The notes below the pieces were generated by a model. That model searched no databases, was not told the DNA's origin, and saw only the letters and a list, made by a program, of their open reading frames with translations. Below, in pieces: positions 1 to 64,000 of a stretch of 64,000 nt of DNA. Numbering within the stretch: the first letter of the stretch is position 1; every line of letters starts with the position of its first letter. Origin of the DNA: an uncultured Chlamydiae bacterium (GTDB lineage Bacteria > Chlamydiota > Chlamydiia > Chlamydiales > SM23-39). The stretch is taken from assembly GCA_963828125.1 (NCBI GenBank), contig CAWHDP010000001.1, forward strand, positions 224,001 to 288,000. The letters run 5' to 3'. Position numbers and translations under genes: made by a program.

Positions 1-435
1 TTCGCCTACTCCTGTCGGATCATACGTAGTATCTCCGGTGCCCGGTCCAGTTTGGGAAAACGGGGAGATCCATTGCTGGATGGGGGTGACGCTGACCGAA
101 TCGGAATCGGAAGTGCGCAAATGGGTCCAATTCAACTGCGTGTCGATGCCTGTATGGGCAAAGACGTACCGGATTCCAATGTTGAAGGCAGGCTGATAAG
201 AGGGGTGAATCGCCTTAATGCTCCAATGGGGAGTGATCAACGGGAGAAAATAGGTCTGCACCCCCCATCCCAAATTGTCGGCGGCTGGTCTCAGAAAAAG
301 GAGGCTCCCCTCGATCTCAAAACCGGGAGCCATGTTCGGCACAAAGACCTCGAAAGGGGTGTGTCCTTTTTTAGGCTCCTCTTGAGCCATAGCTACAGAA
401 GAGAGTCCCAAGACTAGAAATATATTTCGCAACAT
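1..435 (-). CDS. Outer-membrane beta-barrel/porin, Lpg1974/MOMP-like (N-terminal part; runs off window start)
   Basis: Not in the ORF track because it has no stop in the window. Manual translation from ATG 435 gives MLRNIFLVLGLSSVAMA|QEE (signal peptide), then GFEIEGSLLFLRP..., YQPAFNIGIRYVF...QLNWTH, open to base 1. Confidence 0.65.
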   Translation of the reverse strand, partial: MLRNIFLVLGLSSVAMAQEEPKKGHTPFEVFVPNMAPGFEIEGSLLFLRPAADNLGWGVQTYFLPLITPHWSIKAIHPSYQPAFNIGIRYVFAHTGIDTQLNWTHLRTSDSDSVSVTPIQQWISPFSQTGPGTGDTTYDPTGVGE

Positions 436-487
436 GCCCATTTTACCTGCCGATTTGCAACTCTTCCGTATGTTCGCCGATGGCAAC

Positions 488-3400
488 TTAATTTTCAACC
501 ACATCGGCCCCCTGGGCGATCATGGGAAGGACGTCTGCAATAGTGGGGTTCCAGTCGAGTCCTCTTTTGTAGACGATGTGTGAGGCCAGATAGCAGGAGA
601 TGACCGCTTTTTTGTGGATCTCGGGCATGGATAAAATCTCCTTTTTATACTCCTTTTGGAGAACAGGGGGGCAGTAGTGGATGAGACATTGGATGAGGGA
701 GGGATCATTCAAGTCCGTTGTCTCCAAATGGTCGAGCAGTTGATATTTGAATAGGTTGATTTTATCGGAGATCTGATTCGACAGTTCAGTGAAAAATTGC
801 CCTGTCTTCTGATGTGTTTCTACAATGAGCCGCGCTTCGTTCAAAGCGGCCTTGCCGATCAGATCGAGGATCTCCTTTACGTATTGAGTTTTTCCAGCGA
901 CAAATGCCCCCTCGCTCATACAAAGGCTTGCCAGAACCTCGAAGGAGGAGCAAATCACCCCCCCTTTATTGCATGAGCTATCGATGAAAATGAACACGCC
1001 CAGTTTTTCCAGGGCGCGTCGAGCGGCGGGGGTGAGATAGAGGTTGGCTCCTTCGACGATCCCTCGTGCCGTGGGTTTGCCGGTTTCATCGAGGAAACTC
1101 AGATAATTCGTCTCATTGAGCGTCCGCGGTCTTCCCCCTGCGGGTAGGAATACATCCGTCTTGACTTGGTGGATATTATTTCGATAGAGCTGATGCATTT
1201 CGTTGCCGGAGATCCAATCTTGGACCGCTTTTCCTTTGATCATTCGCCAAATCAAGGTTTGTTGCGCATAGGAGGTCTCTTCTCTTCGAGTCCGTAAATC
1301 AAGGAGAAAGCCCCCTTCGTGCAACTTCTCGGCAGGGTAGTTGCGGATTGGCAAGCTTTTATGGAATAGGTTTGCCATCTCTTGTAAATCGAGCCCTTTC
1401 GGATCGAAAATCGTCCCGGAGACATCGGTCAATGCAAGCAACTGCGCCGTGTTTGGATAGTATTTCAATAGATTCAAAATTTCGTTCCCAGCGACATCCC
1501 CATCGGGCCCGCCCGAAATTTTGATGGTGAACCGATCCGTTTTTGGATCGATGCCAAGAAAATGGAGCATCTGTTCTAAATAGACATTCACGCCAAAGGA
1601 GGTGACTCCGTATTCTTTGTGATTGATTCCGGCCCCAGGCTTGCCGCTGATAAACGATCGTCCCGGCTTGTAATCGTGTCTCATCGCAAAGTCGGCAATC
1701 CAGACGATCATCTCGTTAAACATGTTTTCATCGGGGCCCAAATAGATATATTCGGGCCTTTTCCAGTAATCGACGATCGATTTGGCTCGTAAGATCCCCT
1801 CTTCATTGCAGTTGACGAGGGTCACCAAACCGTCGATGAATGAGCGCTGCGAGGCAAACAGATAGTCGAGCTTGTGATCGCGCCGGTAGATTTTGAGCTT
1901 TTCGTCCCACAGAACCGGATCGATCCCGTCGGCCCTCATCTCTTTTTTATAGATCTCTTCCTCTTCGGCAAAGACCTCGAACGGTTCGAGCAAAATGGCC
2001 GTTTTTGCCCCTCCTTCGGGAATGTCCTTATTTTTTTTCTGCTGTGTATAGGCGAGGTTATAGGCTTCGGAGAAAATATTGTTCCGCTCTTGTAAATAGG
2101 CCTCCATCCGTTCTGGGATGACCGTCCGAACCCCGCCTCTGGCCAAATCTTTAAACCGGATATTGAACCCGATAAAATGCATGCCTCGAATGAAAAAAAT
2201 CCCATAAGGGAGTTCTGGAAATTTCTCTGCCCGATCGTAAGGGACATGATCCATGTATTTCGGATCGAGCCGAAAGGCAAAGGAGCTTTTGTTACGGCGG
2301 TAAAAATTGGTTTTGAGCGTGTGGTCGATCAGGTTCACCGCCTGCTTTAAGATGTTTTTTCGCCGCATATCATTGATTGCCTGGCCTGTGTCCAATTGAT
2401 CGACTGCCTCTAAAAATTTTTGCTTCAGCGTGTCATAGCGCTGCAATTCGCTCTTCTCCGGGTCGAACTTCGCCTCAAACAATTTGCAAAGCTGCACCGT
2501 CAACTCGGGATGGCGGCAAAGCCCTTCGCTGACATGATCATACGAATATAAATTGGGATCGCCATAGACCAAGACTTGATGGCTGAAACTGATTAAATTT
2601 CTCACCAAATGGGCCTCATTGCCCGTCAATAAGTAGTTGTCGGTAAAAATGGCCCCCACTTTGTCGTCGGTCTCGAAATATTTAATCAGCACAAACTCCC
2701 GCAAGAAATCATCGATGTCGGCCTCTTCCCACGCCGCCTTCCCCGTTTTCCCGTGGAGGCCTAATGAGAGGATCAAAATGGTCTCAGTGTTCGATAAGTC
2801 GATGTAGGTTCCAACTACCTTTTTGAGCGCCAGATGGTGGGAGCTGATGATTTTAGCCAGGGTGTAGAGGAATCCCGCTTTCGGCACATTCCTCCACGCC
2901 ATCACGAGTTGCAAAGAGGGGGCCTCTTTCTCTTCCCACCGCTCATTTTTCCTCACCTCGTATTGGCATTGGTCTCTGTTTTTGGCCCGGAAAAACATCT
3001 CCAACGCCAAAGAGAGCCTCTCGCCTGCCATTGAGTGGAGAAAATTTGGCGTAATTCCATGCGTCAGCGACTCGATTTCCTCATCTTTTAAATTCGGATT
3101 GTGCTCTCGCGCATGGGCAAAAAGGGCCTCTTTTTGATCGTGTTTCAGTTTCTGAAGTTTAGATAGATCGTAAAAATAGAGGAAGGCGATCCTGAGCTGT
3201 CCCGATGCATCGCCGGGCGGCGCTCCCCTAGATACAAACGCGCGATAGTAGCGAATCACATAGTTTTTAAATTTTTTAAAGATTCGCAAATCGGCGTCGG
3301 GTCCGTCCTGGCAGAGGACGATGATTTTGTGTTTGAAATAGATCGGAGTGAACCGGTCTTGCAGAGAAAAACTCATCAGGTTGCGGGCGATCAGGATTTT

Positions 3401-3547
3401 GGTCTCTTGATCGAGCGTTTCAAGAAAGCTTCTCGGCATCTGGTCGTCTAGCCATAAATAGGCATGCTCAAAGGCCTTTGTCTCAATGTCGATCGCTTTC
3501 TTCAACTCTTCCGGAGACAAAGGGGAAGGTTCTTCATTCGGGCGCAT
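488..3547 (-). CDS. gdh: Large NAD-specific glutamate dehydrogenase (GDH2-type)
   Basis: 1019 aa; motifs LARGGVR, KNKDIPEGGAK, LGPDENM, GGPDGDVAGN, EGANL. Confidence 0.9.
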   Translation of the reverse strand: MRPNEEPSPLSPEELKKAIDIETKAFEHAYLWLDDQMPRSFLETLDQETKILIARNLMSFSLQDRFTPIYFKHKIIVLCQDGPDADLRIFKKFKNYVIRYYRAFVSRGAPPGDASGQLRIAFLYFYDLSKLQKLKHDQKEALFAHAREHNPNLKDEEIESLTHGITPNFLHSMAGERLSLALEMFFRAKNRDQCQYEVRKNERWEEKEAPSLQLVMAWRNVPKAGFLYTLAKIISSHHLALKKVVGTYIDLSNTETILILSLGLHGKTGKAAWEEADIDDFLREFVLIKYFETDDKVGAIFTDNYLLTGNEAHLVRNLISFSHQVLVYGDPNLYSYDHVSEGLCRHPELTVQLCKLFEAKFDPEKSELQRYDTLKQKFLEAVDQLDTGQAINDMRRKNILKQAVNLIDHTLKTNFYRRNKSSFAFRLDPKYMDHVPYDRAEKFPELPYGIFFIRGMHFIGFNIRFKDLARGGVRTVIPERMEAYLQERNNIFSEAYNLAYTQQKKNKDIPEGGAKTAILLEPFEVFAEEEEIYKKEMRADGIDPVLWDEKLKIYRRDHKLDYLFASQRSFIDGLVTLVNCNEEGILRAKSIVDYWKRPEYIYLGPDENMFNEMIVWIADFAMRHDYKPGRSFISGKPGAGINHKEYGVTSFGVNVYLEQMLHFLGIDPKTDRFTIKISGGPDGDVAGNEILNLLKYYPNTAQLLALTDVSGTIFDPKGLDLQEMANLFHKSLPIRNYPAEKLHEGGFLLDLRTRREETSYAQQTLIWRMIKGKAVQDWISGNEMHQLYRNNIHQVKTDVFLPAGGRPRTLNETNYLSFLDETGKPTARGIVEGANLYLTPAARRALEKLGVFIFIDSSCNKGGVICSSFEVLASLCMSEGAFVAGKTQYVKEILDLIGKAALNEARLIVETHQKTGQFFTELSNQISDKINLFKYQLLDHLETTDLNDPSLIQCLIHYCPPVLQKEYKKEILSMPEIHKKAVISCYLASHIVYKRGLDWNPTIADVLPMIAQGADVVEN

Positions 3548-3588
3548 AGGCCCCTTTTATCGAAGAGGCCTATTATTTGAAAGATGAA

Positions 3589-4677
3589 TCAGTTGTGGAA
3601 GAACAGGATGACGTCGCCGTCTTTGACGATATACTCGCGCCCCTCAGAGGGGGCTTTGCCGGCCTCCCGGGCGCCGACTCTCCCTTTGTAGCGGATCATG
3701 TCGTTGAACGAGACGACCTCAGCGCGGATGAACCCTTTTTCGATGTCTGAGTGGATTTTGCCGGCAGCTTCAGCGGCAGGGGTCCCTTTTTTGATCGTCC
3801 ATGCGCGGGTTTCGATTTCACCTGTGGTGATATAGGTGATGAGGTCGAGGAGCGAAAAGGCCTCGCGGATCAGCCGGTCGAGTCCCGATTCCTTGAGCCC
3901 GAGGCTCTCCAAAAATTCTTGCGCGTCCCTTTCATCAAGCCGCGAAATCTCCTCCTCAATCCGGGCGCAGATCGGGACGATGCGCGAGCCTTCTTTAGCG
4001 GCATATTCACGAACCATTTGGACGAGGGGATTATCGAGAGCGGGCACGTCACTTTCTCCGACGTTGCAGACATACAAAACTTTCTTTTTGGTGAGAAAAT
4101 TATACTGGCGAAGGATGATTTCCTCCTCTGGATTGAGGCTCATAGCGCGCATGGGGAGGTTTTCGTTTAAATGGGCAATCGCTCTCTTCAAGAAATCGAT
4201 GGAGGGCTGCAACTCTTTTTTCCCCTTGGCCTGTTTTTCAAGACGGCCCAATGTGTTTTCGGCCATCTGGAGGTCGGCGAGGATCAATTCAAGACTAATG
4301 ACTTCGATATCGTCCAGCGGATTGACCCGGCCGGAGACATGAATCACGTTGGGATCCTCAAAACATCTGACCACTTGGACGATGGCGTCTGTCTCCCTGA
4401 TGTGGGACAAAAATTGATTGCCGAGCCCCTCGCCTTGCGAGGCCCCTTTCACGAGTCCTGCGATGTCGACAAAGCCGACCGTAGCGGGGATGATCTTTTT
4501 GCTGTGGGACTGCTCGGAGAGGGCACGTAGGCGGGGATCGTTGAGGTTGACGATACCGATATTCGGATCGATGGTGCAAAATGGGTAGTTCTCGGAGGGG
4601 ATCTGTTTGCGGGTGAGCGCGTTGAATAGGGTCGATTTACCGACATTCGGGAGCCCGACAATGGCTAATTGGGTCAT
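3589..4677 (-). CDS. ychF: Redox-regulated ATPase YchF
   Basis: GLPNVGKST, NYPFCTIDPN, DIAGLVKGAS.GEGLGNQFL, C-terminal TGS domain. Confidence 0.97.
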   Translation of the reverse strand: MTQLAIVGLPNVGKSTLFNALTRKQIPSENYPFCTIDPNIGIVNLNDPRLRALSEQSHSKKIIPATVGFVDIAGLVKGASQGEGLGNQFLSHIRETDAIVQVVRCFEDPNVIHVSGRVNPLDDIEVISLELILADLQMAENTLGRLEKQAKGKKELQPSIDFLKRAIAHLNENLPMRAMSLNPEEEIILRQYNFLTKKKVLYVCNVGESDVPALDNPLVQMVREYAAKEGSRIVPICARIEEEISRLDERDAQEFLESLGLKESGLDRLIREAFSLLDLITYITTGEIETRAWTIKKGTPAAEAAGKIHSDIEKGFIRAEVVSFNDMIRYKGRVGAREAGKAPSEGREYIVKDGDVILFFHN

Positions 4678-5162
4678 GGTTTTCTGCCTAAAAGTTGTTG
4701 TGCTAGGGTGAGATTTCCAGCGGCGAGCGCCTGCCGGATGCGAGAGGAGGAGATAGGTTCATTTTGAAAGAGGAGTTTGGGGATATATTCGACGAGGATC
4801 TTCCGCTCCTCCCCGTATTTACGGACAGCGGCCTCATTGCCTCCTTGGTGCTTTCCAAAAAGGGCGCCAGCGCCGAAAATGAGGTGGGTGAGATCGAACC
4901 GCGAGAGGAGTTCGTCATAGGGCGTCGAGGCGAGCGCAGGGGTGAAGGGGAAAACGATCACTTCATCGGCGTATGACTCTAAGAGAGCGAGCTTTTCATC
5001 CAAGGGGATGAGTAAATCGGGAGCGGGGGGGTGAAGGATCGCGCGGGGGTGATTTGAAAAGGTGAGGATCGTTGAATGGGGGAGTTCGGAGAGTCTCTGT
5101 AAGATTTTTTGGTGGCCGAGATGGACTCCGTCGAAAAAACCGATTGTGAGAGCGGTCTTCAT
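4674..5162 (-). CDS. ribF: FAD synthetase (FMN adenylyltransferase domain only; RibF N-terminal half)
   Basis: IGFFDGVHLGH and ISSSRIR motifs; ends at LLGRKP with no kinase domain; ATG 5162 overlaps the truB stop. Confidence 0.85.
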   Translation of the reverse strand: MKTALTIGFFDGVHLGHQKILQRLSELPHSTILTFSNHPRAILHPPAPDLLIPLDEKLALLESYADEVIVFPFTPALASTPYDELLSRFDLTHLIFGAGALFGKHQGGNEAAVRKYGEERKILVEYIPKLLFQNEPISSSRIRQALAAGNLTLAQQLLGRKP

Positions 5163-5857
5163 AGCCTCCTCAAGTAGGGACTCAAATCGAACTCTTTGGC
5201 GTGGAGCTGTTTCTGAGAGATACACTCCTCCAATTTAAAAGGGCCTGAACGGATCCTCGATAATTCGAATAAATGGGCGCCGCAGCCTAAAAATTGGCCG
5301 ATGTCGTGGGCGAGGCTCCGGATGTAGGTCCCTTTTGAGCAGACGACGTTGACTTCAAGCATCGGATAGTGATTAGAAAGGAGCGCGATCTCGACGTTCA
5401 CCAGCGCGGGCTGTCTCTCGATCACGATCCCTTTGCGAGCCAAATCGCATAATTTCTTCCCGTTCACTTTTTTAGCCGAGTACATCGGGGGGATCTGGGC
5501 TATTTGGCCGCTAAATGCGGCTAAGGCGGCCCTTATTTCTTCCGCTGTCGGTATTTTCTCGCTCCGCGATACGACGCTCCCTTCGACGTCGTAGGTGTCG
5601 GTCGCTATCCCGAGGTGCATCGTTGCGCGGTATTCCTTATCGCAGCCAAGAAATTCGTTGCTCCGGCGGGTGTAGTCTTTCCCTATGAGCATCACCATCA
5701 CGCCGGTTGCCAATGGATCGAGGGTGCCGGCATGGCCGATTTTTTCGACGCCCGTCAACCTGCGAAGGAGGGAGACCAAATGGAACGAGGTCGAGCCGGA
5801 CGCTTTGTCTACCAGGAGGATCCCTTTATTGCTCACGGGCTTGGCGCTCTTTTTCAA
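5159..5857 (-). CDS. truB: tRNA pseudouridine(55) synthase (start may be GTG 5836)
   Basis: GHAGTLDPLATG, PPMYSA, CSKGTYIRSL. Confidence 0.96.
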   Translation of the reverse strand: MKKSAKPVSNKGILLVDKASGSTSFHLVSLLRRLTGVEKIGHAGTLDPLATGVMVMLIGKDYTRRSNEFLGCDKEYRATMHLGIATDTYDVEGSVVSRSEKIPTAEEIRAALAAFSGQIAQIPPMYSAKKVNGKKLCDLARKGIVIERQPALVNVEIALLSNHYPMLEVNVVCSKGTYIRSLAHDIGQFLGCGAHLFELSRIRSGPFKLEECISQKQLHAKEFDLSPYLRRL

Positions 5858-6191
5858 TGTCGCCGATCATTGTCTGGATTTTCATCAGCTCCTCAATAGA
5901 GGTGTCAAGCTTAAAGGTGAGGGCCGGAAAGTAGCGGAGCTGCACTTTTTTCGCGGCATGGACGGCGATAAATCCAGCCGCAGAATTGAGGGCGGAGATC
6001 ACCCTCGATTTCTCCTCCTCAGAGCAGATCAGACTCACAGAAACTTTGGCATGATGCAGATCGGCAGAGGCGTCCACATTCGTGACTGAAACAAAGGTCG
6101 TCACATTCGGATTGCGCACCTCTTTTTGGATCACTTCAAAAATGACCTCTTTGAGGAGGGAATTCACTCTTGCGAGCCGGTTTTTTTTCAT
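5826..6191 (-). CDS. rbfA: Ribosome-binding factor A
   Basis: [24 protein letters not shown]; lies between infB and truB. Confidence 0.93.
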
Positions 6192-8614
6192 AGATCCTGC
6201 TCGAGGTAAGTGATTTCGTAGGCCTGCAAAATATCTCCCTCTTTAAGATCGCTCTGTCCATCGAGAAGAATGCCGCATTCGAACCCTTTTTGGGCCTCTT
6301 TAATGTCTTCTTTGACTCTCTTCAGCGAGGCGATCTTCCCTTTCCAAATGACCTCTTTGCCGCGGATTTGCCGGATCAAATGTTGCCGCTTAATGGTCCC
6401 TTCCGTCACCTGGCAGCCGGCGATGGTGCCGAACTGAGAAGATTTAAAGACCGCTTTGACAATCGCTGCGCCGGTATCGGTCTCTTGTTCGAGTTTATCG
6501 AGCAGCTGCCGCATCCGATTTTTCACCTCGTCAATCAGGTGATAAATGACGTCTTGGGTGTAAACAAGGACCTTGGTCTGCTTGATCAAATCATCGGCGT
6601 GGCTCTCGACGCTTGTATGGAAGCCGACGATAGTCGCCTTCGATGCGGCGGCAAGCGCAATATCCGATTCGGAGATCTCTCCCACATCGGCGCTGACAAT
6701 CTCAAGACGCACCTTACTCGAATGAATTTTCGAAAGGGAGGTCCTAAGAGCTTCCAAAGAGCCTTGTACGTCGGCCCGAAGGATGAGGGGAAGAATTTTT
6801 TTCTCTCCGCTCTCCTTCTTCGCCATCATTTTTTCAAGGCTGCCCAGTTTCGGTTTGGCGGCAGTCTCCCTTTCGGCCCCTTCTGCACGGGCGGAGGCGA
6901 GTTCGCGAGCCTCTTTTTCGTTTTTCACAACGACAAATTCTTGGCCGGCTAACGCAAGCTCAGAGAGCCCCGTAATTTTCACCGGAGTCGAGGGTCCGGC
7001 TACATCGACCGACATCCCAAATTCGTCCTGCATGGTCTTGATCCGGCCTGAATAGTGGCCGAATACGATCGCATCGCCTTTGCGCAAGGTGCCGTTTTGC
7101 ACCAGCACAGTGGCCACAGCGCCGAGCCCTTTATGCATCTCCGATTCGAGGATGGTGCCGCGGGCGCGGGAGGCTGGATTAGCGCGCAGTTCGAGGATTT
7201 CAGCTTGCAGGGCAATCATTTCGAGCAGTTCCGTGATCCCTTGACCTGTGACGGCTGAACAATTCACTGTGATCGTCGTCCCTCCCCAGGCTTCCGGCAA
7301 TAGGCCCCTATCGGAGAGCTCCCGGTAAACCTTCTGCGCATCGAAATTGGGCTTATCTGCTTTGTTCAACGCGACAAGAATGGGGACTTTGGCCTCCTGA
7401 GCTTGCCGGATCGCCTCGTCGGTTTGCGCCCGGATCCCCTCATCGCCGGCGATCACGAGAATGATCATGTCGGTGACATGGGCGCCCCGAGAGCGCATTT
7501 CGAAAAAAGCTTCGTGGCCAGGGGTGTCGAGAATCGCGACGTCGCCCGCGTTGGTCTTCACTTTGAAAGCGCCAATATGCTGGGTGATCGCCCCCGCCTC
7601 GCCAGCGGCCCTGTTCGATTTCCGGATGAAATCGATGAGAGACGTTTTGCCGTGGTCGACATGACCCATAAAGGCAACGACAGGGGAGCGGAGAACGAGA
7701 GCGTCTGGAGAAGAACTCTCGATCTCTTTGCGGATCGTCTGACCGGTGATCCGGATCCGTTCTTGCTCGGAAGTATCGATTTTGATTTGACAATCGAAAT
7801 CGTGCCCGAGGAGTTGAACGATCGTCTCATCGTCGAGATAGTCGTTCAATGTGAGAGTGATCCCTTGCATGAAGAGTTTGGCGATGAGCTGAGAGGCTTT
7901 TAGCTTCATCTCTTGAGCCAAATCTTTAATGGTGATGGGCAAACGGAGCGTTAGATTTTTAGGGCGGACGACCTCTTCTTGAACAAACTTGCGCGGTTTA
8001 TGGGCGCGCCGTTTGCGCCACGCTTCGTTATCGATGTCCCGAAGTCCCTGCTTATCGCGAGAATCAAAGCGAATCTCCTCTTTTTTCTTGCCGAGCTTGA
8101 GTTCTTTGGGGGGCTCTTTTCTCGGCGCCATTGGAGGTATTGAAGGTTTTGAGGCAATCAATGGTTTGGGGGCGGGTCTTGCCTCTACAGGCTTCGGGGG
8201 CTCTGGCTTGTTCAAATCTGCGGGCTGAGAAGAGACCTCTTGCGGCGGTTGTACGTGATCGCTTTCCGCAGACGGCTCAACAGCAGCAGGCGTCGCCGGA
8301 GCCTCTTCTTCTACAGGTTCTAGCTCCTCCTTCGGAGCTTCCCCAGGATGCGCGATGATGCGGGCCCTTTTCTTCTTGGGTAAATCGGCCTCTTTCTCTT
8401 TTGAGGCAAGGGTTTTTTCCGCCTGCTTCAGCGCGGAAGAGATCGTCGAGTCCTCTCTGAGGCGGGTGAGTTTTTTCTTAGACTCCCCCTCAGCAGGCGG
8501 CGCCGGCTCGTCTTTTTTCTTAGGCTCAACATTTCCAGACTCAGGCTCTTTCTTCAACTTAAAAGCTTCAGCGAGCTGGGTGTTTTTAATATTTAGTTTT
8601 AGATGTTTACCCAA
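6188..8614 (-). CDS. infB: Translation initiation factor IF-2
   Basis: [33 protein letters not shown]. Confidence 0.97.
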
Positions 8615-8617
8615 CGC

Positions 8618-9892
8618 TTAACCCTTTTTTTTGCGTATTTGTTCCAAAATCTTGTCGGCGAGATCGTAGTAGTTCACGCCAGGGACTTTGGTAGGAATAT
8701 CAGCGGGCGCGGCTTGCATGAATTTCCGCATCGTATCGTATCCTGCACTGACAAGACTCTCAATGATCAGACCGCTGACCCCTTCAATTTTCAACCGATC
8801 GTCATAGGCAGGATCTGCCGTGTCGGCAAGCTCGGCCATTTGGATCGTGAGAAGCTTCTGATATTCGCTTAATTTTTGTACGTCGATCTCTTTGCCAATC
8901 ATCTGGCCAATGAGACGGGCGTTCATCCCTTTTTTTCCAATCACTGTCGGATAATCTTCGTCCATCACGACCATCCAAACGCGATCGTCGTAGGGTCTCA
9001 TCTTGCGGACGTCTGCAGGAGAGAGGAGATTTTGCAAAAGCTGGATGGAGTCGTCGGAAAAGGGGACGACGTCGATTTTCTCGTTGTTCAATTCACGGAT
9101 AATGTTTTTAATCCGAGAGCCTCGGACGCCGACGCAAGTCCCCACCGGGTCGACTTTAGGGTCGTACGAGCGGACAGCGAGTTTCGTCCGATAGCCTGGA
9201 TCGCGGACGATTTTCTCGATGACGATGGTTTTATCGTGCAACTCGGGCACCTCTTGCTCAAACAGCTGCTTGACGAATTCCGGGTGGCTGCGAGTTAAAA
9301 TAACCTCAGCGCCGCCGTTGTCGGTGTCCCGCACTTCGAGAAGAAGGGCTTGCACCTTTTCGCCTGGATTGTACCGTTCGAGTTTCGGGTAATTCCGTTC
9401 GGGCAAGATCGCCTCGACTTTCCCCAAATCGACCACAATGGTTCGGCCGCGGATGAACCGTTTCACAGTTCCGGAGATCAGCTCTCCGGCTCTGTGGCGG
9501 TATTCTTCATAGATCACATCCCGCTCAGCTCCCTTGAGTTTTTGGGTGATGACTTGCCGCGCCGCTTGAGCTGCAATTCGTCCAAAATCTTGGGGAGTGA
9601 TGGAAATCTCCAGCCATTGGCCCACCTGGCACTCAGATTCCATAGCGCGGGCCTCTTCCAGGGAAATTTCATCAGTCGGACTCACGACTTTTTCGACGAT
9701 TTTTTTCTGCGTGAAGACCTCTATTTCACCCGTTTTCGAGTTGATTTCCACGCTGACTTTTTCGCCTAAACCCTTCACGCTTCTGCGGGCGGCAGCCTTT
9801 AGAGACTCTGCGATCGCATTGATCACAATCTCGCGCTTGATCCCCTTTTCGCGCTCTAGGTATTCAAAAATCGCAATGAGATCTTTATTCAT
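8618..9892 (-). CDS. nusA: Transcription factor NusA
   Basis: [12 protein letters not shown]1 and KH domains, [14 protein letters not shown]. Confidence 0.96.
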
Positions 9893-11633
9893 CCGTAAAA
9901 TCCTCGTCTTCTCTAGAAGATTTCTTTTTCTTCTTTTTAGATTTTTGGCCGACTACAATGTCGTCTCGATTCATTTGGTTCTTTTCAATCAAATATTCCT
10001 TGATTGAGAGGGCAATTTTTTTATGTTCTGGATCGAGCTTGATCACTTTTGCGGTGACTTTGTCCTCTTTCTGGATGACGTCTTCCACTTTTGCAAAAGG
10101 CTGATCGGAGAGCTCTGTCACGTGGATCAAAGCCTCGATGCCGTTATCGAGCTGCACGAATGCGCCGAAAGCGGTCGTTTTTGTGACTTTACCATGTACC
10201 AGCGAACCCACAGGGAGGGTCTTTTCGATCGTTTCCCAAGGATTTATACTCAACTGCTTGACGCCGAGGGTGATTTTTTTGCTCTCTTTATCGACAGACA
10301 AGATCACCGCCTCGACTTTATCCCCTTTTTTGAGTACCTCTGAAGGGTGGGAGACTTTTTTAATCCAGCTCAAATCAGAGATATGGATGAGACCGTCGAC
10401 TCCCGGCTCCAATTCGACGAAAGCGCCGTAATTGGTCAGGTTGCGGATCTCGGCCACTACGCTGCTGCTCACTGGGTATTTTTTCTCGATGTCCTCCCAC
10501 GGATTGCGCTCTGTCTGCTTGATCCCCAGAGAAATTTTCCCCTCTTCTTTCTGCACGGAGAGGACAATCGCCTCGACCTCATCTCCCACATGAACCATTT
10601 CGCTCGGTTCCGTGATGTTTTTGGTCCAGGACATTTCAGAGACGTGGATGAGCCCCTCGATACCTGGCTCGATTTCAATGAATGCGCCGTAGGAGACGAG
10701 ATTGACGATTTTGCCGCGGACGCGAGTGCCTGGAGGGTATTTTTGCTCGATCTCTTCCCAGGGATTCTCCTCTTTTTGTTTGAGGCCCAAAGCGACCCTC
10801 CCTTTGTCCCGGTCGACATGGAGGATGACCACATCCAATTCCTGTCCCATATGGACGAGTTCGGAAGGGTGCTTGATCCGTTTCCAAGTCATGTCGGTGA
10901 TGTGCAAAAGCCCATCGATCCCGTCAAGATCGAGGAAGACGCCGAAATCGGTCACGTTTTTCACGATCCCTTTGCGGGAAGTTCCCTCTTGGATATTTTC
11001 TAGCAATTCTGCTTTTTTGGAGACCCTCTCTTCTTCGAGGAGCTCTCTTCGAGAGACGACGATATTTTTTCGTTCGATGTTGATTTTGAGTATTTTGAAA
11101 TCGTACGTCTTGCCGACAAAGTCATCGAGGTTTTTGATCCGCTTGTTGTCGATCTGGGAACCGGGGAGGAACGCCTCCATGCCGATATCGACCATAAGGC
11201 CGCCCTTGACCTTGCGCATGACCTTGCCCTTGACGATCGAGCCCTCTTTACAGTGGTTGACGATGTGTTCCCACTGTCTATATTTGCGGGCCTTTTCTTT
11301 AGAGAGGACGATTTGGCCGTCGTCGCCTTCAGCTGCGTCTAAATAGACCTCTGTCTCGCCGCCGAGATTTAATTCTTCCGGTTCATAAAATTCGGAGATG
11401 GGGATGAGTCCTTCCGACTTCAGGCCCACATCGACCACGACGTAGTCTTTGGTGATTTCGACGATCCGCCCTTTAAGGATCTCTCCTACGTTCAGTAGAG
11501 AGAAGGTCCCCTCTGATTCGGGTTTTTCTTTTCCGTATAGTAAGTCGCGAAACTGTCGAGCTTCGTTTTCTTGAAATTCGACGTCGTCGAGAATGTTGCT
11601 GCTATTCCAATCGTGGGTGGGGCTTTTAGACAT
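9885..11633 (-). CDS. rpsA: 30S ribosomal protein S1
   Basis: Six S1 repeats ([20 protein letters not shown]); ATG 11633 chosen for its upstream AGGAGA. Confidence 0.96.
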
Positions 11634-11702
11634 GGGTTTTGGGTTTCTCCTGTTTATAAAAATGGCACGGCCGTCCCGCAAATGGCTTGACCGGAGACGG
11701 CT

Positions 11703-12602
11703 CTACCTGGTTAAAGGAAAGAGATTACCAATGGGGATGAATAAAAGCAAGGAGATCGATTTTAGGGGGTGCGGAATGGGTGATTCAAATATTTTTATCT
11801 GTTCGTTCAGATAGGGGAGATATTCAGGGGTATTTTTGCTCAGCCAGAGTGCAAATCTTTTTAGATAGTTTTCGATCTCAGCGCGTTGCAGCTGAGGGTC
11901 GGATAGAGCTTTTCGATAATTGCCGAAATCGATCTCTACGGCCTCTCCGTTGAGAAAGCCGAAATTGGGGGCGAGGTTGGGGTCGGAATTGCGGATGCCG
12001 AGGGCCGATCGGTTATGGATGAGCGCCACAAAGGAGTGGATGAGTCGATGCATTTGCTCTGGATCCTTTCTTGCCCCGAGGAGGGCCTCTTTGAAGGGTT
12101 GTACCCTTTTTTGGAGGACGAAGCGATAGCGGTCGAGCGGCACTACATAGTTTCCCAGTTGGATGCTGGGGAGTTGATCGTCTCTGAGATTTAGATGGCA
12201 GTAAACGAGCTGAGTAAAGGCCTTGGCCTCGGTGTAGGCGATATGGGCGGCGGTCATTGTTTTATTGAGTTTTGTGAACAGGCGATCTTTGGGTCTTTTT
12301 CCCACCGCCTTAGCGCACCCTTCTTTTATACTCTGAATGAATGGGAAGCGGGGACGCGTAGAGCGAAATAATTTTAATACATACCGGCCGTCAACGCTTG
12401 CAAAGACAGTCGATTGATTTCCGCGGGCAAGGTACGTAAAAGGTTGGTTCAGAGCGGCCCGCACCTCATCATTTGGCGGGGGAACCTCCCAATCAGGCGA
12501 ACTGATTTGAGGGTAGATGGGCGGAATACGAAAATCCCGTTTGATCGCCTGCGGCAAAAACAGCAACAGAGAGAGGAGAAGGAGTAAGATACACTTTTTC
12601 AT
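11703..12602 (-). CDS. Hypothetical protein with N-terminal signal/anchor and kinase-like fold
   Basis: Hydrophobic N-terminus; LARGNQSTVF, VLK, GIRNSD.N...NFG, EIDFG resemble protein-kinase-like subdomains. Confidence 0.55.
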   Translation of the reverse strand: MKKCILLLLLSLLLFLPQAIKRDFRIPPIYPQISSPDWEVPPPNDEVRAALNQPFTYLARGNQSTVFASVDGRYVLKLFRSTRPRFPFIQSIKEGCAKAVGKRPKDRLFTKLNKTMTAAHIAYTEAKAFTQLVYCHLNLRDDQLPSIQLGNYVVPLDRYRFVLQKRVQPFKEALLGARKDPEQMHRLIHSFVALIHNRSALGIRNSDPNLAPNFGFLNGEAVEIDFGNYRKALSDPQLQRAEIENYLKRFALWLSKNTPEYLPYLNEQIKIFESPIPHPLKSISLLLFIPIGNLFPLTR

Positions 12603-12665
12603 CCTAGCCACTGAAAATTTTTACTGGTTTTGGTCATGGCGCCGTCACAAAAGTCGCATATGCCG

Positions 12666-14468
12666 TTATTTCGAGAATTTGCCGATTTTCGGTTCGACGA
12701 GGGCTAAGAGATCCTTCGATTTCATGACGATCGATTCTGTAGCCAGTCCGCAATTAAAAGCGGCGGCTTCCCGTTGAAGGATTTCTTCATCATAGTAATT
12801 ATCGAGGTTCAGCAAATGGCCGAATGGGGGGACGCCGCCTACTTGGAGTCCATACCTCTCCTGAATGACGGCTGGATCTTCAAATTCGCATTTTTCGCCG
12901 ACGATTTCAGCGACCGCTTTCATATCGACTTTTAGATGCGAGGGGATATTGAATTGGTAGTTCTTTTTTGTATTCTTTCCCCTCAAAATCAGCGCTTTGA
13001 CCCCCTCTTCCATCCTCGTTTTCCGGACGCGGGCTGAATCTTCTGAGGTGGGGGTCGGTTCGTGAACTTGGTGGTCGAACTCGATTTTTTTCCGATGGAG
13101 CTGACGGATAATCTCATTCCGGATATTTTCTCCTCCAAAAAAGATCTTTGCTTTGATCCGATTTCCAGCGATCCTCTTTGTATCCGAGGGGAAGAGGGAG
13201 GCTTCGCGGATGTTTTTCAGTTTGAGGAGGGTCATGGTGAGCCGTTCGAGGCCCATCCCAAAGCCGCCGTGGGGGGGCATTCCGTATTTAAAAATGCTGA
13301 GATAGTCGGTAAAATTCGAGGGGTCCATCGATTTCATCAATATCCCTTCAACCATTGAGTCATACGTATGGCGCCTTTGTCCGCCTGAGGTGATCTCTGT
13401 GCCGGCGCAAAGGAGATCGAAAGTGTTCGTCAATTCGGGGTTGTGGTCTTTTGGATAGGCGTAGAAGGGCCTTTTCACAGCCTTCCAATCGGTCACAAAG
13501 ACAAGATCTGTGCCGAATTTCTCGCTCGCCCAGGCGGAGAGCTCCCTCTCGGCGGCTGGACTCAGATCGGGTTCTTGCCGTTCATCAATGTGGGTTCTTT
13601 GAAAGTAGATCTCTTGCGCCTCGGCAAAAGAGATCCGGGGAAAGGGGACATGTTCGGGGGCTTGGATCACCTGGTTCCCCAACGCTTCGAGTTCGGGTTT
13701 GCAATGCTGATGGACATATTTGAGGATGAATTTGACGCACCCTTCTTGGACGTCCATGATCTCTTCCCATTTTTCGAAAAATCCCATCTCAAACTCGAAC
13801 TGTTTTCCTTCAGAGAGGTGGCGAGAGGTTTGGGAGGGTTCCGCGCGGAAAAAAGGCATGAGGGCGAAGACCCGCTCATTGACGCCGACCATGATCTGCT
13901 TATAGAGCTGGCTGCTTTGGGCCAAAGTGGCTGTGTAGCCAAAATAATCGACGTTGAAGAATTCGGCTCCCCCTTCGGAAGAGGCTCCGATGATGTTCGG
14001 CGCAAAATACTCGGCGGCTCCAACCGTATCGTGCATGTAAAGCCGGTAGGCGTGCGCAATTTCAGCTTGGATTTTGAAGACGGCGGCGATCTGCCGATTG
14101 CGGAGCGCGACGGGTCTATGGTCGAGAATGAACTCGAGGTCGGTGTGGAGTTCGGGTTTGTAGTACTCGACGGGGGGGATCTCCCGGATCGGGTTCTCAA
14201 TGTCGATTCTCGGGTCGACGATTTCGGCTTTGTAGACAGAATTGGAGGCGGCGACTCGTCCATGAATCGTCAAAATAGAGCCGGGTTGGAGGTTTGAAAG
14301 GGCCTCCAGTTCGGCTTTATTTTCAATGACCACTTGGGCCAAACCCGACCGGTCGCGGATGAGGAGAAAGGCGAGCTTCCCCATCGCGCGGAGGTTGTTT
14401 AACCACCCGCGCAAAACAACGTGCTCTCCGATCGATCGGGAGAGCTCCCCGGCTAATGTCCGCTGCAT
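12666..14468 (-). CDS. aspS: Archaeal-type (likely non-discriminating) aspartate--tRNA ligase fused to a C-terminal YbaK/ProXp domain
   Basis: OB domain (RGW...FLLIRDRSG..Q), motif 2 FRAEPSQTSRHLSE, motif 3 PPHGGFGMGLERL, no GAD insert; last ~155 aa carry GVKAL, GGVPPFG, AFNCG. Confidence 0.88.
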   Translation of the reverse strand: MQRTLAGELSRSIGEHVVLRGWLNNLRAMGKLAFLLIRDRSGLAQVVIENKAELEALSNLQPGSILTIHGRVAASNSVYKAEIVDPRIDIENPIREIPPVEYYKPELHTDLEFILDHRPVALRNRQIAAVFKIQAEIAHAYRLYMHDTVGAAEYFAPNIIGASSEGGAEFFNVDYFGYTATLAQSSQLYKQIMVGVNERVFALMPFFRAEPSQTSRHLSEGKQFEFEMGFFEKWEEIMDVQEGCVKFILKYVHQHCKPELEALGNQVIQAPEHVPFPRISFAEAQEIYFQRTHIDERQEPDLSPAAERELSAWASEKFGTDLVFVTDWKAVKRPFYAYPKDHNPELTNTFDLLCAGTEITSGGQRRHTYDSMVEGILMKSMDPSNFTDYLSIFKYGMPPHGGFGMGLERLTMTLLKLKNIREASLFPSDTKRIAGNRIKAKIFFGGENIRNEIIRQLHRKKIEFDHQVHEPTPTSEDSARVRKTRMEEGVKALILRGKNTKKNYQFNIPSHLKVDMKAVAEIVGEKCEFEDPAVIQERYGLQVGGVPPFGHLLNLDNYYDEEILQREAAAFNCGLATESIVMKSKDLLALVEPKIGKFSK

Positions 14469-14479
14469 AGCAACCCTCG

Positions 14480-16606
14480 TTATCTCAATACAGATTTTTC
14501 TTCGAGAACCGCTTTATGGCTGAGCCTAATTTTCCCTTGGTCGCCCACATCGAGTACTTTTACGTCGATTTTATCGCCCTCGCGGAATGGGGTGTCGTGG
14601 ATGTTCTGAACTCTCGTATGGGAGATTTCAGAAATGTGGCAAAGCCCTTCCTTGCCCGGGAAAATTTCGACAAAAAATCCGAACTGCATCACCGAAGTGA
14701 TCCGCCCGTTGTAAATTTTCCCGATCTCCGCCTCAGCGGTGAGGCCGTGGATGATCTCCTTGGCCCGGTTCATCGCATCGGGATTGTTTGAGGCGATACT
14801 TACGAGGCCGGCGTCGTCAATGTCGATCTGAACGCCCGTCTCTTCGATGATCGAGCGGATCATTTTACCGCCTGGGCCGATCACAATGCCGATTTTGCTC
14901 GGTTTGATTTGTATCGTTTCGATCCGGGGGGCGTAAATGGACATCTCCTCTTTGGCTTTCGGGCAGACGGCGAGCATCTTTTGTAGAATATGCTGGCGCC
15001 CCTCTTTGGCTTGATGGAGGGCCTCTTTCATAATGTGGTGGGTGATCCCCTCGACCTTAATGTCCATTTGAAAGGCGGTAATCCCTTTCTCATCGCCGGT
15101 TACTTTAAAATCCATATCGCCGAGGGCGTCTTCAGCGCCGAGAATATCGGAGAGAATGACATGTTCTTTCCCTTCGAGAATGAGTCCCATCGCGATCCCC
15201 GATACAGGGCGCTTCACGGGGACGCCTGCATCCATCAGTGCGAGACAACCTCCGCAGACAGAGGCCATCGAGGAGGAACCGTTCGATTCGGTGATGTTCG
15301 ACTCGAGGCGGATGACGTAGGGGAATTCGTCTTGTTGAGGGAGAATGGCGGCGAGAGCCCTCTCTGCCAACTTGCCGTGGCCCACTTCGCGCCGTCCTGG
15401 CGCGCCGATCCGGCCCACTTCGCCGACTGAAAAGGGGGGGAAGAAGTATTGGAGATAGAACCGCTGGGATCCTTCGCCGTGGAGATCTTCAAAGCGTTGG
15501 GCCGTATTTTCGCCGCCGAGGGTGCAAACGGCGAGCGCCTGGGTCTCGCCGCGGGTGAACAGGGAGCTGCCGTGAGTCCGGGGCAGGATAGATTGCTCTA
15601 TGTCGATGGCGCGGATCTCTTTGAGACCCCGTCCATCGATCCGCTTTTTCTCGGTGAGGATCATTTTACGCATGAGCGAAGATTGTAGGTTTTTATAAGA
15701 CAGAAGGACGTCCGCTTTCGAGTGTTTCGCCTCTTCCCCCTCTGGGATTAATGTCTTGACAACTGTCTCTTTGATTTCGTTCAGAGCTTTTTCCCGCTCT
15801 TGTTTCGAGGAGATCCGGAGGACTGAGTCGAGGAGGGCGGCGGCTGAGTTGTGAACCAAAGCGTTGAGCTCATGGGGAATTTTCCTTAATGTGTCGAGTT
15901 TTTTTGGCTTACCCACTTTTTCTCGCCAGCCGTTCAATTGATGGCAGATCCCCCGAATGGCTTTTTGGCCGAGCTCGATCGATTCAATCACCTGATCTTC
16001 CGTGAGAAAGTCGCAAAATCCTTCGATCATCAAGATGGCGTCTTCAGTTCCGGCCAAGACAAGGTCGAGTTTTGAGGTTTTCATCTCTTCGATGGTCGGA
16101 TTGACGACGAACTGGCCGTTGATGAACCCCATCCGGACGGCGCCGATCGGCTTGACGAGAGGGATGTCGGAGATCACGAGGGCGGCCGAGCTGGCGCAGA
16201 TGGCTAGGACGTCAGGCTGGTGGAGGCCGTCGTAGGAGAAGACATACGAGAGGAGTTGCACCTCGTTGTAATACCCCTCCTCAAACATAGGGCGTAAGGG
16301 GCGGTCGATGAGGCGGCAGGTGAGGATTTCTCTTTCTGAGGGGCGCCCTTCCCGTTTGATGAATCCGCTCGCGGTTTTGCCGACGGACGAATATTTTTCC
16401 TGATAGTCGACGCGGAGCGGAAAGAAATCGATTTCAGCGCTGGCTGTCTCTGCAGCGCAGGCCGAGGCGAAGACGACCGTATCGCCGCAATGGAGCATGA
16501 CCGATCCGTTAGCTTGGCGAGCGATTTTACCGGTTTCGAATTTAAGGGTTTTTTCCCCGACTTGAATTGTGAGAGTTTCACGCTTGATCATTTCTTTCTT
16601 CTCCAT
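14480..16606 (-). CDS. pnp: Polyribonucleotide nucleotidyltransferase
   Basis: FFPLRVDYQE, RLIDRPLRP, RREVGHG, SNGSSSMAS, GDMDFKV, KH and S1 domains. Confidence 0.98.
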   Translation of the reverse strand: MEKKEMIKRETLTIQVGEKTLKFETGKIARQANGSVMLHCGDTVVFASACAAETASAEIDFFPLRVDYQEKYSSVGKTASGFIKREGRPSEREILTCRLIDRPLRPMFEEGYYNEVQLLSYVFSYDGLHQPDVLAICASSAALVISDIPLVKPIGAVRMGFINGQFVVNPTIEEMKTSKLDLVLAGTEDAILMIEGFCDFLTEDQVIESIELGQKAIRGICHQLNGWREKVGKPKKLDTLRKIPHELNALVHNSAAALLDSVLRISSKQEREKALNEIKETVVKTLIPEGEEAKHSKADVLLSYKNLQSSLMRKMILTEKKRIDGRGLKEIRAIDIEQSILPRTHGSSLFTRGETQALAVCTLGGENTAQRFEDLHGEGSQRFYLQYFFPPFSVGEVGRIGAPGRREVGHGKLAERALAAILPQQDEFPYVIRLESNITESNGSSSMASVCGGCLALMDAGVPVKRPVSGIAMGLILEGKEHVILSDILGAEDALGDMDFKVTGDEKGITAFQMDIKVEGITHHIMKEALHQAKEGRQHILQKMLAVCPKAKEEMSIYAPRIETIQIKPSKIGIVIGPGGKMIRSIIEETGVQIDIDDAGLVSIASNNPDAMNRAKEIIHGLTAEAEIGKIYNGRITSVMQFGFFVEIFPGKEGLCHISEISHTRVQNIHDTPFREGDKIDVKVLDVGDQGKIRLSHKAVLEEKSVLR

Positions 16607-16690
16607 ATACGTAAGGATGAGAGTGTAAAGAAAAAGCGGTTAAAAGACAAGAGCCCCCCACAAAACGTCTGAGGGCTCCCGTTTAAAAAA

Positions 16691-16960
16691 TTATTTTCTC
16701 AGGTTCAATCGGACGATCAAGTTTTGATAGCGCTTGGTGTCGGTTGAATTGAGATAGTCGAGAAGCTTGCGCCTTTGGCCCACGAGCTTCAAAAGGGCTA
16801 ACCGCGAACTGTGGTCTTTGGGAGCTAGCTTCAAATGTTCTGTCAACTCAGCAATTCTTTCAGTTAAGATCGCGATCTGGACGTCGGCAGAGCCTGTGTC
16901 TTTTTCGTGCAACTGAAATTTTTTGGTGATCTCTTCCTTGGTACCTTTATCTAAAGACAT
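16691..16960 (-). CDS. rpsO: 30S ribosomal protein S15
   Basis: [19 protein letters not shown], upstream of pnp. Confidence 0.98.
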
Positions 16961-17109
16961 GGAGCAACGTTCTCCGATTCAAATTTATTTAGGCGTTTTA
17001 AGTTAACCCCATTGTACCGGATTTTGCATAATCGGGCAACTCCGTCGATTTTTCTCCATTGAAAATAGCCCTGTTTGCTATGCTCTCAAATCAAATTTAA
17101 GAGAGGCAA

Positions 17110-17751
17110 ATGGACAATCAATTTCAAGCTTTACAAAACTGGACCTTCGAGGTTCTGAGTGCGATTAAAAAAGATATTAAGAGCGATCGTCTTCATACGG
17201 ATCCAATTTTTTACCGGGCCAATTTCGGCAACCGGCCTCAAAACCGGCTGACGGCGGAAGAAATTTTTGCCGCTTATGAAAAGGAGCTCTTAAAAGGGAA
17301 CAACGAGCTGGCTGAATGGGTCGTGAGCCGGTGGATTTTTAAACATGGCGATCTTTATAACCACTTTGCTGAGCGGCTGAGCGAGGTCAATCCCGACTTC
17401 AATGAGATCAAACAGCTGACCGAGGAAGAGAGTCGCCGGATCCTCGACGGCGCCGCGGAGAGCTTTGGCGCGATTCCGACGTTTATTTTTTCCCTTCTCA
17501 ACGGGGTTGTTTTTCCTCAATCGATCCTCGATGAGCTCCAGAAAGGGGCTGAAGCGGAGAGGGCGCTTCTTGAAAGACGGGCTGAATCTAACATTGAACA
17601 GCAGAGCTTGGAAAAGGTGATTGCCTCCCACCAGAGGGAAGTGGGCCGATTGAACGACAAAATTTTGGGAGTCCAAAAGAAGTATGAGAGGGACACCGAG
17701 GCGCTAAAAAAACAAATTAAAGGTTTGCAGCAGAAGCTCAATGCAAGATGA
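17110..17751 (+). CDS. Hypothetical protein with C-terminal coiled coil
   Basis: 213-aa ORF with GAGAGG RBS, overlapping the tadA start. Confidence 0.7.
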   Translation: MDNQFQALQNWTFEVLSAIKKDIKSDRLHTDPIFYRANFGNRPQNRLTAEEIFAAYEKELLKGNNELAEWVVSRWIFKHGDLYNHFAERLSEVNPDFNEIKQLTEEESRRILDGAAESFGAIPTFIFSLLNGVVFPQSILDELQKGAEAERALLERRAESNIEQQSLEKVIASHQREVGRLNDKILGVQKKYERDTEALKKQIKGLQQKLNAR

Positions 17752-18214
17752 GTTGTTCATGCGCGAGGCGCTGAAGGAGGCTCAAAAGGCCTGGAGACAA
17801 GATGAGGTTCCCGTGGGCGCCGTGTTGGTTTGCGGCAACCGGGTCATCGCCCGCGGCCACAACCAAGTGGAGCTGCTCCAAGATGCGACGGCCCATGCGG
17901 AGATGATCTGTCTTTCCGCAGGGGCGGGCGCGCTTCAGAATTGGCGGCTCTCCGATACGACTCTCTATTGCACCCTCGAACCATGCTGCATGTGCGCGGG
18001 GGCCCTCCTTGCAGCCCGCGTTCAGCGGCTTGTCTGGGGTGCGCCAGACCTTCGGGTTGGCGCCAATGGGAGTTGGATCGATCTATTCAAAAAAGAACAC
18101 CCGATGCATACTCTCGAAATCACGCCGCGTGTTTTAGAGGCCGAGGCGGCGGAGCTTATGAGGAGCTTTTTTCAAAAGCAGAGGAGCAAAAAAAATGGTC
18201 GATCTGATGGATGA
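17741..18214 (+). CDS. tadA: tRNA adenosine(34) deaminase
   Basis: EVPVGAV, HAE, TLEPCCMC, C-terminal FFQKQR. Confidence 0.93.
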   Translation: MQDELFMREALKEAQKAWRQDEVPVGAVLVCGNRVIARGHNQVELLQDATAHAEMICLSAGAGALQNWRLSDTTLYCTLEPCCMCAGALLAARVQRLVWGAPDLRVGANGSWIDLFKKEHPMHTLEITPRVLEAEAAELMRSFFQKQRSKKNGRSDG

Positions 18215-18407
18215 ACTCATCGAAGGGCAGAGGAAGAAGGTCTTTGCCGTAGCGCGCCGGATCGTTCCTCGAATGACGGAGGAAGATCTCTTGCAGCCGA
18301 ACGATTTTCCTGAACTCGAACTCCACCCCCATTTTCGGTTTGAAGAGGGGATTCTCGACGGACTCCGGATGGCCAGAATGGCTATTTTGGCAGCTCTTCC
18401 ACGTTAA
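18195..18407 (+). CDS. Small hypothetical protein downstream of tadA
   Basis: 70 aa, overlaps the tadA end; DLLQPNDFPELE..PHFRFEEG resembles the chlamydial gene found after tadA (from recall). Confidence 0.65.
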   Translation: MVDLMDELIEGQRKKVFAVARRIVPRMTEEDLLQPNDFPELELHPHFRFEEGILDGLRMARMAILAALPR

Positions 18408-19146
18408 TCTGGTGCCGAATCACCGTCTTGCCGTGGTTGCCATGCCAGTGCAAGATGAGCGCCTCTCTGTTTTCTTCTCGCATGCGGCTCCAGTTGTAGA
18501 GGGGAGAGATCTCTGAAACGGGGATCTTTTTTTCGTTGATTTGGTGAGAGAAAACCTCTTGATCGCCAATGAAAAGATGGCTCTCTTGGATGCAGCGGTT
18601 TGCCCACTCGATGATCGCCTCGGCCCCGCGCCGAAAGGCGACGACTCCGGTGTTAAACATCGGATAAGAGACGCCGGGGGGCCATTCGTGCTGGTCGAGC
18701 GCGATGCCGATGCCGGAGGGGTTATCTGCATGGCAGAGGAGCGGATCTACGGAACCCCGTATTTCGCAGTCGAGATCGAGCCAGAGGGTGGTCTGAAAAG
18801 GGGTCTGTAGGAAGGCGAGCGGCTTTTTAAACCAGGCGGCTCTGCAGCCCCAAATATGGGTCCCGCACTCCCTCTCCCAAGCGCGGAGCGTATCTGGATC
18901 GATTTCGGAGGCCTCTTTGACAAAATCTGCAAAGACCCGGAGCGGAATGAGCTCTCCCCTCTCCTTGCACCACGCTTTTTTCTGAAAAGACATCCCAAAA
19001 TCGACGAAGGCGACGGGCATGCTGTTGTGTTGGGCATACCGCGTCCACCACCAGGGAAGGAGCCATTCCTGCGAAATATCCGCTCCGACGATGATCCCAT
19101 TCTCATTTTTAAGCCCCGAAGAGCGCCACTTTAGAAAGGTTTCCAT
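18382..19146 (-). CDS. GT-A fold glycosyltransferase-like protein (GT8/GT77-like)
   Basis: WFKKP, DxD motif WLDLD, FNTGV, GDQ, YN, ILHWHG. Confidence 0.7.
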   Translation of the reverse strand: METFLKWRSSGLKNENGIIVGADISQEWLLPWWWTRYAQHNSMPVAFVDFGMSFQKKAWCKERGELIPLRVFADFVKEASEIDPDTLRAWERECGTHIWGCRAAWFKKPLAFLQTPFQTTLWLDLDCEIRGSVDPLLCHADNPSGIGIALDQHEWPPGVSYPMFNTGVVAFRRGAEAIIEWANRCIQESHLFIGDQEVFSHQINEKKIPVSEISPLYNWSRMREENREALILHWHGNHGKTVIRHQINVEELPK

Positions 19147-19200
19147 GGTATGGAGTCTATTTCTTTTGACAAAAAAAATCCGCTAAAATACTAAGAAGAT

Positions 19201-21084
19201 ATGTCTCCTTGCTACGATCCCTTCGATCAATGGAATCGGATGGATAATTATTTTAAGGATTTTTTTTTACAAAACAGCGGTCTTGATTGTAAAATCAAAC
19301 ACAAAATCAAACGTTTTTTGTTTCAATATTTGACCAAAGTGGCAAATATTGATCGGAGAGACGCGGCCCGTTGGGGCAGAGATATCTCCCCTTGGCGCTC
19401 CCAAGGGCGGAATGATTATCACCGGGATTATAGAAACGATAACCCTCTTTTAAAAATCGTCGAATTTGAGATTTTACGGATCATGGGGCTGAATCGACGG
19501 GAGATCCTTTTACTGAATGATCAGGAGTTGCCCGAAGAATACAAAAAATATGAGGGAGTGTGCCGGGGACAGAGATATTTGGCCATTCCGGCAAGCGGGG
19601 ACTATGAACAGTTTTTGGATTTTGTGACTCAGAGAGGGTATACCCCGTCGCTGCATGAGGCTTTGGACTCCGCGATTTGCCTGGAGCTCGACATGCCCAA
19701 TACAGGCTATCGATTTCCGGAAAAAGAGCCTTTTCTGGGGACGTTCGATCTATTCCTCCGCCATTCGACTTTCTCTGCCTTGAAACAATTTGCCAAATCG
19801 GATTTTTCTGTCTCTGTCGTGGTCGATTTGTTGGAAGGGTTTTCTTCGATAGATCTCGATCTGGCTTTCCGTGAAAAAGGGATTACCGCGCTACTACAAG
19901 ATTCTATCGGGAGAGTTCTCTATTATTCCAACAAATTAATGCGGCTTAGCTTTGCAGCCTATTCAGACGTCCATCCGTTTGAAAACTGCCTAGAGCTCAT
20001 TTACGAAGAGATGATTTTTTGGTTGATGATGGCCGAATCCTACGTGCCAGGCGAACTAGAAAAATCCATTCAGCAAACCCTTCTTCAACCTGCTTTTTTC
20101 CGGACGACGAAGACCGGAATGACTGCGTTTTCGGAAATCCTCTCGTGCTTGCTCAAGGAGGACAGTACGATCCTTTATTACGACGATTATTATAGGGAGT
20201 GCGTCGCCCTGCTAAAAAAACGGCCCTCCTATCCGATCGAATTTCCCGATTATGGTCAGTCTTTGAAAAAGACCCTTGAAAAGCTCCAAGGGAAAAAAAT
20301 CGACTGTTTATTTGTCAGTTTTCGGAACAATTTTCTCCCTGGTAAATTGAAAACAGCAAGGCACGACGTCCGATCGATTCTGACAGAGCTGAAGCGGCAC
20401 ATTTCCTCCGATTTTACCCTCGTGATGGACAACACGATCGGTTTTCTCCGCTCCGATGAGACGAACGAGGTGATCAACCTCTTTCCCGAACTTAATATCG
20501 TCATTTTTTGGAGCCACCAAAAATTCGATCTCTTCGGGATCGATAAATTCAGCGGCGGCAGTTACGCAGTGTATAGCAGAAGCGAGCCTCTCCTTGCCTG
20601 TTTTCGGGGGGTGCGGGGAGGGGAGATCGATTCTCTGAGCCGGCAAGGGTTGAGCCACTTCTTCAAATACGGCGTGGACAAACTCGAGGAGCGGAGGCGG
20701 CAGATTTTCTCGAATACCCTCTATGTTTATGAGCGGATTGATCCCCAGATAGAAGGGCTCGTCGAAAAGGGGGATCCGATCGATTTTAGCGTAGATATTC
20801 TTCGGCCGACTGACAACGATCAAGAGATCGCCGTCCATCGGGAGTTTGAGAAATTAGGCGTTCCCCTGATCGCCCGCCCCAGTTTCGGATTCAACATCAC
20901 AACTTCCAGCCATTTTGGCCACCACGGACTCCGTTTTTCTATTGGGATCGAAGATCGGAGGTTTTTAGATCTATTTATCCGCGCTTTCAATGCGATCTTT
21001 TCGGTAAAGCCAGTAGCATCTGAACGGATTGGCGAAGTGATCGATGTACACTTGGATCGAACCCGAATCGATATGGGTCAATAG
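19201..21084 (+). CDS. PLP-dependent fold-type I (Cys/Met metabolism-like) protein with long N-terminal extension
   Basis: TGMTAF, LVMDNT, SHQKF...D..SGG, RPSFG, LRFSIGIED match cystathionine lyase/synthase motifs. Confidence 0.65.
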   Translation: MSPCYDPFDQWNRMDNYFKDFFLQNSGLDCKIKHKIKRFLFQYLTKVANIDRRDAARWGRDISPWRSQGRNDYHRDYRNDNPLLKIVEFEILRIMGLNRREILLLNDQELPEEYKKYEGVCRGQRYLAIPASGDYEQFLDFVTQRGYTPSLHEALDSAICLELDMPNTGYRFPEKEPFLGTFDLFLRHSTFSALKQFAKSDFSVSVVVDLLEGFSSIDLDLAFREKGITALLQDSIGRVLYYSNKLMRLSFAAYSDVHPFENCLELIYEEMIFWLMMAESYVPGELEKSIQQTLLQPAFFRTTKTGMTAFSEILSCLLKEDSTILYYDDYYRECVALLKKRPSYPIEFPDYGQSLKKTLEKLQGKKIDCLFVSFRNNFLPGKLKTARHDVRSILTELKRHISSDFTLVMDNTIGFLRSDETNEVINLFPELNIVIFWSHQKFDLFGIDKFSGGSYAVYSRSEPLLACFRGVRGGEIDSLSRQGLSHFFKYGVDKLEERRRQIFSNTLYVYERIDPQIEGLVEKGDPIDFSVDILRPTDNDQEIAVHREFEKLGVPLIARPSFGFNITTSSHFGHHGLRFSIGIEDRRFLDLFIRAFNAIFSVKPVASERIGEVIDVHLDRTRIDMGQ

Positions 21085-21615
21085 GGGATCCATTAATTTG
21101 TGGTAATGGTAGATCGATCTCCGGTAGGAGTACTGTTCAAAGACTGTTTGGGAATGGGGGGAGCAACAATCCCGAAAAAATAGATGCCCCCCTATTTTGA
21201 GCCAATTTGAAATTTTATGGGCTATCCTGGCAAACTCTCCATCGTCTAAATACATGAAAAATCCACTGACAAAAATAAGGTCAAAACAGTTTTTTGGGAA
21301 ATCGACCGTTTTGGCGTCCGCGCAGAGGTAGACAATGTTCGAAAATTGGGCATTATGTTTTTTGTTGCACTCGATGAATTGTGGAACGAAATCCAGGGCC
21401 GTTACGGAGCCTGCTTTCTTCGCGAATTCTGTGGTGAAGCGGCCTATTCCTGCCCCGAGGTCCAATACATTCATCCCAATAAAGGGGGGGATGCGGCTCA
21501 TCACCTCCGGGCGCTCTAGACGGTCGATCTCGACAGCCCCCTCTCTGAGGAGCATGTTCTCTATGACCGGGTCTCTCCCTTTCCAAAAATCCTCAATTTG
21601 GCCCATATTCCGCAT
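20971..21615 (-). CDS. SAM-dependent methyltransferase resembling the eukaryotic phosphoethanolamine N-methyltransferase N-terminal domain
   Basis: ERPEV, VLDLGAGIGRFT, ALDF, LCAD, DLIF...MYL.D, WLKIGGHLFFRDC. Confidence 0.8.
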   Translation of the reverse strand: MRNMGQIEDFWKGRDPVIENMLLREGAVEIDRLERPEVMSRIPPFIGMNVLDLGAGIGRFTTEFAKKAGSVTALDFVPQFIECNKKHNAQFSNIVYLCADAKTVDFPKNCFDLIFVSGFFMYLDDGEFARIAHKISNWLKIGGHLFFRDCCSPHSQTVFEQYSYRRSIYHYHKLMDPLLTHIDSGSIQVYIDHFANPFRCYWLYRKDRIESADK

Positions 21616-21772
21616 CTTAGCGGTTATCCCATTTTTTCTGTTAAACTGGACGTTTGCAATTTAAATTGTTGATATACAGCATATTACGATTTAAAAGCTT
21701 ATTTTATTATTTACTTTTTAAATTTTTTGTGTTAAAATTATGTATATAATAATATAAAATTTGAGGTTTGCA

Positions 21773-22606
21773 ATGTGTTCAGGTGTGAATACTTATTATT
21801 ATCAATTAGGATCTGGGAATGTGGGGGATAACCCATACGACAACAATCCAACTTTTGAACAGATTGCCGACGCAGCTTATGAAGCCGCATATGTCTTCAA
21901 CAACCATCCGAACGCGTCCAGCGCCCTCTCTTATATGCAGGCTCTGACTGCTTTAGATAAATATTTAACGGCTAATCCTCCGCCCGCAGGATCTATAGGA
22001 GCTGCTTTACTCAATGACTTGAACACAGTGACGCCGAACCAAGGACAAACGTTGGCTCAAATGTGTGCAAATCCGTATGTGAATGGCAATATTCAGTATT
22101 TAGTCGATCATTCAAACATTTCTGCCGTATCTAATTTCTTTCAAGATGTGTATAATGTAAATAATTCATATGTAGACAAGAACAAGCCTGGGTTTGATAG
22201 AATACAACAAGATATTTTGGATATCATATCCTACATTAAAATCTATAATCAGGACGCTAGTGCAAAAACTCCAGATCCAGAACGTCTACAAACCTGCGCG
22301 ATCGCGATCTCGCGGGCGTTGTTTGAATTCAATTATCATGTGGCGGAATTTGGCGGAGTTCAAGATGGGTTTTTAACTATTTTATTAACGCAATTGGGTT
22401 GCGGCGCTTCGACAGATCCTCAGTCGCCTTCTCTATTTTCTTTAGCTTCAGCGGAAGCCCAGAATCCTTTGGATCCCACTGCGACGGCCAATTTTCTAGC
22501 TGCGTTGAACTCGATGGGTGAAAATAGCGCTAGCGGCGGATCGCTGTTAGAGCTCTTCGAAAAGAGCTATACGGAAGAATGGGGCTCTCTTCCTAACTCT
22601 GCATAG
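21773..22606 (+). CDS. AT-rich hypothetical protein
   Basis: 277-aa ORF after a very AT-rich spacer; GAGG RBS; N/A/S-rich. Confidence 0.7.
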   Translation: MCSGVNTYYYQLGSGNVGDNPYDNNPTFEQIADAAYEAAYVFNNHPNASSALSYMQALTALDKYLTANPPPAGSIGAALLNDLNTVTPNQGQTLAQMCANPYVNGNIQYLVDHSNISAVSNFFQDVYNVNNSYVDKNKPGFDRIQQDILDIISYIKIYNQDASAKTPDPERLQTCAIAISRALFEFNYHVAEFGGVQDGFLTILLTQLGCGASTDPQSPSLFSLASAEAQNPLDPTATANFLAALNSMGENSASGGSLLELFEKSYTEEWGSLPNSA

Positions 22607-24536
22607 TGTATCTGAGATTTCTCTTTCCGATCGAGGCGTTCGTGATCAGCGGGCAGTCGCAAAGGGAGAGGATCATCAGATCCGGGTTGGCCTCAATGAC
22701 CGTTTGAAGTCCATGGTCTGTGACCCTGTGAAGTCCTGACAACGCCAGGGTATTTAAGTTTTTCTGCCCTTTTGCAAGGCATGCCAAATCGTCGTCGGAC
22801 GTCTCGGTAGAGCCGAGATGCAATATCTGCAGTGAGGGTAATTTTGCGATCCACTCCATCTTCAATTTCGGGCAATCTATCACATTTAAATGAATGAGGT
22901 GTGCCGCGTTTTCCCATCCAGCTCCGGTGATCTCGTCGATCCCATTTAAAAACAGTTTTTCTATTCTTGGGCAATGGCGAAAAACGGATCCGACTCCCCG
23001 ATCTGTGACTAATAAACAATGCGATAAGGAGAGTGCTGAAAGGTCGGGGTTGTTTTTACAAATCTCATCTAGTCCAGCATCGTCGATTTTCAACGAATGG
23101 CTCAAATTCAATTCGAGCGGGGCCCCTTTTTTTTCAACGGGCCGCTCCGAATAAAACCTCTCTAAATCGGCAAAAAAGGACTCTGTCTTCTCTCTCAGAT
23201 TCGTCCCTTCTCCGATCCGGTTGACCTTTTCCTCTGGGTCGGCGTCCAAGTCATACAACTCCTCGCCGCTTGTCTGAACCAAATATTTCCAATTCCCATC
23301 GCGGCACCCCCGAATGGGAGTATCGAAGGGATGGCTGAAAAAAATGGGAGCGCTGGAGGGTCTGAGGAGGCTTTTGCCGAGACTAGGATGGGGATCGGAA
23401 ATCCCCAATAGATCGGCTACTGTGGGCAAGAGATCGATCTGGGACGAGATGGTGTCCACTCTTCGGGCTCTTTGCATTCTTCCCTCAGCATAGATCAAAA
23501 GGGGGACATGGACATTGTCCTGGAAGAGGTGCCGGTTGATCTCGAAATGGGGATCCCTGTCTTCGAGTTCTTGGCCGTGGTCTCCAAAGATGAACAAAAT
23601 GCTTTTTCCCAGAAGACGCCGTTTTTTCAGCTCTTCGATGAGCAATCCGAGAGCCCAGTCAGTGTAGGCGAAGGTGTTAAGAAAACCCCGTTGCTGGTTG
23701 GGGGTTGTCCATGGGTGGTGGTTGGTGATGGTATAGAGGTTTAAAAAAGTGGGCTCCGTCTGTTTGTTCAGCCAACCGGCGGCAAACGGCATGAGATGTT
23801 CGTCGTGAGCTCCCCAGCTGGTCCCGTGCTGGGGGAGATCCCGTTTGCCCAAGATAGTTGTGAACCCCTGTTTTCCAAAGAATTCGGCCTCATTGTCAAA
23901 GGCGGTCGATCCCCCTTGAATGAGCGCTGAGCGGTAGCCGCGGCGGCTGAGTAGCTGAGGGAGGCCGGTGAGGGATAGGTTGGCGTAGTGGCGTAAGTGA
24001 CAGGGCTCATGGGCGGGCGGTACGCCGAAGAGCGAAGCGATGATGGCCCGGTTGGTCAGATTGCCGGTCGAGTGGAAATTTGTAAAGAGGATCCCTTTTT
24101 CAGCGAGGGCGTCGAAGTGGGGGCTTAAGGGGAGTTTTGCGCCGAGACAGCCGACGTTTTTAGCGCGGAAGGATTCAAGGACGATGAAGAGGATATGGGG
24201 GTTGTCCTCTGCGGGAATATGGAATAAGGGGGGGCTGCGGCTATGGCGGCTGGATAGGGGGAACGAGGCGGCAATTGGGTTTTTGCGGCGGATTTCCCGG
24301 TAGGCTGTCAGGAAGGGATGGGGCCATGGGGCGAAAAAGATGAGGGCGAGGGCTGCCCAAGGGAAAAACAAGAGGAGGGCGGTCGCGAGGGCAAAGGGGG
24401 GGATGAGCCATTTTCCTGAGCTGAAAAAACTGGCTGGATGGCGAAGGAGGGAAAAATGGGACGGTTTGAGACGAATGCGAAAACGGAGCCATAGGAGGAG
24501 ATCGGTGAGGCAGTAGAGAGAGAGGAAAAAAATCAT
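22593..24536 (-). CDS. LtaS/sulfatase-fold membrane enzyme with C-terminal F-box-type (LRR_CC) leucine-rich repeats
   Basis: TM N-terminus; LESFR, Thr nucleophile (GNLT), TNHHPW, GDHG, VPL, SQIDLLPT; repeats L.LSHC..VTD.G and L.LCDCP.IT. Confidence 0.8.
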   Translation of the reverse strand: MIFFLSLYCLTDLLLWLRFRIRLKPSHFSLLRHPASFFSSGKWLIPPFALATALLLFFPWAALALIFFAPWPHPFLTAYREIRRKNPIAASFPLSSRHSRSPPLFHIPAEDNPHILFIVLESFRAKNVGCLGAKLPLSPHFDALAEKGILFTNFHSTGNLTNRAIIASLFGVPPAHEPCHLRHYANLSLTGLPQLLSRRGYRSALIQGGSTAFDNEAEFFGKQGFTTILGKRDLPQHGTSWGAHDEHLMPFAAGWLNKQTEPTFLNLYTITNHHPWTTPNQQRGFLNTFAYTDWALGLLIEELKKRRLLGKSILFIFGDHGQELEDRDPHFEINRHLFQDNVHVPLLIYAEGRMQRARRVDTISSQIDLLPTVADLLGISDPHPSLGKSLLRPSSAPIFFSHPFDTPIRGCRDGNWKYLVQTSGEELYDLDADPEEKVNRIGEGTNLREKTESFFADLERFYSERPVEKKGAPLELNLSHSLKIDDAGLDEICKNNPDLSALSLSHCLLVTDRGVGSVFRHCPRIEKLFLNGIDEITGAGWENAAHLIHLNVIDCPKLKMEWIAKLPSLQILHLGSTETSDDDLACLAKGQKNLNTLALSGLHRVTDHGLQTVIEANPDLMILSLCDCPLITNASIGKRNLRYTMQS

Positions 24537-26572
24537 GGAGGTATTTTACTCATCTCGATGGAGTCGTCAATGATAACCATTTTGAGATTCGGGTTGGCTG
24601 CAAGGAAAGTTTTGAGCGCGGAGTCGGTGATCGATTTCCTATTTTCTAGATAGAGATATTGGAGTTGATGGAGGCACTTTCCGAGAGAGGTCAAATGGGA
24701 GTCAGCGGAATGTTCTAGAGAGGCGGCAAGGTAAATGAGGCGGGGGCAATGGGATGCTATATGCACCAGGGCGTCTCCTCCGATTTGAGGGCAGTTTTTG
24801 AGGTGGAGCGCCTCTAGAACGCTCTCCTTTGTGATCGGGATTGTCCCCATTTCCCGGTTTCCTTCCAAGCTCAAAGAGCGCAAAGAGGGGCATCCGCGGA
24901 AAATAGCGCTCATTCCCTTCTCAGTGATCATCGGACAGCCGTTCATGTTGAGGATCGAAAGATTCGGGCAATGGGCCCCGATCCATTCGAGGGCCTCATC
25001 GGAAATGAGCGGCGCGTTGGAGAAGTTGCATTCGTGCAATTTCAGAGCTCGGTTTTTGTCTAGCTCAAAGATGGCAGAGTCTGTAGCGAGCGACATGGAT
25101 AGATCGAGAATCGCCGAAGGGGGATTTCCGCTTGCAGGGGCCCAAGCCGACTGGGCAAAGAGTTCTTCAACGGTTTTAAAATAGGACTTGGCGTTGTTTC
25201 CGTTGATGCAAATCATCTGCGATTCATCCGATGGGATGGAGGCAAAAACAGGCGCGGAGCCCTCTCTGATTAAGCTTCGCCCCACGCTATGGTGAGCCGC
25301 TTGAATAGACAATAGGTCGAGGAGAGTGGGGAGGAGATCGACTTGGCTCGCCGGCTCATCGATCACGACTTTTTGATCTCCTAAAATCAATAAAGGGATA
25401 TGGATATTGTCCTCTGACAAACGATGGCCGCAGGGCGTCTGTATTTCTTGCCCATGGTCGGCCAGGACGAAGACGAGAGAGCGCTCTAAAATGCCCGCAT
25501 GGCGTAGCCCGTCTACAAATTGGCCGAGGCACCGGTCCGTATAAGCAAACGTCTGGAGATACCGTTCCTGGAGGCTCTCCGTTTTGGGAGCTGGAAAAGG
25601 CAATTCCCAAGGGTGGTGGTTCGAAATAGTGAAAATCGATAAAAAGGTCGGTTGATCCTGTTTTTTAAGCCAATCGCCAGCCTCTCGGAACAAGGCCTCA
25701 TCGGTAATTCCCCAGCTCGTCTTCTCTTCAAGAGGAAAATGTTCTTTCCCTAAAATTGTTTCGAATCCAGTTTTGTCTAAGAACGGGTGCATCCAATCGA
25801 AGGTCGTCGGGCTTCCTTGAAAAAGCGCTGTTCGATAGCCGTTTTCCTTCAAAATTTGGGGCAGGCCGATGAGAGGAATCGAGCAGAAAGGCTCAAGACT
25901 TGCTGTCTTTAAATGGGCCGGAATGCCGAAAAAGGAGGAGATCATCGCACGGTACGTTTGGAGGCCGTTCGCATAGAATTGAGTAAATAATATCCCCTTC
26001 TCAGCCAATCGGTCGAAATGGGGCGACACAGCGGGACTCCCTCCGAGACATCCGACGTTTTTAGCGCGGAAAGACTCAAGAAAAATAAACAGTACATGGG
26101 GTTTTTCCCCGCGGATCAGTTCGAACCGCTTTTTCCCCTGAAAGCGATCGGTGTGGCGAAGAAGCGGATATTTGGGATCGAGATAGCGAGACTGTTCTGA
26201 GGGGAAGATCCACCGGTAAGGGGGAATGCGGCTTTGGTTTTTCCGGAGGGAGATTTGAGATGCCGCCGTAAGGATCCAGAGGGGGAGCCAAAGAGCGATC
26301 GAGGGGCGCACGATGAGAAAGGAGAGGGCAAACAAGGGGATCGAGAACAAAATTGTCCGCTCTATTCTCAGCGCGCGGATGGAGTCGGCAAACGCCTTTC
26401 GATCGGGAAAAAAGCGGAAAAGGGCAAAAGAAAAAGGGACTCCGATTTTTTCTTTGAAAAACCATCTGAGCCAGCACCAGACGAAAACGGCGGGCCAGAG
26501 GAGAAGGGCCGCCGTTTTATAGGCGGGGAAAAAAGAATAGAGAAGTAGCGCCGAGGCGGCAATGAACCCCAC
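24533..26572 (-). CDS. LtaS/sulfatase-fold membrane enzyme with C-terminal LRRs (tandem paralog)
   Basis: LESFRAKNVGCLG shared with the neighbour; GLQT, SNHHPW, ADHG, SQVDLLPT; repeats CPNLSILNMNGCPMITEKG and CPSLRSLSL. Confidence 0.8.
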   Translation of the reverse strand: MGFIAASALLLYSFFPAYKTAALLLWPAVFVWCWLRWFFKEKIGVPFSFALFRFFPDRKAFADSIRALRIERTILFSIPLFALSFLIVRPSIALWLPLWILTAASQISLRKNQSRIPPYRWIFPSEQSRYLDPKYPLLRHTDRFQGKKRFELIRGEKPHVLFIFLESFRAKNVGCLGGSPAVSPHFDRLAEKGILFTQFYANGLQTYRAMISSFFGIPAHLKTASLEPFCSIPLIGLPQILKENGYRTALFQGSPTTFDWMHPFLDKTGFETILGKEHFPLEEKTSWGITDEALFREAGDWLKKQDQPTFLSIFTISNHHPWELPFPAPKTESLQERYLQTFAYTDRCLGQFVDGLRHAGILERSLVFVLADHGQEIQTPCGHRLSEDNIHIPLLILGDQKVVIDEPASQVDLLPTLLDLLSIQAAHHSVGRSLIREGSAPVFASIPSDESQMICINGNNAKSYFKTVEELFAQSAWAPASGNPPSAILDLSMSLATDSAIFELDKNRALKLHECNFSNAPLISDEALEWIGAHCPNLSILNMNGCPMITEKGMSAIFRGCPSLRSLSLEGNREMGTIPITKESVLEALHLKNCPQIGGDALVHIASHCPRLIYLAASLEHSADSHLTSLGKCLHQLQYLYLENRKSITDSALKTFLAANPNLKMVIIDDSIEMSKIPP

Positions 26573-26580
26573 TTCACCAA

Positions 26581-27393
26581 TTATTTTTTGCTTTCCGATA
26601 TTCGCTTCATCCTTTTTTTCTCGGAGGGAGTCAATGATTCTGCTCCATGCCGAGAAATTCGGTCAAGCATCGCATCCATGAACTGGTCGTCGTCCAAAAT
26701 CCGCTCCCCCGATTGGATGTCGTAAATTTTTGAGGTGTTTGGGGCCTCCCCCTGTTTCTTTTCGAAGAGTCGCAAAATCATTTTTTCAAAGCGGCGGAAG
26801 GGAGAGAGGGGGCTTGGCTGGCGGAAAACGAAGAGAGTGAAGAAATATCCGTAAAGGGAGGCGGCGGCAAGAGAGGCGGCAGCCGCCCATTGACCAGAGA
26901 CGAGATCGGTAAAGAGGGTGAATCCGATCAGGCCGAGAATCAACCACCCAGCTTTGAAGGGAATAGCAAAGAAAAGGAGGAGTTTGGATTCAGGGTTGCG
27001 GAGCATCCAGGCGACAAGCGTTGCAAAAACGGCGTTGGTGCTGCCGACGAGGAAAAAATGGGGGAAGGGGAGGACGGCCAGAGCGCCCGCTAGGCTCGCC
27101 CCGAAATAGAGGGCAAAGAATGTCCGAGGACTCCGCTGTTCTAGAAGCGCGGCGCCGAACATCCAAAGGACATACATGTTGAAGCCGAGCTGGATAAAAA
27201 AGCTGAGGGAAACGGGCCTTTGCTCTAAAAAAATATAGGTGATGAGCTGCCAGAAATAAAACCGCTCGATCCCCACCCAAGATAGGGCAAGCCAGTTGTA
27301 GAGTTGCGGAAAGAAGCCGGCGGCTAGGCTAGCCCCAAGGGTCGTAAAAATCAGAATTCGGAGGGAATTTCGCATAACATTTTTTTTTATCAT
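26581..27393 (-). CDS. Rhomboid-family membrane protein, probably inactive, with C-terminal helical domain
   Basis: WQLITY.FL, FNM..LW.FG..LE, C-terminal D.MLDRISRHG.ESLT..EK; lacks the canonical GxSG and AHxGG. Confidence 0.75.
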   Translation of the reverse strand: MIKKNVMRNSLRILIFTTLGASLAAGFFPQLYNWLALSWVGIERFYFWQLITYIFLEQRPVSLSFFIQLGFNMYVLWMFGAALLEQRSPRTFFALYFGASLAGALAVLPFPHFFLVGSTNAVFATLVAWMLRNPESKLLLFFAIPFKAGWLILGLIGFTLFTDLVSGQWAAAASLAAASLYGYFFTLFVFRQPSPLSPFRRFEKMILRLFEKKQGEAPNTSKIYDIQSGERILDDDQFMDAMLDRISRHGAESLTPSEKKRMKRISESKK

Positions 27394-27456
27394 AAACTCT
27401 TGAATTTTTCTAGCTCGGTCGCTATGATCAGAGGGAAAATCCTAAAGGATCGCTTT

Positions 27457-27771
27457 ATGAAACAGAAGACACACCCGCCCTACCAGGAAGTTTTATTCGA
27501 AGATTCTTCGACTGGTTCCAAGTTTATTATCGGCAGCACATTGCAGCCCAAAGAAAAGACCGCCTACGAAGGAAAAGAGTATCCTCTCTACCGCGTTCCG
27601 GTCTCTTCCGCTTCCCACCCCTTCTTCACGAAGGCTACGCAATTTACCGATTCTGAAGGACGGATCGGCAAATTCACTAAAAAATATCAGCGAAAGACAG
27701 CTGAGGTGAAACAATCTCAGGAGAAACAGGAAGAGGCGAAAAAAGAGAAAGATAAAAAGAAGAAAAAGTAA
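27457..27771 (+). CDS. rpmE2: 50S ribosomal protein L31 type B
   Basis: [24 protein letters not shown]; no Cys ligands. Confidence 0.93.
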
Positions 27772-28835
27772 TGAAGGACAAGGTGCAGCGCCTCTTAGCC
27801 CGATTGCAAGAGGTTGAGGAGTTGCTGGGCCATCCAGAGACCCTTTCCGACCAGAAGCGTTACCGCGAGCTCACTCAGGAACATTCGCAGCTCTCCGAAC
27901 TCAAAGACGTCTGGGATCGCCTTCAGTCTTCCGAGCGGCAGCTCGTCGAAAATCGGGTTCTTCTCTCTTCTGAACAAGATCCTGAGATGGTCGTCCTTCT
28001 CAGGGATGAAATCGTTCGCCTTGAAGTGGAGTTTGCCGCTTCGCAAAAACGGATTGAGACGCTCCTTGTCCCTCCAGATCCCCGCGATAGCCGGAGCATC
28101 ATCTTGGAGCTGCGCGCCGGTACGGGAGGCGATGAGGCGGCCCTCTTTGTCGGCGACTGCATCCGGATGTATCAATATTATGCTGGGAAAAAAGGGTGGA
28201 AGTTCGAGATTCTCTCCTCTTCTGAATCAGAGGTGGGCGGCTATAAGGAATATATCATGAGCCTGGCCGGCTCTAACGTATTTCGCCTCATGCAATACGA
28301 AGCGGGGACCCATCGGGTTCAGCGGGTGCCCGATACTGAGACGCAAGGGAGGGTGCACACCTCTGCGATCACTGTCGCAGTCCTGATGGAGCCCGATGAA
28401 GACGAGAAGATCGAGATTGATGAAAAAGACCTCAAGATCGATACCTACCGCGCCTCTGGAGCTGGCGGTCAGCACGTCAACCGGACCGATTCGGCTGTCC
28501 GGATCACCCACCTCCCGACTGGCACTGTTGTCGCTTGCCAAGAAGAGCGGAGCCAGCATAAGAACAAAGACAAAGCGATGCGCCTTTTGTCGAGCCGGAT
28601 TGCCGAAGAGCTCCGGAGGAAAAACCAGAAAGAGGTCTCCGCATTACGGCAAGCTCAGGTGGGCAGCGGCGATCGGTCTGAGCGGATCCGGACGTACAAT
28701 TTCCCTCAAAATCGGGTGACTGATCATCGGATTGATCTCACTTTGTATAAATTGGATCGAGTCATGGAGGGGGATCTCGACGATTTGACGATCCCGCTGG
28801 TCAACTATTTCTATAATGAGCAATTACAGGCGTGA
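27771..28835 (+). CDS. prfA: Peptide chain release factor 1
   Basis: GTGGDEA, PDT (PxT) motif, [17 protein letters not shown]. Confidence 0.97.
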
Positions 28836-29644
28836 AAAGCATCCTTGAGATTGTCAAACTTTCCACCGCATTTTTGGCTGAACGGAAGATGGAACGGCCG
28901 AGAAGAACGGCTGAAGAGGTGGTCGCTTTTGTCCTCGGTTTAAAAAAAATGGATCTTTATCTTCGGTTCGATCAGCCGATTGTCGAGGCGGAGCTGGGGC
29001 GCATTCGGGAGCTGTTGAAGCGGTGCGGGAAAGGGGAGCCGTTGGAGTATGTTTTGGGCGAGGTAGAGTTTTTGGGCTGTCGGATCCACCTCGATCGGAG
29101 GGTGCTGATTCCTCGGCCTGAGACGGAGATTCTGGCTGAAATGGTGGCTAAGCGGGTAGAGAGCGGCGTACTTTGGGATGTGTGCTCCGGTTCTGGATGT
29201 TTGGGGATTGCGCTGAAAAAGGCCCGGCCAGATCTGGAGGTGGTTCTTTCCGATATTTCGGCAGATGCGCTCGCCCTTGCTGAAGAGAATGCGAAGTTGA
29301 ATGGGGCCTTTGTGGAGATTTTACAGGGGGACTTGTTGGCGCCGTTTGAGGGGAGGAGAGCCGATTGGATTGTCTGCAACCCGCCCTATATCTCTGAGGC
29401 TGAGTATTGGAACCTAGATCCTTCCGTGAAGGATTTTGAACCGAAACTGGCTCTTGTGGGGGGCGCCAAGGGGACCGAAATGTATGAGAGGTTCAAAGAG
29501 TCCCTTTCCCGATTTTTAAAGCCCGGAGGCAGGGTGTTTTTTGAAATCGGCGCCAGTCAAGGGGGGGCTTTAAAGAAGTTGTTCCCTGAAGGGGAGCTCG
29601 GTTTAGACTGGGCTGGGCATTCTCGATTTTTTACTTGTCAATGA
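28832..29644 (+). CDS. prmC: Release factor glutamine methyltransferase
   Basis: [18 protein letters not shown], follows prfA. Confidence 0.95.
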
Positions 29645-29677
29645 ACCTAAGTTTTTTGCGGCGCATCCACATTTCCC

Positions 29678-29706
29678 TTGAAAAGCGAATGGTTCTTTAG
29701 TATCCT
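29678..29706 (+). promoter_or_regulatory. Putative sigma66/70 promoter for ffh
   Basis: TTGAAA-N17-TATCCT, ending 11 nt before the ffh ATG. Confidence 0.5.
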
Positions 29707-29717
29707 ATTTCCTAATT

Positions 29718-31085
29718 ATGTTTGGCGCATTAACAGATAAATTCCAAAAACTCTTCTCTGGCCTCTCGGGGAAGAAGTCGCTCACTGAGGACAACATCGC
29801 TGATGCGGTTCGCGAAGTGCGGCTCGCTTTGCTTGAGGCGGACGTGAACTATGCAGTGGTGAGCGGCTTTGTGAAGCGGGTGAAAGAGAAGGCGATCGGC
29901 GATGCGGTGATGAAGTCAGTGACGCCGGGCCAACAGTTTACCAAACTCGTGCACGATGAATTGATCGCCCTGATGGGGAGTGACGAAGCGCCTCTGGATC
30001 TGAAAGGGAAAATTTCGGTCATCATGCTCTGCGGCCTACAAGGTTCGGGGAAAACGACGAGTTCTGCGAAATTGGCTCACTATATAGGCAAGACGGCCAA
30101 GGGGAAAAAGATCTTGCTCGCCGCGTGCGATTTGCAGCGGCCCGCTGCGATCGATCAATTGAAAAAATTGGGAGAGAGTCTCGGCATTCCAGTCTTCCAT
30201 CTGGAGGGGGAAAAAAGTCCTCTGAGGACGGCCAAAAGGGCCTACGAAAAGGCGGAGGCGGAAGGGTTCGATGTGTTAATCGTCGATACGGCGGGGCGTC
30301 TCCATATTGATGAAGAGCTCATGAAAGAGCTTGAAGAGATGAAGCAGTTTTTAGAGCCGCGCGAGATCCTATTTGTCGCGAATGCGACAACAGGGCAAGA
30401 TGCGGTCAAGACGGCAGCCGAGTTCGATCGGCGAATTCAGATTACGGGCACGATCCTGACGATGTTGGATGGCAATGCCCGCGCAGGGGCTGCGATTTCG
30501 ATCCGCGAGGTGACGAATAAACCGCTTAAATTTGAAGGGACCGGCGAAAAGGTCGGCGACTGGCAAGTCTTTAATCCCCGCTCAATGGCCGATCGGATTC
30601 TCGGCATGGGCGATGTGATCAATTTGGTGAAAAAAGCCAAAGAAAACTTCTCGGAGGAGGAGAGCGCTGAGCTCGAGAAGAAGTTGAAAAAAGCGAGCTT
30701 CACCTATGAGGACTATCTGAAGCAGATGGGCCGAATGAAGAAGATGGGATCCTTTAAAAGCCTCCTCCAAATGCTCCCTGGTTTTGGCGGGATGGGCGAT
30801 TTCGATTTATCCGATTCCGAATTTAAAAAGACCGAGGCGATCATCTATTCGATGACCCCGAAAGAACGGGAAGAAAAGGTGGAACTTGACCACGAACGGC
30901 GAAAGCGGATTGCCAAAGGGAGCGGCGTTCCCCTCGATGACGTCAATAAGATGGTCAAAGGGTTTAAGCGAATTAAGCAATTATTTAAAAATATGCCCGA
31001 CATGAAAGCCCACGCGAAGAAAATGGGCGGCATGCCGGATTTGAATGAAATGAAGAAACAATTCGAAGGTAAAAAATGGCACTAA
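29718..31085 (+). CDS. ffh: Signal recognition particle protein
   Basis: ALLEADV, GLQGSGKTT, DTAGR, RILGMGD, Met-rich M domain. Confidence 0.97.
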   Translation: MFGALTDKFQKLFSGLSGKKSLTEDNIADAVREVRLALLEADVNYAVVSGFVKRVKEKAIGDAVMKSVTPGQQFTKLVHDELIALMGSDEAPLDLKGKISVIMLCGLQGSGKTTSSAKLAHYIGKTAKGKKILLAACDLQRPAAIDQLKKLGESLGIPVFHLEGEKSPLRTAKRAYEKAEAEGFDVLIVDTAGRLHIDEELMKELEEMKQFLEPREILFVANATTGQDAVKTAAEFDRRIQITGTILTMLDGNARAGAAISIREVTNKPLKFEGTGEKVGDWQVFNPRSMADRILGMGDVINLVKKAKENFSEEESAELEKKLKKASFTYEDYLKQMGRMKKMGSFKSLLQMLPGFGGMGDFDLSDSEFKKTEAIIYSMTPKEREEKVELDHERRKRIAKGSGVPLDDVNKMVKGFKRIKQLFKNMPDMKAHAKKMGGMPDLNEMKKQFEGKKWH

Positions 31086-31390
31086 CGATTCGCATGAGAC
31101 AACAAGGGGCCAACAGCCGGCAGAGATTCCGCCTCGTTGTCACCGATTCTAGAAATCCCCGCGACGGCAAATATCTCGAGATGATTGGCTGGTATAATCC
31201 GTTTGGGGCAGACGATAAAAATTATTTTATCGATGTGCCGCGCGTTCAGTACTGGTTAGACAATGGCGCTGAGATCAGCGATCGGGTGAAATCTCTCGTA
31301 AAACGGTTTGCTCCAGAGGTGGTGCAGAAGCTGACTCAAAAAAAAGTCGCCAAAATGGCGAAAAGAAGAGCCCAGAGAAATAAAGAATAG
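31076..31390 (+). CDS. rpsP: 30S ribosomal protein S16
   Basis: DSRNPRDGK.LE.IGWYNP, WLDNGA. Confidence 0.95.
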   Translation: MALTIRMRQQGANSRQRFRLVVTDSRNPRDGKYLEMIGWYNPFGADDKNYFIDVPRVQYWLDNGAEISDRVKSLVKRFAPEVVQKLTQKKVAKMAKRRAQRNKE

Positions 31391-32095
31391 ATGGAGATAG
31401 ATCTTCTGTCGCTCTTCCCCGAATATTTTCAGGGTCCCTTCGACGTCAGCATGTTAAGAAGGGCCAGGGATCGGGGTTTTCTCGAGATCAGGCATACCAA
31501 CATCCGCGACTTTGCGGAGAATAAGCATGGCCGGGTCGATGATCGCCCTTTTGGGGGAGGGCCCGGGATGGTTCTTTGCCCTGGGCCAGTGGTTAGGGCG
31601 ATCCGGAGCGTTCGGAGGGAGGGATCCCGCGTCGTCTGTTTATCCCCGCAGGGGAGCCTTCTCACCGCTGCCAAAAGCCAAGAGTTGGCTGGATATCCCC
31701 ACCTCGTCCTCCTTTGCGGGCATTACGAAGGAGTGGATGAGCGGGCGCTCAAAGAGGTCGATGAGGAGATCAGCATCGGCGATTACGTGCTGACCAGTGG
31801 GTGTGCTGCGGCAATCGTTTTGATTGATGCGATGGCCCGGTTCATACCTGGCGTCATCGGTCATCCGGATGCTGTGCGCGAGGACTCGTTTCAAGAGGGG
31901 ATATTTGATTCGCCCCACTACACGAGACCCGAGAGTTTTGAAGGGATAGAGGTTCCTGCGGTTTTGCTTGGTGGAAACCATGCAGAGATTCGCAAATGGC
32001 GAAAAGCCGAAGCAGAGAAAAAAACACGCCGGGTACGACCCGATTTATTATTAGGAGAACATTGTGAGCCGCTCACCATTCATACAAGAAGTTGA
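31391..32095 (+). CDS. trmD: tRNA (guanine37-N1)-methyltransferase
   Basis: VDDRPFGGGPGMV, CGHYEGVDER, SIGDYVL. Confidence 0.97.
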   Translation: MEIDLLSLFPEYFQGPFDVSMLRRARDRGFLEIRHTNIRDFAENKHGRVDDRPFGGGPGMVLCPGPVVRAIRSVRREGSRVVCLSPQGSLLTAAKSQELAGYPHLVLLCGHYEGVDERALKEVDEEISIGDYVLTSGCAAAIVLIDAMARFIPGVIGHPDAVREDSFQEGIFDSPHYTRPESFEGIEVPAVLLGGNHAEIRKWRKAEAEKKTRRVRPDLLLGEHCEPLTIHTRS

Positions 32096-32453
32096 AGAAA
32101 CCTACCTTAAAAAAGATGTCCCGGTGTTTAACATTGGCGACACCGTTCGCGTCAATACGCGGATTGTCGAAGGGGAAAAAGAACGTCTCCAGGCCTTTTC
32201 TGGCACAGTGGTTGCCAAGAAGGGGATGGGACTTTCTGAGACCTTTACTATTTATCGAAACGCGTACGGCTCTTGCATGGATCGGGTCTTCTTGCTCCAT
32301 AGTCCGCGGATCGCATCGATTGAAGTCGTTCGTCCTGGAAAAGTGCGGAGAGCTAAACTCTACTATCTTCGCGGACGTTCCGGCAAAGCCGCTAAGGTGC
32401 GCGAGTTATATGTTGCTGGCGACGAACACGCTCCTGCCGCGCCGCAAGTGTAA
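32064..32453 (+). CDS. rplS: 50S ribosomal protein L19
   Basis: GDTVRV, ERLQAF, GKVRRAKLYYLR. Confidence 0.96.
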   Translation: MSRSPFIQEVEETYLKKDVPVFNIGDTVRVNTRIVEGEKERLQAFSGTVVAKKGMGLSETFTIYRNAYGSCMDRVFLLHSPRIASIEVVRPGKVRRAKLYYLRGRSGKAAKVRELYVAGDEHAPAAPQV

Positions 32454-32492
32454 GTATTTCCAAAAAAAGCTCCGATCCGTTAACTTTTCTGC

Positions 32493-33146
32493 ATGCAGAA
32501 ATTATCCGGGTCGGAGCTTTTTCGTTTAGAATCTATGTCGCTTTACGAAAAACGTTTGAAAGGAGAAGGGTTTTCTCGCATTGCTGGGATTGACGAAGCG
32601 GGCAGAGGCCCTCTCGCGGGTCCCGTAGTTGCGGCTGCTTGCATTCTTCCTGAAGGGGCGTTGTTTAACGGTCTCAACGACAGCAAGCAACTGACTCCAG
32701 AGCAAAGAGAAATCCTTTTTATCGAGATGACCCGGTATCACGGCATGATCTACGGCGTCGGAGTCATCGATCATGAACAGATCGACCGGGTGAATATTCT
32801 CCAGGCCACTTTTCTTGCGATGAGAAAAGCGGTAGATGAGATGGCTGTTCTCCCCGACTACCTGCTGATCGACGGGAATCAGATTCCCCATTTTGACATT
32901 CCGGCTGAATCGATTGTGGCAGGAGATACTCTTTCGGTATCGATTGCAGCCGCCTCCATTCTCGCTAAAGTAACGCGCGACCGGATTATGGGAGAGTTAG
33001 ACAAAAAGTACCCGCAATATGGATTTAAGCAGCACAAAGGGTATGCGACCGAGCAGCATCTAGAGGCGATCCGATCTTTGGGGCCTTGCCCAATTCACCG
33101 GAAATCCTTCGATCCGGTGAAATCTATGCATGGAACCTATGAATAA
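32493..33146 (+). CDS. rnhB: Ribonuclease HII
   Basis: [34 protein letters not shown]. Confidence 0.96.
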
Positions 33147-33206
33147 TGTCCAGTTTAGACTTATCAAAAAACCGGATTTCGCTTAAAATCAGGCGGGAGG
33201 TTCTCT

Positions 33207-34079
33207 ATGCTAAGCAGTATGACCGGTTTTGGAAGAGCGATTATCGATGCTCCATTTGGGTGGCTCACAGTCGAAATCCAGTCGGTCAATCGGAAATATT
33301 TGGAAGTGTTCGTCTCTTTGCCGAAGGAATTTAGCCGATTTGAGCACGAAGTGCGCAAATGGGTAGGGGCGGCGGTGTCGCGCGGCGGAGTTTCGGTACG
33401 CGTTTTTGTGATTCCCAGTGCAGCTGCCGTTGAAGGACTCCTCCCCGATGTAGAGGTTTTAAAGGGGCTGAAGAGGGGATGGGAAAAGATCGCGCGGGAA
33501 TTGGGCGCGGATTCAAAACAGATCGATCTCCCTTTTATCATGCAGTATCTCCCTATTCAGCCCAAACTCGATTTTGCCTCGGACGAGGATTTAACCGCTT
33601 TGCACAAATGTGTGAGCGAGGCTCTCAAAGCGTTCATTGAGATGAAGCAGACGGAGGGGAAAGCCCTTGCCAAAGATCTATCCAACCGGCTGCAAGAACT
33701 GGAGAGGATGCTGGCTTCAATAGAGGCAATCGCTCCAGACGCTACGGCTAGAATGCGTCAAAAGCTCTCCGAAAAAATGGGAGAGATTCTCAGTTTAGGA
33801 CCAGAGCTCGAAGAGCGTCTTTTACGCGAGGTGGCCCTCTTCGCAGAGCGGGTGGATACAGCGGAAGAGATCACCCGTTTTCGGAGCCACGTAGTCCAGT
33901 TCAAGACGATCCTCAAGGAGGGGCTTGTCGGAAGGAAAATGGATTTCTTGATTCAGGAGATGGGGCGTGAGGTGAACACGATCGGCTCTAAATCGATCGA
34001 TGCGAAGATCTCCCATCTCGTCGTTGAGATGAAGAGCGAGCTCGAGAAAATTAGGGAACAAGTGCAGAATATCGAATGA
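33207..34079 (+). CDS. yicC: YicC/YloC family endoribonuclease
   Basis: SMTGFG, SVN, EE..R..SH, GRKMDFL.QE..RE.NTIGSK, IREQVQNIE. Confidence 0.93.
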   Translation: MLSSMTGFGRAIIDAPFGWLTVEIQSVNRKYLEVFVSLPKEFSRFEHEVRKWVGAAVSRGGVSVRVFVIPSAAAVEGLLPDVEVLKGLKRGWEKIARELGADSKQIDLPFIMQYLPIQPKLDFASDEDLTALHKCVSEALKAFIEMKQTEGKALAKDLSNRLQELERMLASIEAIAPDATARMRQKLSEKMGEILSLGPELEERLLREVALFAERVDTAEEITRFRSHVVQFKTILKEGLVGRKMDFLIQEMGREVNTIGSKSIDAKISHLVVEMKSELEKIREQVQNIE

Positions 34080-34642
34080 AAAAGGGGCTTGTTTTTGTCG
34101 TCAGCGCTCCAGCAGGAACTGGAAAGACCACTCTTGTCCGGATGCTCATGGAAGAGTTCCATCATGTGGTCGATAGCATTTCCTACACCACCCGCCTCCC
34201 GCGCGCCAATGAAGTGCCTGGACGGGACTATAACTTCATCACTGTCGATGAATTTAAAGCAAAAATCGCCGAGGGAGAATTTCTTGAATACGCCGAGGTT
34301 TTCCACCAATTTTACGGCACATCGAAAAAGTTTGTCGATGGGCAGCAAGAAAAGGGGAAACATGTGATCTTGGTGATCGATACGCAAGGAGCTCTCCAAC
34401 TGAAAGGGGAACTCGATGCGGTCTTTATCTTCATCAGCCCACCCAGTTTGGATGAGCTTCGAGCCCGTCTTTGTCGCCGCAAATCGGAGACAGAAGAGGC
34501 GATTGAGACCCGCCTTTCATGGGCTGAAGAAGAGATGGCCCTTGCGGGTCAATACGACTATCACATCGTAAATGATCATTTGAAGACGGCCTATGACGCC
34601 CTCCGCTCGATTTTGATTGCCGAAGAGCATCGAAACCGTTAA
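34076..34642 (+). CDS. gmk: Guanylate kinase
   Basis: SAPAGTGKTT, SYTTR.PR..E..G.DY.F, YGT. Confidence 0.96.
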   Translation: MKKGLVFVVSAPAGTGKTTLVRMLMEEFHHVVDSISYTTRLPRANEVPGRDYNFITVDEFKAKIAEGEFLEYAEVFHQFYGTSKKFVDGQQEKGKHVILVIDTQGALQLKGELDAVFIFISPPSLDELRARLCRRKSETEEAIETRLSWAEEEMALAGQYDYHIVNDHLKTAYDALRSILIAEEHRNR

Positions 34643-34688
34643 ACTGGGCGCTTGCCAGTTAAACTGCTTGCCAAAAGGAAAACGTCTT

Positions 34689-34859
34689 ATGTCTGACTCC
34701 CTGACCACAGAAAGAATTCGGAAGAAATTCAAGAACAATTTTGATCTTTGCAACTTTGCGATCAATATCGCGCGAAACATCATCATGAGTGGAACGCAAG
34801 CCACTCTGACGGAGTTACTTACGATTATTGAAGAGAGAGCTTCGGAATCTCGTGGCTGA
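34689..34859 (+). CDS. Small protein, RNA polymerase omega-like
   Basis: Located between gmk and metG; LT.E.I.KKF.N.F.L.N.AI..A pattern. Confidence 0.6.
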   Translation: MSDSLTTERIRKKFKNNFDLCNFAINIARNIIMSGTQATLTELLTIIEERASESRG

Positions 34860-36882
34860 GAAAATACTGATTACCTCGGCCCTCCCTTATGCGAATGGGC
34901 CGCTCCATTTTGGCCATATTGCGGGGGCCTATCTTCCGGGCGACTGTTATGCCCGTTTTCAGCGTTTGATGGGGAATGACGTCCTTTACATTTGCGGGTC
35001 GGACGAGCATGGAGTGGCGATCACGCTGAGCGCCGATCTGGCTAAACGGACTCCGAAGGAGCACGTGGATCTTTTTCATGAGATCAACCGGGCATTTTTT
35101 CATCAACTCGAGTTTTCTTTTGACCATTACAGTCGAACCACGTGGCCGGGACATATTCCGACGACCCAAGCATTTTATTATGCATTAGACAAGAGGGGAG
35201 TGATTGAAGAGAAGGTGGAAAATCATCTTTATTCGGAGTCAGAGAAGCGGTTTTTAGCAGACCGTTATGTCGTAGGGACCTGCCCCAAATGCGGTTACGA
35301 AGAGGCCCGTGGCGACGAATGCCAGCAATGCGCAGCCTCTTATGAGGCGACCGATCTCAAAAACCCCCGTTCCAAGCTCACTGGCTCGCCCCTGATTTTG
35401 AAACCGAGCAACCACCTCTATCTCCGTTTTGACAAATTCAAAGAACAGCTTGCCGCTTGGATTAAGGAGAAGAAATGGAAGGATAACGTAGTCCATTTTG
35501 CTATGCAGTACATCCATGATCTCAAGCCGCGTGCGATCACCCGCGACTCTGATTGGGGAGTGCCTGTGCCCGGCTATCCTGGGAAAGTTTTTTATGTTTG
35601 GTTTGACGCTCCGATTGGTTATATTTCGGCAACGCAGGAGTGGGCCCAAAAGATAGGGCGTCCAAACCGTTGGGAAGAGTATTGGTTCGATCCGAATTGT
35701 AAATTGGTCCATTTTATTGGCAAGGACAACATTCCATTCCACGCCGTCTTTTTTCCTGCGATGCTGATGGGACAAGAGAGGCCCTACATTTTGCCCGACC
35801 AAATTCCGGCCAATGAGTTTTATCTTCTAGAAGGGCGCCAGTTTTCCAAATCGGAAGGGTGGACGATCGATCTGCAAGAATTTTTCACCCATTACACACC
35901 TGATCAAGCTCGCTATGCTATTGCCGCTAACGCTCCGGAGAGTTCCGATTCCGAATTTTCTTGGAAGGATTTCCAAATGCGCTGCAATGCCGAACTGCTT
36001 GGAAAATTTGGCAATTTCGTTAACCGGGTCCTTGTTTTTGCGAGACAGCATTGTCAGGGAAGAGTTCCTTTGCTGGGGGCGCATGATGGAGTTTTTCTTC
36101 GACAAATGGATAGATTGGTTGAGATGACGGCTGAGAGTTTTCAAACATTTCATCTGCGGCATGCGTGCCAGCTCCTCATGGAGCTATCCCAAGCAGGCAA
36201 TACCTTTTTTGACGCCAAAAAACCGTGGATTCTCGCTAAAGATCCCGCTGCTAGAAATGAATTAGATACAGTCATTGCGCTCAGCATCGAGTGCATCAAG
36301 AATTTAGCCCTTGTTGCATCGCCCATCATCCCCGCATCGGCCCAGAAAATTTGGCAGATGCTTGGATATTCTGGTGAGCTATCGAAAGGACATTGGCCAT
36401 CGATCCACAAAACGCCCGTTCCAACCGGGCAAACGTTCAACGAGCTCGAGATCTTATTCCGGAAAGTCGAAGACGAGGAGATTGAGACGCAGATTCAGAA
36501 ATTAGGTGAAAAAGTAAAAGAGGCCCGCATGACGACCGTTACGACCTATCAACCCCTCAAACCGTCCGTCGCATTTGACGATTTTGTCAAACTCGATTTT
36601 CGCGTTGCCCAAGTGCTTGAGGCTGAGAAGGTTCCAAAGTCGAAAAAACTTTTAAAACTCCGAGTCGATCTCGGTTTTGAGAAGAGGACGATTGTCTCTG
36701 GGATTGCCCTTACGTATGAACCGGAGGCACTGATCGGCCGCAAAGTGGTGATTGTCGCCAACCTTGCACCCGCTACCATTATGGGGATTGAGAGCCAGGG
36801 GATGGTGCTTGCGGCGAGTCTTGAAGCAACGCTCGAGCTGCCGCAGATTCAGCATCTGGCTCCGGGCGCCGTCGTTACGTAA
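34852..36882 (+). CDS. metG: Methionine--tRNA ligase with C-terminal tRNA-binding domain
   Basis: ALPYANG.LHFGH, Zn knuckles, YVWFDA, FIGKDN, QFSKS, C-terminal Trbp111-like domain. Confidence 0.97.
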   Translation: MAEKILITSALPYANGPLHFGHIAGAYLPGDCYARFQRLMGNDVLYICGSDEHGVAITLSADLAKRTPKEHVDLFHEINRAFFHQLEFSFDHYSRTTWPGHIPTTQAFYYALDKRGVIEEKVENHLYSESEKRFLADRYVVGTCPKCGYEEARGDECQQCAASYEATDLKNPRSKLTGSPLILKPSNHLYLRFDKFKEQLAAWIKEKKWKDNVVHFAMQYIHDLKPRAITRDSDWGVPVPGYPGKVFYVWFDAPIGYISATQEWAQKIGRPNRWEEYWFDPNCKLVHFIGKDNIPFHAVFFPAMLMGQERPYILPDQIPANEFYLLEGRQFSKSEGWTIDLQEFFTHYTPDQARYAIAANAPESSDSEFSWKDFQMRCNAELLGKFGNFVNRVLVFARQHCQGRVPLLGAHDGVFLRQMDRLVEMTAESFQTFHLRHACQLLMELSQAGNTFFDAKKPWILAKDPAARNELDTVIALSIECIKNLALVASPIIPASAQKIWQMLGYSGELSKGHWPSIHKTPVPTGQTFNELEILFRKVEDEEIETQIQKLGEKVKEARMTTVTTYQPLKPSVAFDDFVKLDFRVAQVLEAEKVPKSKKLLKLRVDLGFEKRTIVSGIALTYEPEALIGRKVVIVANLAPATIMGIESQGMVLAASLEATLELPQIQHLAPGAVVT

Positions 36883-36884
36883 TA

Positions 36885-39059
36885 TTATGCAAACTCTAAT
36901 TGATGGTGGGTATCTGACTGGAAAGTTTTGGCCATCTCTGTGATGGCTTTTTCGAGTCCGGTGTGCCGTTTTTGCACTTGGTTGTTATGAATAGAGATTG
37001 CGATGGCCTTTGTGGTGCCGACGAGGTAGACCAGCCGTTTGCCGCGAGTGACTGCGGTATAGAGCAGATTTCGGTGAAGCAATTTGAAGTGAGAAGTATG
37101 GATAGGGATGACCACGCAAGGGCACTCGCTCCCCTGATATTTATGCACAGAAGTGGCATAAGCGAGAACCAGTTCATCGAGATCGGCCAAGTCGTACTCG
37201 ATCTCTCTGTCATCGAATCGGACCAGGACGATATTTTCTTTTAGATCGACGATTCTTCCGATATCGCCATTATAGATATTTTTATCGTAATTGTTTTTAA
37301 TTTGCATGACTTTATCGTGCAAGTGGAAACGTTTTCCGGCCCGAAAGATTGGTTTATTGCTTGGATTTAAAAGATTTTGGAGTGCGTCGTTGAGCATTTC
37401 GACCCCGATGCCCCCCTTTTTCATTGGGGAGAGGACCTGGATATCATCGATGGGGTTGTAGTTCCATAATTTTGGAATTTCCTCGGAGACGAGTCTTAAA
37501 ATGATTTCGGAGATTGCTTCTGGGGTATCGGCTGCGATGAAGTGGAAATCGCTCCTTTCGTTTGTGCTGAGTTCTGGGAATTCTCCGTGGTTGATTCTAT
37601 GCGCGTTGGTGATGATTTTGGAGCCCTTGGCCTGTCGGAAAATTTCGGTTAAGCAAGTGACTCCGATTTTGTTGGATCCGATCAAATCGCGGAGGACCGT
37701 TCCGGCCCCGACGCTTGGCAATTGATCGATATCGCCCACCAAAAGGAGACGAGCCTTTGTGGGGACGGCCCGCAGAAGGTAGAATAGGAGCTGCGTATCG
37801 ATCATGCTTGCCTCATCGATGATCAAGAGATCGCAATCGAGCGGATTCTCTCTGCTCCGTTTAAAGCTTTTTGAGGCGAAGTCCATTTCCAATAAAGCAT
37901 GGATAGTGAAGGCGAGCTTATGGGTGATTTGCGTCATCCGTTTAGCGGCCCTTCCTGTGGGTGCAGCGAGGATGATTTTATTAGTGAGTTTGTATGAGAT
38001 GGCTAAAATCGCATTGGTGATAGTGCTTTTTCCGGTACCGGGTCCTCCCGTGATGATGTGGACCTTATCGGTGAGCGCCTGCATGACGGCCGTTTTTTGT
38101 TGTTCGGCGAATTGGATGGAGAGTTTTTCCTGGACCCAGCCGACCGCTTTTTCGGTATGGATGGAACGGACCGCCTGCTTGCCTCCGATCAAGCGCAACA
38201 GATCGCGAGCGATACTCTGTTCGTAGGCGAAGTAGAGTTTAAGCCAGATCATTCCATTTTGTTTGACGATTTGTTTTTCGACTAAGTGATCGATTGTTTT
38301 TTCGATTAATTGGTTGTCTACTCCGAGGATGGCTGCGGCGATGGGGGTGAATTCGGCCACGGGGAAGCAAGTATTTCCATCGTTAGCTAGTTCCCATAAG
38401 ACGAATTCGACGCCGGCTGCCAGTCTTTCTGGCGAATGGAGGGCGAAGTCCAATTTCAGGGCGATCATATCGGCTATTTTGAAGCCGATTCCGAAGATTT
38501 CTTTGGCTAGTTGGTAGGGATTTTCTTTGACTTTAGCGATACTTTGATCGCCGTATTGTTTATAAATTTTTTGGGCGTAGCCGGGGCTGGCTCCGTGGGA
38601 GCGCAAGAAGACCATGACCTCCCTAATCGAGCGTTGTTCATTCCAGCACTCTTTGAGCTGGCGAATTTTTTTTTTGCCAAGCCCCTCGATTTCATAGAGT
38701 CGGTTTGGGTTTTTATCGATAATTTCGAGCGTATCGGCGCCGAAGCGGTCGACGATTTTTTTGGCGAATACCGGGCCGATCCCTTTAACGAGGCCCGATT
38801 CAAGATATTTTTGGATGCCGAGGATGTCTGAGGGGGCTTCGACGGTATATTCAGCGACCTCGAATTGTCGTCCGTGGGAGGGGTGGTTTTTCCAAGCTCC
38901 TTTGCAGACGATATTTTCACCTGGTTGGAGGCCTGGGAGCTTGCCGACGATGACGGTGAGGTCTTTTTTTCTGGGTTCTTTTAATCGAGCGACGGTGAAG
39001 CCATTTTCTGGCTGTGTGTAGACGATGGCGTCGACGTAACCGCTGAGCTGTTCATCCAT
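36885..39059 (-). CDS. recD2: RecD2-like ATP-dependent helicase
   Basis: HhH GIGP/GLG, ENPY.L, GGPGTGKS, IDEASM, GDIDQLPSV, HKYQGSE, LYTAVTR. Confidence 0.94.
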   Translation of the reverse strand: MDEQLSGYVDAIVYTQPENGFTVARLKEPRKKDLTVIVGKLPGLQPGENIVCKGAWKNHPSHGRQFEVAEYTVEAPSDILGIQKYLESGLVKGIGPVFAKKIVDRFGADTLEIIDKNPNRLYEIEGLGKKKIRQLKECWNEQRSIREVMVFLRSHGASPGYAQKIYKQYGDQSIAKVKENPYQLAKEIFGIGFKIADMIALKLDFALHSPERLAAGVEFVLWELANDGNTCFPVAEFTPIAAAILGVDNQLIEKTIDHLVEKQIVKQNGMIWLKLYFAYEQSIARDLLRLIGGKQAVRSIHTEKAVGWVQEKLSIQFAEQQKTAVMQALTDKVHIITGGPGTGKSTITNAILAISYKLTNKIILAAPTGRAAKRMTQITHKLAFTIHALLEMDFASKSFKRSRENPLDCDLLIIDEASMIDTQLLFYLLRAVPTKARLLLVGDIDQLPSVGAGTVLRDLIGSNKIGVTCLTEIFRQAKGSKIITNAHRINHGEFPELSTNERSDFHFIAADTPEAISEIILRLVSEEIPKLWNYNPIDDIQVLSPMKKGGIGVEMLNDALQNLLNPSNKPIFRAGKRFHLHDKVMQIKNNYDKNIYNGDIGRIVDLKENIVLVRFDDREIEYDLADLDELVLAYATSVHKYQGSECPCVVIPIHTSHFKLLHRNLLYTAVTRGKRLVYLVGTTKAIAISIHNNQVQKRHTGLEKAITEMAKTFQSDTHHQLEFA

Positions 39060-39105
39060 AGGAAAAAATTTTAGCATCTTGGATGAAGGTTCACAAGGAA
39101 ATTTC

Positions 39106-39135
39106 TTGCAAATTATTGGTTCTCAAATTTATGAT
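39106..39135 (+). promoter_or_regulatory. Putative tRNA promoter
   Basis: TTGCAA-N18-TATGAT upstream of the tRNA. Confidence 0.4.
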
Positions 39136-39152
39136 CATCTTTGTCAAACTGA

Positions 39153-39224
39153 TCCGGGTTAGCTCAGTGGTAGAGCAGTGGACTGTTAATCCATTGGTCG
39201 TATGTTCGAATCATACACCCGGAG
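39153..39224 (+). tRNA. tRNA-Asn (GTT), CCA not encoded
   Basis: Acceptor stem TCCGGGT/ACCCGGA plus G73; D arm GCTCAGTGGTAGAGC; anticodon loop CTGTTAA (GTT at 39185-87); T loop TTCGAAT. Confidence 0.97.
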
Positions 39225-39229
39225 TTTCT
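39181..39229 (+). repeat. attL of element 1 (49-bp direct repeat, copy 1)
   Basis: GACTGTTAATCCATTGGTCGTATGTTCGAATCATACACCCGGAGTTTCT, identical to 52372-52420. Confidence 0.95.
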
Positions 39230-39436
39230 CTATAGAAATTGGGGTCTAAAATCGGTTCAAAAAACCGCCCCCAAACAGTCAAATGCCGTAATCTTGCCGG
39301 AGTACGGAATTTCCTTAAATCACCCAAGCAGGGTGTTGGTTCCGTTAAATCTACGGAAATCATTAGAACATCCTTTTTTACTAGCCAATTTCAAGCGCAT
39401 GGATTGTTACGCCAATTCGCTTGTGAAGGAGTTAAA

Positions 39437-40501
39437 ATGGGTTCGATTCGTCAAAGACCACTGAAAAACGGTGGCGTTCGTTATCAAGCTGAAGTTCGTC
39501 TTAAAGGTCATCCTACTCTTGTTGCCATGTTCGATAGAAAAACCGACGCGAAAAGCTGGGTTCAAAAAGTTGAGACAGATATTCGCAACGGTCGCCATCA
39601 TCTCTATTCTGAAGCCATGCGTCATACTTTCGCAGAAGCTGTGGAACGCTACTGTAAAGAACAGCCCGTAACGATTGCGAAGAAAGGGCATCTTGATTGG
39701 TGGGTCAAGGAAATGGGGGCTATCTACTTACAGGATATACGACCAGCGGTGATTTCCGAAAAAAAACAAAAACTCCTCACTGAGCCGAATCATAAAGGCA
39801 CTATCCGGACCAAGAGCACATGCAATCGTTACTTAGCCACCCTCAGCCATCTGGTGAATATCTGTGTAAAACAGTGGGAGTGGGCGACTGAGAATCCGGT
39901 GAGGAAGATCTCTCGTGAAAAAGAGCCGAGAGAAAGAACCCGCTTTCTCAATCCTCAAGAGCGAAGTCGATTCCTTGAGGCATGCCGTGAAAGTGATAAT
40001 CCCGATCTCTTCGCGTTTGTTGTGCTTCTCCTAAGTACGGGATGCCGATATAACGAGGCGCGATGTCTGAAATGGACTGATGTCGATCTTGCACAAGGAA
40101 AAATCACGATCACAAAATCAAAGAACTCTGATATGCGGTCTCTTCCAATTCGAGGACTGGTTTTGGATTTATTCAGAGATTTGTCAGCAAGGCGTCTATC
40201 GCTTAGTTATGTTTTTCCTGGTCAAGATAAGTCAAAACCTCTGGAATTTCGGAGAGCTCTTAAAACTGCTATTAAACGAGCTGGATTGCAGGGATTCCGC
40301 CCGCACGACTGTCGTCATTCTTATGCGACCGAAATGCTGGCCCAGGGGCTTTCCTTGGGAGAGATTGGCCATCTGTTAGGCCACCGCAGCGTTTCAATGA
40401 CAAGGCGCTATGCCCACCTTGTTGAATCTCGATCTGTAGATGCTGTTGCAAAAATGTCAGAACAAATTTTTCAAGGAGTTGAAAATGGACGAGCAATCTA
40501 A
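39437..40501 (+). CDS. Tyrosine recombinase/integrase (intact)
   Basis: N-terminal arm-binding domain (YQAEVR.KG); catalytic R (GCR), K, HDCRH, LGH, RYAH; AAGGAG RBS. Confidence 0.93.
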   Translation: MGSIRQRPLKNGGVRYQAEVRLKGHPTLVAMFDRKTDAKSWVQKVETDIRNGRHHLYSEAMRHTFAEAVERYCKEQPVTIAKKGHLDWWVKEMGAIYLQDIRPAVISEKKQKLLTEPNHKGTIRTKSTCNRYLATLSHLVNICVKQWEWATENPVRKISREKEPRERTRFLNPQERSRFLEACRESDNPDLFAFVVLLLSTGCRYNEARCLKWTDVDLAQGKITITKSKNSDMRSLPIRGLVLDLFRDLSARRLSLSYVFPGQDKSKPLEFRRALKTAIKRAGLQGFRPHDCRHSYATEMLAQGLSLGEIGHLLGHRSVSMTRRYAHLVESRSVDAVAKMSEQIFQGVENGRAI

Positions 40502-41342
40502 GCCCCCTCATAATTTGGTCTCACTGACTTCTGAGGCGTTTTGGGAAAAACTTGATCAAATACACGATGACATAAGAGAACGTTTTTTTGGATACACATA
40601 TAAAATATTGTCAACGAAAACTCTGAGACGAGATGACAGTAATGAAACGCTTGTAGAGGCTCTTTGTTGTTATGAGGAATGGTACGAAAAAAACAAAGAC
40701 AGTATTTATTTCGAATGTGACAGTGCATGTCATTTTTTAAGATTGGTTCTTGAAAGAAATGCCCCTCTTTTTGGTTATGAAGAAGAAGTCTTCGGTCCAT
40801 TGAACATCAAAAGAGATCGTTCGGGATTGTCGGAGCCGCAGAAAAAGGAGATAGCCTTTCAGGCAGGTGCGCAAGTGCTTTGGTACCTGAAAAAAAGTAA
40901 AATCCCGACAATACAGGAGATGCAAGAATTGTTGCTCAATAAAACCCATCCATTTTTTGAAATTCTAGCAGCAGGAGATCCGAATTTATCTTTTGGCTCA
41001 CGCACTGTTAGTAACTGGATAAGCAAAGTATTTCCAATTCCGCAGGATGCAAGAAGAGGGCGCCCTTCAAAGGTTGCAATTTCTCCGACGGCGTTTGAAT
41101 GCTTGGTCTGTATTCCAGGAATTTTCTCAGAAAGGGGTGCAGTTATTAACTTTTCAATACTTCAATTTGTTTTAACATCTATTTCTCGGTTTTTAGAGAA
41201 GTTGGAATGGACACGAGAACAGATTATTAATTCAGAGATCTTTAAGCTCTATGCGAATCCAGTTCATCCTTTTCTTCGGATTTATAATGCAGTCTGGGTT
41301 CATCAAGTCTTCTTGAAAAATAGCAGTATTTTTACCCCATAA
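40485..41342 (+). CDS. Hypothetical protein, homolog of the IS-disrupted gene in element 2
   Basis: AAGGAG RBS; C-terminal IPG...E.GAV.NF..L..VL shared with 55510-56097. Confidence 0.75.
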   Translation: MDEQSKPPHNLVSLTSEAFWEKLDQIHDDIRERFFGYTYKILSTKTLRRDDSNETLVEALCCYEEWYEKNKDSIYFECDSACHFLRLVLERNAPLFGYEEEVFGPLNIKRDRSGLSEPQKKEIAFQAGAQVLWYLKKSKIPTIQEMQELLLNKTHPFFEILAAGDPNLSFGSRTVSNWISKVFPIPQDARRGRPSKVAISPTAFECLVCIPGIFSERGAVINFSILQFVLTSISRFLEKLEWTREQIINSEIFKLYANPVHPFLRIYNAVWVHQVFLKNSSIFTP

Positions 41343-41466
41343 TTTAGGTGCCATCAACGACGATTATTTAAAATTCTAGATACGTCAATCTAAAGCTGTT
41401 TGGATTTTAAGGAATACTCCGGCAAGAGATTTCCAGAACAAAAAAACGGTTTTAAGGAGACGTATC

Positions 41467-41661
41467 ATGAATCAATTACCTACGCAATACCTAGATAAGA
41501 ACCAAGCTCTTCAAAAATACCCTTTTCTTACAGCGAACATGCTGAAGAACCTTTTGTTTAAAGACATTGGAGGTTTTAGAGGCAAGGTCGTGAGGAAAGT
41601 CGGCCGTCGTGTTTTTTTGGACGAGGTGGCTTTACTGCGTTTCATAGCTGATAGCAAGTGA
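41467..41661 (+). CDS. Small Xis/AlpA-like DNA-binding protein
   Basis: 64 aa, AAGGAG RBS, basic wing RKVGRRVFLD; upstream of the replication gene. Confidence 0.65.
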   Translation: MNQLPTQYLDKNQALQKYPFLTANMLKNLLFKDIGGFRGKVVRKVGRRVFLDEVALLRFIADSK

Positions 41662-41667
41662 GGCACT

Positions 41668-43683
41668 ATGTTAGCAGCTGTAAATGAAAAAGCCGCTGGA
41701 GGGAACCAAGCGGCTGACTCTCGAGAAAAAATCGAAAATTTAGACCTAGATTGTAATGAAAATCTCAATTTTCCGAAACCTGTTTCTAGAGAAGATTCGA
41801 AACAGAAAATGGAATATTTAATCATTCCTAAGACACTGACAGCAAAGAATCAAATAGAAGTGTTCCTTAAGACCGAAAAGAAAAATCTATCGCTCACTTG
41901 GCGAGGGGCAAAGAAATCGTTAAGCGGAGAGTGGCCAAAATCGGAGACGCCTTATTTTAGCATTCAGGAGAGCAGAAAAGTAGACCTACTGAAACTCCTC
42001 AAGAAGGTAAAGATTCCTATAGACGAGATTGAATTGCGCGAATTCATTCCGCCTCCTGAGATCCCAAAATATTTGAAGAAAGCGAATCGAATACAAGAGG
42101 CTGGAAATCAATATAATAAGGCTTTGCAGGAGATCGAATTTAAAGAAGCAGAAGAATTAGAAAATGCTAAGTCTGTGTTTATTACAGAAGATATTTCGGC
42201 CACTGAATATTTGCAGCGTATTGGAGAAATTAAAAATCGATATGCGCCTCAAAAGCAACATTTCCTGGATCTTGCAAATCGGAACTATGAAGCCGCCAAT
42301 GTGGTGCATGAGCAAGGAGAAGAAAGCTTAAAAGCGGGAAACGAAGAGCCAGTAGATCAAAATCAAATTGTTGCAGCATTCAATCAATCATTCGCGATCA
42401 TTGAGGTCCCCCAATTTGGCATTATAGAGTTTGGGAAAGACAAAATTTGGATCCACAAGAAGCGAGATATTTTGGATCGCTTTCAGAATCAGAAAGTCAT
42501 CACTGGTTATATAATCATGGACAATGGGGATTCAAAGGCGATTCATAAAACGAAAGCTGAAATCTGGCTAAGTGCTCTGGATCGAAATACTTATTATACG
42601 ATTGATTTCCGACCGGATCAGTCACCAGGTGAATTTATCGAAAATGGGAAACGGATCTACAACTCTTGGGTAGGTCTTTGTGTCAAACCTAAGAAAGGGA
42701 ACTGTGAATTGTTTAAGAGGCATATGCTAGAGATCATTTGCGCAGGGGATAGGGTTAATTTTGATTACTTATGGAGACTTGTTTCCAATTGGGTTCAGCG
42801 CCCCTGGGAACGCACATGCTCCCCTGTATTTAGAGGGGCTCAGGGAATAGGAAAAGGGGCCTTTACAGAAACGATTGGGAAAATATTTGGCCCTACTTAC
42901 TTTCTTACCAACGAGCATGAGCAGGTTTTTGGAAGGTTCAATGCCGCTATTATGGGGAAAGTACTCCTCCATCTCGATGAAGCGCTTGTTGATGGGGGGC
43001 GTCGATTCATAGGGAAGGTTAAGGGAATCATTACCGGACCTCAGTTTCCAATTGAGATGAAAGGTAGAGATCCAATCTCCATGAATAACCCGAGAAAAAT
43101 GATGATCTCTTCGAATGAGTCTTTCGCTATTCCGGTTGATGCTGATGATCGCAGATTTCTTTTTTTGGATGTGGCTCCCCGTCGGGCTAGAGATATCGAA
43201 TACTTTAAAAATTTATTCCATGAGATCAATAACGGAGGCGTAGAAGCTCTTTTGTACGACTTATTGAATACCGATTTGAAGGGATTTGATCCGATGCAGC
43301 TTCCTCGAGGAGGGCAAAAGTTTGGTTTTGATAATAAAATTGCATCGGCGGGATCATTTCATAAATTCCTTTTCCAGGCTTTCTCTGAAGGAACGTTTAA
43401 CCTTGGAGCTATGGCAGGAAAATGGACGACTGAAATTCGAACAGATCTTCTGTATGATCATTATCTCGATTTTTGCGATCCAAGAAAACTGAGTCCCGTT
43501 ATGGAGGAGGCAGTGGGACGAGAGCTTCAAAAAATGCTCGGGAAGACTGGATTTTCAAAAACAAGAAGAAGATTCGATGGAGGTCCAAAATACGTGTATG
43601 TAGTTCCGGATTTGACAAAATGTAAAGAGGCGTTTGCGGAGGCGTATAAGACAACCTCAACCAATATTTTTTGTGAGGACTGA
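41668..43683 (+). CDS. D5/DUF5906-like SF3 primase-helicase family protein
   Basis: YNSW.G, Walker A GAQGIGKG, Walker B LHLDEA, IEMKG.D, SSN, DDRRF, C-terminal winged helix (LYDHY..FC). Confidence 0.8.
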   Translation: MLAAVNEKAAGGNQAADSREKIENLDLDCNENLNFPKPVSREDSKQKMEYLIIPKTLTAKNQIEVFLKTEKKNLSLTWRGAKKSLSGEWPKSETPYFSIQESRKVDLLKLLKKVKIPIDEIELREFIPPPEIPKYLKKANRIQEAGNQYNKALQEIEFKEAEELENAKSVFITEDISATEYLQRIGEIKNRYAPQKQHFLDLANRNYEAANVVHEQGEESLKAGNEEPVDQNQIVAAFNQSFAIIEVPQFGIIEFGKDKIWIHKKRDILDRFQNQKVITGYIIMDNGDSKAIHKTKAEIWLSALDRNTYYTIDFRPDQSPGEFIENGKRIYNSWVGLCVKPKKGNCELFKRHMLEIICAGDRVNFDYLWRLVSNWVQRPWERTCSPVFRGAQGIGKGAFTETIGKIFGPTYFLTNEHEQVFGRFNAAIMGKVLLHLDEALVDGGRRFIGKVKGIITGPQFPIEMKGRDPISMNNPRKMMISSNESFAIPVDADDRRFLFLDVAPRRARDIEYFKNLFHEINNGGVEALLYDLLNTDLKGFDPMQLPRGGQKFGFDNKIASAGSFHKFLFQAFSEGTFNLGAMAGKWTTEIRTDLLYDHYLDFCDPRKLSPVMEEAVGRELQKMLGKTGFSKTRRRFDGGPKYVYVVPDLTKCKEAFAEAYKTTSTNIFCED

Positions 43684-43725
43684 AATGCCGTTATTTCAGA
43701 ACGATATGACAGTTCTTACTGAACG

Positions 43726-43947
43726 AGGAACAGTAATTGTGATCAGGAACACTTAAGTCACTGATATTAAGGTGCTGTTCTTGGTGTTCCTGGACAAATA
43801 CATGTAAAATGGATTTAGCGATATCGAGGCGTGTTTAAAACCAAATAAGGGTTTGAAAACTGTCTAGGAACACCAAGATCAAGGATTGGTTATTAACACT
43901 TAAGAAAATCTGTATCGGGGAACATCGCTGTTAGGAACTAGGAACAG
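43726..43947. repeat. GGAACA/TGTTCC iteron cluster, putative origin of element 1
   Basis: About 8 GGAACA-like copies in both orientations; 18-bp inverted repeat 43779-43796/43861-43878 with 1 mismatch. Confidence 0.65.
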
Positions 43948-43988
43948 CCGATAGGATCTGGACTATCTTTTGTAGAGTGGGGTTTTTT

Positions 43989-44414
43989 ATGAAAAGCACG
44001 TCAGAAAAACAAAAGTTTATTGAATTGAGAGCAAGAGGTTTGTCGTTTGATAAAATCTCCCAAGAACTCGGCATTTCCAAACCGACTTTGCTGAAGTGGA
44101 GTCAGGATTATGGCAAGGAAATCGCTAACTTGCTCTATTTTCAATTTGAATCAACGCTCACGCAGTTTCGTCTAGAGAAGCGTGCCAGGATTGAATCGAT
44201 GGCGACCATTTTAGCTAAGGCGATAGAGGAGTTGAAATCGAGATCCTTCGAGGAGCTTAGCGCAAAAGAGCTCATGAGCATTGTAGGGTATGCTAGCGAA
44301 AAATTGGAGACAGAGTTTTCCCGAGTGCGATACATCACAGATGAATGCATAGATCCGATGGATAGGATAGAGGATGAAGTCCTTGCCCCTAAAACTTTAC
44401 CATTTCCTTACTAA
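43989..44414 (+). CDS. HTH protein, paralog of 63373-63795
   Basis: FIELRARGLSFDKISQELGISKPTLLKW HTH; ends LAPKTLPFPY. Confidence 0.8.
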   Translation: MKSTSEKQKFIELRARGLSFDKISQELGISKPTLLKWSQDYGKEIANLLYFQFESTLTQFRLEKRARIESMATILAKAIEELKSRSFEELSAKELMSIVGYASEKLETEFSRVRYITDECIDPMDRIEDEVLAPKTLPFPY

Positions 44415-44607
44415 AATTTTCCCAATCCAGGTTCATTTTTTGGCTGCACCAATATTTTCCCTCAAATGTAAACATTCCTCCTAGCAAGACGCGCTCAACA
44501 TAAGCTGAATAAAAAACCGTCGGAACGTCAGGCTGTTAAATTGATGTAGCTGTTTGACTTTTTTGAAAATCAATGGCATCCTAGCGGATTAAAATCTGGG
44601 AACAGCC

Positions 44608-44802
44608 ATGCCAAAGAAAGAAACAGAAACTTCCAAAAAAGCCAAGACGACAGTCTACATGACGGAAGAGGAAGAGGTTTTTCTGACTGAATTATTCATT
44701 AAAAGGCTCCGAGAACGTCGGAAAACTGATAAATCAGCTCTTCTATGTGAGGGAATCCGTTTGTTATTTGAAAAGGAAATAGGGAGCATGACTAATGTCT
44801 AA
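44608..44802 (+). CDS. Small putative ribbon-helix-helix regulator
   Basis: KTTVYM beta ribbon plus helices (KSALLCEGI); possible TTGACT-N17-CATCCT promoter at 44554-44582. Confidence 0.5.
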   Translation: MPKKETETSKKAKTTVYMTEEEEVFLTELFIKRLRERRKTDKSALLCEGIRLLFEKEIGSMTNV

Positions 44803-45853
44803 GAAGCCCGAAAGCATATTGAATGAGCCAGCTGTCCACGGCGATTCCTCTAGTGAATACACTTCAACCTTACAGACAATTGTCAGTAAGATAGAGGTTG
44901 CTCAAACAAGAGCGATAAAGGCCGTAAACGTCGAATTGGTCTCGATTTATAGAGATATCGGCCAGATCATCCATGAAAAACAAGAGACCGCGGGTTGGGG
45001 AGCATCCATCGTGGAGCGGCTCGCAACTGATTTAAGAAATTTCTTTCCAAAAACCAAGGGGTTCTCCTCTCGTAACTTATGGATTATGAGAGACTTATAC
45101 GTTTCCTATCGGGATCATGAAAAACTGCAGACACTGTCTGCAGAAATTAGCTGGTCTCACAATGTGGCTATCTTATCGAAATGCCAAGATCGCCTAGAAC
45201 GAGAGTTTTATATACGCATGTCCAAGAGGAATGCTTGGAGTTATCGCGCCCTTTTGAACTACATAGAGAGTAAAACGTATGAAAGGACGATGGCCAGCCA
45301 AGAAAATTTTGAGGCCAACCTTCCAAAAAAAATGACTCCTGAAGCCAAATTGGCAATGAAGGACGAATATTCGTTTGATTTTTTAGAGCTTGGAGAGGAA
45401 CACACGGAACGTGAGCTGGAGCGTGCGGTTGGCAAGAACATAGAATTGTTTTTGCGAGAGGTTGGTAATGCCTACACCTTCGTAGGATCTCAATATCGTC
45501 TTGAAATAGATGGGCAAGAATTTTTTATCGACCTTCTCCTATATCACCGCAAGCTTAAATCATTAGTAGCGATTGAGTTGAAAGTGGGCCCCTTTATTCC
45601 CGAACATGTTGGGAAAATGCAATTTTATCTGGCCGTGCTCAATGACACTGTCCGCCTTGCTGATGAAAACCCATCGATTGGGATCATCCTATGCAGAGAA
45701 AAAAGCAGACTGATTGTTGAGTATGCTCTTAAAGACAGCAATAAACCCATTAACGTCGCTGCCTACAAAACTGTAACGACTTTGCCGAAAGAGTTTAAGG
45801 ATGAGCTACCGTCGCCGGATCAAATAGCACTTTTACTCGAACACATCAATTAA
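44795..45853 (+). CDS. YhcG/DUF1016 PD-(D/E)XK nuclease family protein
   Basis: GFS.RNL..MR, ISWSHN, KD.Y.FDFL, FIDLL.YHR.L..L.AIELK, GKMQFY. Confidence 0.9.
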   Translation: MSKKPESILNEPAVHGDSSSEYTSTLQTIVSKIEVAQTRAIKAVNVELVSIYRDIGQIIHEKQETAGWGASIVERLATDLRNFFPKTKGFSSRNLWIMRDLYVSYRDHEKLQTLSAEISWSHNVAILSKCQDRLEREFYIRMSKRNAWSYRALLNYIESKTYERTMASQENFEANLPKKMTPEAKLAMKDEYSFDFLELGEEHTERELERAVGKNIELFLREVGNAYTFVGSQYRLEIDGQEFFIDLLLYHRKLKSLVAIELKVGPFIPEHVGKMQFYLAVLNDTVRLADENPSIGIILCREKSRLIVEYALKDSNKPINVAAYKTVTTLPKEFKDELPSPDQIALLLEHIN

Positions 45854-45869
45854 CAGAAGACTTTCGATT

Positions 45870-47069
45870 ATGTTTGAATCAATTGTTGTAACCGCAAGAA
45901 ATTCTTTCGAATATTCCAAGCCTTTGGATATTGGTTCTTTAGTCGAAAGTATGTTTTTTTATGGAAAAAGTACACTCGTGGCTAACTACGTGATGCTCGA
46001 TCAGCTGTATCAATATTTTGGTGGGGAATATCTATACAGATTGCTGAGCGAAGAATTTCTAAATATTGTTTATTTGGAGTCGACAGTAGGCATTCGAACT
46101 GATAAACAAAACGAAATAGACTATCACAATATTATCCAGTTTAATTCACCTCAACACCAGTTCCAAGATAAATTGAGAGAACTCTGCATTAGCGCGAGCG
46201 GGAAAAAGGGCGCTGCACGAAGGCTTGCTCAGAGACTTGAAAGATATATTAGCGTGAGCAGGGAGACGCCTAAAGTATTAGAAGGGGCAAAAGAATCCAT
46301 TCTCAATCAAAGATACACGGAGTCTTCTGCTAGAATAATTCTTAAGGAATTAGTCCCAAATTTAGAATTAAATGAAATAGGCATTTTTAAGACTCATCAA
46401 GAAAGAGATGGGATCGTTTTAGAGACAGATATCAATTTTTCCAAGGTGAATGAAGTATATCATCAAAGAGTGTCTCCGTCTGACTCAACGATTACCCCTG
46501 CATTTATCCTTGCCCATATACTCAAACTTGAAGAGGAGTTGTTTTTTGCCTCTTCACATTTATCGGAATTGTGTTGCAGCGACTTAAGCTCTCAGTTGGG
46601 TATGAATAAAATTGATTACCTAATGGAAAGGAGCGCTAAGAGTAGCCGGAACCTTCAGAATTTTAACGAGATTGTTTTCAACGATGTGAAGACCATCCGA
46701 GAAGCAGTGAATGCAAATCAAGTCGATTTAGCGGATTTATTTAAAGCGCTTGAGCAATCACGAAAGTTTAAAAAGTGGCTTCATGGTCTGCCTCCTGATG
46801 CGCATTTATTCAAAAGCTATCATGAAGAAATTACGCGTGAATCTTTCCTTCAAAAACTCCCTGGCAAAGCCATCCGCTATTCCGTTTTTGCGAGCCTTGG
46901 GTTATTAGCCGATGCGTGCCTTCCGAAAACTAAAGCAGTTCTAACAGCTCTATCTCTTGGTGCATTTGATACATTTTTTCTCGATAGATTTGCTCTGGGG
47001 TGGAAACCCAATCAATACGTTGAGGGGAGTTTGAGAAAATTGGTTAGGGAAAAAGAGAGTAAACGTTGA
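45870..47069 (+). CDS. Hypothetical protein (399 aa)
   Basis: Long AT-rich ORF; no motif recognised. Confidence 0.7.
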   Translation: MFESIVVTARNSFEYSKPLDIGSLVESMFFYGKSTLVANYVMLDQLYQYFGGEYLYRLLSEEFLNIVYLESTVGIRTDKQNEIDYHNIIQFNSPQHQFQDKLRELCISASGKKGAARRLAQRLERYISVSRETPKVLEGAKESILNQRYTESSARIILKELVPNLELNEIGIFKTHQERDGIVLETDINFSKVNEVYHQRVSPSDSTITPAFILAHILKLEEELFFASSHLSELCCSDLSSQLGMNKIDYLMERSAKSSRNLQNFNEIVFNDVKTIREAVNANQVDLADLFKALEQSRKFKKWLHGLPPDAHLFKSYHEEITRESFLQKLPGKAIRYSVFASLGLLADACLPKTKAVLTALSLGAFDTFFLDRFALGWKPNQYVEGSLRKLVREKESKR

Positions 47070-48470
47070 ATGAAAAAATACGTCTTTAAGTCCTACAGCA
47101 AGATTTTCCCTGAACTCTTTCTTAGAGAAAAAGAAAGGATTTCCTCTCGTGTAAAAACGGCTTTGGCTATTGAGCATATTGGAAGCACATCAGTTCCTAA
47201 TTTAGGCGGGAAAGGGATCATTGATATTGCTATTGCCGTTCATAGACAAGACATGGATTCAGTATCAGAGCAGCTTCAAAGTTTAGGTTATGAATTCAGA
47301 CCCACTTTCAGTACTCCCGATCGATTCTATTATATTATCTATTTACCTGATCCTGAAGAGGGGGAAAGAAGGTATCACGTCCATTTGACATATCCAGAAA
47401 ATAGCGAATGGGGACAGTTTATTGGCTTTAGGGACTACTTGAGAAATCATCCAGATGAAGTTGAGGAATATGCTGCGATGAAAAAGCAGGCTGCGGAAGA
47501 AGCAAATCATGAAGGCGAGCGCTATCGAAAAATCAAAGAACCTATGTTCAAAAAAATCAGGTCCTTAATGGCTCAGGATCAGGAAGGTAAGCGGTTACTC
47601 GTAGAGGAAGACTTCGTACGCCGTTTAGTGGCTACTCAGTTTCCTCAGTGGAAAGATCTTCCGATCAAAGCGGTCTCCGTCAGCGGATGGGATAATAGGA
47701 CGTTTCATCTGGGCGATCACATGCTTATTCGCATGCCAAGCGCGGCAGAATATGCGCTTCAAGTAGAAAAGGAGCAGCATTGGCTGCCGAAGCTGGCCCC
47801 CTTTTTGCCTCTGCCAATTCCAATGCCTTTAGCGGTTGGAGAGCCAATGGATGGCTATCCTTGGAAATGGTCGGTTTATGGTTGGTTGGCGGGTGAGACG
47901 GCCGCCTCGGGGCATATAGCAGATCTGTGTAAATTTGCAGTTGATCTTGCGAAATTCCTCAAGGCTTTCCAATCCATTGACTCGACAGGTGGGCCTTTGC
48001 CTGGTCTTCACAGCTTTTATCGCGGAGGGTCATTGATGACCTATGATGCAGAAGTCAGACAGGCCCTCGCCACTCTCGAGGGAAAGATCAATGTTAGGGC
48101 TGCGACCCAAGTCTGGGATACGGCTCTTGAGACTGCTTGGAACGGAAAGCCTGTGTGGGTTCATGGCGACATCAGTGCTGGCAATCTATTAGTTCAAAAG
48201 GGGTTCCTCTCTGCTGTAATCGATTTCGGACAGCTGGCTGTTGGTGACCCAGCTTGTGATTTGGTGATTACCTGGACATTTTTCAATGGGGAAAGTAGGA
48301 AGGTTTTTCAGGATGAGCTTCTACTCGACGAGGGAACATGGGCCAGAGGGCGTGCTTGGACACTTTGGAAATCCCTGGTTGTCGCTGCTGGCTATACGAA
48401 TCCAAATAACTTCGAATCTGTGCGATGTTGGGATATTATAAAAGAAGTGCTGGAAGAAAAAAATGATTGA
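47070..48470 (+). CDS. GrpB-family nucleotidyltransferase fused to an aminoglycoside-phosphotransferase-like domain
   Basis: EHIGSTSVP...K.IIDI and FRDYLR..P...Y...K; then GWDNRT, VHGD...GN, VIDFG..GDPACD. Confidence 0.85.
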   Translation: MKKYVFKSYSKIFPELFLREKERISSRVKTALAIEHIGSTSVPNLGGKGIIDIAIAVHRQDMDSVSEQLQSLGYEFRPTFSTPDRFYYIIYLPDPEEGERRYHVHLTYPENSEWGQFIGFRDYLRNHPDEVEEYAAMKKQAAEEANHEGERYRKIKEPMFKKIRSLMAQDQEGKRLLVEEDFVRRLVATQFPQWKDLPIKAVSVSGWDNRTFHLGDHMLIRMPSAAEYALQVEKEQHWLPKLAPFLPLPIPMPLAVGEPMDGYPWKWSVYGWLAGETAASGHIADLCKFAVDLAKFLKAFQSIDSTGGPLPGLHSFYRGGSLMTYDAEVRQALATLEGKINVRAATQVWDTALETAWNGKPVWVHGDISAGNLLVQKGFLSAVIDFGQLAVGDPACDLVITWTFFNGESRKVFQDELLLDEGTWARGRAWTLWKSLVVAAGYTNPNNFESVRCWDIIKEVLEEKND

Positions 48471-48504
48471 GAATCCATACTATTCTGAAAAATAAGAGAA
48501 TCGA

Positions 48505-49359
48505 ATGAAACACACTGACTATATCGAAGTTGACGGCTTTAAATTCCGATACCTCACAGAAGGACATGGCCCTGACACACTGGTTATCGGTAGCTCCCTC
48601 TATTACTCGCGTAGCTTTTCTCAAAATCTCCGAAAGTCTTTGCGATTGCATTTCATTGATCATCGCGGGTTTGCAGAGCCCCCTACTCATGGAATCAATG
48701 AGGTATCATCTTTTGATGTGCTTCTAGATGATATCGAACAAATAAGACAAAAACTCTCTCTGAAAAAATGTATCGTCATTGGACATTCCGCCAATGGTCG
48801 ATTGGCTCTTGAATACGCCAAAAAATATAAAGAACATGTGTCTCATGTTGTGATGATTGGTACGCCACCAAATATGGGGCTAGACAATCTTGCAATGGCC
48901 GCGTGTAATTGGGATGAATCAGTTTGGCCAGAAAGAAAAGCCGCGTTTGAGCAAAACATGAAGATTTTCTCAAATGAAGAGCTCGGCAAGCTGCCTCGGG
49001 ATCAGCAATTCTCTAAAATGAACGCTCGCAATGCTCCCAAAAACTGGTACGACTATTGTTTTGACTCAAGCTTCCTTTGGCAGGGGGTAAAACCCAATAT
49101 CAAGATCCTTGATCAAATACATCTTCAATTTGGACGTGAGATTGATATTTCAAAAGAGCTAGAGTCGCTGGATTGTCCTGTCATGGTAGTCTATGGTCGT
49201 TTTGATTTTGCTGTTCCACCAGTACAATCTTGGGATTCTTTCCGTTCCAAGTTCAAGGATCTAACCGTCCGTATTTTTGAAAGAAGCGCTCATAGTCCTC
49301 ACTATGAGGAAGCGAGCCTTTTCGATGAGGAGTTACTAAAATGGGTAAGGAGAACATGA
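48505..49359 (+). CDS. Alpha/beta hydrolase (proline iminopeptidase-like)
   Basis: DHRG, GHSxxG nucleophile, GRFD, SAHSPH. Confidence 0.8.
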   Translation: MKHTDYIEVDGFKFRYLTEGHGPDTLVIGSSLYYSRSFSQNLRKSLRLHFIDHRGFAEPPTHGINEVSSFDVLLDDIEQIRQKLSLKKCIVIGHSANGRLALEYAKKYKEHVSHVVMIGTPPNMGLDNLAMAACNWDESVWPERKAAFEQNMKIFSNEELGKLPRDQQFSKMNARNAPKNWYDYCFDSSFLWQGVKPNIKILDQIHLQFGREIDISKELESLDCPVMVVYGRFDFAVPPVQSWDSFRSKFKDLTVRIFERSAHSPHYEEASLFDEELLKWVRRT

Positions 49360-50366
49360 GGCATCGATCGATCATTCTGTACATGTTTTTAGTTATCCAT
49401 TGCTTAAGTCTCTATGCAAAAGAAAATGTAATCGACCTAGAAGAGATGTCGCAGGATTATGTTCTTGAAGCTAAACAATTACATATTCCGGGTCATCCTA
49501 CAGCTTGCAATGCTTCCATTGTGCGCTGGCATGATAGGCTTGTTTTAAGTTTTGATGCTTATAGCATCGGAAAAGAGGATCAACCAGATTTGATGGGTCT
49601 TGTCATTTTAGATGAAGGATTTAACGTAATTGGAACTCCTCAAATTCTTGATGTTCCGAAGAATCTTTGGCAAGATGCGCGTCTTATTGTACTCAATGAT
49701 ATTCTCTACTTGGTATTTAATGGGGCTATTGATGGGGGAGTGCGTCGGACATTCATTGCTCAAGCAGATTTTAATGGTATAGAGTTCTCTATAGAGCCTC
49801 CAAAATCACTTTTGCGTTTTCCTGGAGAAAATCCTAATCAATGGGAAAGAAATTGGATACCATTTGCTTATAATAATTCCCTTCTTTTGGCCACCTATCT
49901 TTTGCCTCATCGAGTCCTAAGTTCTTCGATAGGAAGCCAGGATTGTGAAGAAGTGGCTTCATCCAATTTTTCTAGTTCTTGGGTGTGGGGAACTCCAAAA
50001 ACAGGAACAACAGCTCATTTAGATGGGAATCACTATCTTGCGTTCTTCCATTCCATCAAAGTCATGTCTAGTATTCATTCAGAGGGAAAACCGATTCAGC
50101 ATTATTTCATGGGTGCTTATACCTTTGAAAATCACCCACCTTTTAGAATAACAGCAATGAGTCAAGAGCCTATCATCGGTAAACATTTTTATCATGGTCC
50201 AGAATACGCCATGTGCAAACCTTGCCGCGTGGTTTTCCCTTGTGGATTTATTATGAATGAACAGTTCATTTGGATAGTTTTTGGCAGACAAGATCATGAG
50301 ATATGGATGGCAAAGCTTGAGAAAAAGAGACTCTATGACAACATGGAGCAATGCAATGTTGATTAG
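49356..50366 (+). CDS. Secreted five-bladed beta-propeller glycosidase-like protein (GH130/GH43-like)
   Basis: Signal peptide; CNASI, QDARL, ERNW.PF, VVFPCG, FGRQD. Confidence 0.6.
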   Translation: MRHRSIILYMFLVIHCLSLYAKENVIDLEEMSQDYVLEAKQLHIPGHPTACNASIVRWHDRLVLSFDAYSIGKEDQPDLMGLVILDEGFNVIGTPQILDVPKNLWQDARLIVLNDILYLVFNGAIDGGVRRTFIAQADFNGIEFSIEPPKSLLRFPGENPNQWERNWIPFAYNNSLLLATYLLPHRVLSSSIGSQDCEEVASSNFSSSWVWGTPKTGTTAHLDGNHYLAFFHSIKVMSSIHSEGKPIQHYFMGAYTFENHPPFRITAMSQEPIIGKHFYHGPEYAMCKPCRVVFPCGFIMNEQFIWIVFGRQDHEIWMAKLEKKRLYDNMEQCNVD

Positions 50367-50433
50367 AATTCATCGCTTTAGATGTTTTTATTTCAATCTA
50401 TATAGCATGTAGTTAAGGGCAGAATAGATCGAT

Positions 50434-50856
50434 ATGACATATAAAATATTAAAAGCAACCTCGCAGGAATTAAAAACCCTAGATCAAGCCATCACTGATT
50501 TCAATATCCAAGTCTCTCCAGAGCTTCCAAGGGCCGAAATTCACAGACTGGACTTTTCTGTTAAAAGTGAAAATGGCGAATTGTTAGGGGGCATACAAGC
50601 TTATTGGGTAAACTGGGGTATCTTACACGTTGAACTCATTTACGTATTCGAAGCCTACCGCCATCAAGGAATTGCCTCTACTCTGTTAAAACATGTAGAG
50701 CAAATTGCAAAACAAAATAAATGTCATTTGGCTCATTTAGATACATTTGATTTTCAGGCACAGGATTTTTACCTTGAACATGGATATTCTGTTTTCGGCG
50801 TTCTAGAGAACGCTCCAAAAGGGCATTCTCGTTATTACATGAAAAAGGAGTTATGA
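50434..50856 (+). CDS. GNAT N-acetyltransferase
   Basis: YRHQGIAS.LL, LDTFDFQA..FY..HGY. Confidence 0.9.
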   Translation: MTYKILKATSQELKTLDQAITDFNIQVSPELPRAEIHRLDFSVKSENGELLGGIQAYWVNWGILHVELIYVFEAYRHQGIASTLLKHVEQIAKQNKCHLAHLDTFDFQAQDFYLEHGYSVFGVLENAPKGHSRYYMKKEL

Positions 50857-51227
50857 TGGAATACGTGAAATATGAAACCGCTCAAAAACATGCAAATTCT
50901 CCTAATTGCATTGTGTACGAATACCCTATGAAAAATTCTGAAATGAATATTGGCGTAGCAGAAATTACTCATAGATATCCAGATGAAGGATACGCCGTTA
51001 ATCATAAGTGTAGCGAGATGGGCTATATTCTAAAAGGGTCAGGAAAACTGATCACCGAAACTGGAGAAGTAAATCTTTCCGTGGGTGATGTGGTTTATGT
51101 TCCTCATGGGGAGAAATATTATTGGGAAGGAAATATGACAGTGATTCTGCCCGCAACACCAGCCTGGTATCCAGAGCAGCATGAAACCGATCTTACTACT
51201 GACAAACTAACGGTTTTGCCTGAATGA
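50853..51227 (+). CDS. Cupin-domain protein
   Basis: E.GYILKGSG...GDVVYVP.GE. Confidence 0.8.
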   Translation: MMEYVKYETAQKHANSPNCIVYEYPMKNSEMNIGVAEITHRYPDEGYAVNHKCSEMGYILKGSGKLITETGEVNLSVGDVVYVPHGEKYYWEGNMTVILPATPAWYPEQHETDLTTDKLTVLPE

Positions 51228-52123
51228 AGGGAGAAAATGTAGAGTTCCTGATCTCTCGATACAAGGAACTGGTGAGTTTTCAAGAAGCTCATTTCGTCCT
51301 GATTGCTCATGAAGATGCAATGGTTGCGACGGTTTTTAAAATCACGCAGCCCAATGGCGCAGAGTTCATTCTTAAAATATGCTCTCGCGATGGGGACTAC
51401 TATCGGGAAGCCCATTTTTTGCATCATTTTCATGAGAAAATTCCGACGCCTCGCGTCATTCAGCTCATTCCTCCAAAAAACGATCTGCATGGAGCCATTC
51501 TCATGGAATTTTTACCTGGGAAATTGCTTAACACAGAGGTACTGACTGATGAGCTTTGCTATGAAATAGGCTCTCTTCTTGGCACTATTCATCTCGATTC
51601 AGTTAAAGGTTATGGAGACCTCACTGAGCCTGGGCAACTATCCTCCGATCCTCGAATTCCTTTCACACTAAAATTTGAAGAAGGAATGAACGAATGTCGA
51701 GATCATTTGCCTTCCAGTCTCTTCGAGAAATGTCGCCGATATTATGACAGTCACATCGATCTTTTGCTTGAGACAGACGGCCCTTGCGTTATACATCGCG
51801 ATTTTCGACCAGGTAACCTCATCGTTGATCATGGAAAGATCCAAGGAATTATTGATTGGTCTTCAGCTCGTGGGGGATTTGCTGAGGAAGATTTTTGTCC
51901 TCTGGAATTCGGCGAATGGTCCACCCACGCGTCTTATAAACAATCATTTTTAGGTGGTTATGCTAAAATCAGAAAGATTCCCGATTATCACCGCATCCTA
52001 CCTCTCTTGCGCTTAAGCAGAGCTATTGGGGCGATTGGGTTCACAGTCAAGCGCGGAACCTGGGAGCATAAAGGCTCAAAGATTTATCAATTTAATCGTC
52101 AATATCTTGAGAAGAACCTGTGA
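51224..52123 (+). CDS. Aminoglycoside phosphotransferase/choline kinase family protein
   Basis: ILKI, IHRDFRPGN, GIIDW. Confidence 0.85.
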   Translation: MKGENVEFLISRYKELVSFQEAHFVLIAHEDAMVATVFKITQPNGAEFILKICSRDGDYYREAHFLHHFHEKIPTPRVIQLIPPKNDLHGAILMEFLPGKLLNTEVLTDELCYEIGSLLGTIHLDSVKGYGDLTEPGQLSSDPRIPFTLKFEEGMNECRDHLPSSLFEKCRRYYDSHIDLLLETDGPCVIHRDFRPGNLIVDHGKIQGIIDWSSARGGFAEEDFCPLEFGEWSTHASYKQSFLGGYAKIRKIPDYHRILPLLRLSRAIGAIGFTVKRGTWEHKGSKIYQFNRQYLEKNL

Positions 52124-52371
52124 AAATGATCACGCATCGTCGCGTACTAAAATATCTTCTTCGAGATAAGACGATCTCCACAAATGTGCTTACGAACTAT
52201 TTTGCTTCTAAAATGCCGGAAATTTGCCGGAGTTGCAGATTTCCGGACTTTGATTTAGGTTGACCTCTGTTACCAATATTTCCTAGAAAAAAATCTGAAT
52301 CTCTCTATAGACTTGTGTGAGCAAGGGTGATTTAAGGTCATCTGAAGTACTTGAAGGAAACGGTTCTTCAA

Positions 52372-52420
52372 GACTGTTAATCCATTGGTCGTATGTTCGA
52401 ATCATACACCCGGAGTTTCT
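52372..52420 (+). repeat. attR of element 1 and left boundary of element 2 (displaced tRNA-Asn 3' half)
   Basis: 49-bp identity with 39181-39229; the 5' half of the tRNA is absent. Confidence 0.95.
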
Positions 52421-52427
52421 GATTTAT

Positions 52428-52461
52428 AGGCACTTAAAGCGCAAGCTCTAAGTGCCTTTTT
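52428..52461 (+). terminator. Intrinsic terminator after the displaced tRNA 3' end
   Basis: AGGCACTTA-A-AGC GCAA GCT-C-TAAGTGCCT followed by a T run. Confidence 0.7.
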
Positions 52462-52710
52462 CATTTCTCTGGCACGTTTTTGGCACAAAGCATCTCACAG
52501 CACATGGCATTAGACAAGCAATCGAATTGACTGGGTTAAAATGAATAAAAATCACCATTTTTTATGGTCAAGTGTGCCAAATTCGTGCCAAATCTCACGA
52601 TCTGTCGTTTAGATATCTATGAATATTATGAAAACAACGTGAGATTAGCAATCTGTTGTTGCTTGCTTTCGAGTCTCTAATCCATAATCGATCCCTTTAA
52701 TTAACAAGAG

Positions 52711-53853
52711 GTGGCTGTGGCTGTTATAGGAAAGAAGAGAAAAAAACACAGAGGAATTCAAGAGCGTGTGGGCAAAAATGGGGTAGTTACTTTCAGAGCG
52801 CAAGTCCGATTGAAGGGGAAATATGTTACGAACAGTGTCGCCACATTGCAAGCGGCGCTAGATTGGATCGAAAAGACGCGGACAGATGTTCGGGCGGGGA
52901 GGATTGCTAGCGAAGAGAAGAAGCAAACATTCGGCGATATGATCGATCGCTACATTCGAGATGTTCTTCCGGCGAAGAAGAAAAGTGAGCCAGCGCAAAA
53001 GGCTCAGCTCCTTTGGTGGAGGAGTCAACTAGGAATCCGTCCGCTCGCTGAGGTCACTTCGGATTTGATCGGGACTCTGCGCGATAAGTTGAGCAGAGGA
53101 ATGACAAAAATGGGGCGTGTTCGTACACCTGCAACGGTTGTGCGATATTTATCCGCGTTGAGTCATGTTTTTTCAATTGCAGTTCGAGAGTGGCAATAGT
53201 TAGACAATTCTCCCATGCGGAACGTTAGAAAGCCTAAAGAGCCACCAGGCATAGTCCGTTTTCTTTCCCCTGACGAGATGGAACGTTTATTAGAGGCTTG
53301 CACTAAGAGTACTAATCCGCTTCTGAAAACGGTTGTGGTTCTTGCGGTATCTACGGGCATGCGGAAGGAGGAGGTGATGAATCTTCGTTGGGCAGATGTT
53401 GATTTGGAGAGAGGGAGAGCCATTCTTCATAAAACCAAAAACGGAGAGCGCAGGGCGGTACCTATTGGTGGTGTCGCTCATCAATTGTTAACAAAATTGA
53501 GGTGCGAGAGCGTTAAGGATGGAGGGTTGCTCTTTCCTAGTAACAGAAATTTGAATTCCTCGATCGATCTGAGGTTTCCTTGGGAGCGGGCGCTCATGAT
53601 CGCTAGGATCGAGAATTTTCGATTTCACGATCTTCGTCACACTGCTGCCTCGTACATGGCAATGAGTGGGGCTAGTTTGCTAGAAATCGCGGAAGTTTTG
53701 GGACACAAAACTCTTTCTATGGTTAAGAGATATGCTCACCTTTGTGAATCGCATACCGCCAAGGTTATGGCACGCATGAACGAGAAGATTTTTGGAGAGG
53801 ATGGAGCGGGGCTCATGTTTCGCCTGCAAAAAGAAGAGGGGCGAAATGAATAA
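52711..53853 (+). pseudogene. Tyrosine integrase interrupted by in-frame TAG at 53197-53199
   Basis: REWQ*LDNSPMR aligns with KQWEWATENPVR of integrase 1 (TGG>TAG); the downstream half keeps GMR, K, HDLRH, LGH, RYAH. Confidence 0.88.
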
Positions 53854-54128
53854 TAACTCGATGGATTTTTTTAAAAACAATCTCGAAAGACCGTATTGGG
53901 ATATTTACGAAGCTGGCTGGCTTATTTCTGGGATAAATAGGTTTGGCCTCTTTATTAATGTAGTTGAAAACAATGCGATAGTTCACAAGCTTGGTGTTCC
54001 TCTGGAAATAGAAGATCGCGTGCGAGAAAATGCGCTGAGGTGTGTTTCAAAGATATTTAAAAAAATTTTAGAACAGACGGAGATGTTATCTGGGTTTGAT
54101 TCCTCGATAAAAATAGTCAGGCTGCTTG

Positions 54129-55428
54129 CAGGGCGATTTAACTAAAATTTTTTGATAACAGATCTGGTAACATGGCATAGTAAATACCTCATATTTAAGG
54201 AGGTCCTATGTCACGACGTAAACCGATTGATGCCAAAATCCTAGAAGCCAGTAAGGAATTCGACGCGCATATATTTGCAGAGACTGTCAAGGGGTCGTTT
54301 TTCGATTTCCCTGATTATCGACGCAACCAAAAACGAGTCTTGTACCCCGTTTGGTACCTATCCCTTGTGATTCTCTGCGGGTTCTTTTGCGGATGCAATA
54401 CTATCGAGGAAATTGCCGAATATGCCCATCTACAAGAGGAATGGTTTGCCTCGCTACTAGGAGAACCGGTTTCAGCTCCTTCCCATGGATCGCTTTGGTG
54501 GTTTTTAGTCAAAACACCCCCGAACGCTCTCAAGAGCTATTTACAAAAATGGTTCAGTAAAATTCCTAGTTCATTGCGCGATCAACTGTTGGCGATCGAC
54601 GGCAAAAGACTGAGGGGGGCTAATTTTTTGGGCCGCATTACCCATGTAGTAGAGTTGTTCGCTGCAGAAGATCGTCTATGTCTTGCCGCAGAAAAAGTCC
54701 CCGATAAAACGGTCGAGAAGAGCACACTGCCAATTATTTTGGAGCAGGTGGATGTAGAAGGTGCGATTATTTCGGGCGATGCTCATTTTACCGTACCTGA
54801 ATCAGCAGCAAAAATCGTTGATGCAAAAGCAGATTATCTGTTGGCTGTTAAAGAAAACCAGCCCACTCTTTGCGCTGAGTTGGAAAATTTTTTCGATCAG
54901 GCACATGCAGCCGAATGGGAGGAAATCTCACATTCATTTTACCAGGAAGTCGAAAAAGGTCATGGTCGAATCGATATTCGAGAAGTACGAGTCGTAGAGG
55001 ACTTGGATTGGCTGCCTAATGTTGACAGATGGAAGAACTTGATCTGCCTGGTCGAAGTACGATCCACAAGGCAAAAAACCGGATCAACCGCAAGCGAGAC
55101 GTTAAGACGGCTGTATATTTCGAGTCGTCGAGCATCTGCCAAGCATTTTGCTAAGTGGACCAGGCAGCATTGGCACGTAGAAAACAATTGCCATTGGGTA
55201 GTTGATGTGATCTTTAGAGAGGATGATGTGTTGATGGACAGAGGAAATAGCGCAGAAAATTTGGGGTTGTTTCGTCGCTTAGCTATGAATATGGCTGCAG
55301 TTGCAGATCCGGATAGAGGGCTTGCCTCTGTGAGACGAGCAGCGACTTTCGGTAGCGGATATCTGAAAGGAATATTGGCAAGATTTTTCTGTTCAGGCGT
55401 ATCAAAAAATTTTAGTTAAATCGCCCTG
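54129..55428 (+). mobile_element. ISAs1-family insertion sequence (1300 bp)
   Basis: Perfect 29-bp terminal inverted repeats CAGGGCGATTTAACTAAAATTTTTTGATA (54129-54157/55400-55428); 10-bp target duplication AGGCTGCTTG (54119-54128/55429-55438). Confidence 0.95.
54208..55419 (+). CDS. ISAs1-family DDE transposase
   Basis: AIDGK.LRG, GDA, LAVKENQP.L, GHGRI..R, R.HW.VEN..HW..DV.F.ED. Confidence 0.93.
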   Translation: MSRRKPIDAKILEASKEFDAHIFAETVKGSFFDFPDYRRNQKRVLYPVWYLSLVILCGFFCGCNTIEEIAEYAHLQEEWFASLLGEPVSAPSHGSLWWFLVKTPPNALKSYLQKWFSKIPSSLRDQLLAIDGKRLRGANFLGRITHVVELFAAEDRLCLAAEKVPDKTVEKSTLPIILEQVDVEGAIISGDAHFTVPESAAKIVDAKADYLLAVKENQPTLCAELENFFDQAHAAEWEEISHSFYQEVEKGHGRIDIREVRVVEDLDWLPNVDRWKNLICLVEVRSTRQKTGSTASETLRRLYISSRRASAKHFAKWTRQHWHVENNCHWVVDVIFREDDVLMDRGNSAENLGLFRRLAMNMAAVADPDRGLASVRRAATFGSGYLKGILARFFCSGVSKNFS

Positions 55429-56231
55429 AGGCTGCTTGGTGCCTATAGGCGCGATGAAATTACAAAAAAAAATCTCATTCTGGAAAACCACGCCTATCTA
55501 ATACCTCCAATGAAAGCCTTAGCTATAGCAGCTACTGAAGGCGTTGTCTTCCCTAGGGAAATTCAAATTGCCTCTGGCGTGTATCAAGATCCAAGAACCG
55601 AAAAAGATAGTCTTACCTGCGGTATTGTCAATACATTGCGGCGATCCGTGGTGTCGCAGTTATTTTGGTATCACAATCCAAGAATGAATATTTCCCAAAT
55701 TTGTCGTGAAATAAGTCGGGTTAGAGACGCTGCGCCCCCTGAATTAAAAAATTATTTAAGTTTTCTTAACGATAGCAAAATGCGGTCGCGGGTAGATGTA
55801 AAAAAAACCACGCCAGTGAGCGACTCTAGCCTTCCGGTTATTCCCGGGGTCATGCGAGAGGAGAAAGGTGCGGTCTTGTTGAATTTTCCTCAGCTAAAAG
55901 TTGTCCTGTCCACACTCGCTTACCTCCTTTCGATCAGGAAAGTGAAGACTTCTTTGGAGTTAATTCATCACCCTCTCGTGGCAATGTACAACCGAAATAA
56001 TAGTCGTACTATCGATTATATTATTAAGTTCTGTTTGCAAAATTACATACATTATTTCGATGAAATCGATTTCTTGGAGAAACAGAAGAAGGATTAAAAA
56101 TTCTTCCCTTATCCATTTTTGACGTTAGGGCAACAAAAAGTGGAGAATTTTCAGTTGTGGGATTTTTGTGTATATAATTCATAACGGCGCAGAACTCTTT
56201 CAAGCGCTGCCTTAAAATGTAGGAAAATTTT

Positions 56232-56501
56232 ATGTTAAATAGTTTTGATTTAGTAACTTCGACGACTACTTCCACAGATCGTTTAATTCCCAATGCTCGT
56301 TGGAATGATTTCTATCCTTGGCCTCCCGAGGGTGGTCGTCGTCATCTTATTGCTCACGCTGAAAAATTGGGTTTTTCTGATGTTTTTGTTAGATGCGGCC
56401 GCCGAATTCTTATTCGCGAAAAAAAGTTTTGGGAAGCGGTCGAGCGCCGAAATCGTGAGCGTTCGGAGAGTCGAAGGTCTACAGATTTATCGTCGAGCTA
56501 A
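56232..56501 (+). CDS. Small Xis/AlpA-like protein
   Basis: GF..VF.RCGRRILI.E resembles GF...V.RKVGRRVFLDE in 41467-41661; syntenic. Confidence 0.6.
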   Translation: MLNSFDLVTSTTTSTDRLIPNARWNDFYPWPPEGGRRHLIAHAEKLGFSDVFVRCGRRILIREKKFWEAVERRNRERSESRRSTDLSSS

Positions 56502-56526
56502 AAAAAGGGCTCTCGACTGAGAGCCC
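56500..56526 (-). terminator. Minus-strand intrinsic terminator upstream of the replication gene
   Basis: A7-GGGCTCTC-GACT-GAGAGCCC on the + strand (perfect 8-bp stem plus U7 on the - strand). Confidence 0.6.
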
Positions 56527-56587
56527 ATAAACTTTAATAACGCAGTCGTTGATCTAGTACATCAGGCGGCTGCAATAAAAAGGAAAA

Positions 56588-58117
56588 ATGATGTCTACCA
56601 CTTTAACTAACGATACCATTGATAGCAATGGTCAACAATCGAACTTCTCGCGCTCCGAGGCTGATGCTAGGAAGTCCTATGCCGAAGCACAAAACGCACG
56701 CCCAGCCCAGCCAATCCCTCTCAAAAAAGAAACGCCGCCGCCAGAGCCTTACCCATTCGAAGCCTTGGGGCCTATCCTTGGCCCAGCTGCGAGGTGCGTT
56801 CATGAAACCGTAATGGCTCCCGATGCAATCTGTGGACAATCATTTTTGGCAGCAGCTGCGTTAATGGCTCAACCCCACGTTGATATTTTTATTGACGGAC
56901 GTTCCTTCCCTTCTTCTCTCTACTTCATGACTATCTGCGAGACCGGCAGTCGCAAAAGCGCAGCGGATAACTATGCGATGAGGCCCATTGAGACTTACCA
57001 GAAAGCTACATATTCCGACTATCGCCAGAAGCTTGCGACCTATAAAAACGATTACGCCGCATGGAGGAAACAGTGGGAAAAGGCCGTTAAAGATGAAGAT
57101 TCCAAGAAGCTTAAAACCCTTGTGGAGCCCACAGCACCCATATACCCGATGATTATTTGCGAGGAGCCAACCTATCAAGGACTCATTCACGGATTACATC
57201 TCGGGCAGCCAAGCCAAGGGATTTTTTCCGATGAAGCGGGACGAATGATCGGCGGCCACGCAATGAACAGCGACAACTGGCTTATGACTATCAGTGGGCT
57301 AAGCAGTCTTTGGGACGGCAAGCCCATTACTCGTGTTCGTCGGGGAGATGGCAAGGCGGACGAGAGCTACATCCTATATGGGAGGCGGATTTCCGCACAT
57401 CTGATGATGCAGCCTATAGTTTTGCGGTCGATTCAGAAAAACAGGGCATTTTACGAACAGGGATTCATGGCAAGATTCCTTGTCGCATCACCCGATTCTC
57501 TTGCAGGAAGTCGAGCCTATCAGGAGCTAGATGTGACAGATTTTCCTGAGTTTATTAATTATTTGAATCGGTCTTCTCAAATTCTGAATATGAAATTTCC
57601 AGTGAAGAAAGACGATGAACCAAACCAGCTTTCCCCACCCAAGATTTCTCTGTCTCCTGAGGCGAAGAGATGCTGGATGTCGTTTTACAACGAGATAGAA
57701 CGGTCTCTCGGAGCAGATGGAAAGCATCGGCCTGTTCAGGGAATGGCTTGTAAGGCCGCAGATATGGCCTCACGTATTGCTAGCGTAATTGAATTTTTTC
57801 CTAACTATGAAACGCAAGCGATTTCGCTTGAAAATCTCGAGAGGGCGACCATTCTGGAGAAATGGTACCTCCGTGAAGCGTTGCGGATCGAAGAGACCGA
57901 AGCTGTTGATCAAGAGACGGAGAACGCCTCTAAAAAACTGATGTGGATGCAGAGAAAAGTTTCTGAAGGTGGATCACCCGTCTTCACTCTGCGGCAGCTT
58001 TGTCGCGATGGTGCCAACCCTCGCTCTGCGAAAGATGTTCGTAGACTGATGTCGGTCTTGATGGATCATCGTTATCTTAGTTCGAAGTCTAGAGATGAAT
58101 GGACGCTCGAGGGATAA
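56588..58117 (+). CDS. YfjI/DUF3987 family P-loop protein (putative replication helicase)
   Basis: YPFEAL, TG.RKS, EPTYQGL, SDEAG, LWDG..I...R, MMQP, GFMARFL. Confidence 0.8.
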   Translation: MMSTTLTNDTIDSNGQQSNFSRSEADARKSYAEAQNARPAQPIPLKKETPPPEPYPFEALGPILGPAARCVHETVMAPDAICGQSFLAAAALMAQPHVDIFIDGRSFPSSLYFMTICETGSRKSAADNYAMRPIETYQKATYSDYRQKLATYKNDYAAWRKQWEKAVKDEDSKKLKTLVEPTAPIYPMIICEEPTYQGLIHGLHLGQPSQGIFSDEAGRMIGGHAMNSDNWLMTISGLSSLWDGKPITRVRRGDGKADESYILYGRRISAHLMMQPIVLRSIQKNRAFYEQGFMARFLVASPDSLAGSRAYQELDVTDFPEFINYLNRSSQILNMKFPVKKDDEPNQLSPPKISLSPEAKRCWMSFYNEIERSLGADGKHRPVQGMACKAADMASRIASVIEFFPNYETQAISLENLERATILEKWYLREALRIEETEAVDQETENASKKLMWMQRKVSEGGSPVFTLRQLCRDGANPRSAKDVRRLMSVLMDHRYLSSKSRDEWTLEG

Positions 58118-58154
58118 CAGTGGACAGCCGATTTGAGTTTTCTCCTTGGGGGCG

Positions 58155-58367
58155 TGCGACAAATGCGACAAAGGCAAAAATCGAATTTAACATTTTATCT
58201 GTAAGTTTGTTAAGTGTCGCACGTGCTCATTGCGACAGTATGCGACAGTATGCGACGAAATCCACTCCACACATTTTGTCGCATAACTGTCGCATAACCA
58301 TATGCGACACCATAAACATTGAGGAAGAGTAGGTTATGGAATTTGTCGCATTGTCGCATCTGTCGCA
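58155..58367. repeat. TGCGACA/TGTCGCA iteron array (12 copies), putative origin of element 2
   Basis: Direct copies at 58155, 58164, 58231, 58241, 58251 (variant) and 58303; inverted copies at 58215, 58277, 58288, 58344, 58352 and 58361. Confidence 0.8.
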
Positions 58368-58381
58368 TAGGGGGGTGAAGC

Positions 58382-59389
58382 ATGGATTTGCTTATTCTAG
58401 TTTCTGAGGCAGGTTTGAACCCAAAAAAAATGGCCTCAACCAAAGGCGGAGAATATCATTCCCCTTGCCCGTCTTGCGGCGGAGATGACCGATTCATGTT
58501 TTGGCCTAATACGGGGCGATATTATTGCCGACAATGTAAGCGGCAGGGCGACCCGATTCAGTTTTGCAGGGACTTTCTTGGCATGACCTTCAAAGAGGCA
58601 AAGGATAGGGTGGGCGTTCCCGATAATGGGCGATATGAACGCGTTCAAGAGTTCGAAATTCAGGCGATCAAAGCTCCGACCAGATCTTGGCAGGAAAAGG
58701 CTAATGAGTTCGTAGAAAGCTGTTCTAAACGGCTTCTGATCGATCCTGAAGCCATGGAGTTCATTAAAAACAAATACGGCCTAACACCTGATACGATTTC
58801 TCGCTTCCGCATCGGTTGGAATCCTGAGAAGAAATTTCACAGAAAGTCCGATTGGGGGATTCAGGAGACCGAAAATAGAAAATGGATATGTCTTCCCAAG
58901 GGAATCATCATCCCTTCATTTTGTAGCGCTGCAAGGGTATCCAAAATTAAAATCCGTCGAGAGGAGTGGATTGATGGGGATCAGTACGGAAAGTACCAAG
59001 AAATCGAAGGTAGCTCAAACCAGACCCCTATTTATGGGTTGTGGATGAATGAAGTGGCAATGATCGTCGAGAGCGAATTGGATGCGATGTGTCTTTGCCA
59101 GGAAGTGGGGGAATTTTGTACCTGTGTGGCATTAGGTGGGGCGGCAAAAAGACCAGATGCTATGACCGCCGAATGGTTGAAAACAAGGCGGCTCATTCTT
59201 TACAGCCTGGATTTCGACGACGCTGGCGACAAGGAATATCGCTATTGGGCTTCTACCTTCTCTCAGCTGGGTCGATGGCGTTCCAATTCTCATAAATCTC
59301 CTGCCGATTCTTTTGTATTAGGGGGTGTGATTCTAAAAGATTGGTTCCTCGCGGGTATTGAATTTTGGGAGACGCACAAAAATGGTTAG
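58382..59389 (+). CDS. P4 alpha-type Zn-ribbon plus TOPRIM primase
   Basis: HSPCPSCGGDDRF...YCRQC..GD; IVESELDA; LDFDDAG. Confidence 0.82.
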   Translation: MDLLILVSEAGLNPKKMASTKGGEYHSPCPSCGGDDRFMFWPNTGRYYCRQCKRQGDPIQFCRDFLGMTFKEAKDRVGVPDNGRYERVQEFEIQAIKAPTRSWQEKANEFVESCSKRLLIDPEAMEFIKNKYGLTPDTISRFRIGWNPEKKFHRKSDWGIQETENRKWICLPKGIIIPSFCSAARVSKIKIRREEWIDGDQYGKYQEIEGSSNQTPIYGLWMNEVAMIVESELDAMCLCQEVGEFCTCVALGGAAKRPDAMTAEWLKTRRLILYSLDFDDAGDKEYRYWASTFSQLGRWRSNSHKSPADSFVLGGVILKDWFLAGIEFWETHKNG

Positions 59390-60972
59390 CCTCCGCTCGT
59401 ACCAAACCGAATGCCTCGAAGCGATCCACAATGCGAAAGCGCGCGGGATCGCTAGACCCCTAGTCTCGATGGCAACTGGGTTGGGAAAGACGCTTGTCTT
59501 CTCCGCCCTGGCCAAAGAAATGAACCGGCGTACACTCATTGTGGCTCACCGCGATGAATTGATTCGACAGGCTATAGATAAGCTCCAACTGGTTTGGCCC
59601 GAGTCTAGCCCCCTTATCGGGGTTGTCAAAGGAGAGCTTCATCAACCGGACAGCCATATCGTCGTCGCTTCTATTCAATCTGCATCAAGAGAGGGAAGGA
59701 TCATCGACTTGAAGCGGGCGGGGTTCGATTTGCTCATCATTGACGAAGCCCATCATGCCGCCGCACCAACGTACGAACGATTGATTCGTGATCTTGGGTT
59801 TCTTGATAATTCCACAGGTAAGCTTTTGCTCGGAGTGACGGCAACGCCAAAAAGAGGCGATGGGGTCGGACTCTCTTCGATTTTTCAAGAGATCGTCTTC
59901 AGTCGCAGTATTGCGTGGGGGATAAAATCCGGGTATCTCTCTCCTTTGATTGGGCGCAGAATTTCAACTCGCCTGTCCTTGAATGGTGTGCAGACGCAAG
60001 CCGGTGATTTCGTTGCTGCTCAGTTATCTAGGGCTATCAACATACCTGGGCGCAATAAGCTGATCGTTGAGTCCTATGTTCGTTATGCCTCAGATAGGAT
60101 GAAAACGATCGCATTCTGCGCTGACGTAAAGCATTCGCAAGATTTAGCTGAGGCATTTAGAAAAGCCGGAATCTCTTCGGTGGCTATTCATGGTGGAATG
60201 GAAATTGACGAGCGGCGCCATGTCCTCAGTCTGTTTGAGGGCGGAGAAATACGAGTCATTACAAATTGCGCGGTTTTAACTGAAGGATTTGATTCCCCAC
60301 TGGTTGACTCTATTTTGCTTTGCCGACCAACCAAAAGCGAGGGTCTCTATGTTCAGAGTGTGGGACGAGGGACTAGAGTATCTCCCGGGAAAGAAAGATT
60401 GCCTCGTTATCGATTTCGTCGACGCGAGCCGTCATAGCTTGTGTAGCTTTCAAAATTCGTTGGAAGGAGTGCTTGAAGTTCATCAAGAGGACAAGAAAAA
60501 GAAGGCTGACGATCCTGAAGAGCAGATCGCTGTTATTGATGAGCCATGTGGCGCACTGTTTGAGGCTGCGGATGTTCAGGAGATCGACTTTTTCGGACGC
60601 TCGGCCTTCGCTTGGGTTCAGGTCGGCGATACTTGGCATTTGCCTGTAGGGGATCGGCGTGATATTTGGGTGCGTCAGGTTTCAGCTCACGGCTATCGCG
60701 TTGTCTTAAATGATGAGCGACGGGCCGTGCCTCTTACCGAAAGGGAGCTGCCGCTCGCATACGCGCTTGGCGTTGCCGAGGATTGGGTACGCGCTCAAAA
60801 GGTTGATGTCCTCGTGCGAAAGGACGCGTCATGGCGCAGCGATCCAGCTTCGGAAAAACAGATCGCCGCTTTATTGAAATTCGGAATGACCAGTCCCGCC
60901 GGTCTAACCAAAGGAGCGGCTTCAGAACTCTTGCAAGAGAAGTTTTCCAGTCAGAGAGCCGTGAATCGCTAA
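59382..60972 (+). pseudogene. SF2 DEAH helicase (IRC3/RadD-like) with a frameshift near 60385
   Basis: LRSYQ, ATGLGKT, DEAHH, TATP, TEGFD, Q.VGRG.R; continuation PGKKDCLVIDFVD is in the +1 frame at TCTCCCGGGAAAG. Confidence 0.8.
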
Positions 60973-61101
60973 CAATGGCGTTGAAATACCCATAGAATCG
61001 GCTATTGTGCACTATAGTTCGCGGGTTTTTTAGCATGAAACGAAAAAAAATCGATTGTATGATAAAAGAATGGCATTGTGAGCGATTTCTCAGAACCGTT
61101 C

Positions 61102-61479
61102 TCAAGCGTGCAATCTTTTTAGATTTGTGTTCTTCGTGACATGAATCGATGGAATGCTCGCCTTCCCCAAAGTTGGTTTGATCTCAAGATCGCATCCCAG
61201 GCTAATCAGATAATTCATTAATCTCTCGATTGTAAACTCTGATAACAGACCTCTCACAATCCTTGAAACCTTTGGCTGGTCTATCTTCATTAATTTCGCA
61301 GCCTGTGCTTGAGTTAGCTTTCGTTTTTTAATGATCGCTCTAAGCAATAGAGCAAGATCAGATTTTGCATTTGCTTCTTTGGGATTTTTAAATCCAAAAT
61401 CGGCAAATACATTCCCCGAACCAACTTCGTATTCAATGTTCTCAGGAACAGATTCTTTAATTTCTTTTCTTTTTTCCAT
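61102..61479 (-). CDS. HigA-like XRE/HTH antitoxin
   Basis: GSGNVFADFG, LTQAQAA..M.IDQPKVS; start overlaps the toxin end. Confidence 0.85.
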   Translation of the reverse strand: MEKRKEIKESVPENIEYEVGSGNVFADFGFKNPKEANAKSDLALLLRAIIKKRKLTQAQAAKLMKIDQPKVSRIVRGLLSEFTIERLMNYLISLGCDLEIKPTLGKASIPSIHVTKNTNLKRLHA

Positions 61480-61837
61480 AACGCTCCTTATAAATTTGAT
61501 CTGCCCACTTGATCCTTTGCTCAATCAATTCTTTATCTTCTTTTGGCACTTCTGATCCCTTTTTGCTTTTTTTCTGAAAAATGTGGATCACAAAAACCAC
61601 TTCCCTATAGCGTACTGTGTACACCTCTCTAAATGTAGAATTACGATAATCGCCTACCACTTCAAAAACACCGCTCCCATGATGCCTGTATGGTTTCGCA
61701 TCTTCGTGCGTTTCTCCATTGAGAGCTAGCTTCAAGGCGGTTGAAAATAGATCTTTTACCTCTTGTGGCAGCTTCTCAGCATCCTTCTTTGAAGACCCCA
61801 GGTAAATCAGGTCTCTGTTTTTTTTAGGGTCGCTCAT
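61457..61837 (-). CDS. RelE/HigB (Gp49-like) toxin
   Basis: GVFEV, TFR.VY.V....V.V.H.FQKKSK.G; toxin-first order. Confidence 0.85.
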   Translation of the reverse strand: MSDPKKNRDLIYLGSSKKDAEKLPQEVKDLFSTALKLALNGETHEDAKPYRHHGSGVFEVVGDYRNSTFREVYTVRYREVVFVIHIFQKKSKKGSEVPKEDKELIEQRIKWADQIYKERYGKKKRN

Positions 61838-61858
61838 TCGTATTCCTTATATTCCTAT

Positions 61859-61887
61859 ATTATGCCACTACTAGCATAATTTGTCAA
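61859..61887 (-). promoter_or_regulatory. TA promoter with overlapping palindromic operator
   Basis: Minus-strand TTGACA-N17-CATAAT; palindrome ATTATGC-N8-GCATAAT at 61859-61880. Confidence 0.7.
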
Positions 61888-62328
61888 TGCTTTGTCGTAA
61901 AATTCACGTCATTTTAACTAATGCAACAGTCTTGTTATAAAGGCTTTAAGTGTTAACACACAGTCTCTCTCGTGGCGATGTACCTGTACAGGGAAAACTT
62001 TTGATCAGGCAGACAGGGCCGATAGCGCCTATTAGGCCGGGAAAAGCGACGTGTTGCTTAGCAAAATTGACCGAAAAGGTGAACATCGCCTCTCTCGTTA
62101 TCCAGAAATCCCTAACTACCCTTGTCTTGGATACTCCAAGCCTGATTTTTTCCATCGGATCGGCCACCTGTTTCTCCGTGAGTTTAGGTTTCTCAAGGCG
62201 TAGATTCTGCGAATGAATTTATGGCATAGGATCTTTGCCCATAGTTTCTGTGAAGAAACAATTACTGTTTGCTAAAAACAGTTAACAATGAGATTCTGCG
62301 AAAAGATATAAATAACAGGAGATAATAG

Positions 62329-63087
62329 ATGCGTGAGCTAACAATAAACGACGAATTCAGGAATCTTTTGCCACAGCTGTCAGATGATGAATTTTCTGCT
62401 CTGGAAAAGAATATCGTAGACGAGGGGGGGATACACAGTCCTATCATCGTTTGGAACAATACCATTATCGATGGTCATAACCGCTATGCGATATGTACGA
62501 AAAATAATATAAAATTTCACACGGAAGAAAGACGATTCAGCAATGAAGGAGAGGTTAAGATATGGATCATTCGCAACCAATTTGCAAGGCGGAATATCAA
62601 TAGATTTGTGCGAGGTGAGCTGGCTCTGAAGCTCAAGAATGAGCTGGCGAATATTGGAAAGCAACACATGGCAGATGGTTTGGAGAATTCTACAAACCTA
62701 GATACTCGCCTAGAGATCGCGAAAACAGCGAATGTATCAGATAACACTATCCACCGCGTCGAAAAAATCTTGTCGAGCGGTAACGAAGATCTAATCAAAA
62801 AATGTCGCGATGGCGAAGCGACTGTCAATGAGGCATACAAGAGCTTGAAGGCGCCTTCCGACATGGCGCAGTCCGGTGCCGTGCAAACCAATAGTCCTGT
62901 ACCATCAAAAGTGATTGCGAAGCTGCGAAATATAGCCGAAAACGCAAATGAGATCCGCGATGATCTATCAGATGATGACAAAGATGACATTCGATCAGTC
63001 GTGGAGATACTGAACGATGTTGCGCCGCCTCTGGAAGAGGGCGCAAGGCTTGCAGAAACGCCCCTAGAATCAGTTAACGCTGGTTGA
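62329..63087 (+). CDS. ParB/Srx N-terminal domain protein with HTH
   Basis: LLP.LS..EF..L..NI..EG, IIDGHNRY..C, NQ..RRN, EIAKTANVS..TI.R. Confidence 0.8.
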   Translation: MRELTINDEFRNLLPQLSDDEFSALEKNIVDEGGIHSPIIVWNNTIIDGHNRYAICTKNNIKFHTEERRFSNEGEVKIWIIRNQFARRNINRFVRGELALKLKNELANIGKQHMADGLENSTNLDTRLEIAKTANVSDNTIHRVEKILSSGNEDLIKKCRDGEATVNEAYKSLKAPSDMAQSGAVQTNSPVPSKVIAKLRNIAENANEIRDDLSDDDKDDIRSVVEILNDVAPPLEEGARLAETPLESVNAG

Positions 63088-63155
63088 GCAACAGAAGGGA
63101 AAAGGATGATGGATGAGGATCAAATAGACAGTTTTACCATCCTTGAGGTCGGTGA

Positions 63156-63368
63156 ATGGGAAAGAAACGAAAGCTAGCGAATGAAGAGACAGAGAAGCGC
63201 AAAAAGTTGCTAAAGTCATTCAACGAACGGATGAGTCGTTTTCAAAGAGCAATGAAGGGGAATGTTGATGCTCTTGTGGAGTGCATGTACGAAGGCAATA
63301 TGTGCAGCAAAGAGGATTTAAATGATTATTACAATACATCAATAAATCTGGATAAGCCATACCGATAG
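63156..63368 (+). CDS. Small hypothetical protein
   Basis: 70 aa, GAGG RBS, ends 4 nt before the next gene. Confidence 0.5.
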   Translation: MGKKRKLANEETEKRKKLLKSFNERMSRFQRAMKGNVDALVECMYEGNMCSKEDLNDYYNTSINLDKPYR

Positions 63369-63372
63369 TATT

Positions 63373-63795
63373 ATGAAAACGGCAGAAGAAAAGCAAACAT
63401 TCATAGAGATGAGAGCCAAAGGCATCTCGTTCGATAAAATTGCCAAGAAGCTTGAAATTTCGAAGCCCACCCTTTTGAAATGGAATCAGGACTACAACAA
63501 AGAAATTGCAAACCTGCGCTATTTTCAATTTGAATCCATCATTGCTCAGTTTCGGCTTGAACAGGGGGCCAGGGTTGAATCGATGGCCGCGATTTTAAGC
63601 AAGGCTCTGGAAGAGTTGAAATCGAGATCCTTTGAGGGACTCAGCGCAAAGGATCTTCTTAGCATTATTGAGCAGACCGGCGAAAGATTGCGGGGCGAGT
63701 TTTCTGGTGTTCGATACGTTACTGACGAATGGAAAGATCCAGGCAGCCTAGACGATGAAATCCTTGCTCCAAAAACTTTACCGTTTCCTTACTAA
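63373..63795 (+). CDS. HTH protein, paralog of 43989-44414
   Basis: 97 of 141 aligned residues identical by manual count. Confidence 0.8.
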   Translation: MKTAEEKQTFIEMRAKGISFDKIAKKLEISKPTLLKWNQDYNKEIANLRYFQFESIIAQFRLEQGARVESMAAILSKALEELKSRSFEGLSAKDLLSIIEQTGERLRGEFSGVRYVTDEWKDPGSLDDEILAPKTLPFPY

Positions 63796-63832
63796 AAGTT
63801 GACCGAATTTTATCGAAACTGTGAGGAGGGAA

Positions 63833-64000
63833 TCAAACTCCATCCCATTCCGCTCCGTGCTTCAAAAGCAGAGCAATGATTTCGCGATTTCCACCTTCTA
63901 CAGCCATTTTGATCGGAACTTTCCCATTGTCTCCGACGAAGTTGACTGGATGCCCAGCATCTAATAAGACCCTTACTAGTTGAGAGTTGTCATTTTGAAT
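63833..64000 (-). CDS. Ankyrin-repeat protein, C-terminal part (start outside the window)
   Basis: Not in the ORF track. Manual translation ...NSQLVRVLLDAGHPVNFVGDNGKVPIKMAVEGGNREIIALLLKHGAEWDGV*. Confidence 0.75.
   Translation of the reverse strand: MQNDNSQLVRVLLDAGHPVNFVGDNGKVPIKMAVEGGNREIIALLLKHGAEWDGV

What the first reader, a model, noticed from the sequence alone, without database searches (positions are those of the whole stretch)
39181..64000. Two related satellite-like integrative elements in tandem at a chlamydial tRNA-Asn: candidate undescribed element family
Seen: both elements run att > tyrosine integrase > overlapping ~300-aa gene (homologous C-termini) > small GRR-wing Xis-like gene > replication gene > short bidirectional iteron array > (later) a ~140-aa HTH protein, plus different cargo. 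No capsid, tail, relaxase or T4SS genes are in view. Known: an integrase/Xis-AlpA/primase-helicase/ori layout of 10-15 kb is typical of P4-like and PICI phage satellites, and the isolated chlamydial phages I know of are small ssDNA Microviridae. Inference: these are self-replicating, helper-dependent elements, which would imply an unknown dsDNA phage or conjugative helper in environmental chlamydiae.
Basis: partly seen in the sequence, partly recalled or inferred. Interest (0 to 1): 0.8.

Follow-up and report, generated by a model that had tools for sequence, protein, structure and literature searches.

The report
Satellite-like islands of environmental chlamydiae
An environmental chlamydia carries a complete 13-kb mobile island and a broken sister island, both of a design that recurs in many related genomes; they likely spread inside tailed-phage particles, and a cultured chlamydia already carries a predicted complete phage of that kind, so the idea can be tested.

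Summary
The anatomy is real, with corrections. Element 1 (39181-52420) is complete. Element 2 is broken: integrase stop, IS-split ORF, frameshifted helicase. Both belong to a ~54-kb array with eight att copies and no virion or conjugation genes found. The layout is common in chlamydiae: excisionase-like homologues occur in 60 of 301 genomes, with an integrase just upstream in 35 of 39 loci examined. Behind a recognisable primase/helicase, 15 of 21 loci carry one of five interchangeable small genes. Two types match terminase small subunits (TerS); the 140-aa HTH matches only weakly. The helper need not be unknown. The Criblamydia sequanensis plasmid encodes a full head and contractile-tail set, and this genome keeps an 89%-identical terminase remnant of it. 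The elements fit no named family I tested (P4, PICMI, PIME not met; PICI partial), and no paper found by my searches describes them. This scan earlier noted a terminase-carrying sister island on other chlamydial DNA (e1-4632826). Verdict: new variant of a known kind, interest 0.6.

The parts
39153..39224 (+). tRNA-Asn(gtt), integration target
39181..39229 (+). att core 1 (3' part of the tRNA, 49 bp); arm-type pair GCCG(T/G)A lies just downstream
39437..40501 (+). Element 1 tyrosine integrase, intact, with R-H-R-H-Y motifs; 77% identical to the integrase at this genome's tRNA-Phe
40440..41342 (+). ORF300: unnamed family found directly behind the integrase; predicted winged-helix-like core with an RRGRP motif; likely a regulator (inferred)
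41467..41661 (+). Element 1 excisionase/AlpA-like gene (64 aa, GRR wing); no library match
41668..43683 (+). Element 1 replication protein, DUF5906 / P4-primase-family helicase domain; no primase domain recognised
43684..43976 (.). Predicted origin: AGGAAC x6 (5 forward, 1 reverse), 0 of 300 shuffles reach it
43989..44414 (+). HTH140, candidate TerS-like gene (weak match), under purifying selection
44608..44802 (+). Small 64-aa gene (ribbon-helix-helix-like by my reading, no library match); 50% identical to a gene of the Criblamydia plasmid
44795..45853 (+). YhcG/DUF1016 nuclease (PADLOC candidate defence system PDC-S02)
45870..52123 (+). Element 1 cargo: 399-aa unknown, GrpB-phosphotransferase fusion, hydrolase, 341-aa unknown, GNAT, cupin, phosphotransferase
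52372..52420 (+). att core 2: right end of element 1 (matching arm pair upstream) and left end of element 2 (TGGCAC arm pairs downstream)
52711..53853 (+). Element 2 tyrosine integrase, broken by an in-frame stop at 53197-53199; 37% identical to element 1 integrase
53792..56097 (+). Element 2 ORF300-family gene, split by the IS
54129..55428 (+). ISAs1-type insertion sequence (family name from my knowledge of the DDE_Tnp_1/assoc domain pair), 29-bp inverted repeats, 7 near-identical copies in the genome
56232..56501 (+). Element 2 excisionase/AlpA-like gene (89 aa); homologues in 60 of 301 genomes of the order
56588..58117 (+). DUF3987 (YfjI-type) predicted helicase
58118..58381 (.). Predicted origin: TGCGACA x11 in both orientations; a sister element with the same replication genes has the same repeat x11
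58382..59389 (+). DnaG-like primase (zinc ribbon + Toprim)
59358..60972 (+). SF2/ResIII-type helicase in two reading frames
61102..61837 (-). Gp49(RelE-like)/HTH_37 toxin-antitoxin pair
62329..63087 (+). ParB-like gene
63373..63795 (+). Element 2 HTH140 copy

Best explanation
These are tRNA-targeting integrative elements that likely excise, likely replicate from their own origin, and are predicted to travel as PICI-like satellites inside the particles of tailed phages of chlamydiae. Shown: att-bounded structure, an intact integrase in element 1, helicase/primase genes beside repeat arrays, no virion or transfer genes found, and the same layout across the order. Inferred: ORF300 acts as regulator; the small GRR gene drives excision; the circle replicates; the gene behind the origin (HTH140 here, TerS-matching genes in sister elements) redirects a helper terminase to element DNA; transduced copies integrate at the tRNA and pile up into arrays. 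The best candidate helper is the myovirus-like phage-plasmid family typified by the Criblamydia sequanensis plasmid. Element 2 is a stranded relic.
For: Layout: integrase upstream in 35 of 39 Xis loci, with a 190+ aa ORF between in 32. An independent search with ORF300 gave integrase directly upstream in 19 of 19 loci and Xis downstream in 16 of 19. Slot: 15 of 21 loci with a recognisable primase/helicase carry a slot gene within 9 kb, against 0 of 12 loci of the subtype with an unrecognised 350-aa gene. Slot types: m9, 5 of 5 match PHROG terS phrog_2538 (E 8e-13 to 6e-5); m36, 2 of 2 match a terminase PHROG and in L128 it directly precedes a large terminase; HGGxSTG genes, weak terS hits, and a similar-looking gene sits directly before a large terminase in L098; DUF5681. 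HTH140: 18 of 56 members hit phrog_2538 (best 1.6e-5; query residues 1-111, E 0.004); model is HTH + long helix + helix; an Atlas neighbour cluster has 13% Terminase_5; dN 0.16-0.18 vs dS 1.4-2.7. In Bacillaceae it closes an int-repressor-cro-xis-DnaD-DnaC block. Helper: large terminase in 20 of 301 genomes, major capsid in 8 of 301. The C. sequanensis plasmid is annotated with terminase, portal-type, head, DUF2184 capsid, DUF3383, baseplate and spike genes (head genes confirmed on a MAG homologue), and the tail genes are found on 5 of 5 MAG contigs fetched. This genome holds its terminase and pgp7/8-type integrase at 89% identity, and element 1 shares two genes with the plasmid.
Against: HTH140 as TerS is weak: profile comparison 30% probability with m9 and 4% with the phage-plasmid TerS; its HMM finds no m9, m36 or TerS protein at E<0.5; other HTH families match more members than terS does; no real homologue in 50,697 phage records; none of 14 larger genes downstream of it in bacterial loci is a terminase. 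HTH140 also heads serine-recombinase elements with no recognised replication gene in 8 chlamydial loci. DUF5681 and the HGGxSTG partner have no terminase annotation in the libraries. No capsid-remodelling gene. Elements (60 of 301) far outnumber detected helpers (8-20 of 301), and no portal, capsid or tail homologue was found in this genome. No sign of activity in the one well-covered run. Loci were chosen for long contigs and good scores, and kin are not independent.
Confidence: 0.5

Rival explanations
1. Cargo-carrying, tycheposon-like replicating islands without active hijacking. They excise and replicate under stress and move passively (general transduction, vesicles, DNA uptake during co-infection of one amoeba); HTH140 is a regulator or directionality factor.
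For: Half of element 1 is cargo. HTH140 occurs with serine recombinases and no recognised replication gene and has only weak TerS similarity. Cargo tycheposons share integrase-xis-primase/helicase without packaging genes (10.1101/2020.12.28.424599, passages); int+alpA islands can be moved by a jumbo phage (PMC12595487, passages).
Against: Sister elements hold clear TerS matches in the same slot, and the slot tracks the primase/helicase subtype (15 of 21 vs 0 of 12).
Confidence: 0.3
2. Integrative mobilizable elements moved in trans by the F-type conjugation system of environmental chlamydiae, through an unrecognised oriT.
For: TraC in 27 of 301 genomes, more than the capsid marker (8 of 301). 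F-type T4SS on chlamydial plasmids and islands is published (PMC7846284, PMC5010888, passages). PIMEs show that int-alpA-rep elements can depend on plasmids (10.64898/2026.01.12.698999, section 5).
Against: No relaxase, TrbJ/TrbL or other transfer gene among the element ORFs; no TraC or PF03432 relaxase found in this genome and no TraC in 24 genomes of its family; TerS-like slot genes are not expected. No oriT search was possible.
Confidence: 0.13
3. Decayed prophages that kept only their integration and replication genes.
For: Element 2 and most of the array are degenerate and IS-ridden. A few sister elements carry both terminase subunits (L121, L128).
Against: Element 1 has intact ends with matching arm sites. 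The compact layout recurs across many families with different replication modules. HTH140 is under purifying selection. The chlamydial tailed-phage family uses a different, pgp7/8-type integrase.
Confidence: 0.07

Closest known systems
PICIs (SaPI type and Gram-negative type; PMC6092414 and PMC10085698, passages read)
   Same: att-bounded, 10-18 kb, int > regulator > xis/alpA-like > primase/helicase > iteron origin > terS-like gene > accessory genes; no structural or lysis genes found
   Different: No AlpA/MerR/Stl match and no capsid-morphogenesis gene; a conserved unnamed ~300-aa gene follows int; the TerS assignment is weak for HTH140; 'chlamyd' does not occur in the SatelliteFinder main text; induction and packaging untested
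Tycheposons (10.1101/2020.12.28.424599, passages) and VEIMEs (PMC9618062, passages)
   Same: tRNA-specific tyrosine or large serine recombinases, xis, swapped primase/helicase modules, terS-carrying and cargo-carrying forms, growth of tRNA-anchored islands with partial tRNA copies
   Different: Defined in marine bacteria by their own integrase clade or by recovery from virions, neither tested here; these elements combine a terS-like slot with large cargo, which that paper did not see in PICI-like tycheposons
PICMI (PMC10803314, passages)
   Same: int, alpA-like gene and DUF5906 or DUF3987 primase/helicase; no capsid remodelling
   Different: PICMIs integrate at fis, are ~6 kb, single-copy and lack terS; these target tRNAs, are larger and form arrays
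P4-like satellites
   Same: Integrase at a tRNA, P4-primase-family helicase domain, short iterons in both orientations (P4 origin recalled from memory)
   Different: No Psu, Sid, Delta or Ash match
Chlamydial islands Pam100G and PnaK_GI2 (PMC548262 search listing; PMC5010888 passages)
   Same: tRNA-anchored islands in environmental chlamydiae; PnaK_GI2 lies at tRNA-Thr and has a large terminase gene
   Different: Pam100G is a 100-kb T4SS island; neither was described as a recurring element family in what I read

Membership tests
PICI | Integrase and specific att site | tested here: met
PICI | Regulator homologous to AlpA, MerR or Stl | tested here: inconclusive
   Small GRR-wing gene in the right position but no library match; ORF300 has only a winged-helix-like core at Z about 5
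PICI | Primase/replicase module followed by an origin | tested here: met
   function not assayed; element 1 has no recognised primase domain
PICI | Capsid morphogenesis gene (absent in SaPIs) | tested here: not met
   none in Pfam scan of 29 ORFs or PHROG scan of 17 ORFs
PICI | Terminase small subunit | tested here: inconclusive
   weak for HTH140; met in sister elements with m9 or m36
PICI | No phage structural or lysis genes; about 15 kb | tested here: met
   13.2 kb att to att
PICI | Helper-phage-dependent induction and specific packaging | not testable with these tools
   needs experiments
P4-like satellite | Psu, Sid, Delta and Ash genes | tested here: not met
   no such match (that these libraries hold the models is recalled, not checked)
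PICMI | DUF5906 or DUF3987 primase | tested here: met
   definition
PICMI | Integration next to fis, single copy | tested here: not met
   integrated at tRNA-Asn in an array of eight att copies
Tycheposon | tRNA-targeting integrase, xis, primase/helicase | tested here: met
Tycheposon | Integrase in the tycheposon clade and shared hallmark profiles | not tested
   no reference set at hand; the tree holds chlamydial integrases only
PIME / IME | trbJ and trbL, or a relaxase | tested here: not met
PIME / IME | oriT resembling a helper plasmid's | not tested
   no chlamydial oriT known to me
Prophage or ICE | Head and tail genes, or T4SS, inside the element | tested here: not met

The most novel reading that the evidence does not exclude
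Chlamydiae host an undescribed, phylum-wide phage-satellite system. A family of tRNA islands with a new regulator (ORF300) and an exchangeable packaging slot, in which HTH140 is a new satellite-specific TerS class shared with many phyla, parasitises myovirus-like phage-plasmids such as the one in cultured Criblamydia sequanensis, and is a main route of gene flow into these obligate intracellular bacteria.
Probability: 0.3. Interest if true: 0.85.

Novelty: new variant of a known kind. Interest (0 to 1): 0.6.

Why it matters
How obligate intracellular chlamydiae gain genes is an open question; plasmids and an F-type T4SS are the published routes, and the phages isolated from them are Microviridae (PMC5010888, passages). 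This work shows a common, modular element family at their tRNAs and points to a specific tailed phage-plasmid in a cultured species as a candidate carrier, which makes transduction in chlamydiae directly testable. It also yields two unnamed protein families (ORF300, HTH140) that mark such elements, and element-borne integrases and origins that could become genetic tools for environmental chlamydiae. The general design (integrase, excisionase, primase, terS) is well known from other phyla, which limits the surprise.

Tried and rejected
PF03504 search for host identity rang nowhere, controls included, so it is uninformative; identity rests on exact matches of two recalled chlamydial 16S signature primers at two rRNA loci and on named homologues. 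Portal search phrog_146 also rang nowhere; absence of a portal rests. Fold searches for HTH140 gave only generic helical matches; those for ORF300 gave no Foldseek hit and Z up to 5.6; the Atlas gave no usable ORF300 hit. A complex prediction of HTH140 with the large terminase was not available, so binding is untested. The tblastn screen for virion genes in 79 + 40 loci found none but missed the L128 terminase found, so it is insensitive. Iteron arrays were significant in the four G000 cases with clear arrays, not in two other G000 elements, and in only 3 of 27 other loci at 0 of 100 shuffles, with windows placed by guess. No shared DNA pointing to a pac site was found between the island and the plasmid beyond the phosphotransferase gene and chance-level hits. 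No RNA holder listed. Run X3 from another study covers parts of element 1 at depth 2-4, too thin to tell element from host. Contig data cannot exclude rare circles, and a 49-bp repeat may break contigs at a joint. Literature: 10 searches found no description of this family; subscription journals are missing from the library, and I read no supplements (gene tables of PMC7846284 and PMC10085698 may list these genes or elements). Electron-microscope reports of larger phage particles in Neochlamydia are recalled only; one search did not find them.
Full report
Host and locus. The window is G000:C1:224001-288000 of a 2.37-Mb, two-contig genome (95% complete). Two recalled chlamydial 16S signature primers match exactly at two rRNA loci, and the best homologues of its mobile genes are in named chlamydiae. 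tRNA-Asn lies at 39153-39224. Its 3' 44-55 bases recur at window positions 39181, 52372, 67515, 83588, 85058, 87189, 89512 and 92999, so the two elements are the front of a ~54-kb array.

Element 1 (13,191 bp att to att) is complete: intact integrase, ORF300, a 64-aa GRR-wing gene, a DUF5906 helicase, an AGGAAC x6 array (0 of 300 shuffles; 9 of 1578 genome windows reach six copies in both orientations), HTH140, a 64-aa gene, YhcG (PDC-S02) and cargo. Both ends carry the same arm-type pair. Element 2 has the same order with a different integrase (37%), DUF3987 plus DnaG-like primase and TGCGACA x11. It is broken by a stop in int, an IS in ORF300 (334 codons once the IS is left out) and a split helicase. 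Its arm motif recurs only before the att at 92999. Beyond the window lie IS elements, toxin-antitoxin cassettes and a remnant with an HGGxSTG gene; no virion or transfer gene was found in 36 of 46 ORFs scanned.

The family. The genome holds 15 further related integrase copies, whole or broken, mostly at tRNAs or tmRNA, and at least four more elements with this layout. Across 301 genomes of the order, the element 2 small gene has homologues in 60. I fetched 40 of the 83 non-self matches, favouring long contigs; 39 had the ORF called. Of these, 35 have an integrase within 3.2 kb upstream, 32 also a 190+ aa ORF between, 20 a tRNA directly upstream, 21 a recognisable primase/helicase (DUF3987, DUF927, DUF5906/D5, DnaB, AAA_25) and 12 an unrecognised 350-aa gene. 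ORF300 has 232 relatives among cluster representatives, no Pfam family, a confident model (pLDDT 86.6) with a winged-helix-like core (Z 5.6, rmsd 3.4, 70 aligned), and occurs in 22 of 301 genomes, always behind an integrase (19 of 19 loci returned). The two locus sets overlap and are not summed.

The slot behind the replication module. 16 of 39 loci carry one of five small gene types: HGGxSTG plus a ~210-aa partner (7), m9 (5), m36 (2), DUF5681 (2), HTH140 (1); one locus has two. 15 of the 21 primase/helicase loci have one, none of the 12 others. m9 matches terS phrog_2538 in 5 of 5; m36 matches a terminase PHROG and precedes a large terminase in L128. HGGxSTG gives weak terS hits; DUF5681 none. 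HTH140 has 65 homologues and 79 loci were fetched of 152 confirmed: 16 are labelled chlamydial, the rest span Bacillota, Bacteroidota, Patescibacteria, Verrucomicrobiota and others. 41 of 79 have a tyrosine or serine recombinase in the locus (33 of 54 loci of 10 kb or more; no control). It is under purifying selection. Its TerS likeness is weak: 18 of 56 members hit phrog_2538, fewer than hit generic HTH families; hhalign 30% to m9 and 4% to the phage-plasmid TerS; no cross-hit by HMM; no phage homologue; 4 IMG/VR loci, one a truncated copy two genes before a large terminase. In 8 chlamydial loci it heads a MerR-like gene and a large serine recombinase with no recognised replication gene, which fits a regulator as well.

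Candidate helpers. A large terminase is found in 20 of 301 genomes including this one, a phrog_264 capsid in 8, TraC in 27 but in none of 24 genomes of the host's family. This genome's terminase lies in the tRNA-Phe island with a methylase, TerS-position gene, AbiE-like pair and pgp7/8-type integrase, 89% identical to the Criblamydia sequanensis plasmid. That plasmid's annotation lists a full head and contractile-tail set; head genes of a MAG homologue were confirmed by PHROGs, and sheath, tube, baseplate and spike homologues lie on 5 of 5 MAG contigs fetched. G000 has no detected portal, capsid or tail homologue. Element 1 shares its 64-aa gene (50% aa) and a phosphotransferase gene (69% nt) with the plasmid, which suggests shared hosts. 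In print, the plasmid is noted as 7% 'phagic' (PMC4208316, passages) and as carrying a putative prophage with terminase and tail tip genes (PMC7846284, passages); I found no paper calling it a complete phage-plasmid.

Activity. In run X1, which may be the source sample, element 1 has depth 13.0 against 13.3 for the flank, and no circle joint is listed; these are contigs, so rare circles are not excluded.

Mechanism. Shown: structure, conservation, absence of detected autonomy genes, existence of tailed-phage gene sets in chlamydiae. Inferred: regulation by ORF300, excision, replication, packaging through the slot gene, transduction and array growth. I give the satellite reading 0.5, passive cargo islands 0.3, conjugative mobilisation 0.13, decayed prophage 0.07.

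Comparison. It works most like a PICI or terS-carrying tycheposon. By SatelliteFinder's criteria (PMC10085698, passages) it has integrase and replicase, an unmatched regulator and an uncertain terS, the class those authors set aside as incomplete; membership is not established. P4, PICMI and PIME criteria are not met. Papers seen: passages of PMC5862659, PMC7846284, PMC5010888, PMC10085698, PMC12595487, PMC10803314, PMC9618062, PMC6092414, PMC4208316, PMC5654357 and 10.1101/2020.12.28.424599; abstract and section 5 of 10.64898/2026.01.12.698999; PMC548262 as a listing only; no supplements.

Verdict. Real, widespread, apparently undescribed in chlamydiae, of a known general kind; interest 0.6, mainly because a cultured candidate helper makes it testable.

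Noticed in passing
L177/L178 (NZ_LK031773.1); L112-L119, L172-L176; G000 C2:1652238-1660995 (L111): A conserved myovirus-like phage-plasmid family of chlamydiae (terminase 86-95% identical, pgp7/8-type integrase, head and contractile tail genes); G000 keeps only the packaging and integrase part.
   Followed up: partly
L122, L123, L124: P22-like portal and capsid genes on contigs binned with three chlamydial genomes; binning not checked.
   Followed up: no
L022-L028, L037: A second element class: HTH140 > MerR-like 281 aa > ~70 aa > large serine recombinase ending in tRNA-Leu or tRNA-Phe, with no recognised replication gene.
   Followed up: partly
L132-L135, L137, L138, L141, L143, L149-L152: A tight subtype: int > 240-270 aa > xis > 350-aa gene with no Pfam or PHROG match (possible new initiator), with defence-like cargo and no slot gene.
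   Followed up: partly
L002:3600-13050 (window-scale 83588-93053): Four 1.4-3.5 kb units between att copies, mostly toxin-antitoxin pairs, each ending in an arm-like sequence but lacking an integrase: a cassette-like array.
   Followed up: partly
G000 C1:290858-291613 and 308401-309156: 756-bp 99.5% duplicate holding a TA fragment, arm and att, placed directly after an IS end; IS-driven rearrangement or assembly artefact.
   Followed up: no
L121, L128: Elements of this layout that carry both terminase subunits and no detected capsid gene.
   Followed up: partly
L045, L047, L048, L056, L043, L059: HTH140 closes compact int-xis-replication blocks in Bacillaceae, Bacteroidota and Spirochaetota; in L056 it is followed by a clear terS (phrog_6299, E 9e-27).
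   Followed up: partly
L015 (G000 C1:15092-15481): Third, orphan HTH140 copy beside a methylase and a predicted restriction gene, with no integrase nearby.
   Followed up: no
window 47070-48470 and 51224-52123: Two phosphotransferase (APH-family) cargo genes, one fused to GrpB; substrate unknown, resistance not shown.
   Followed up: no
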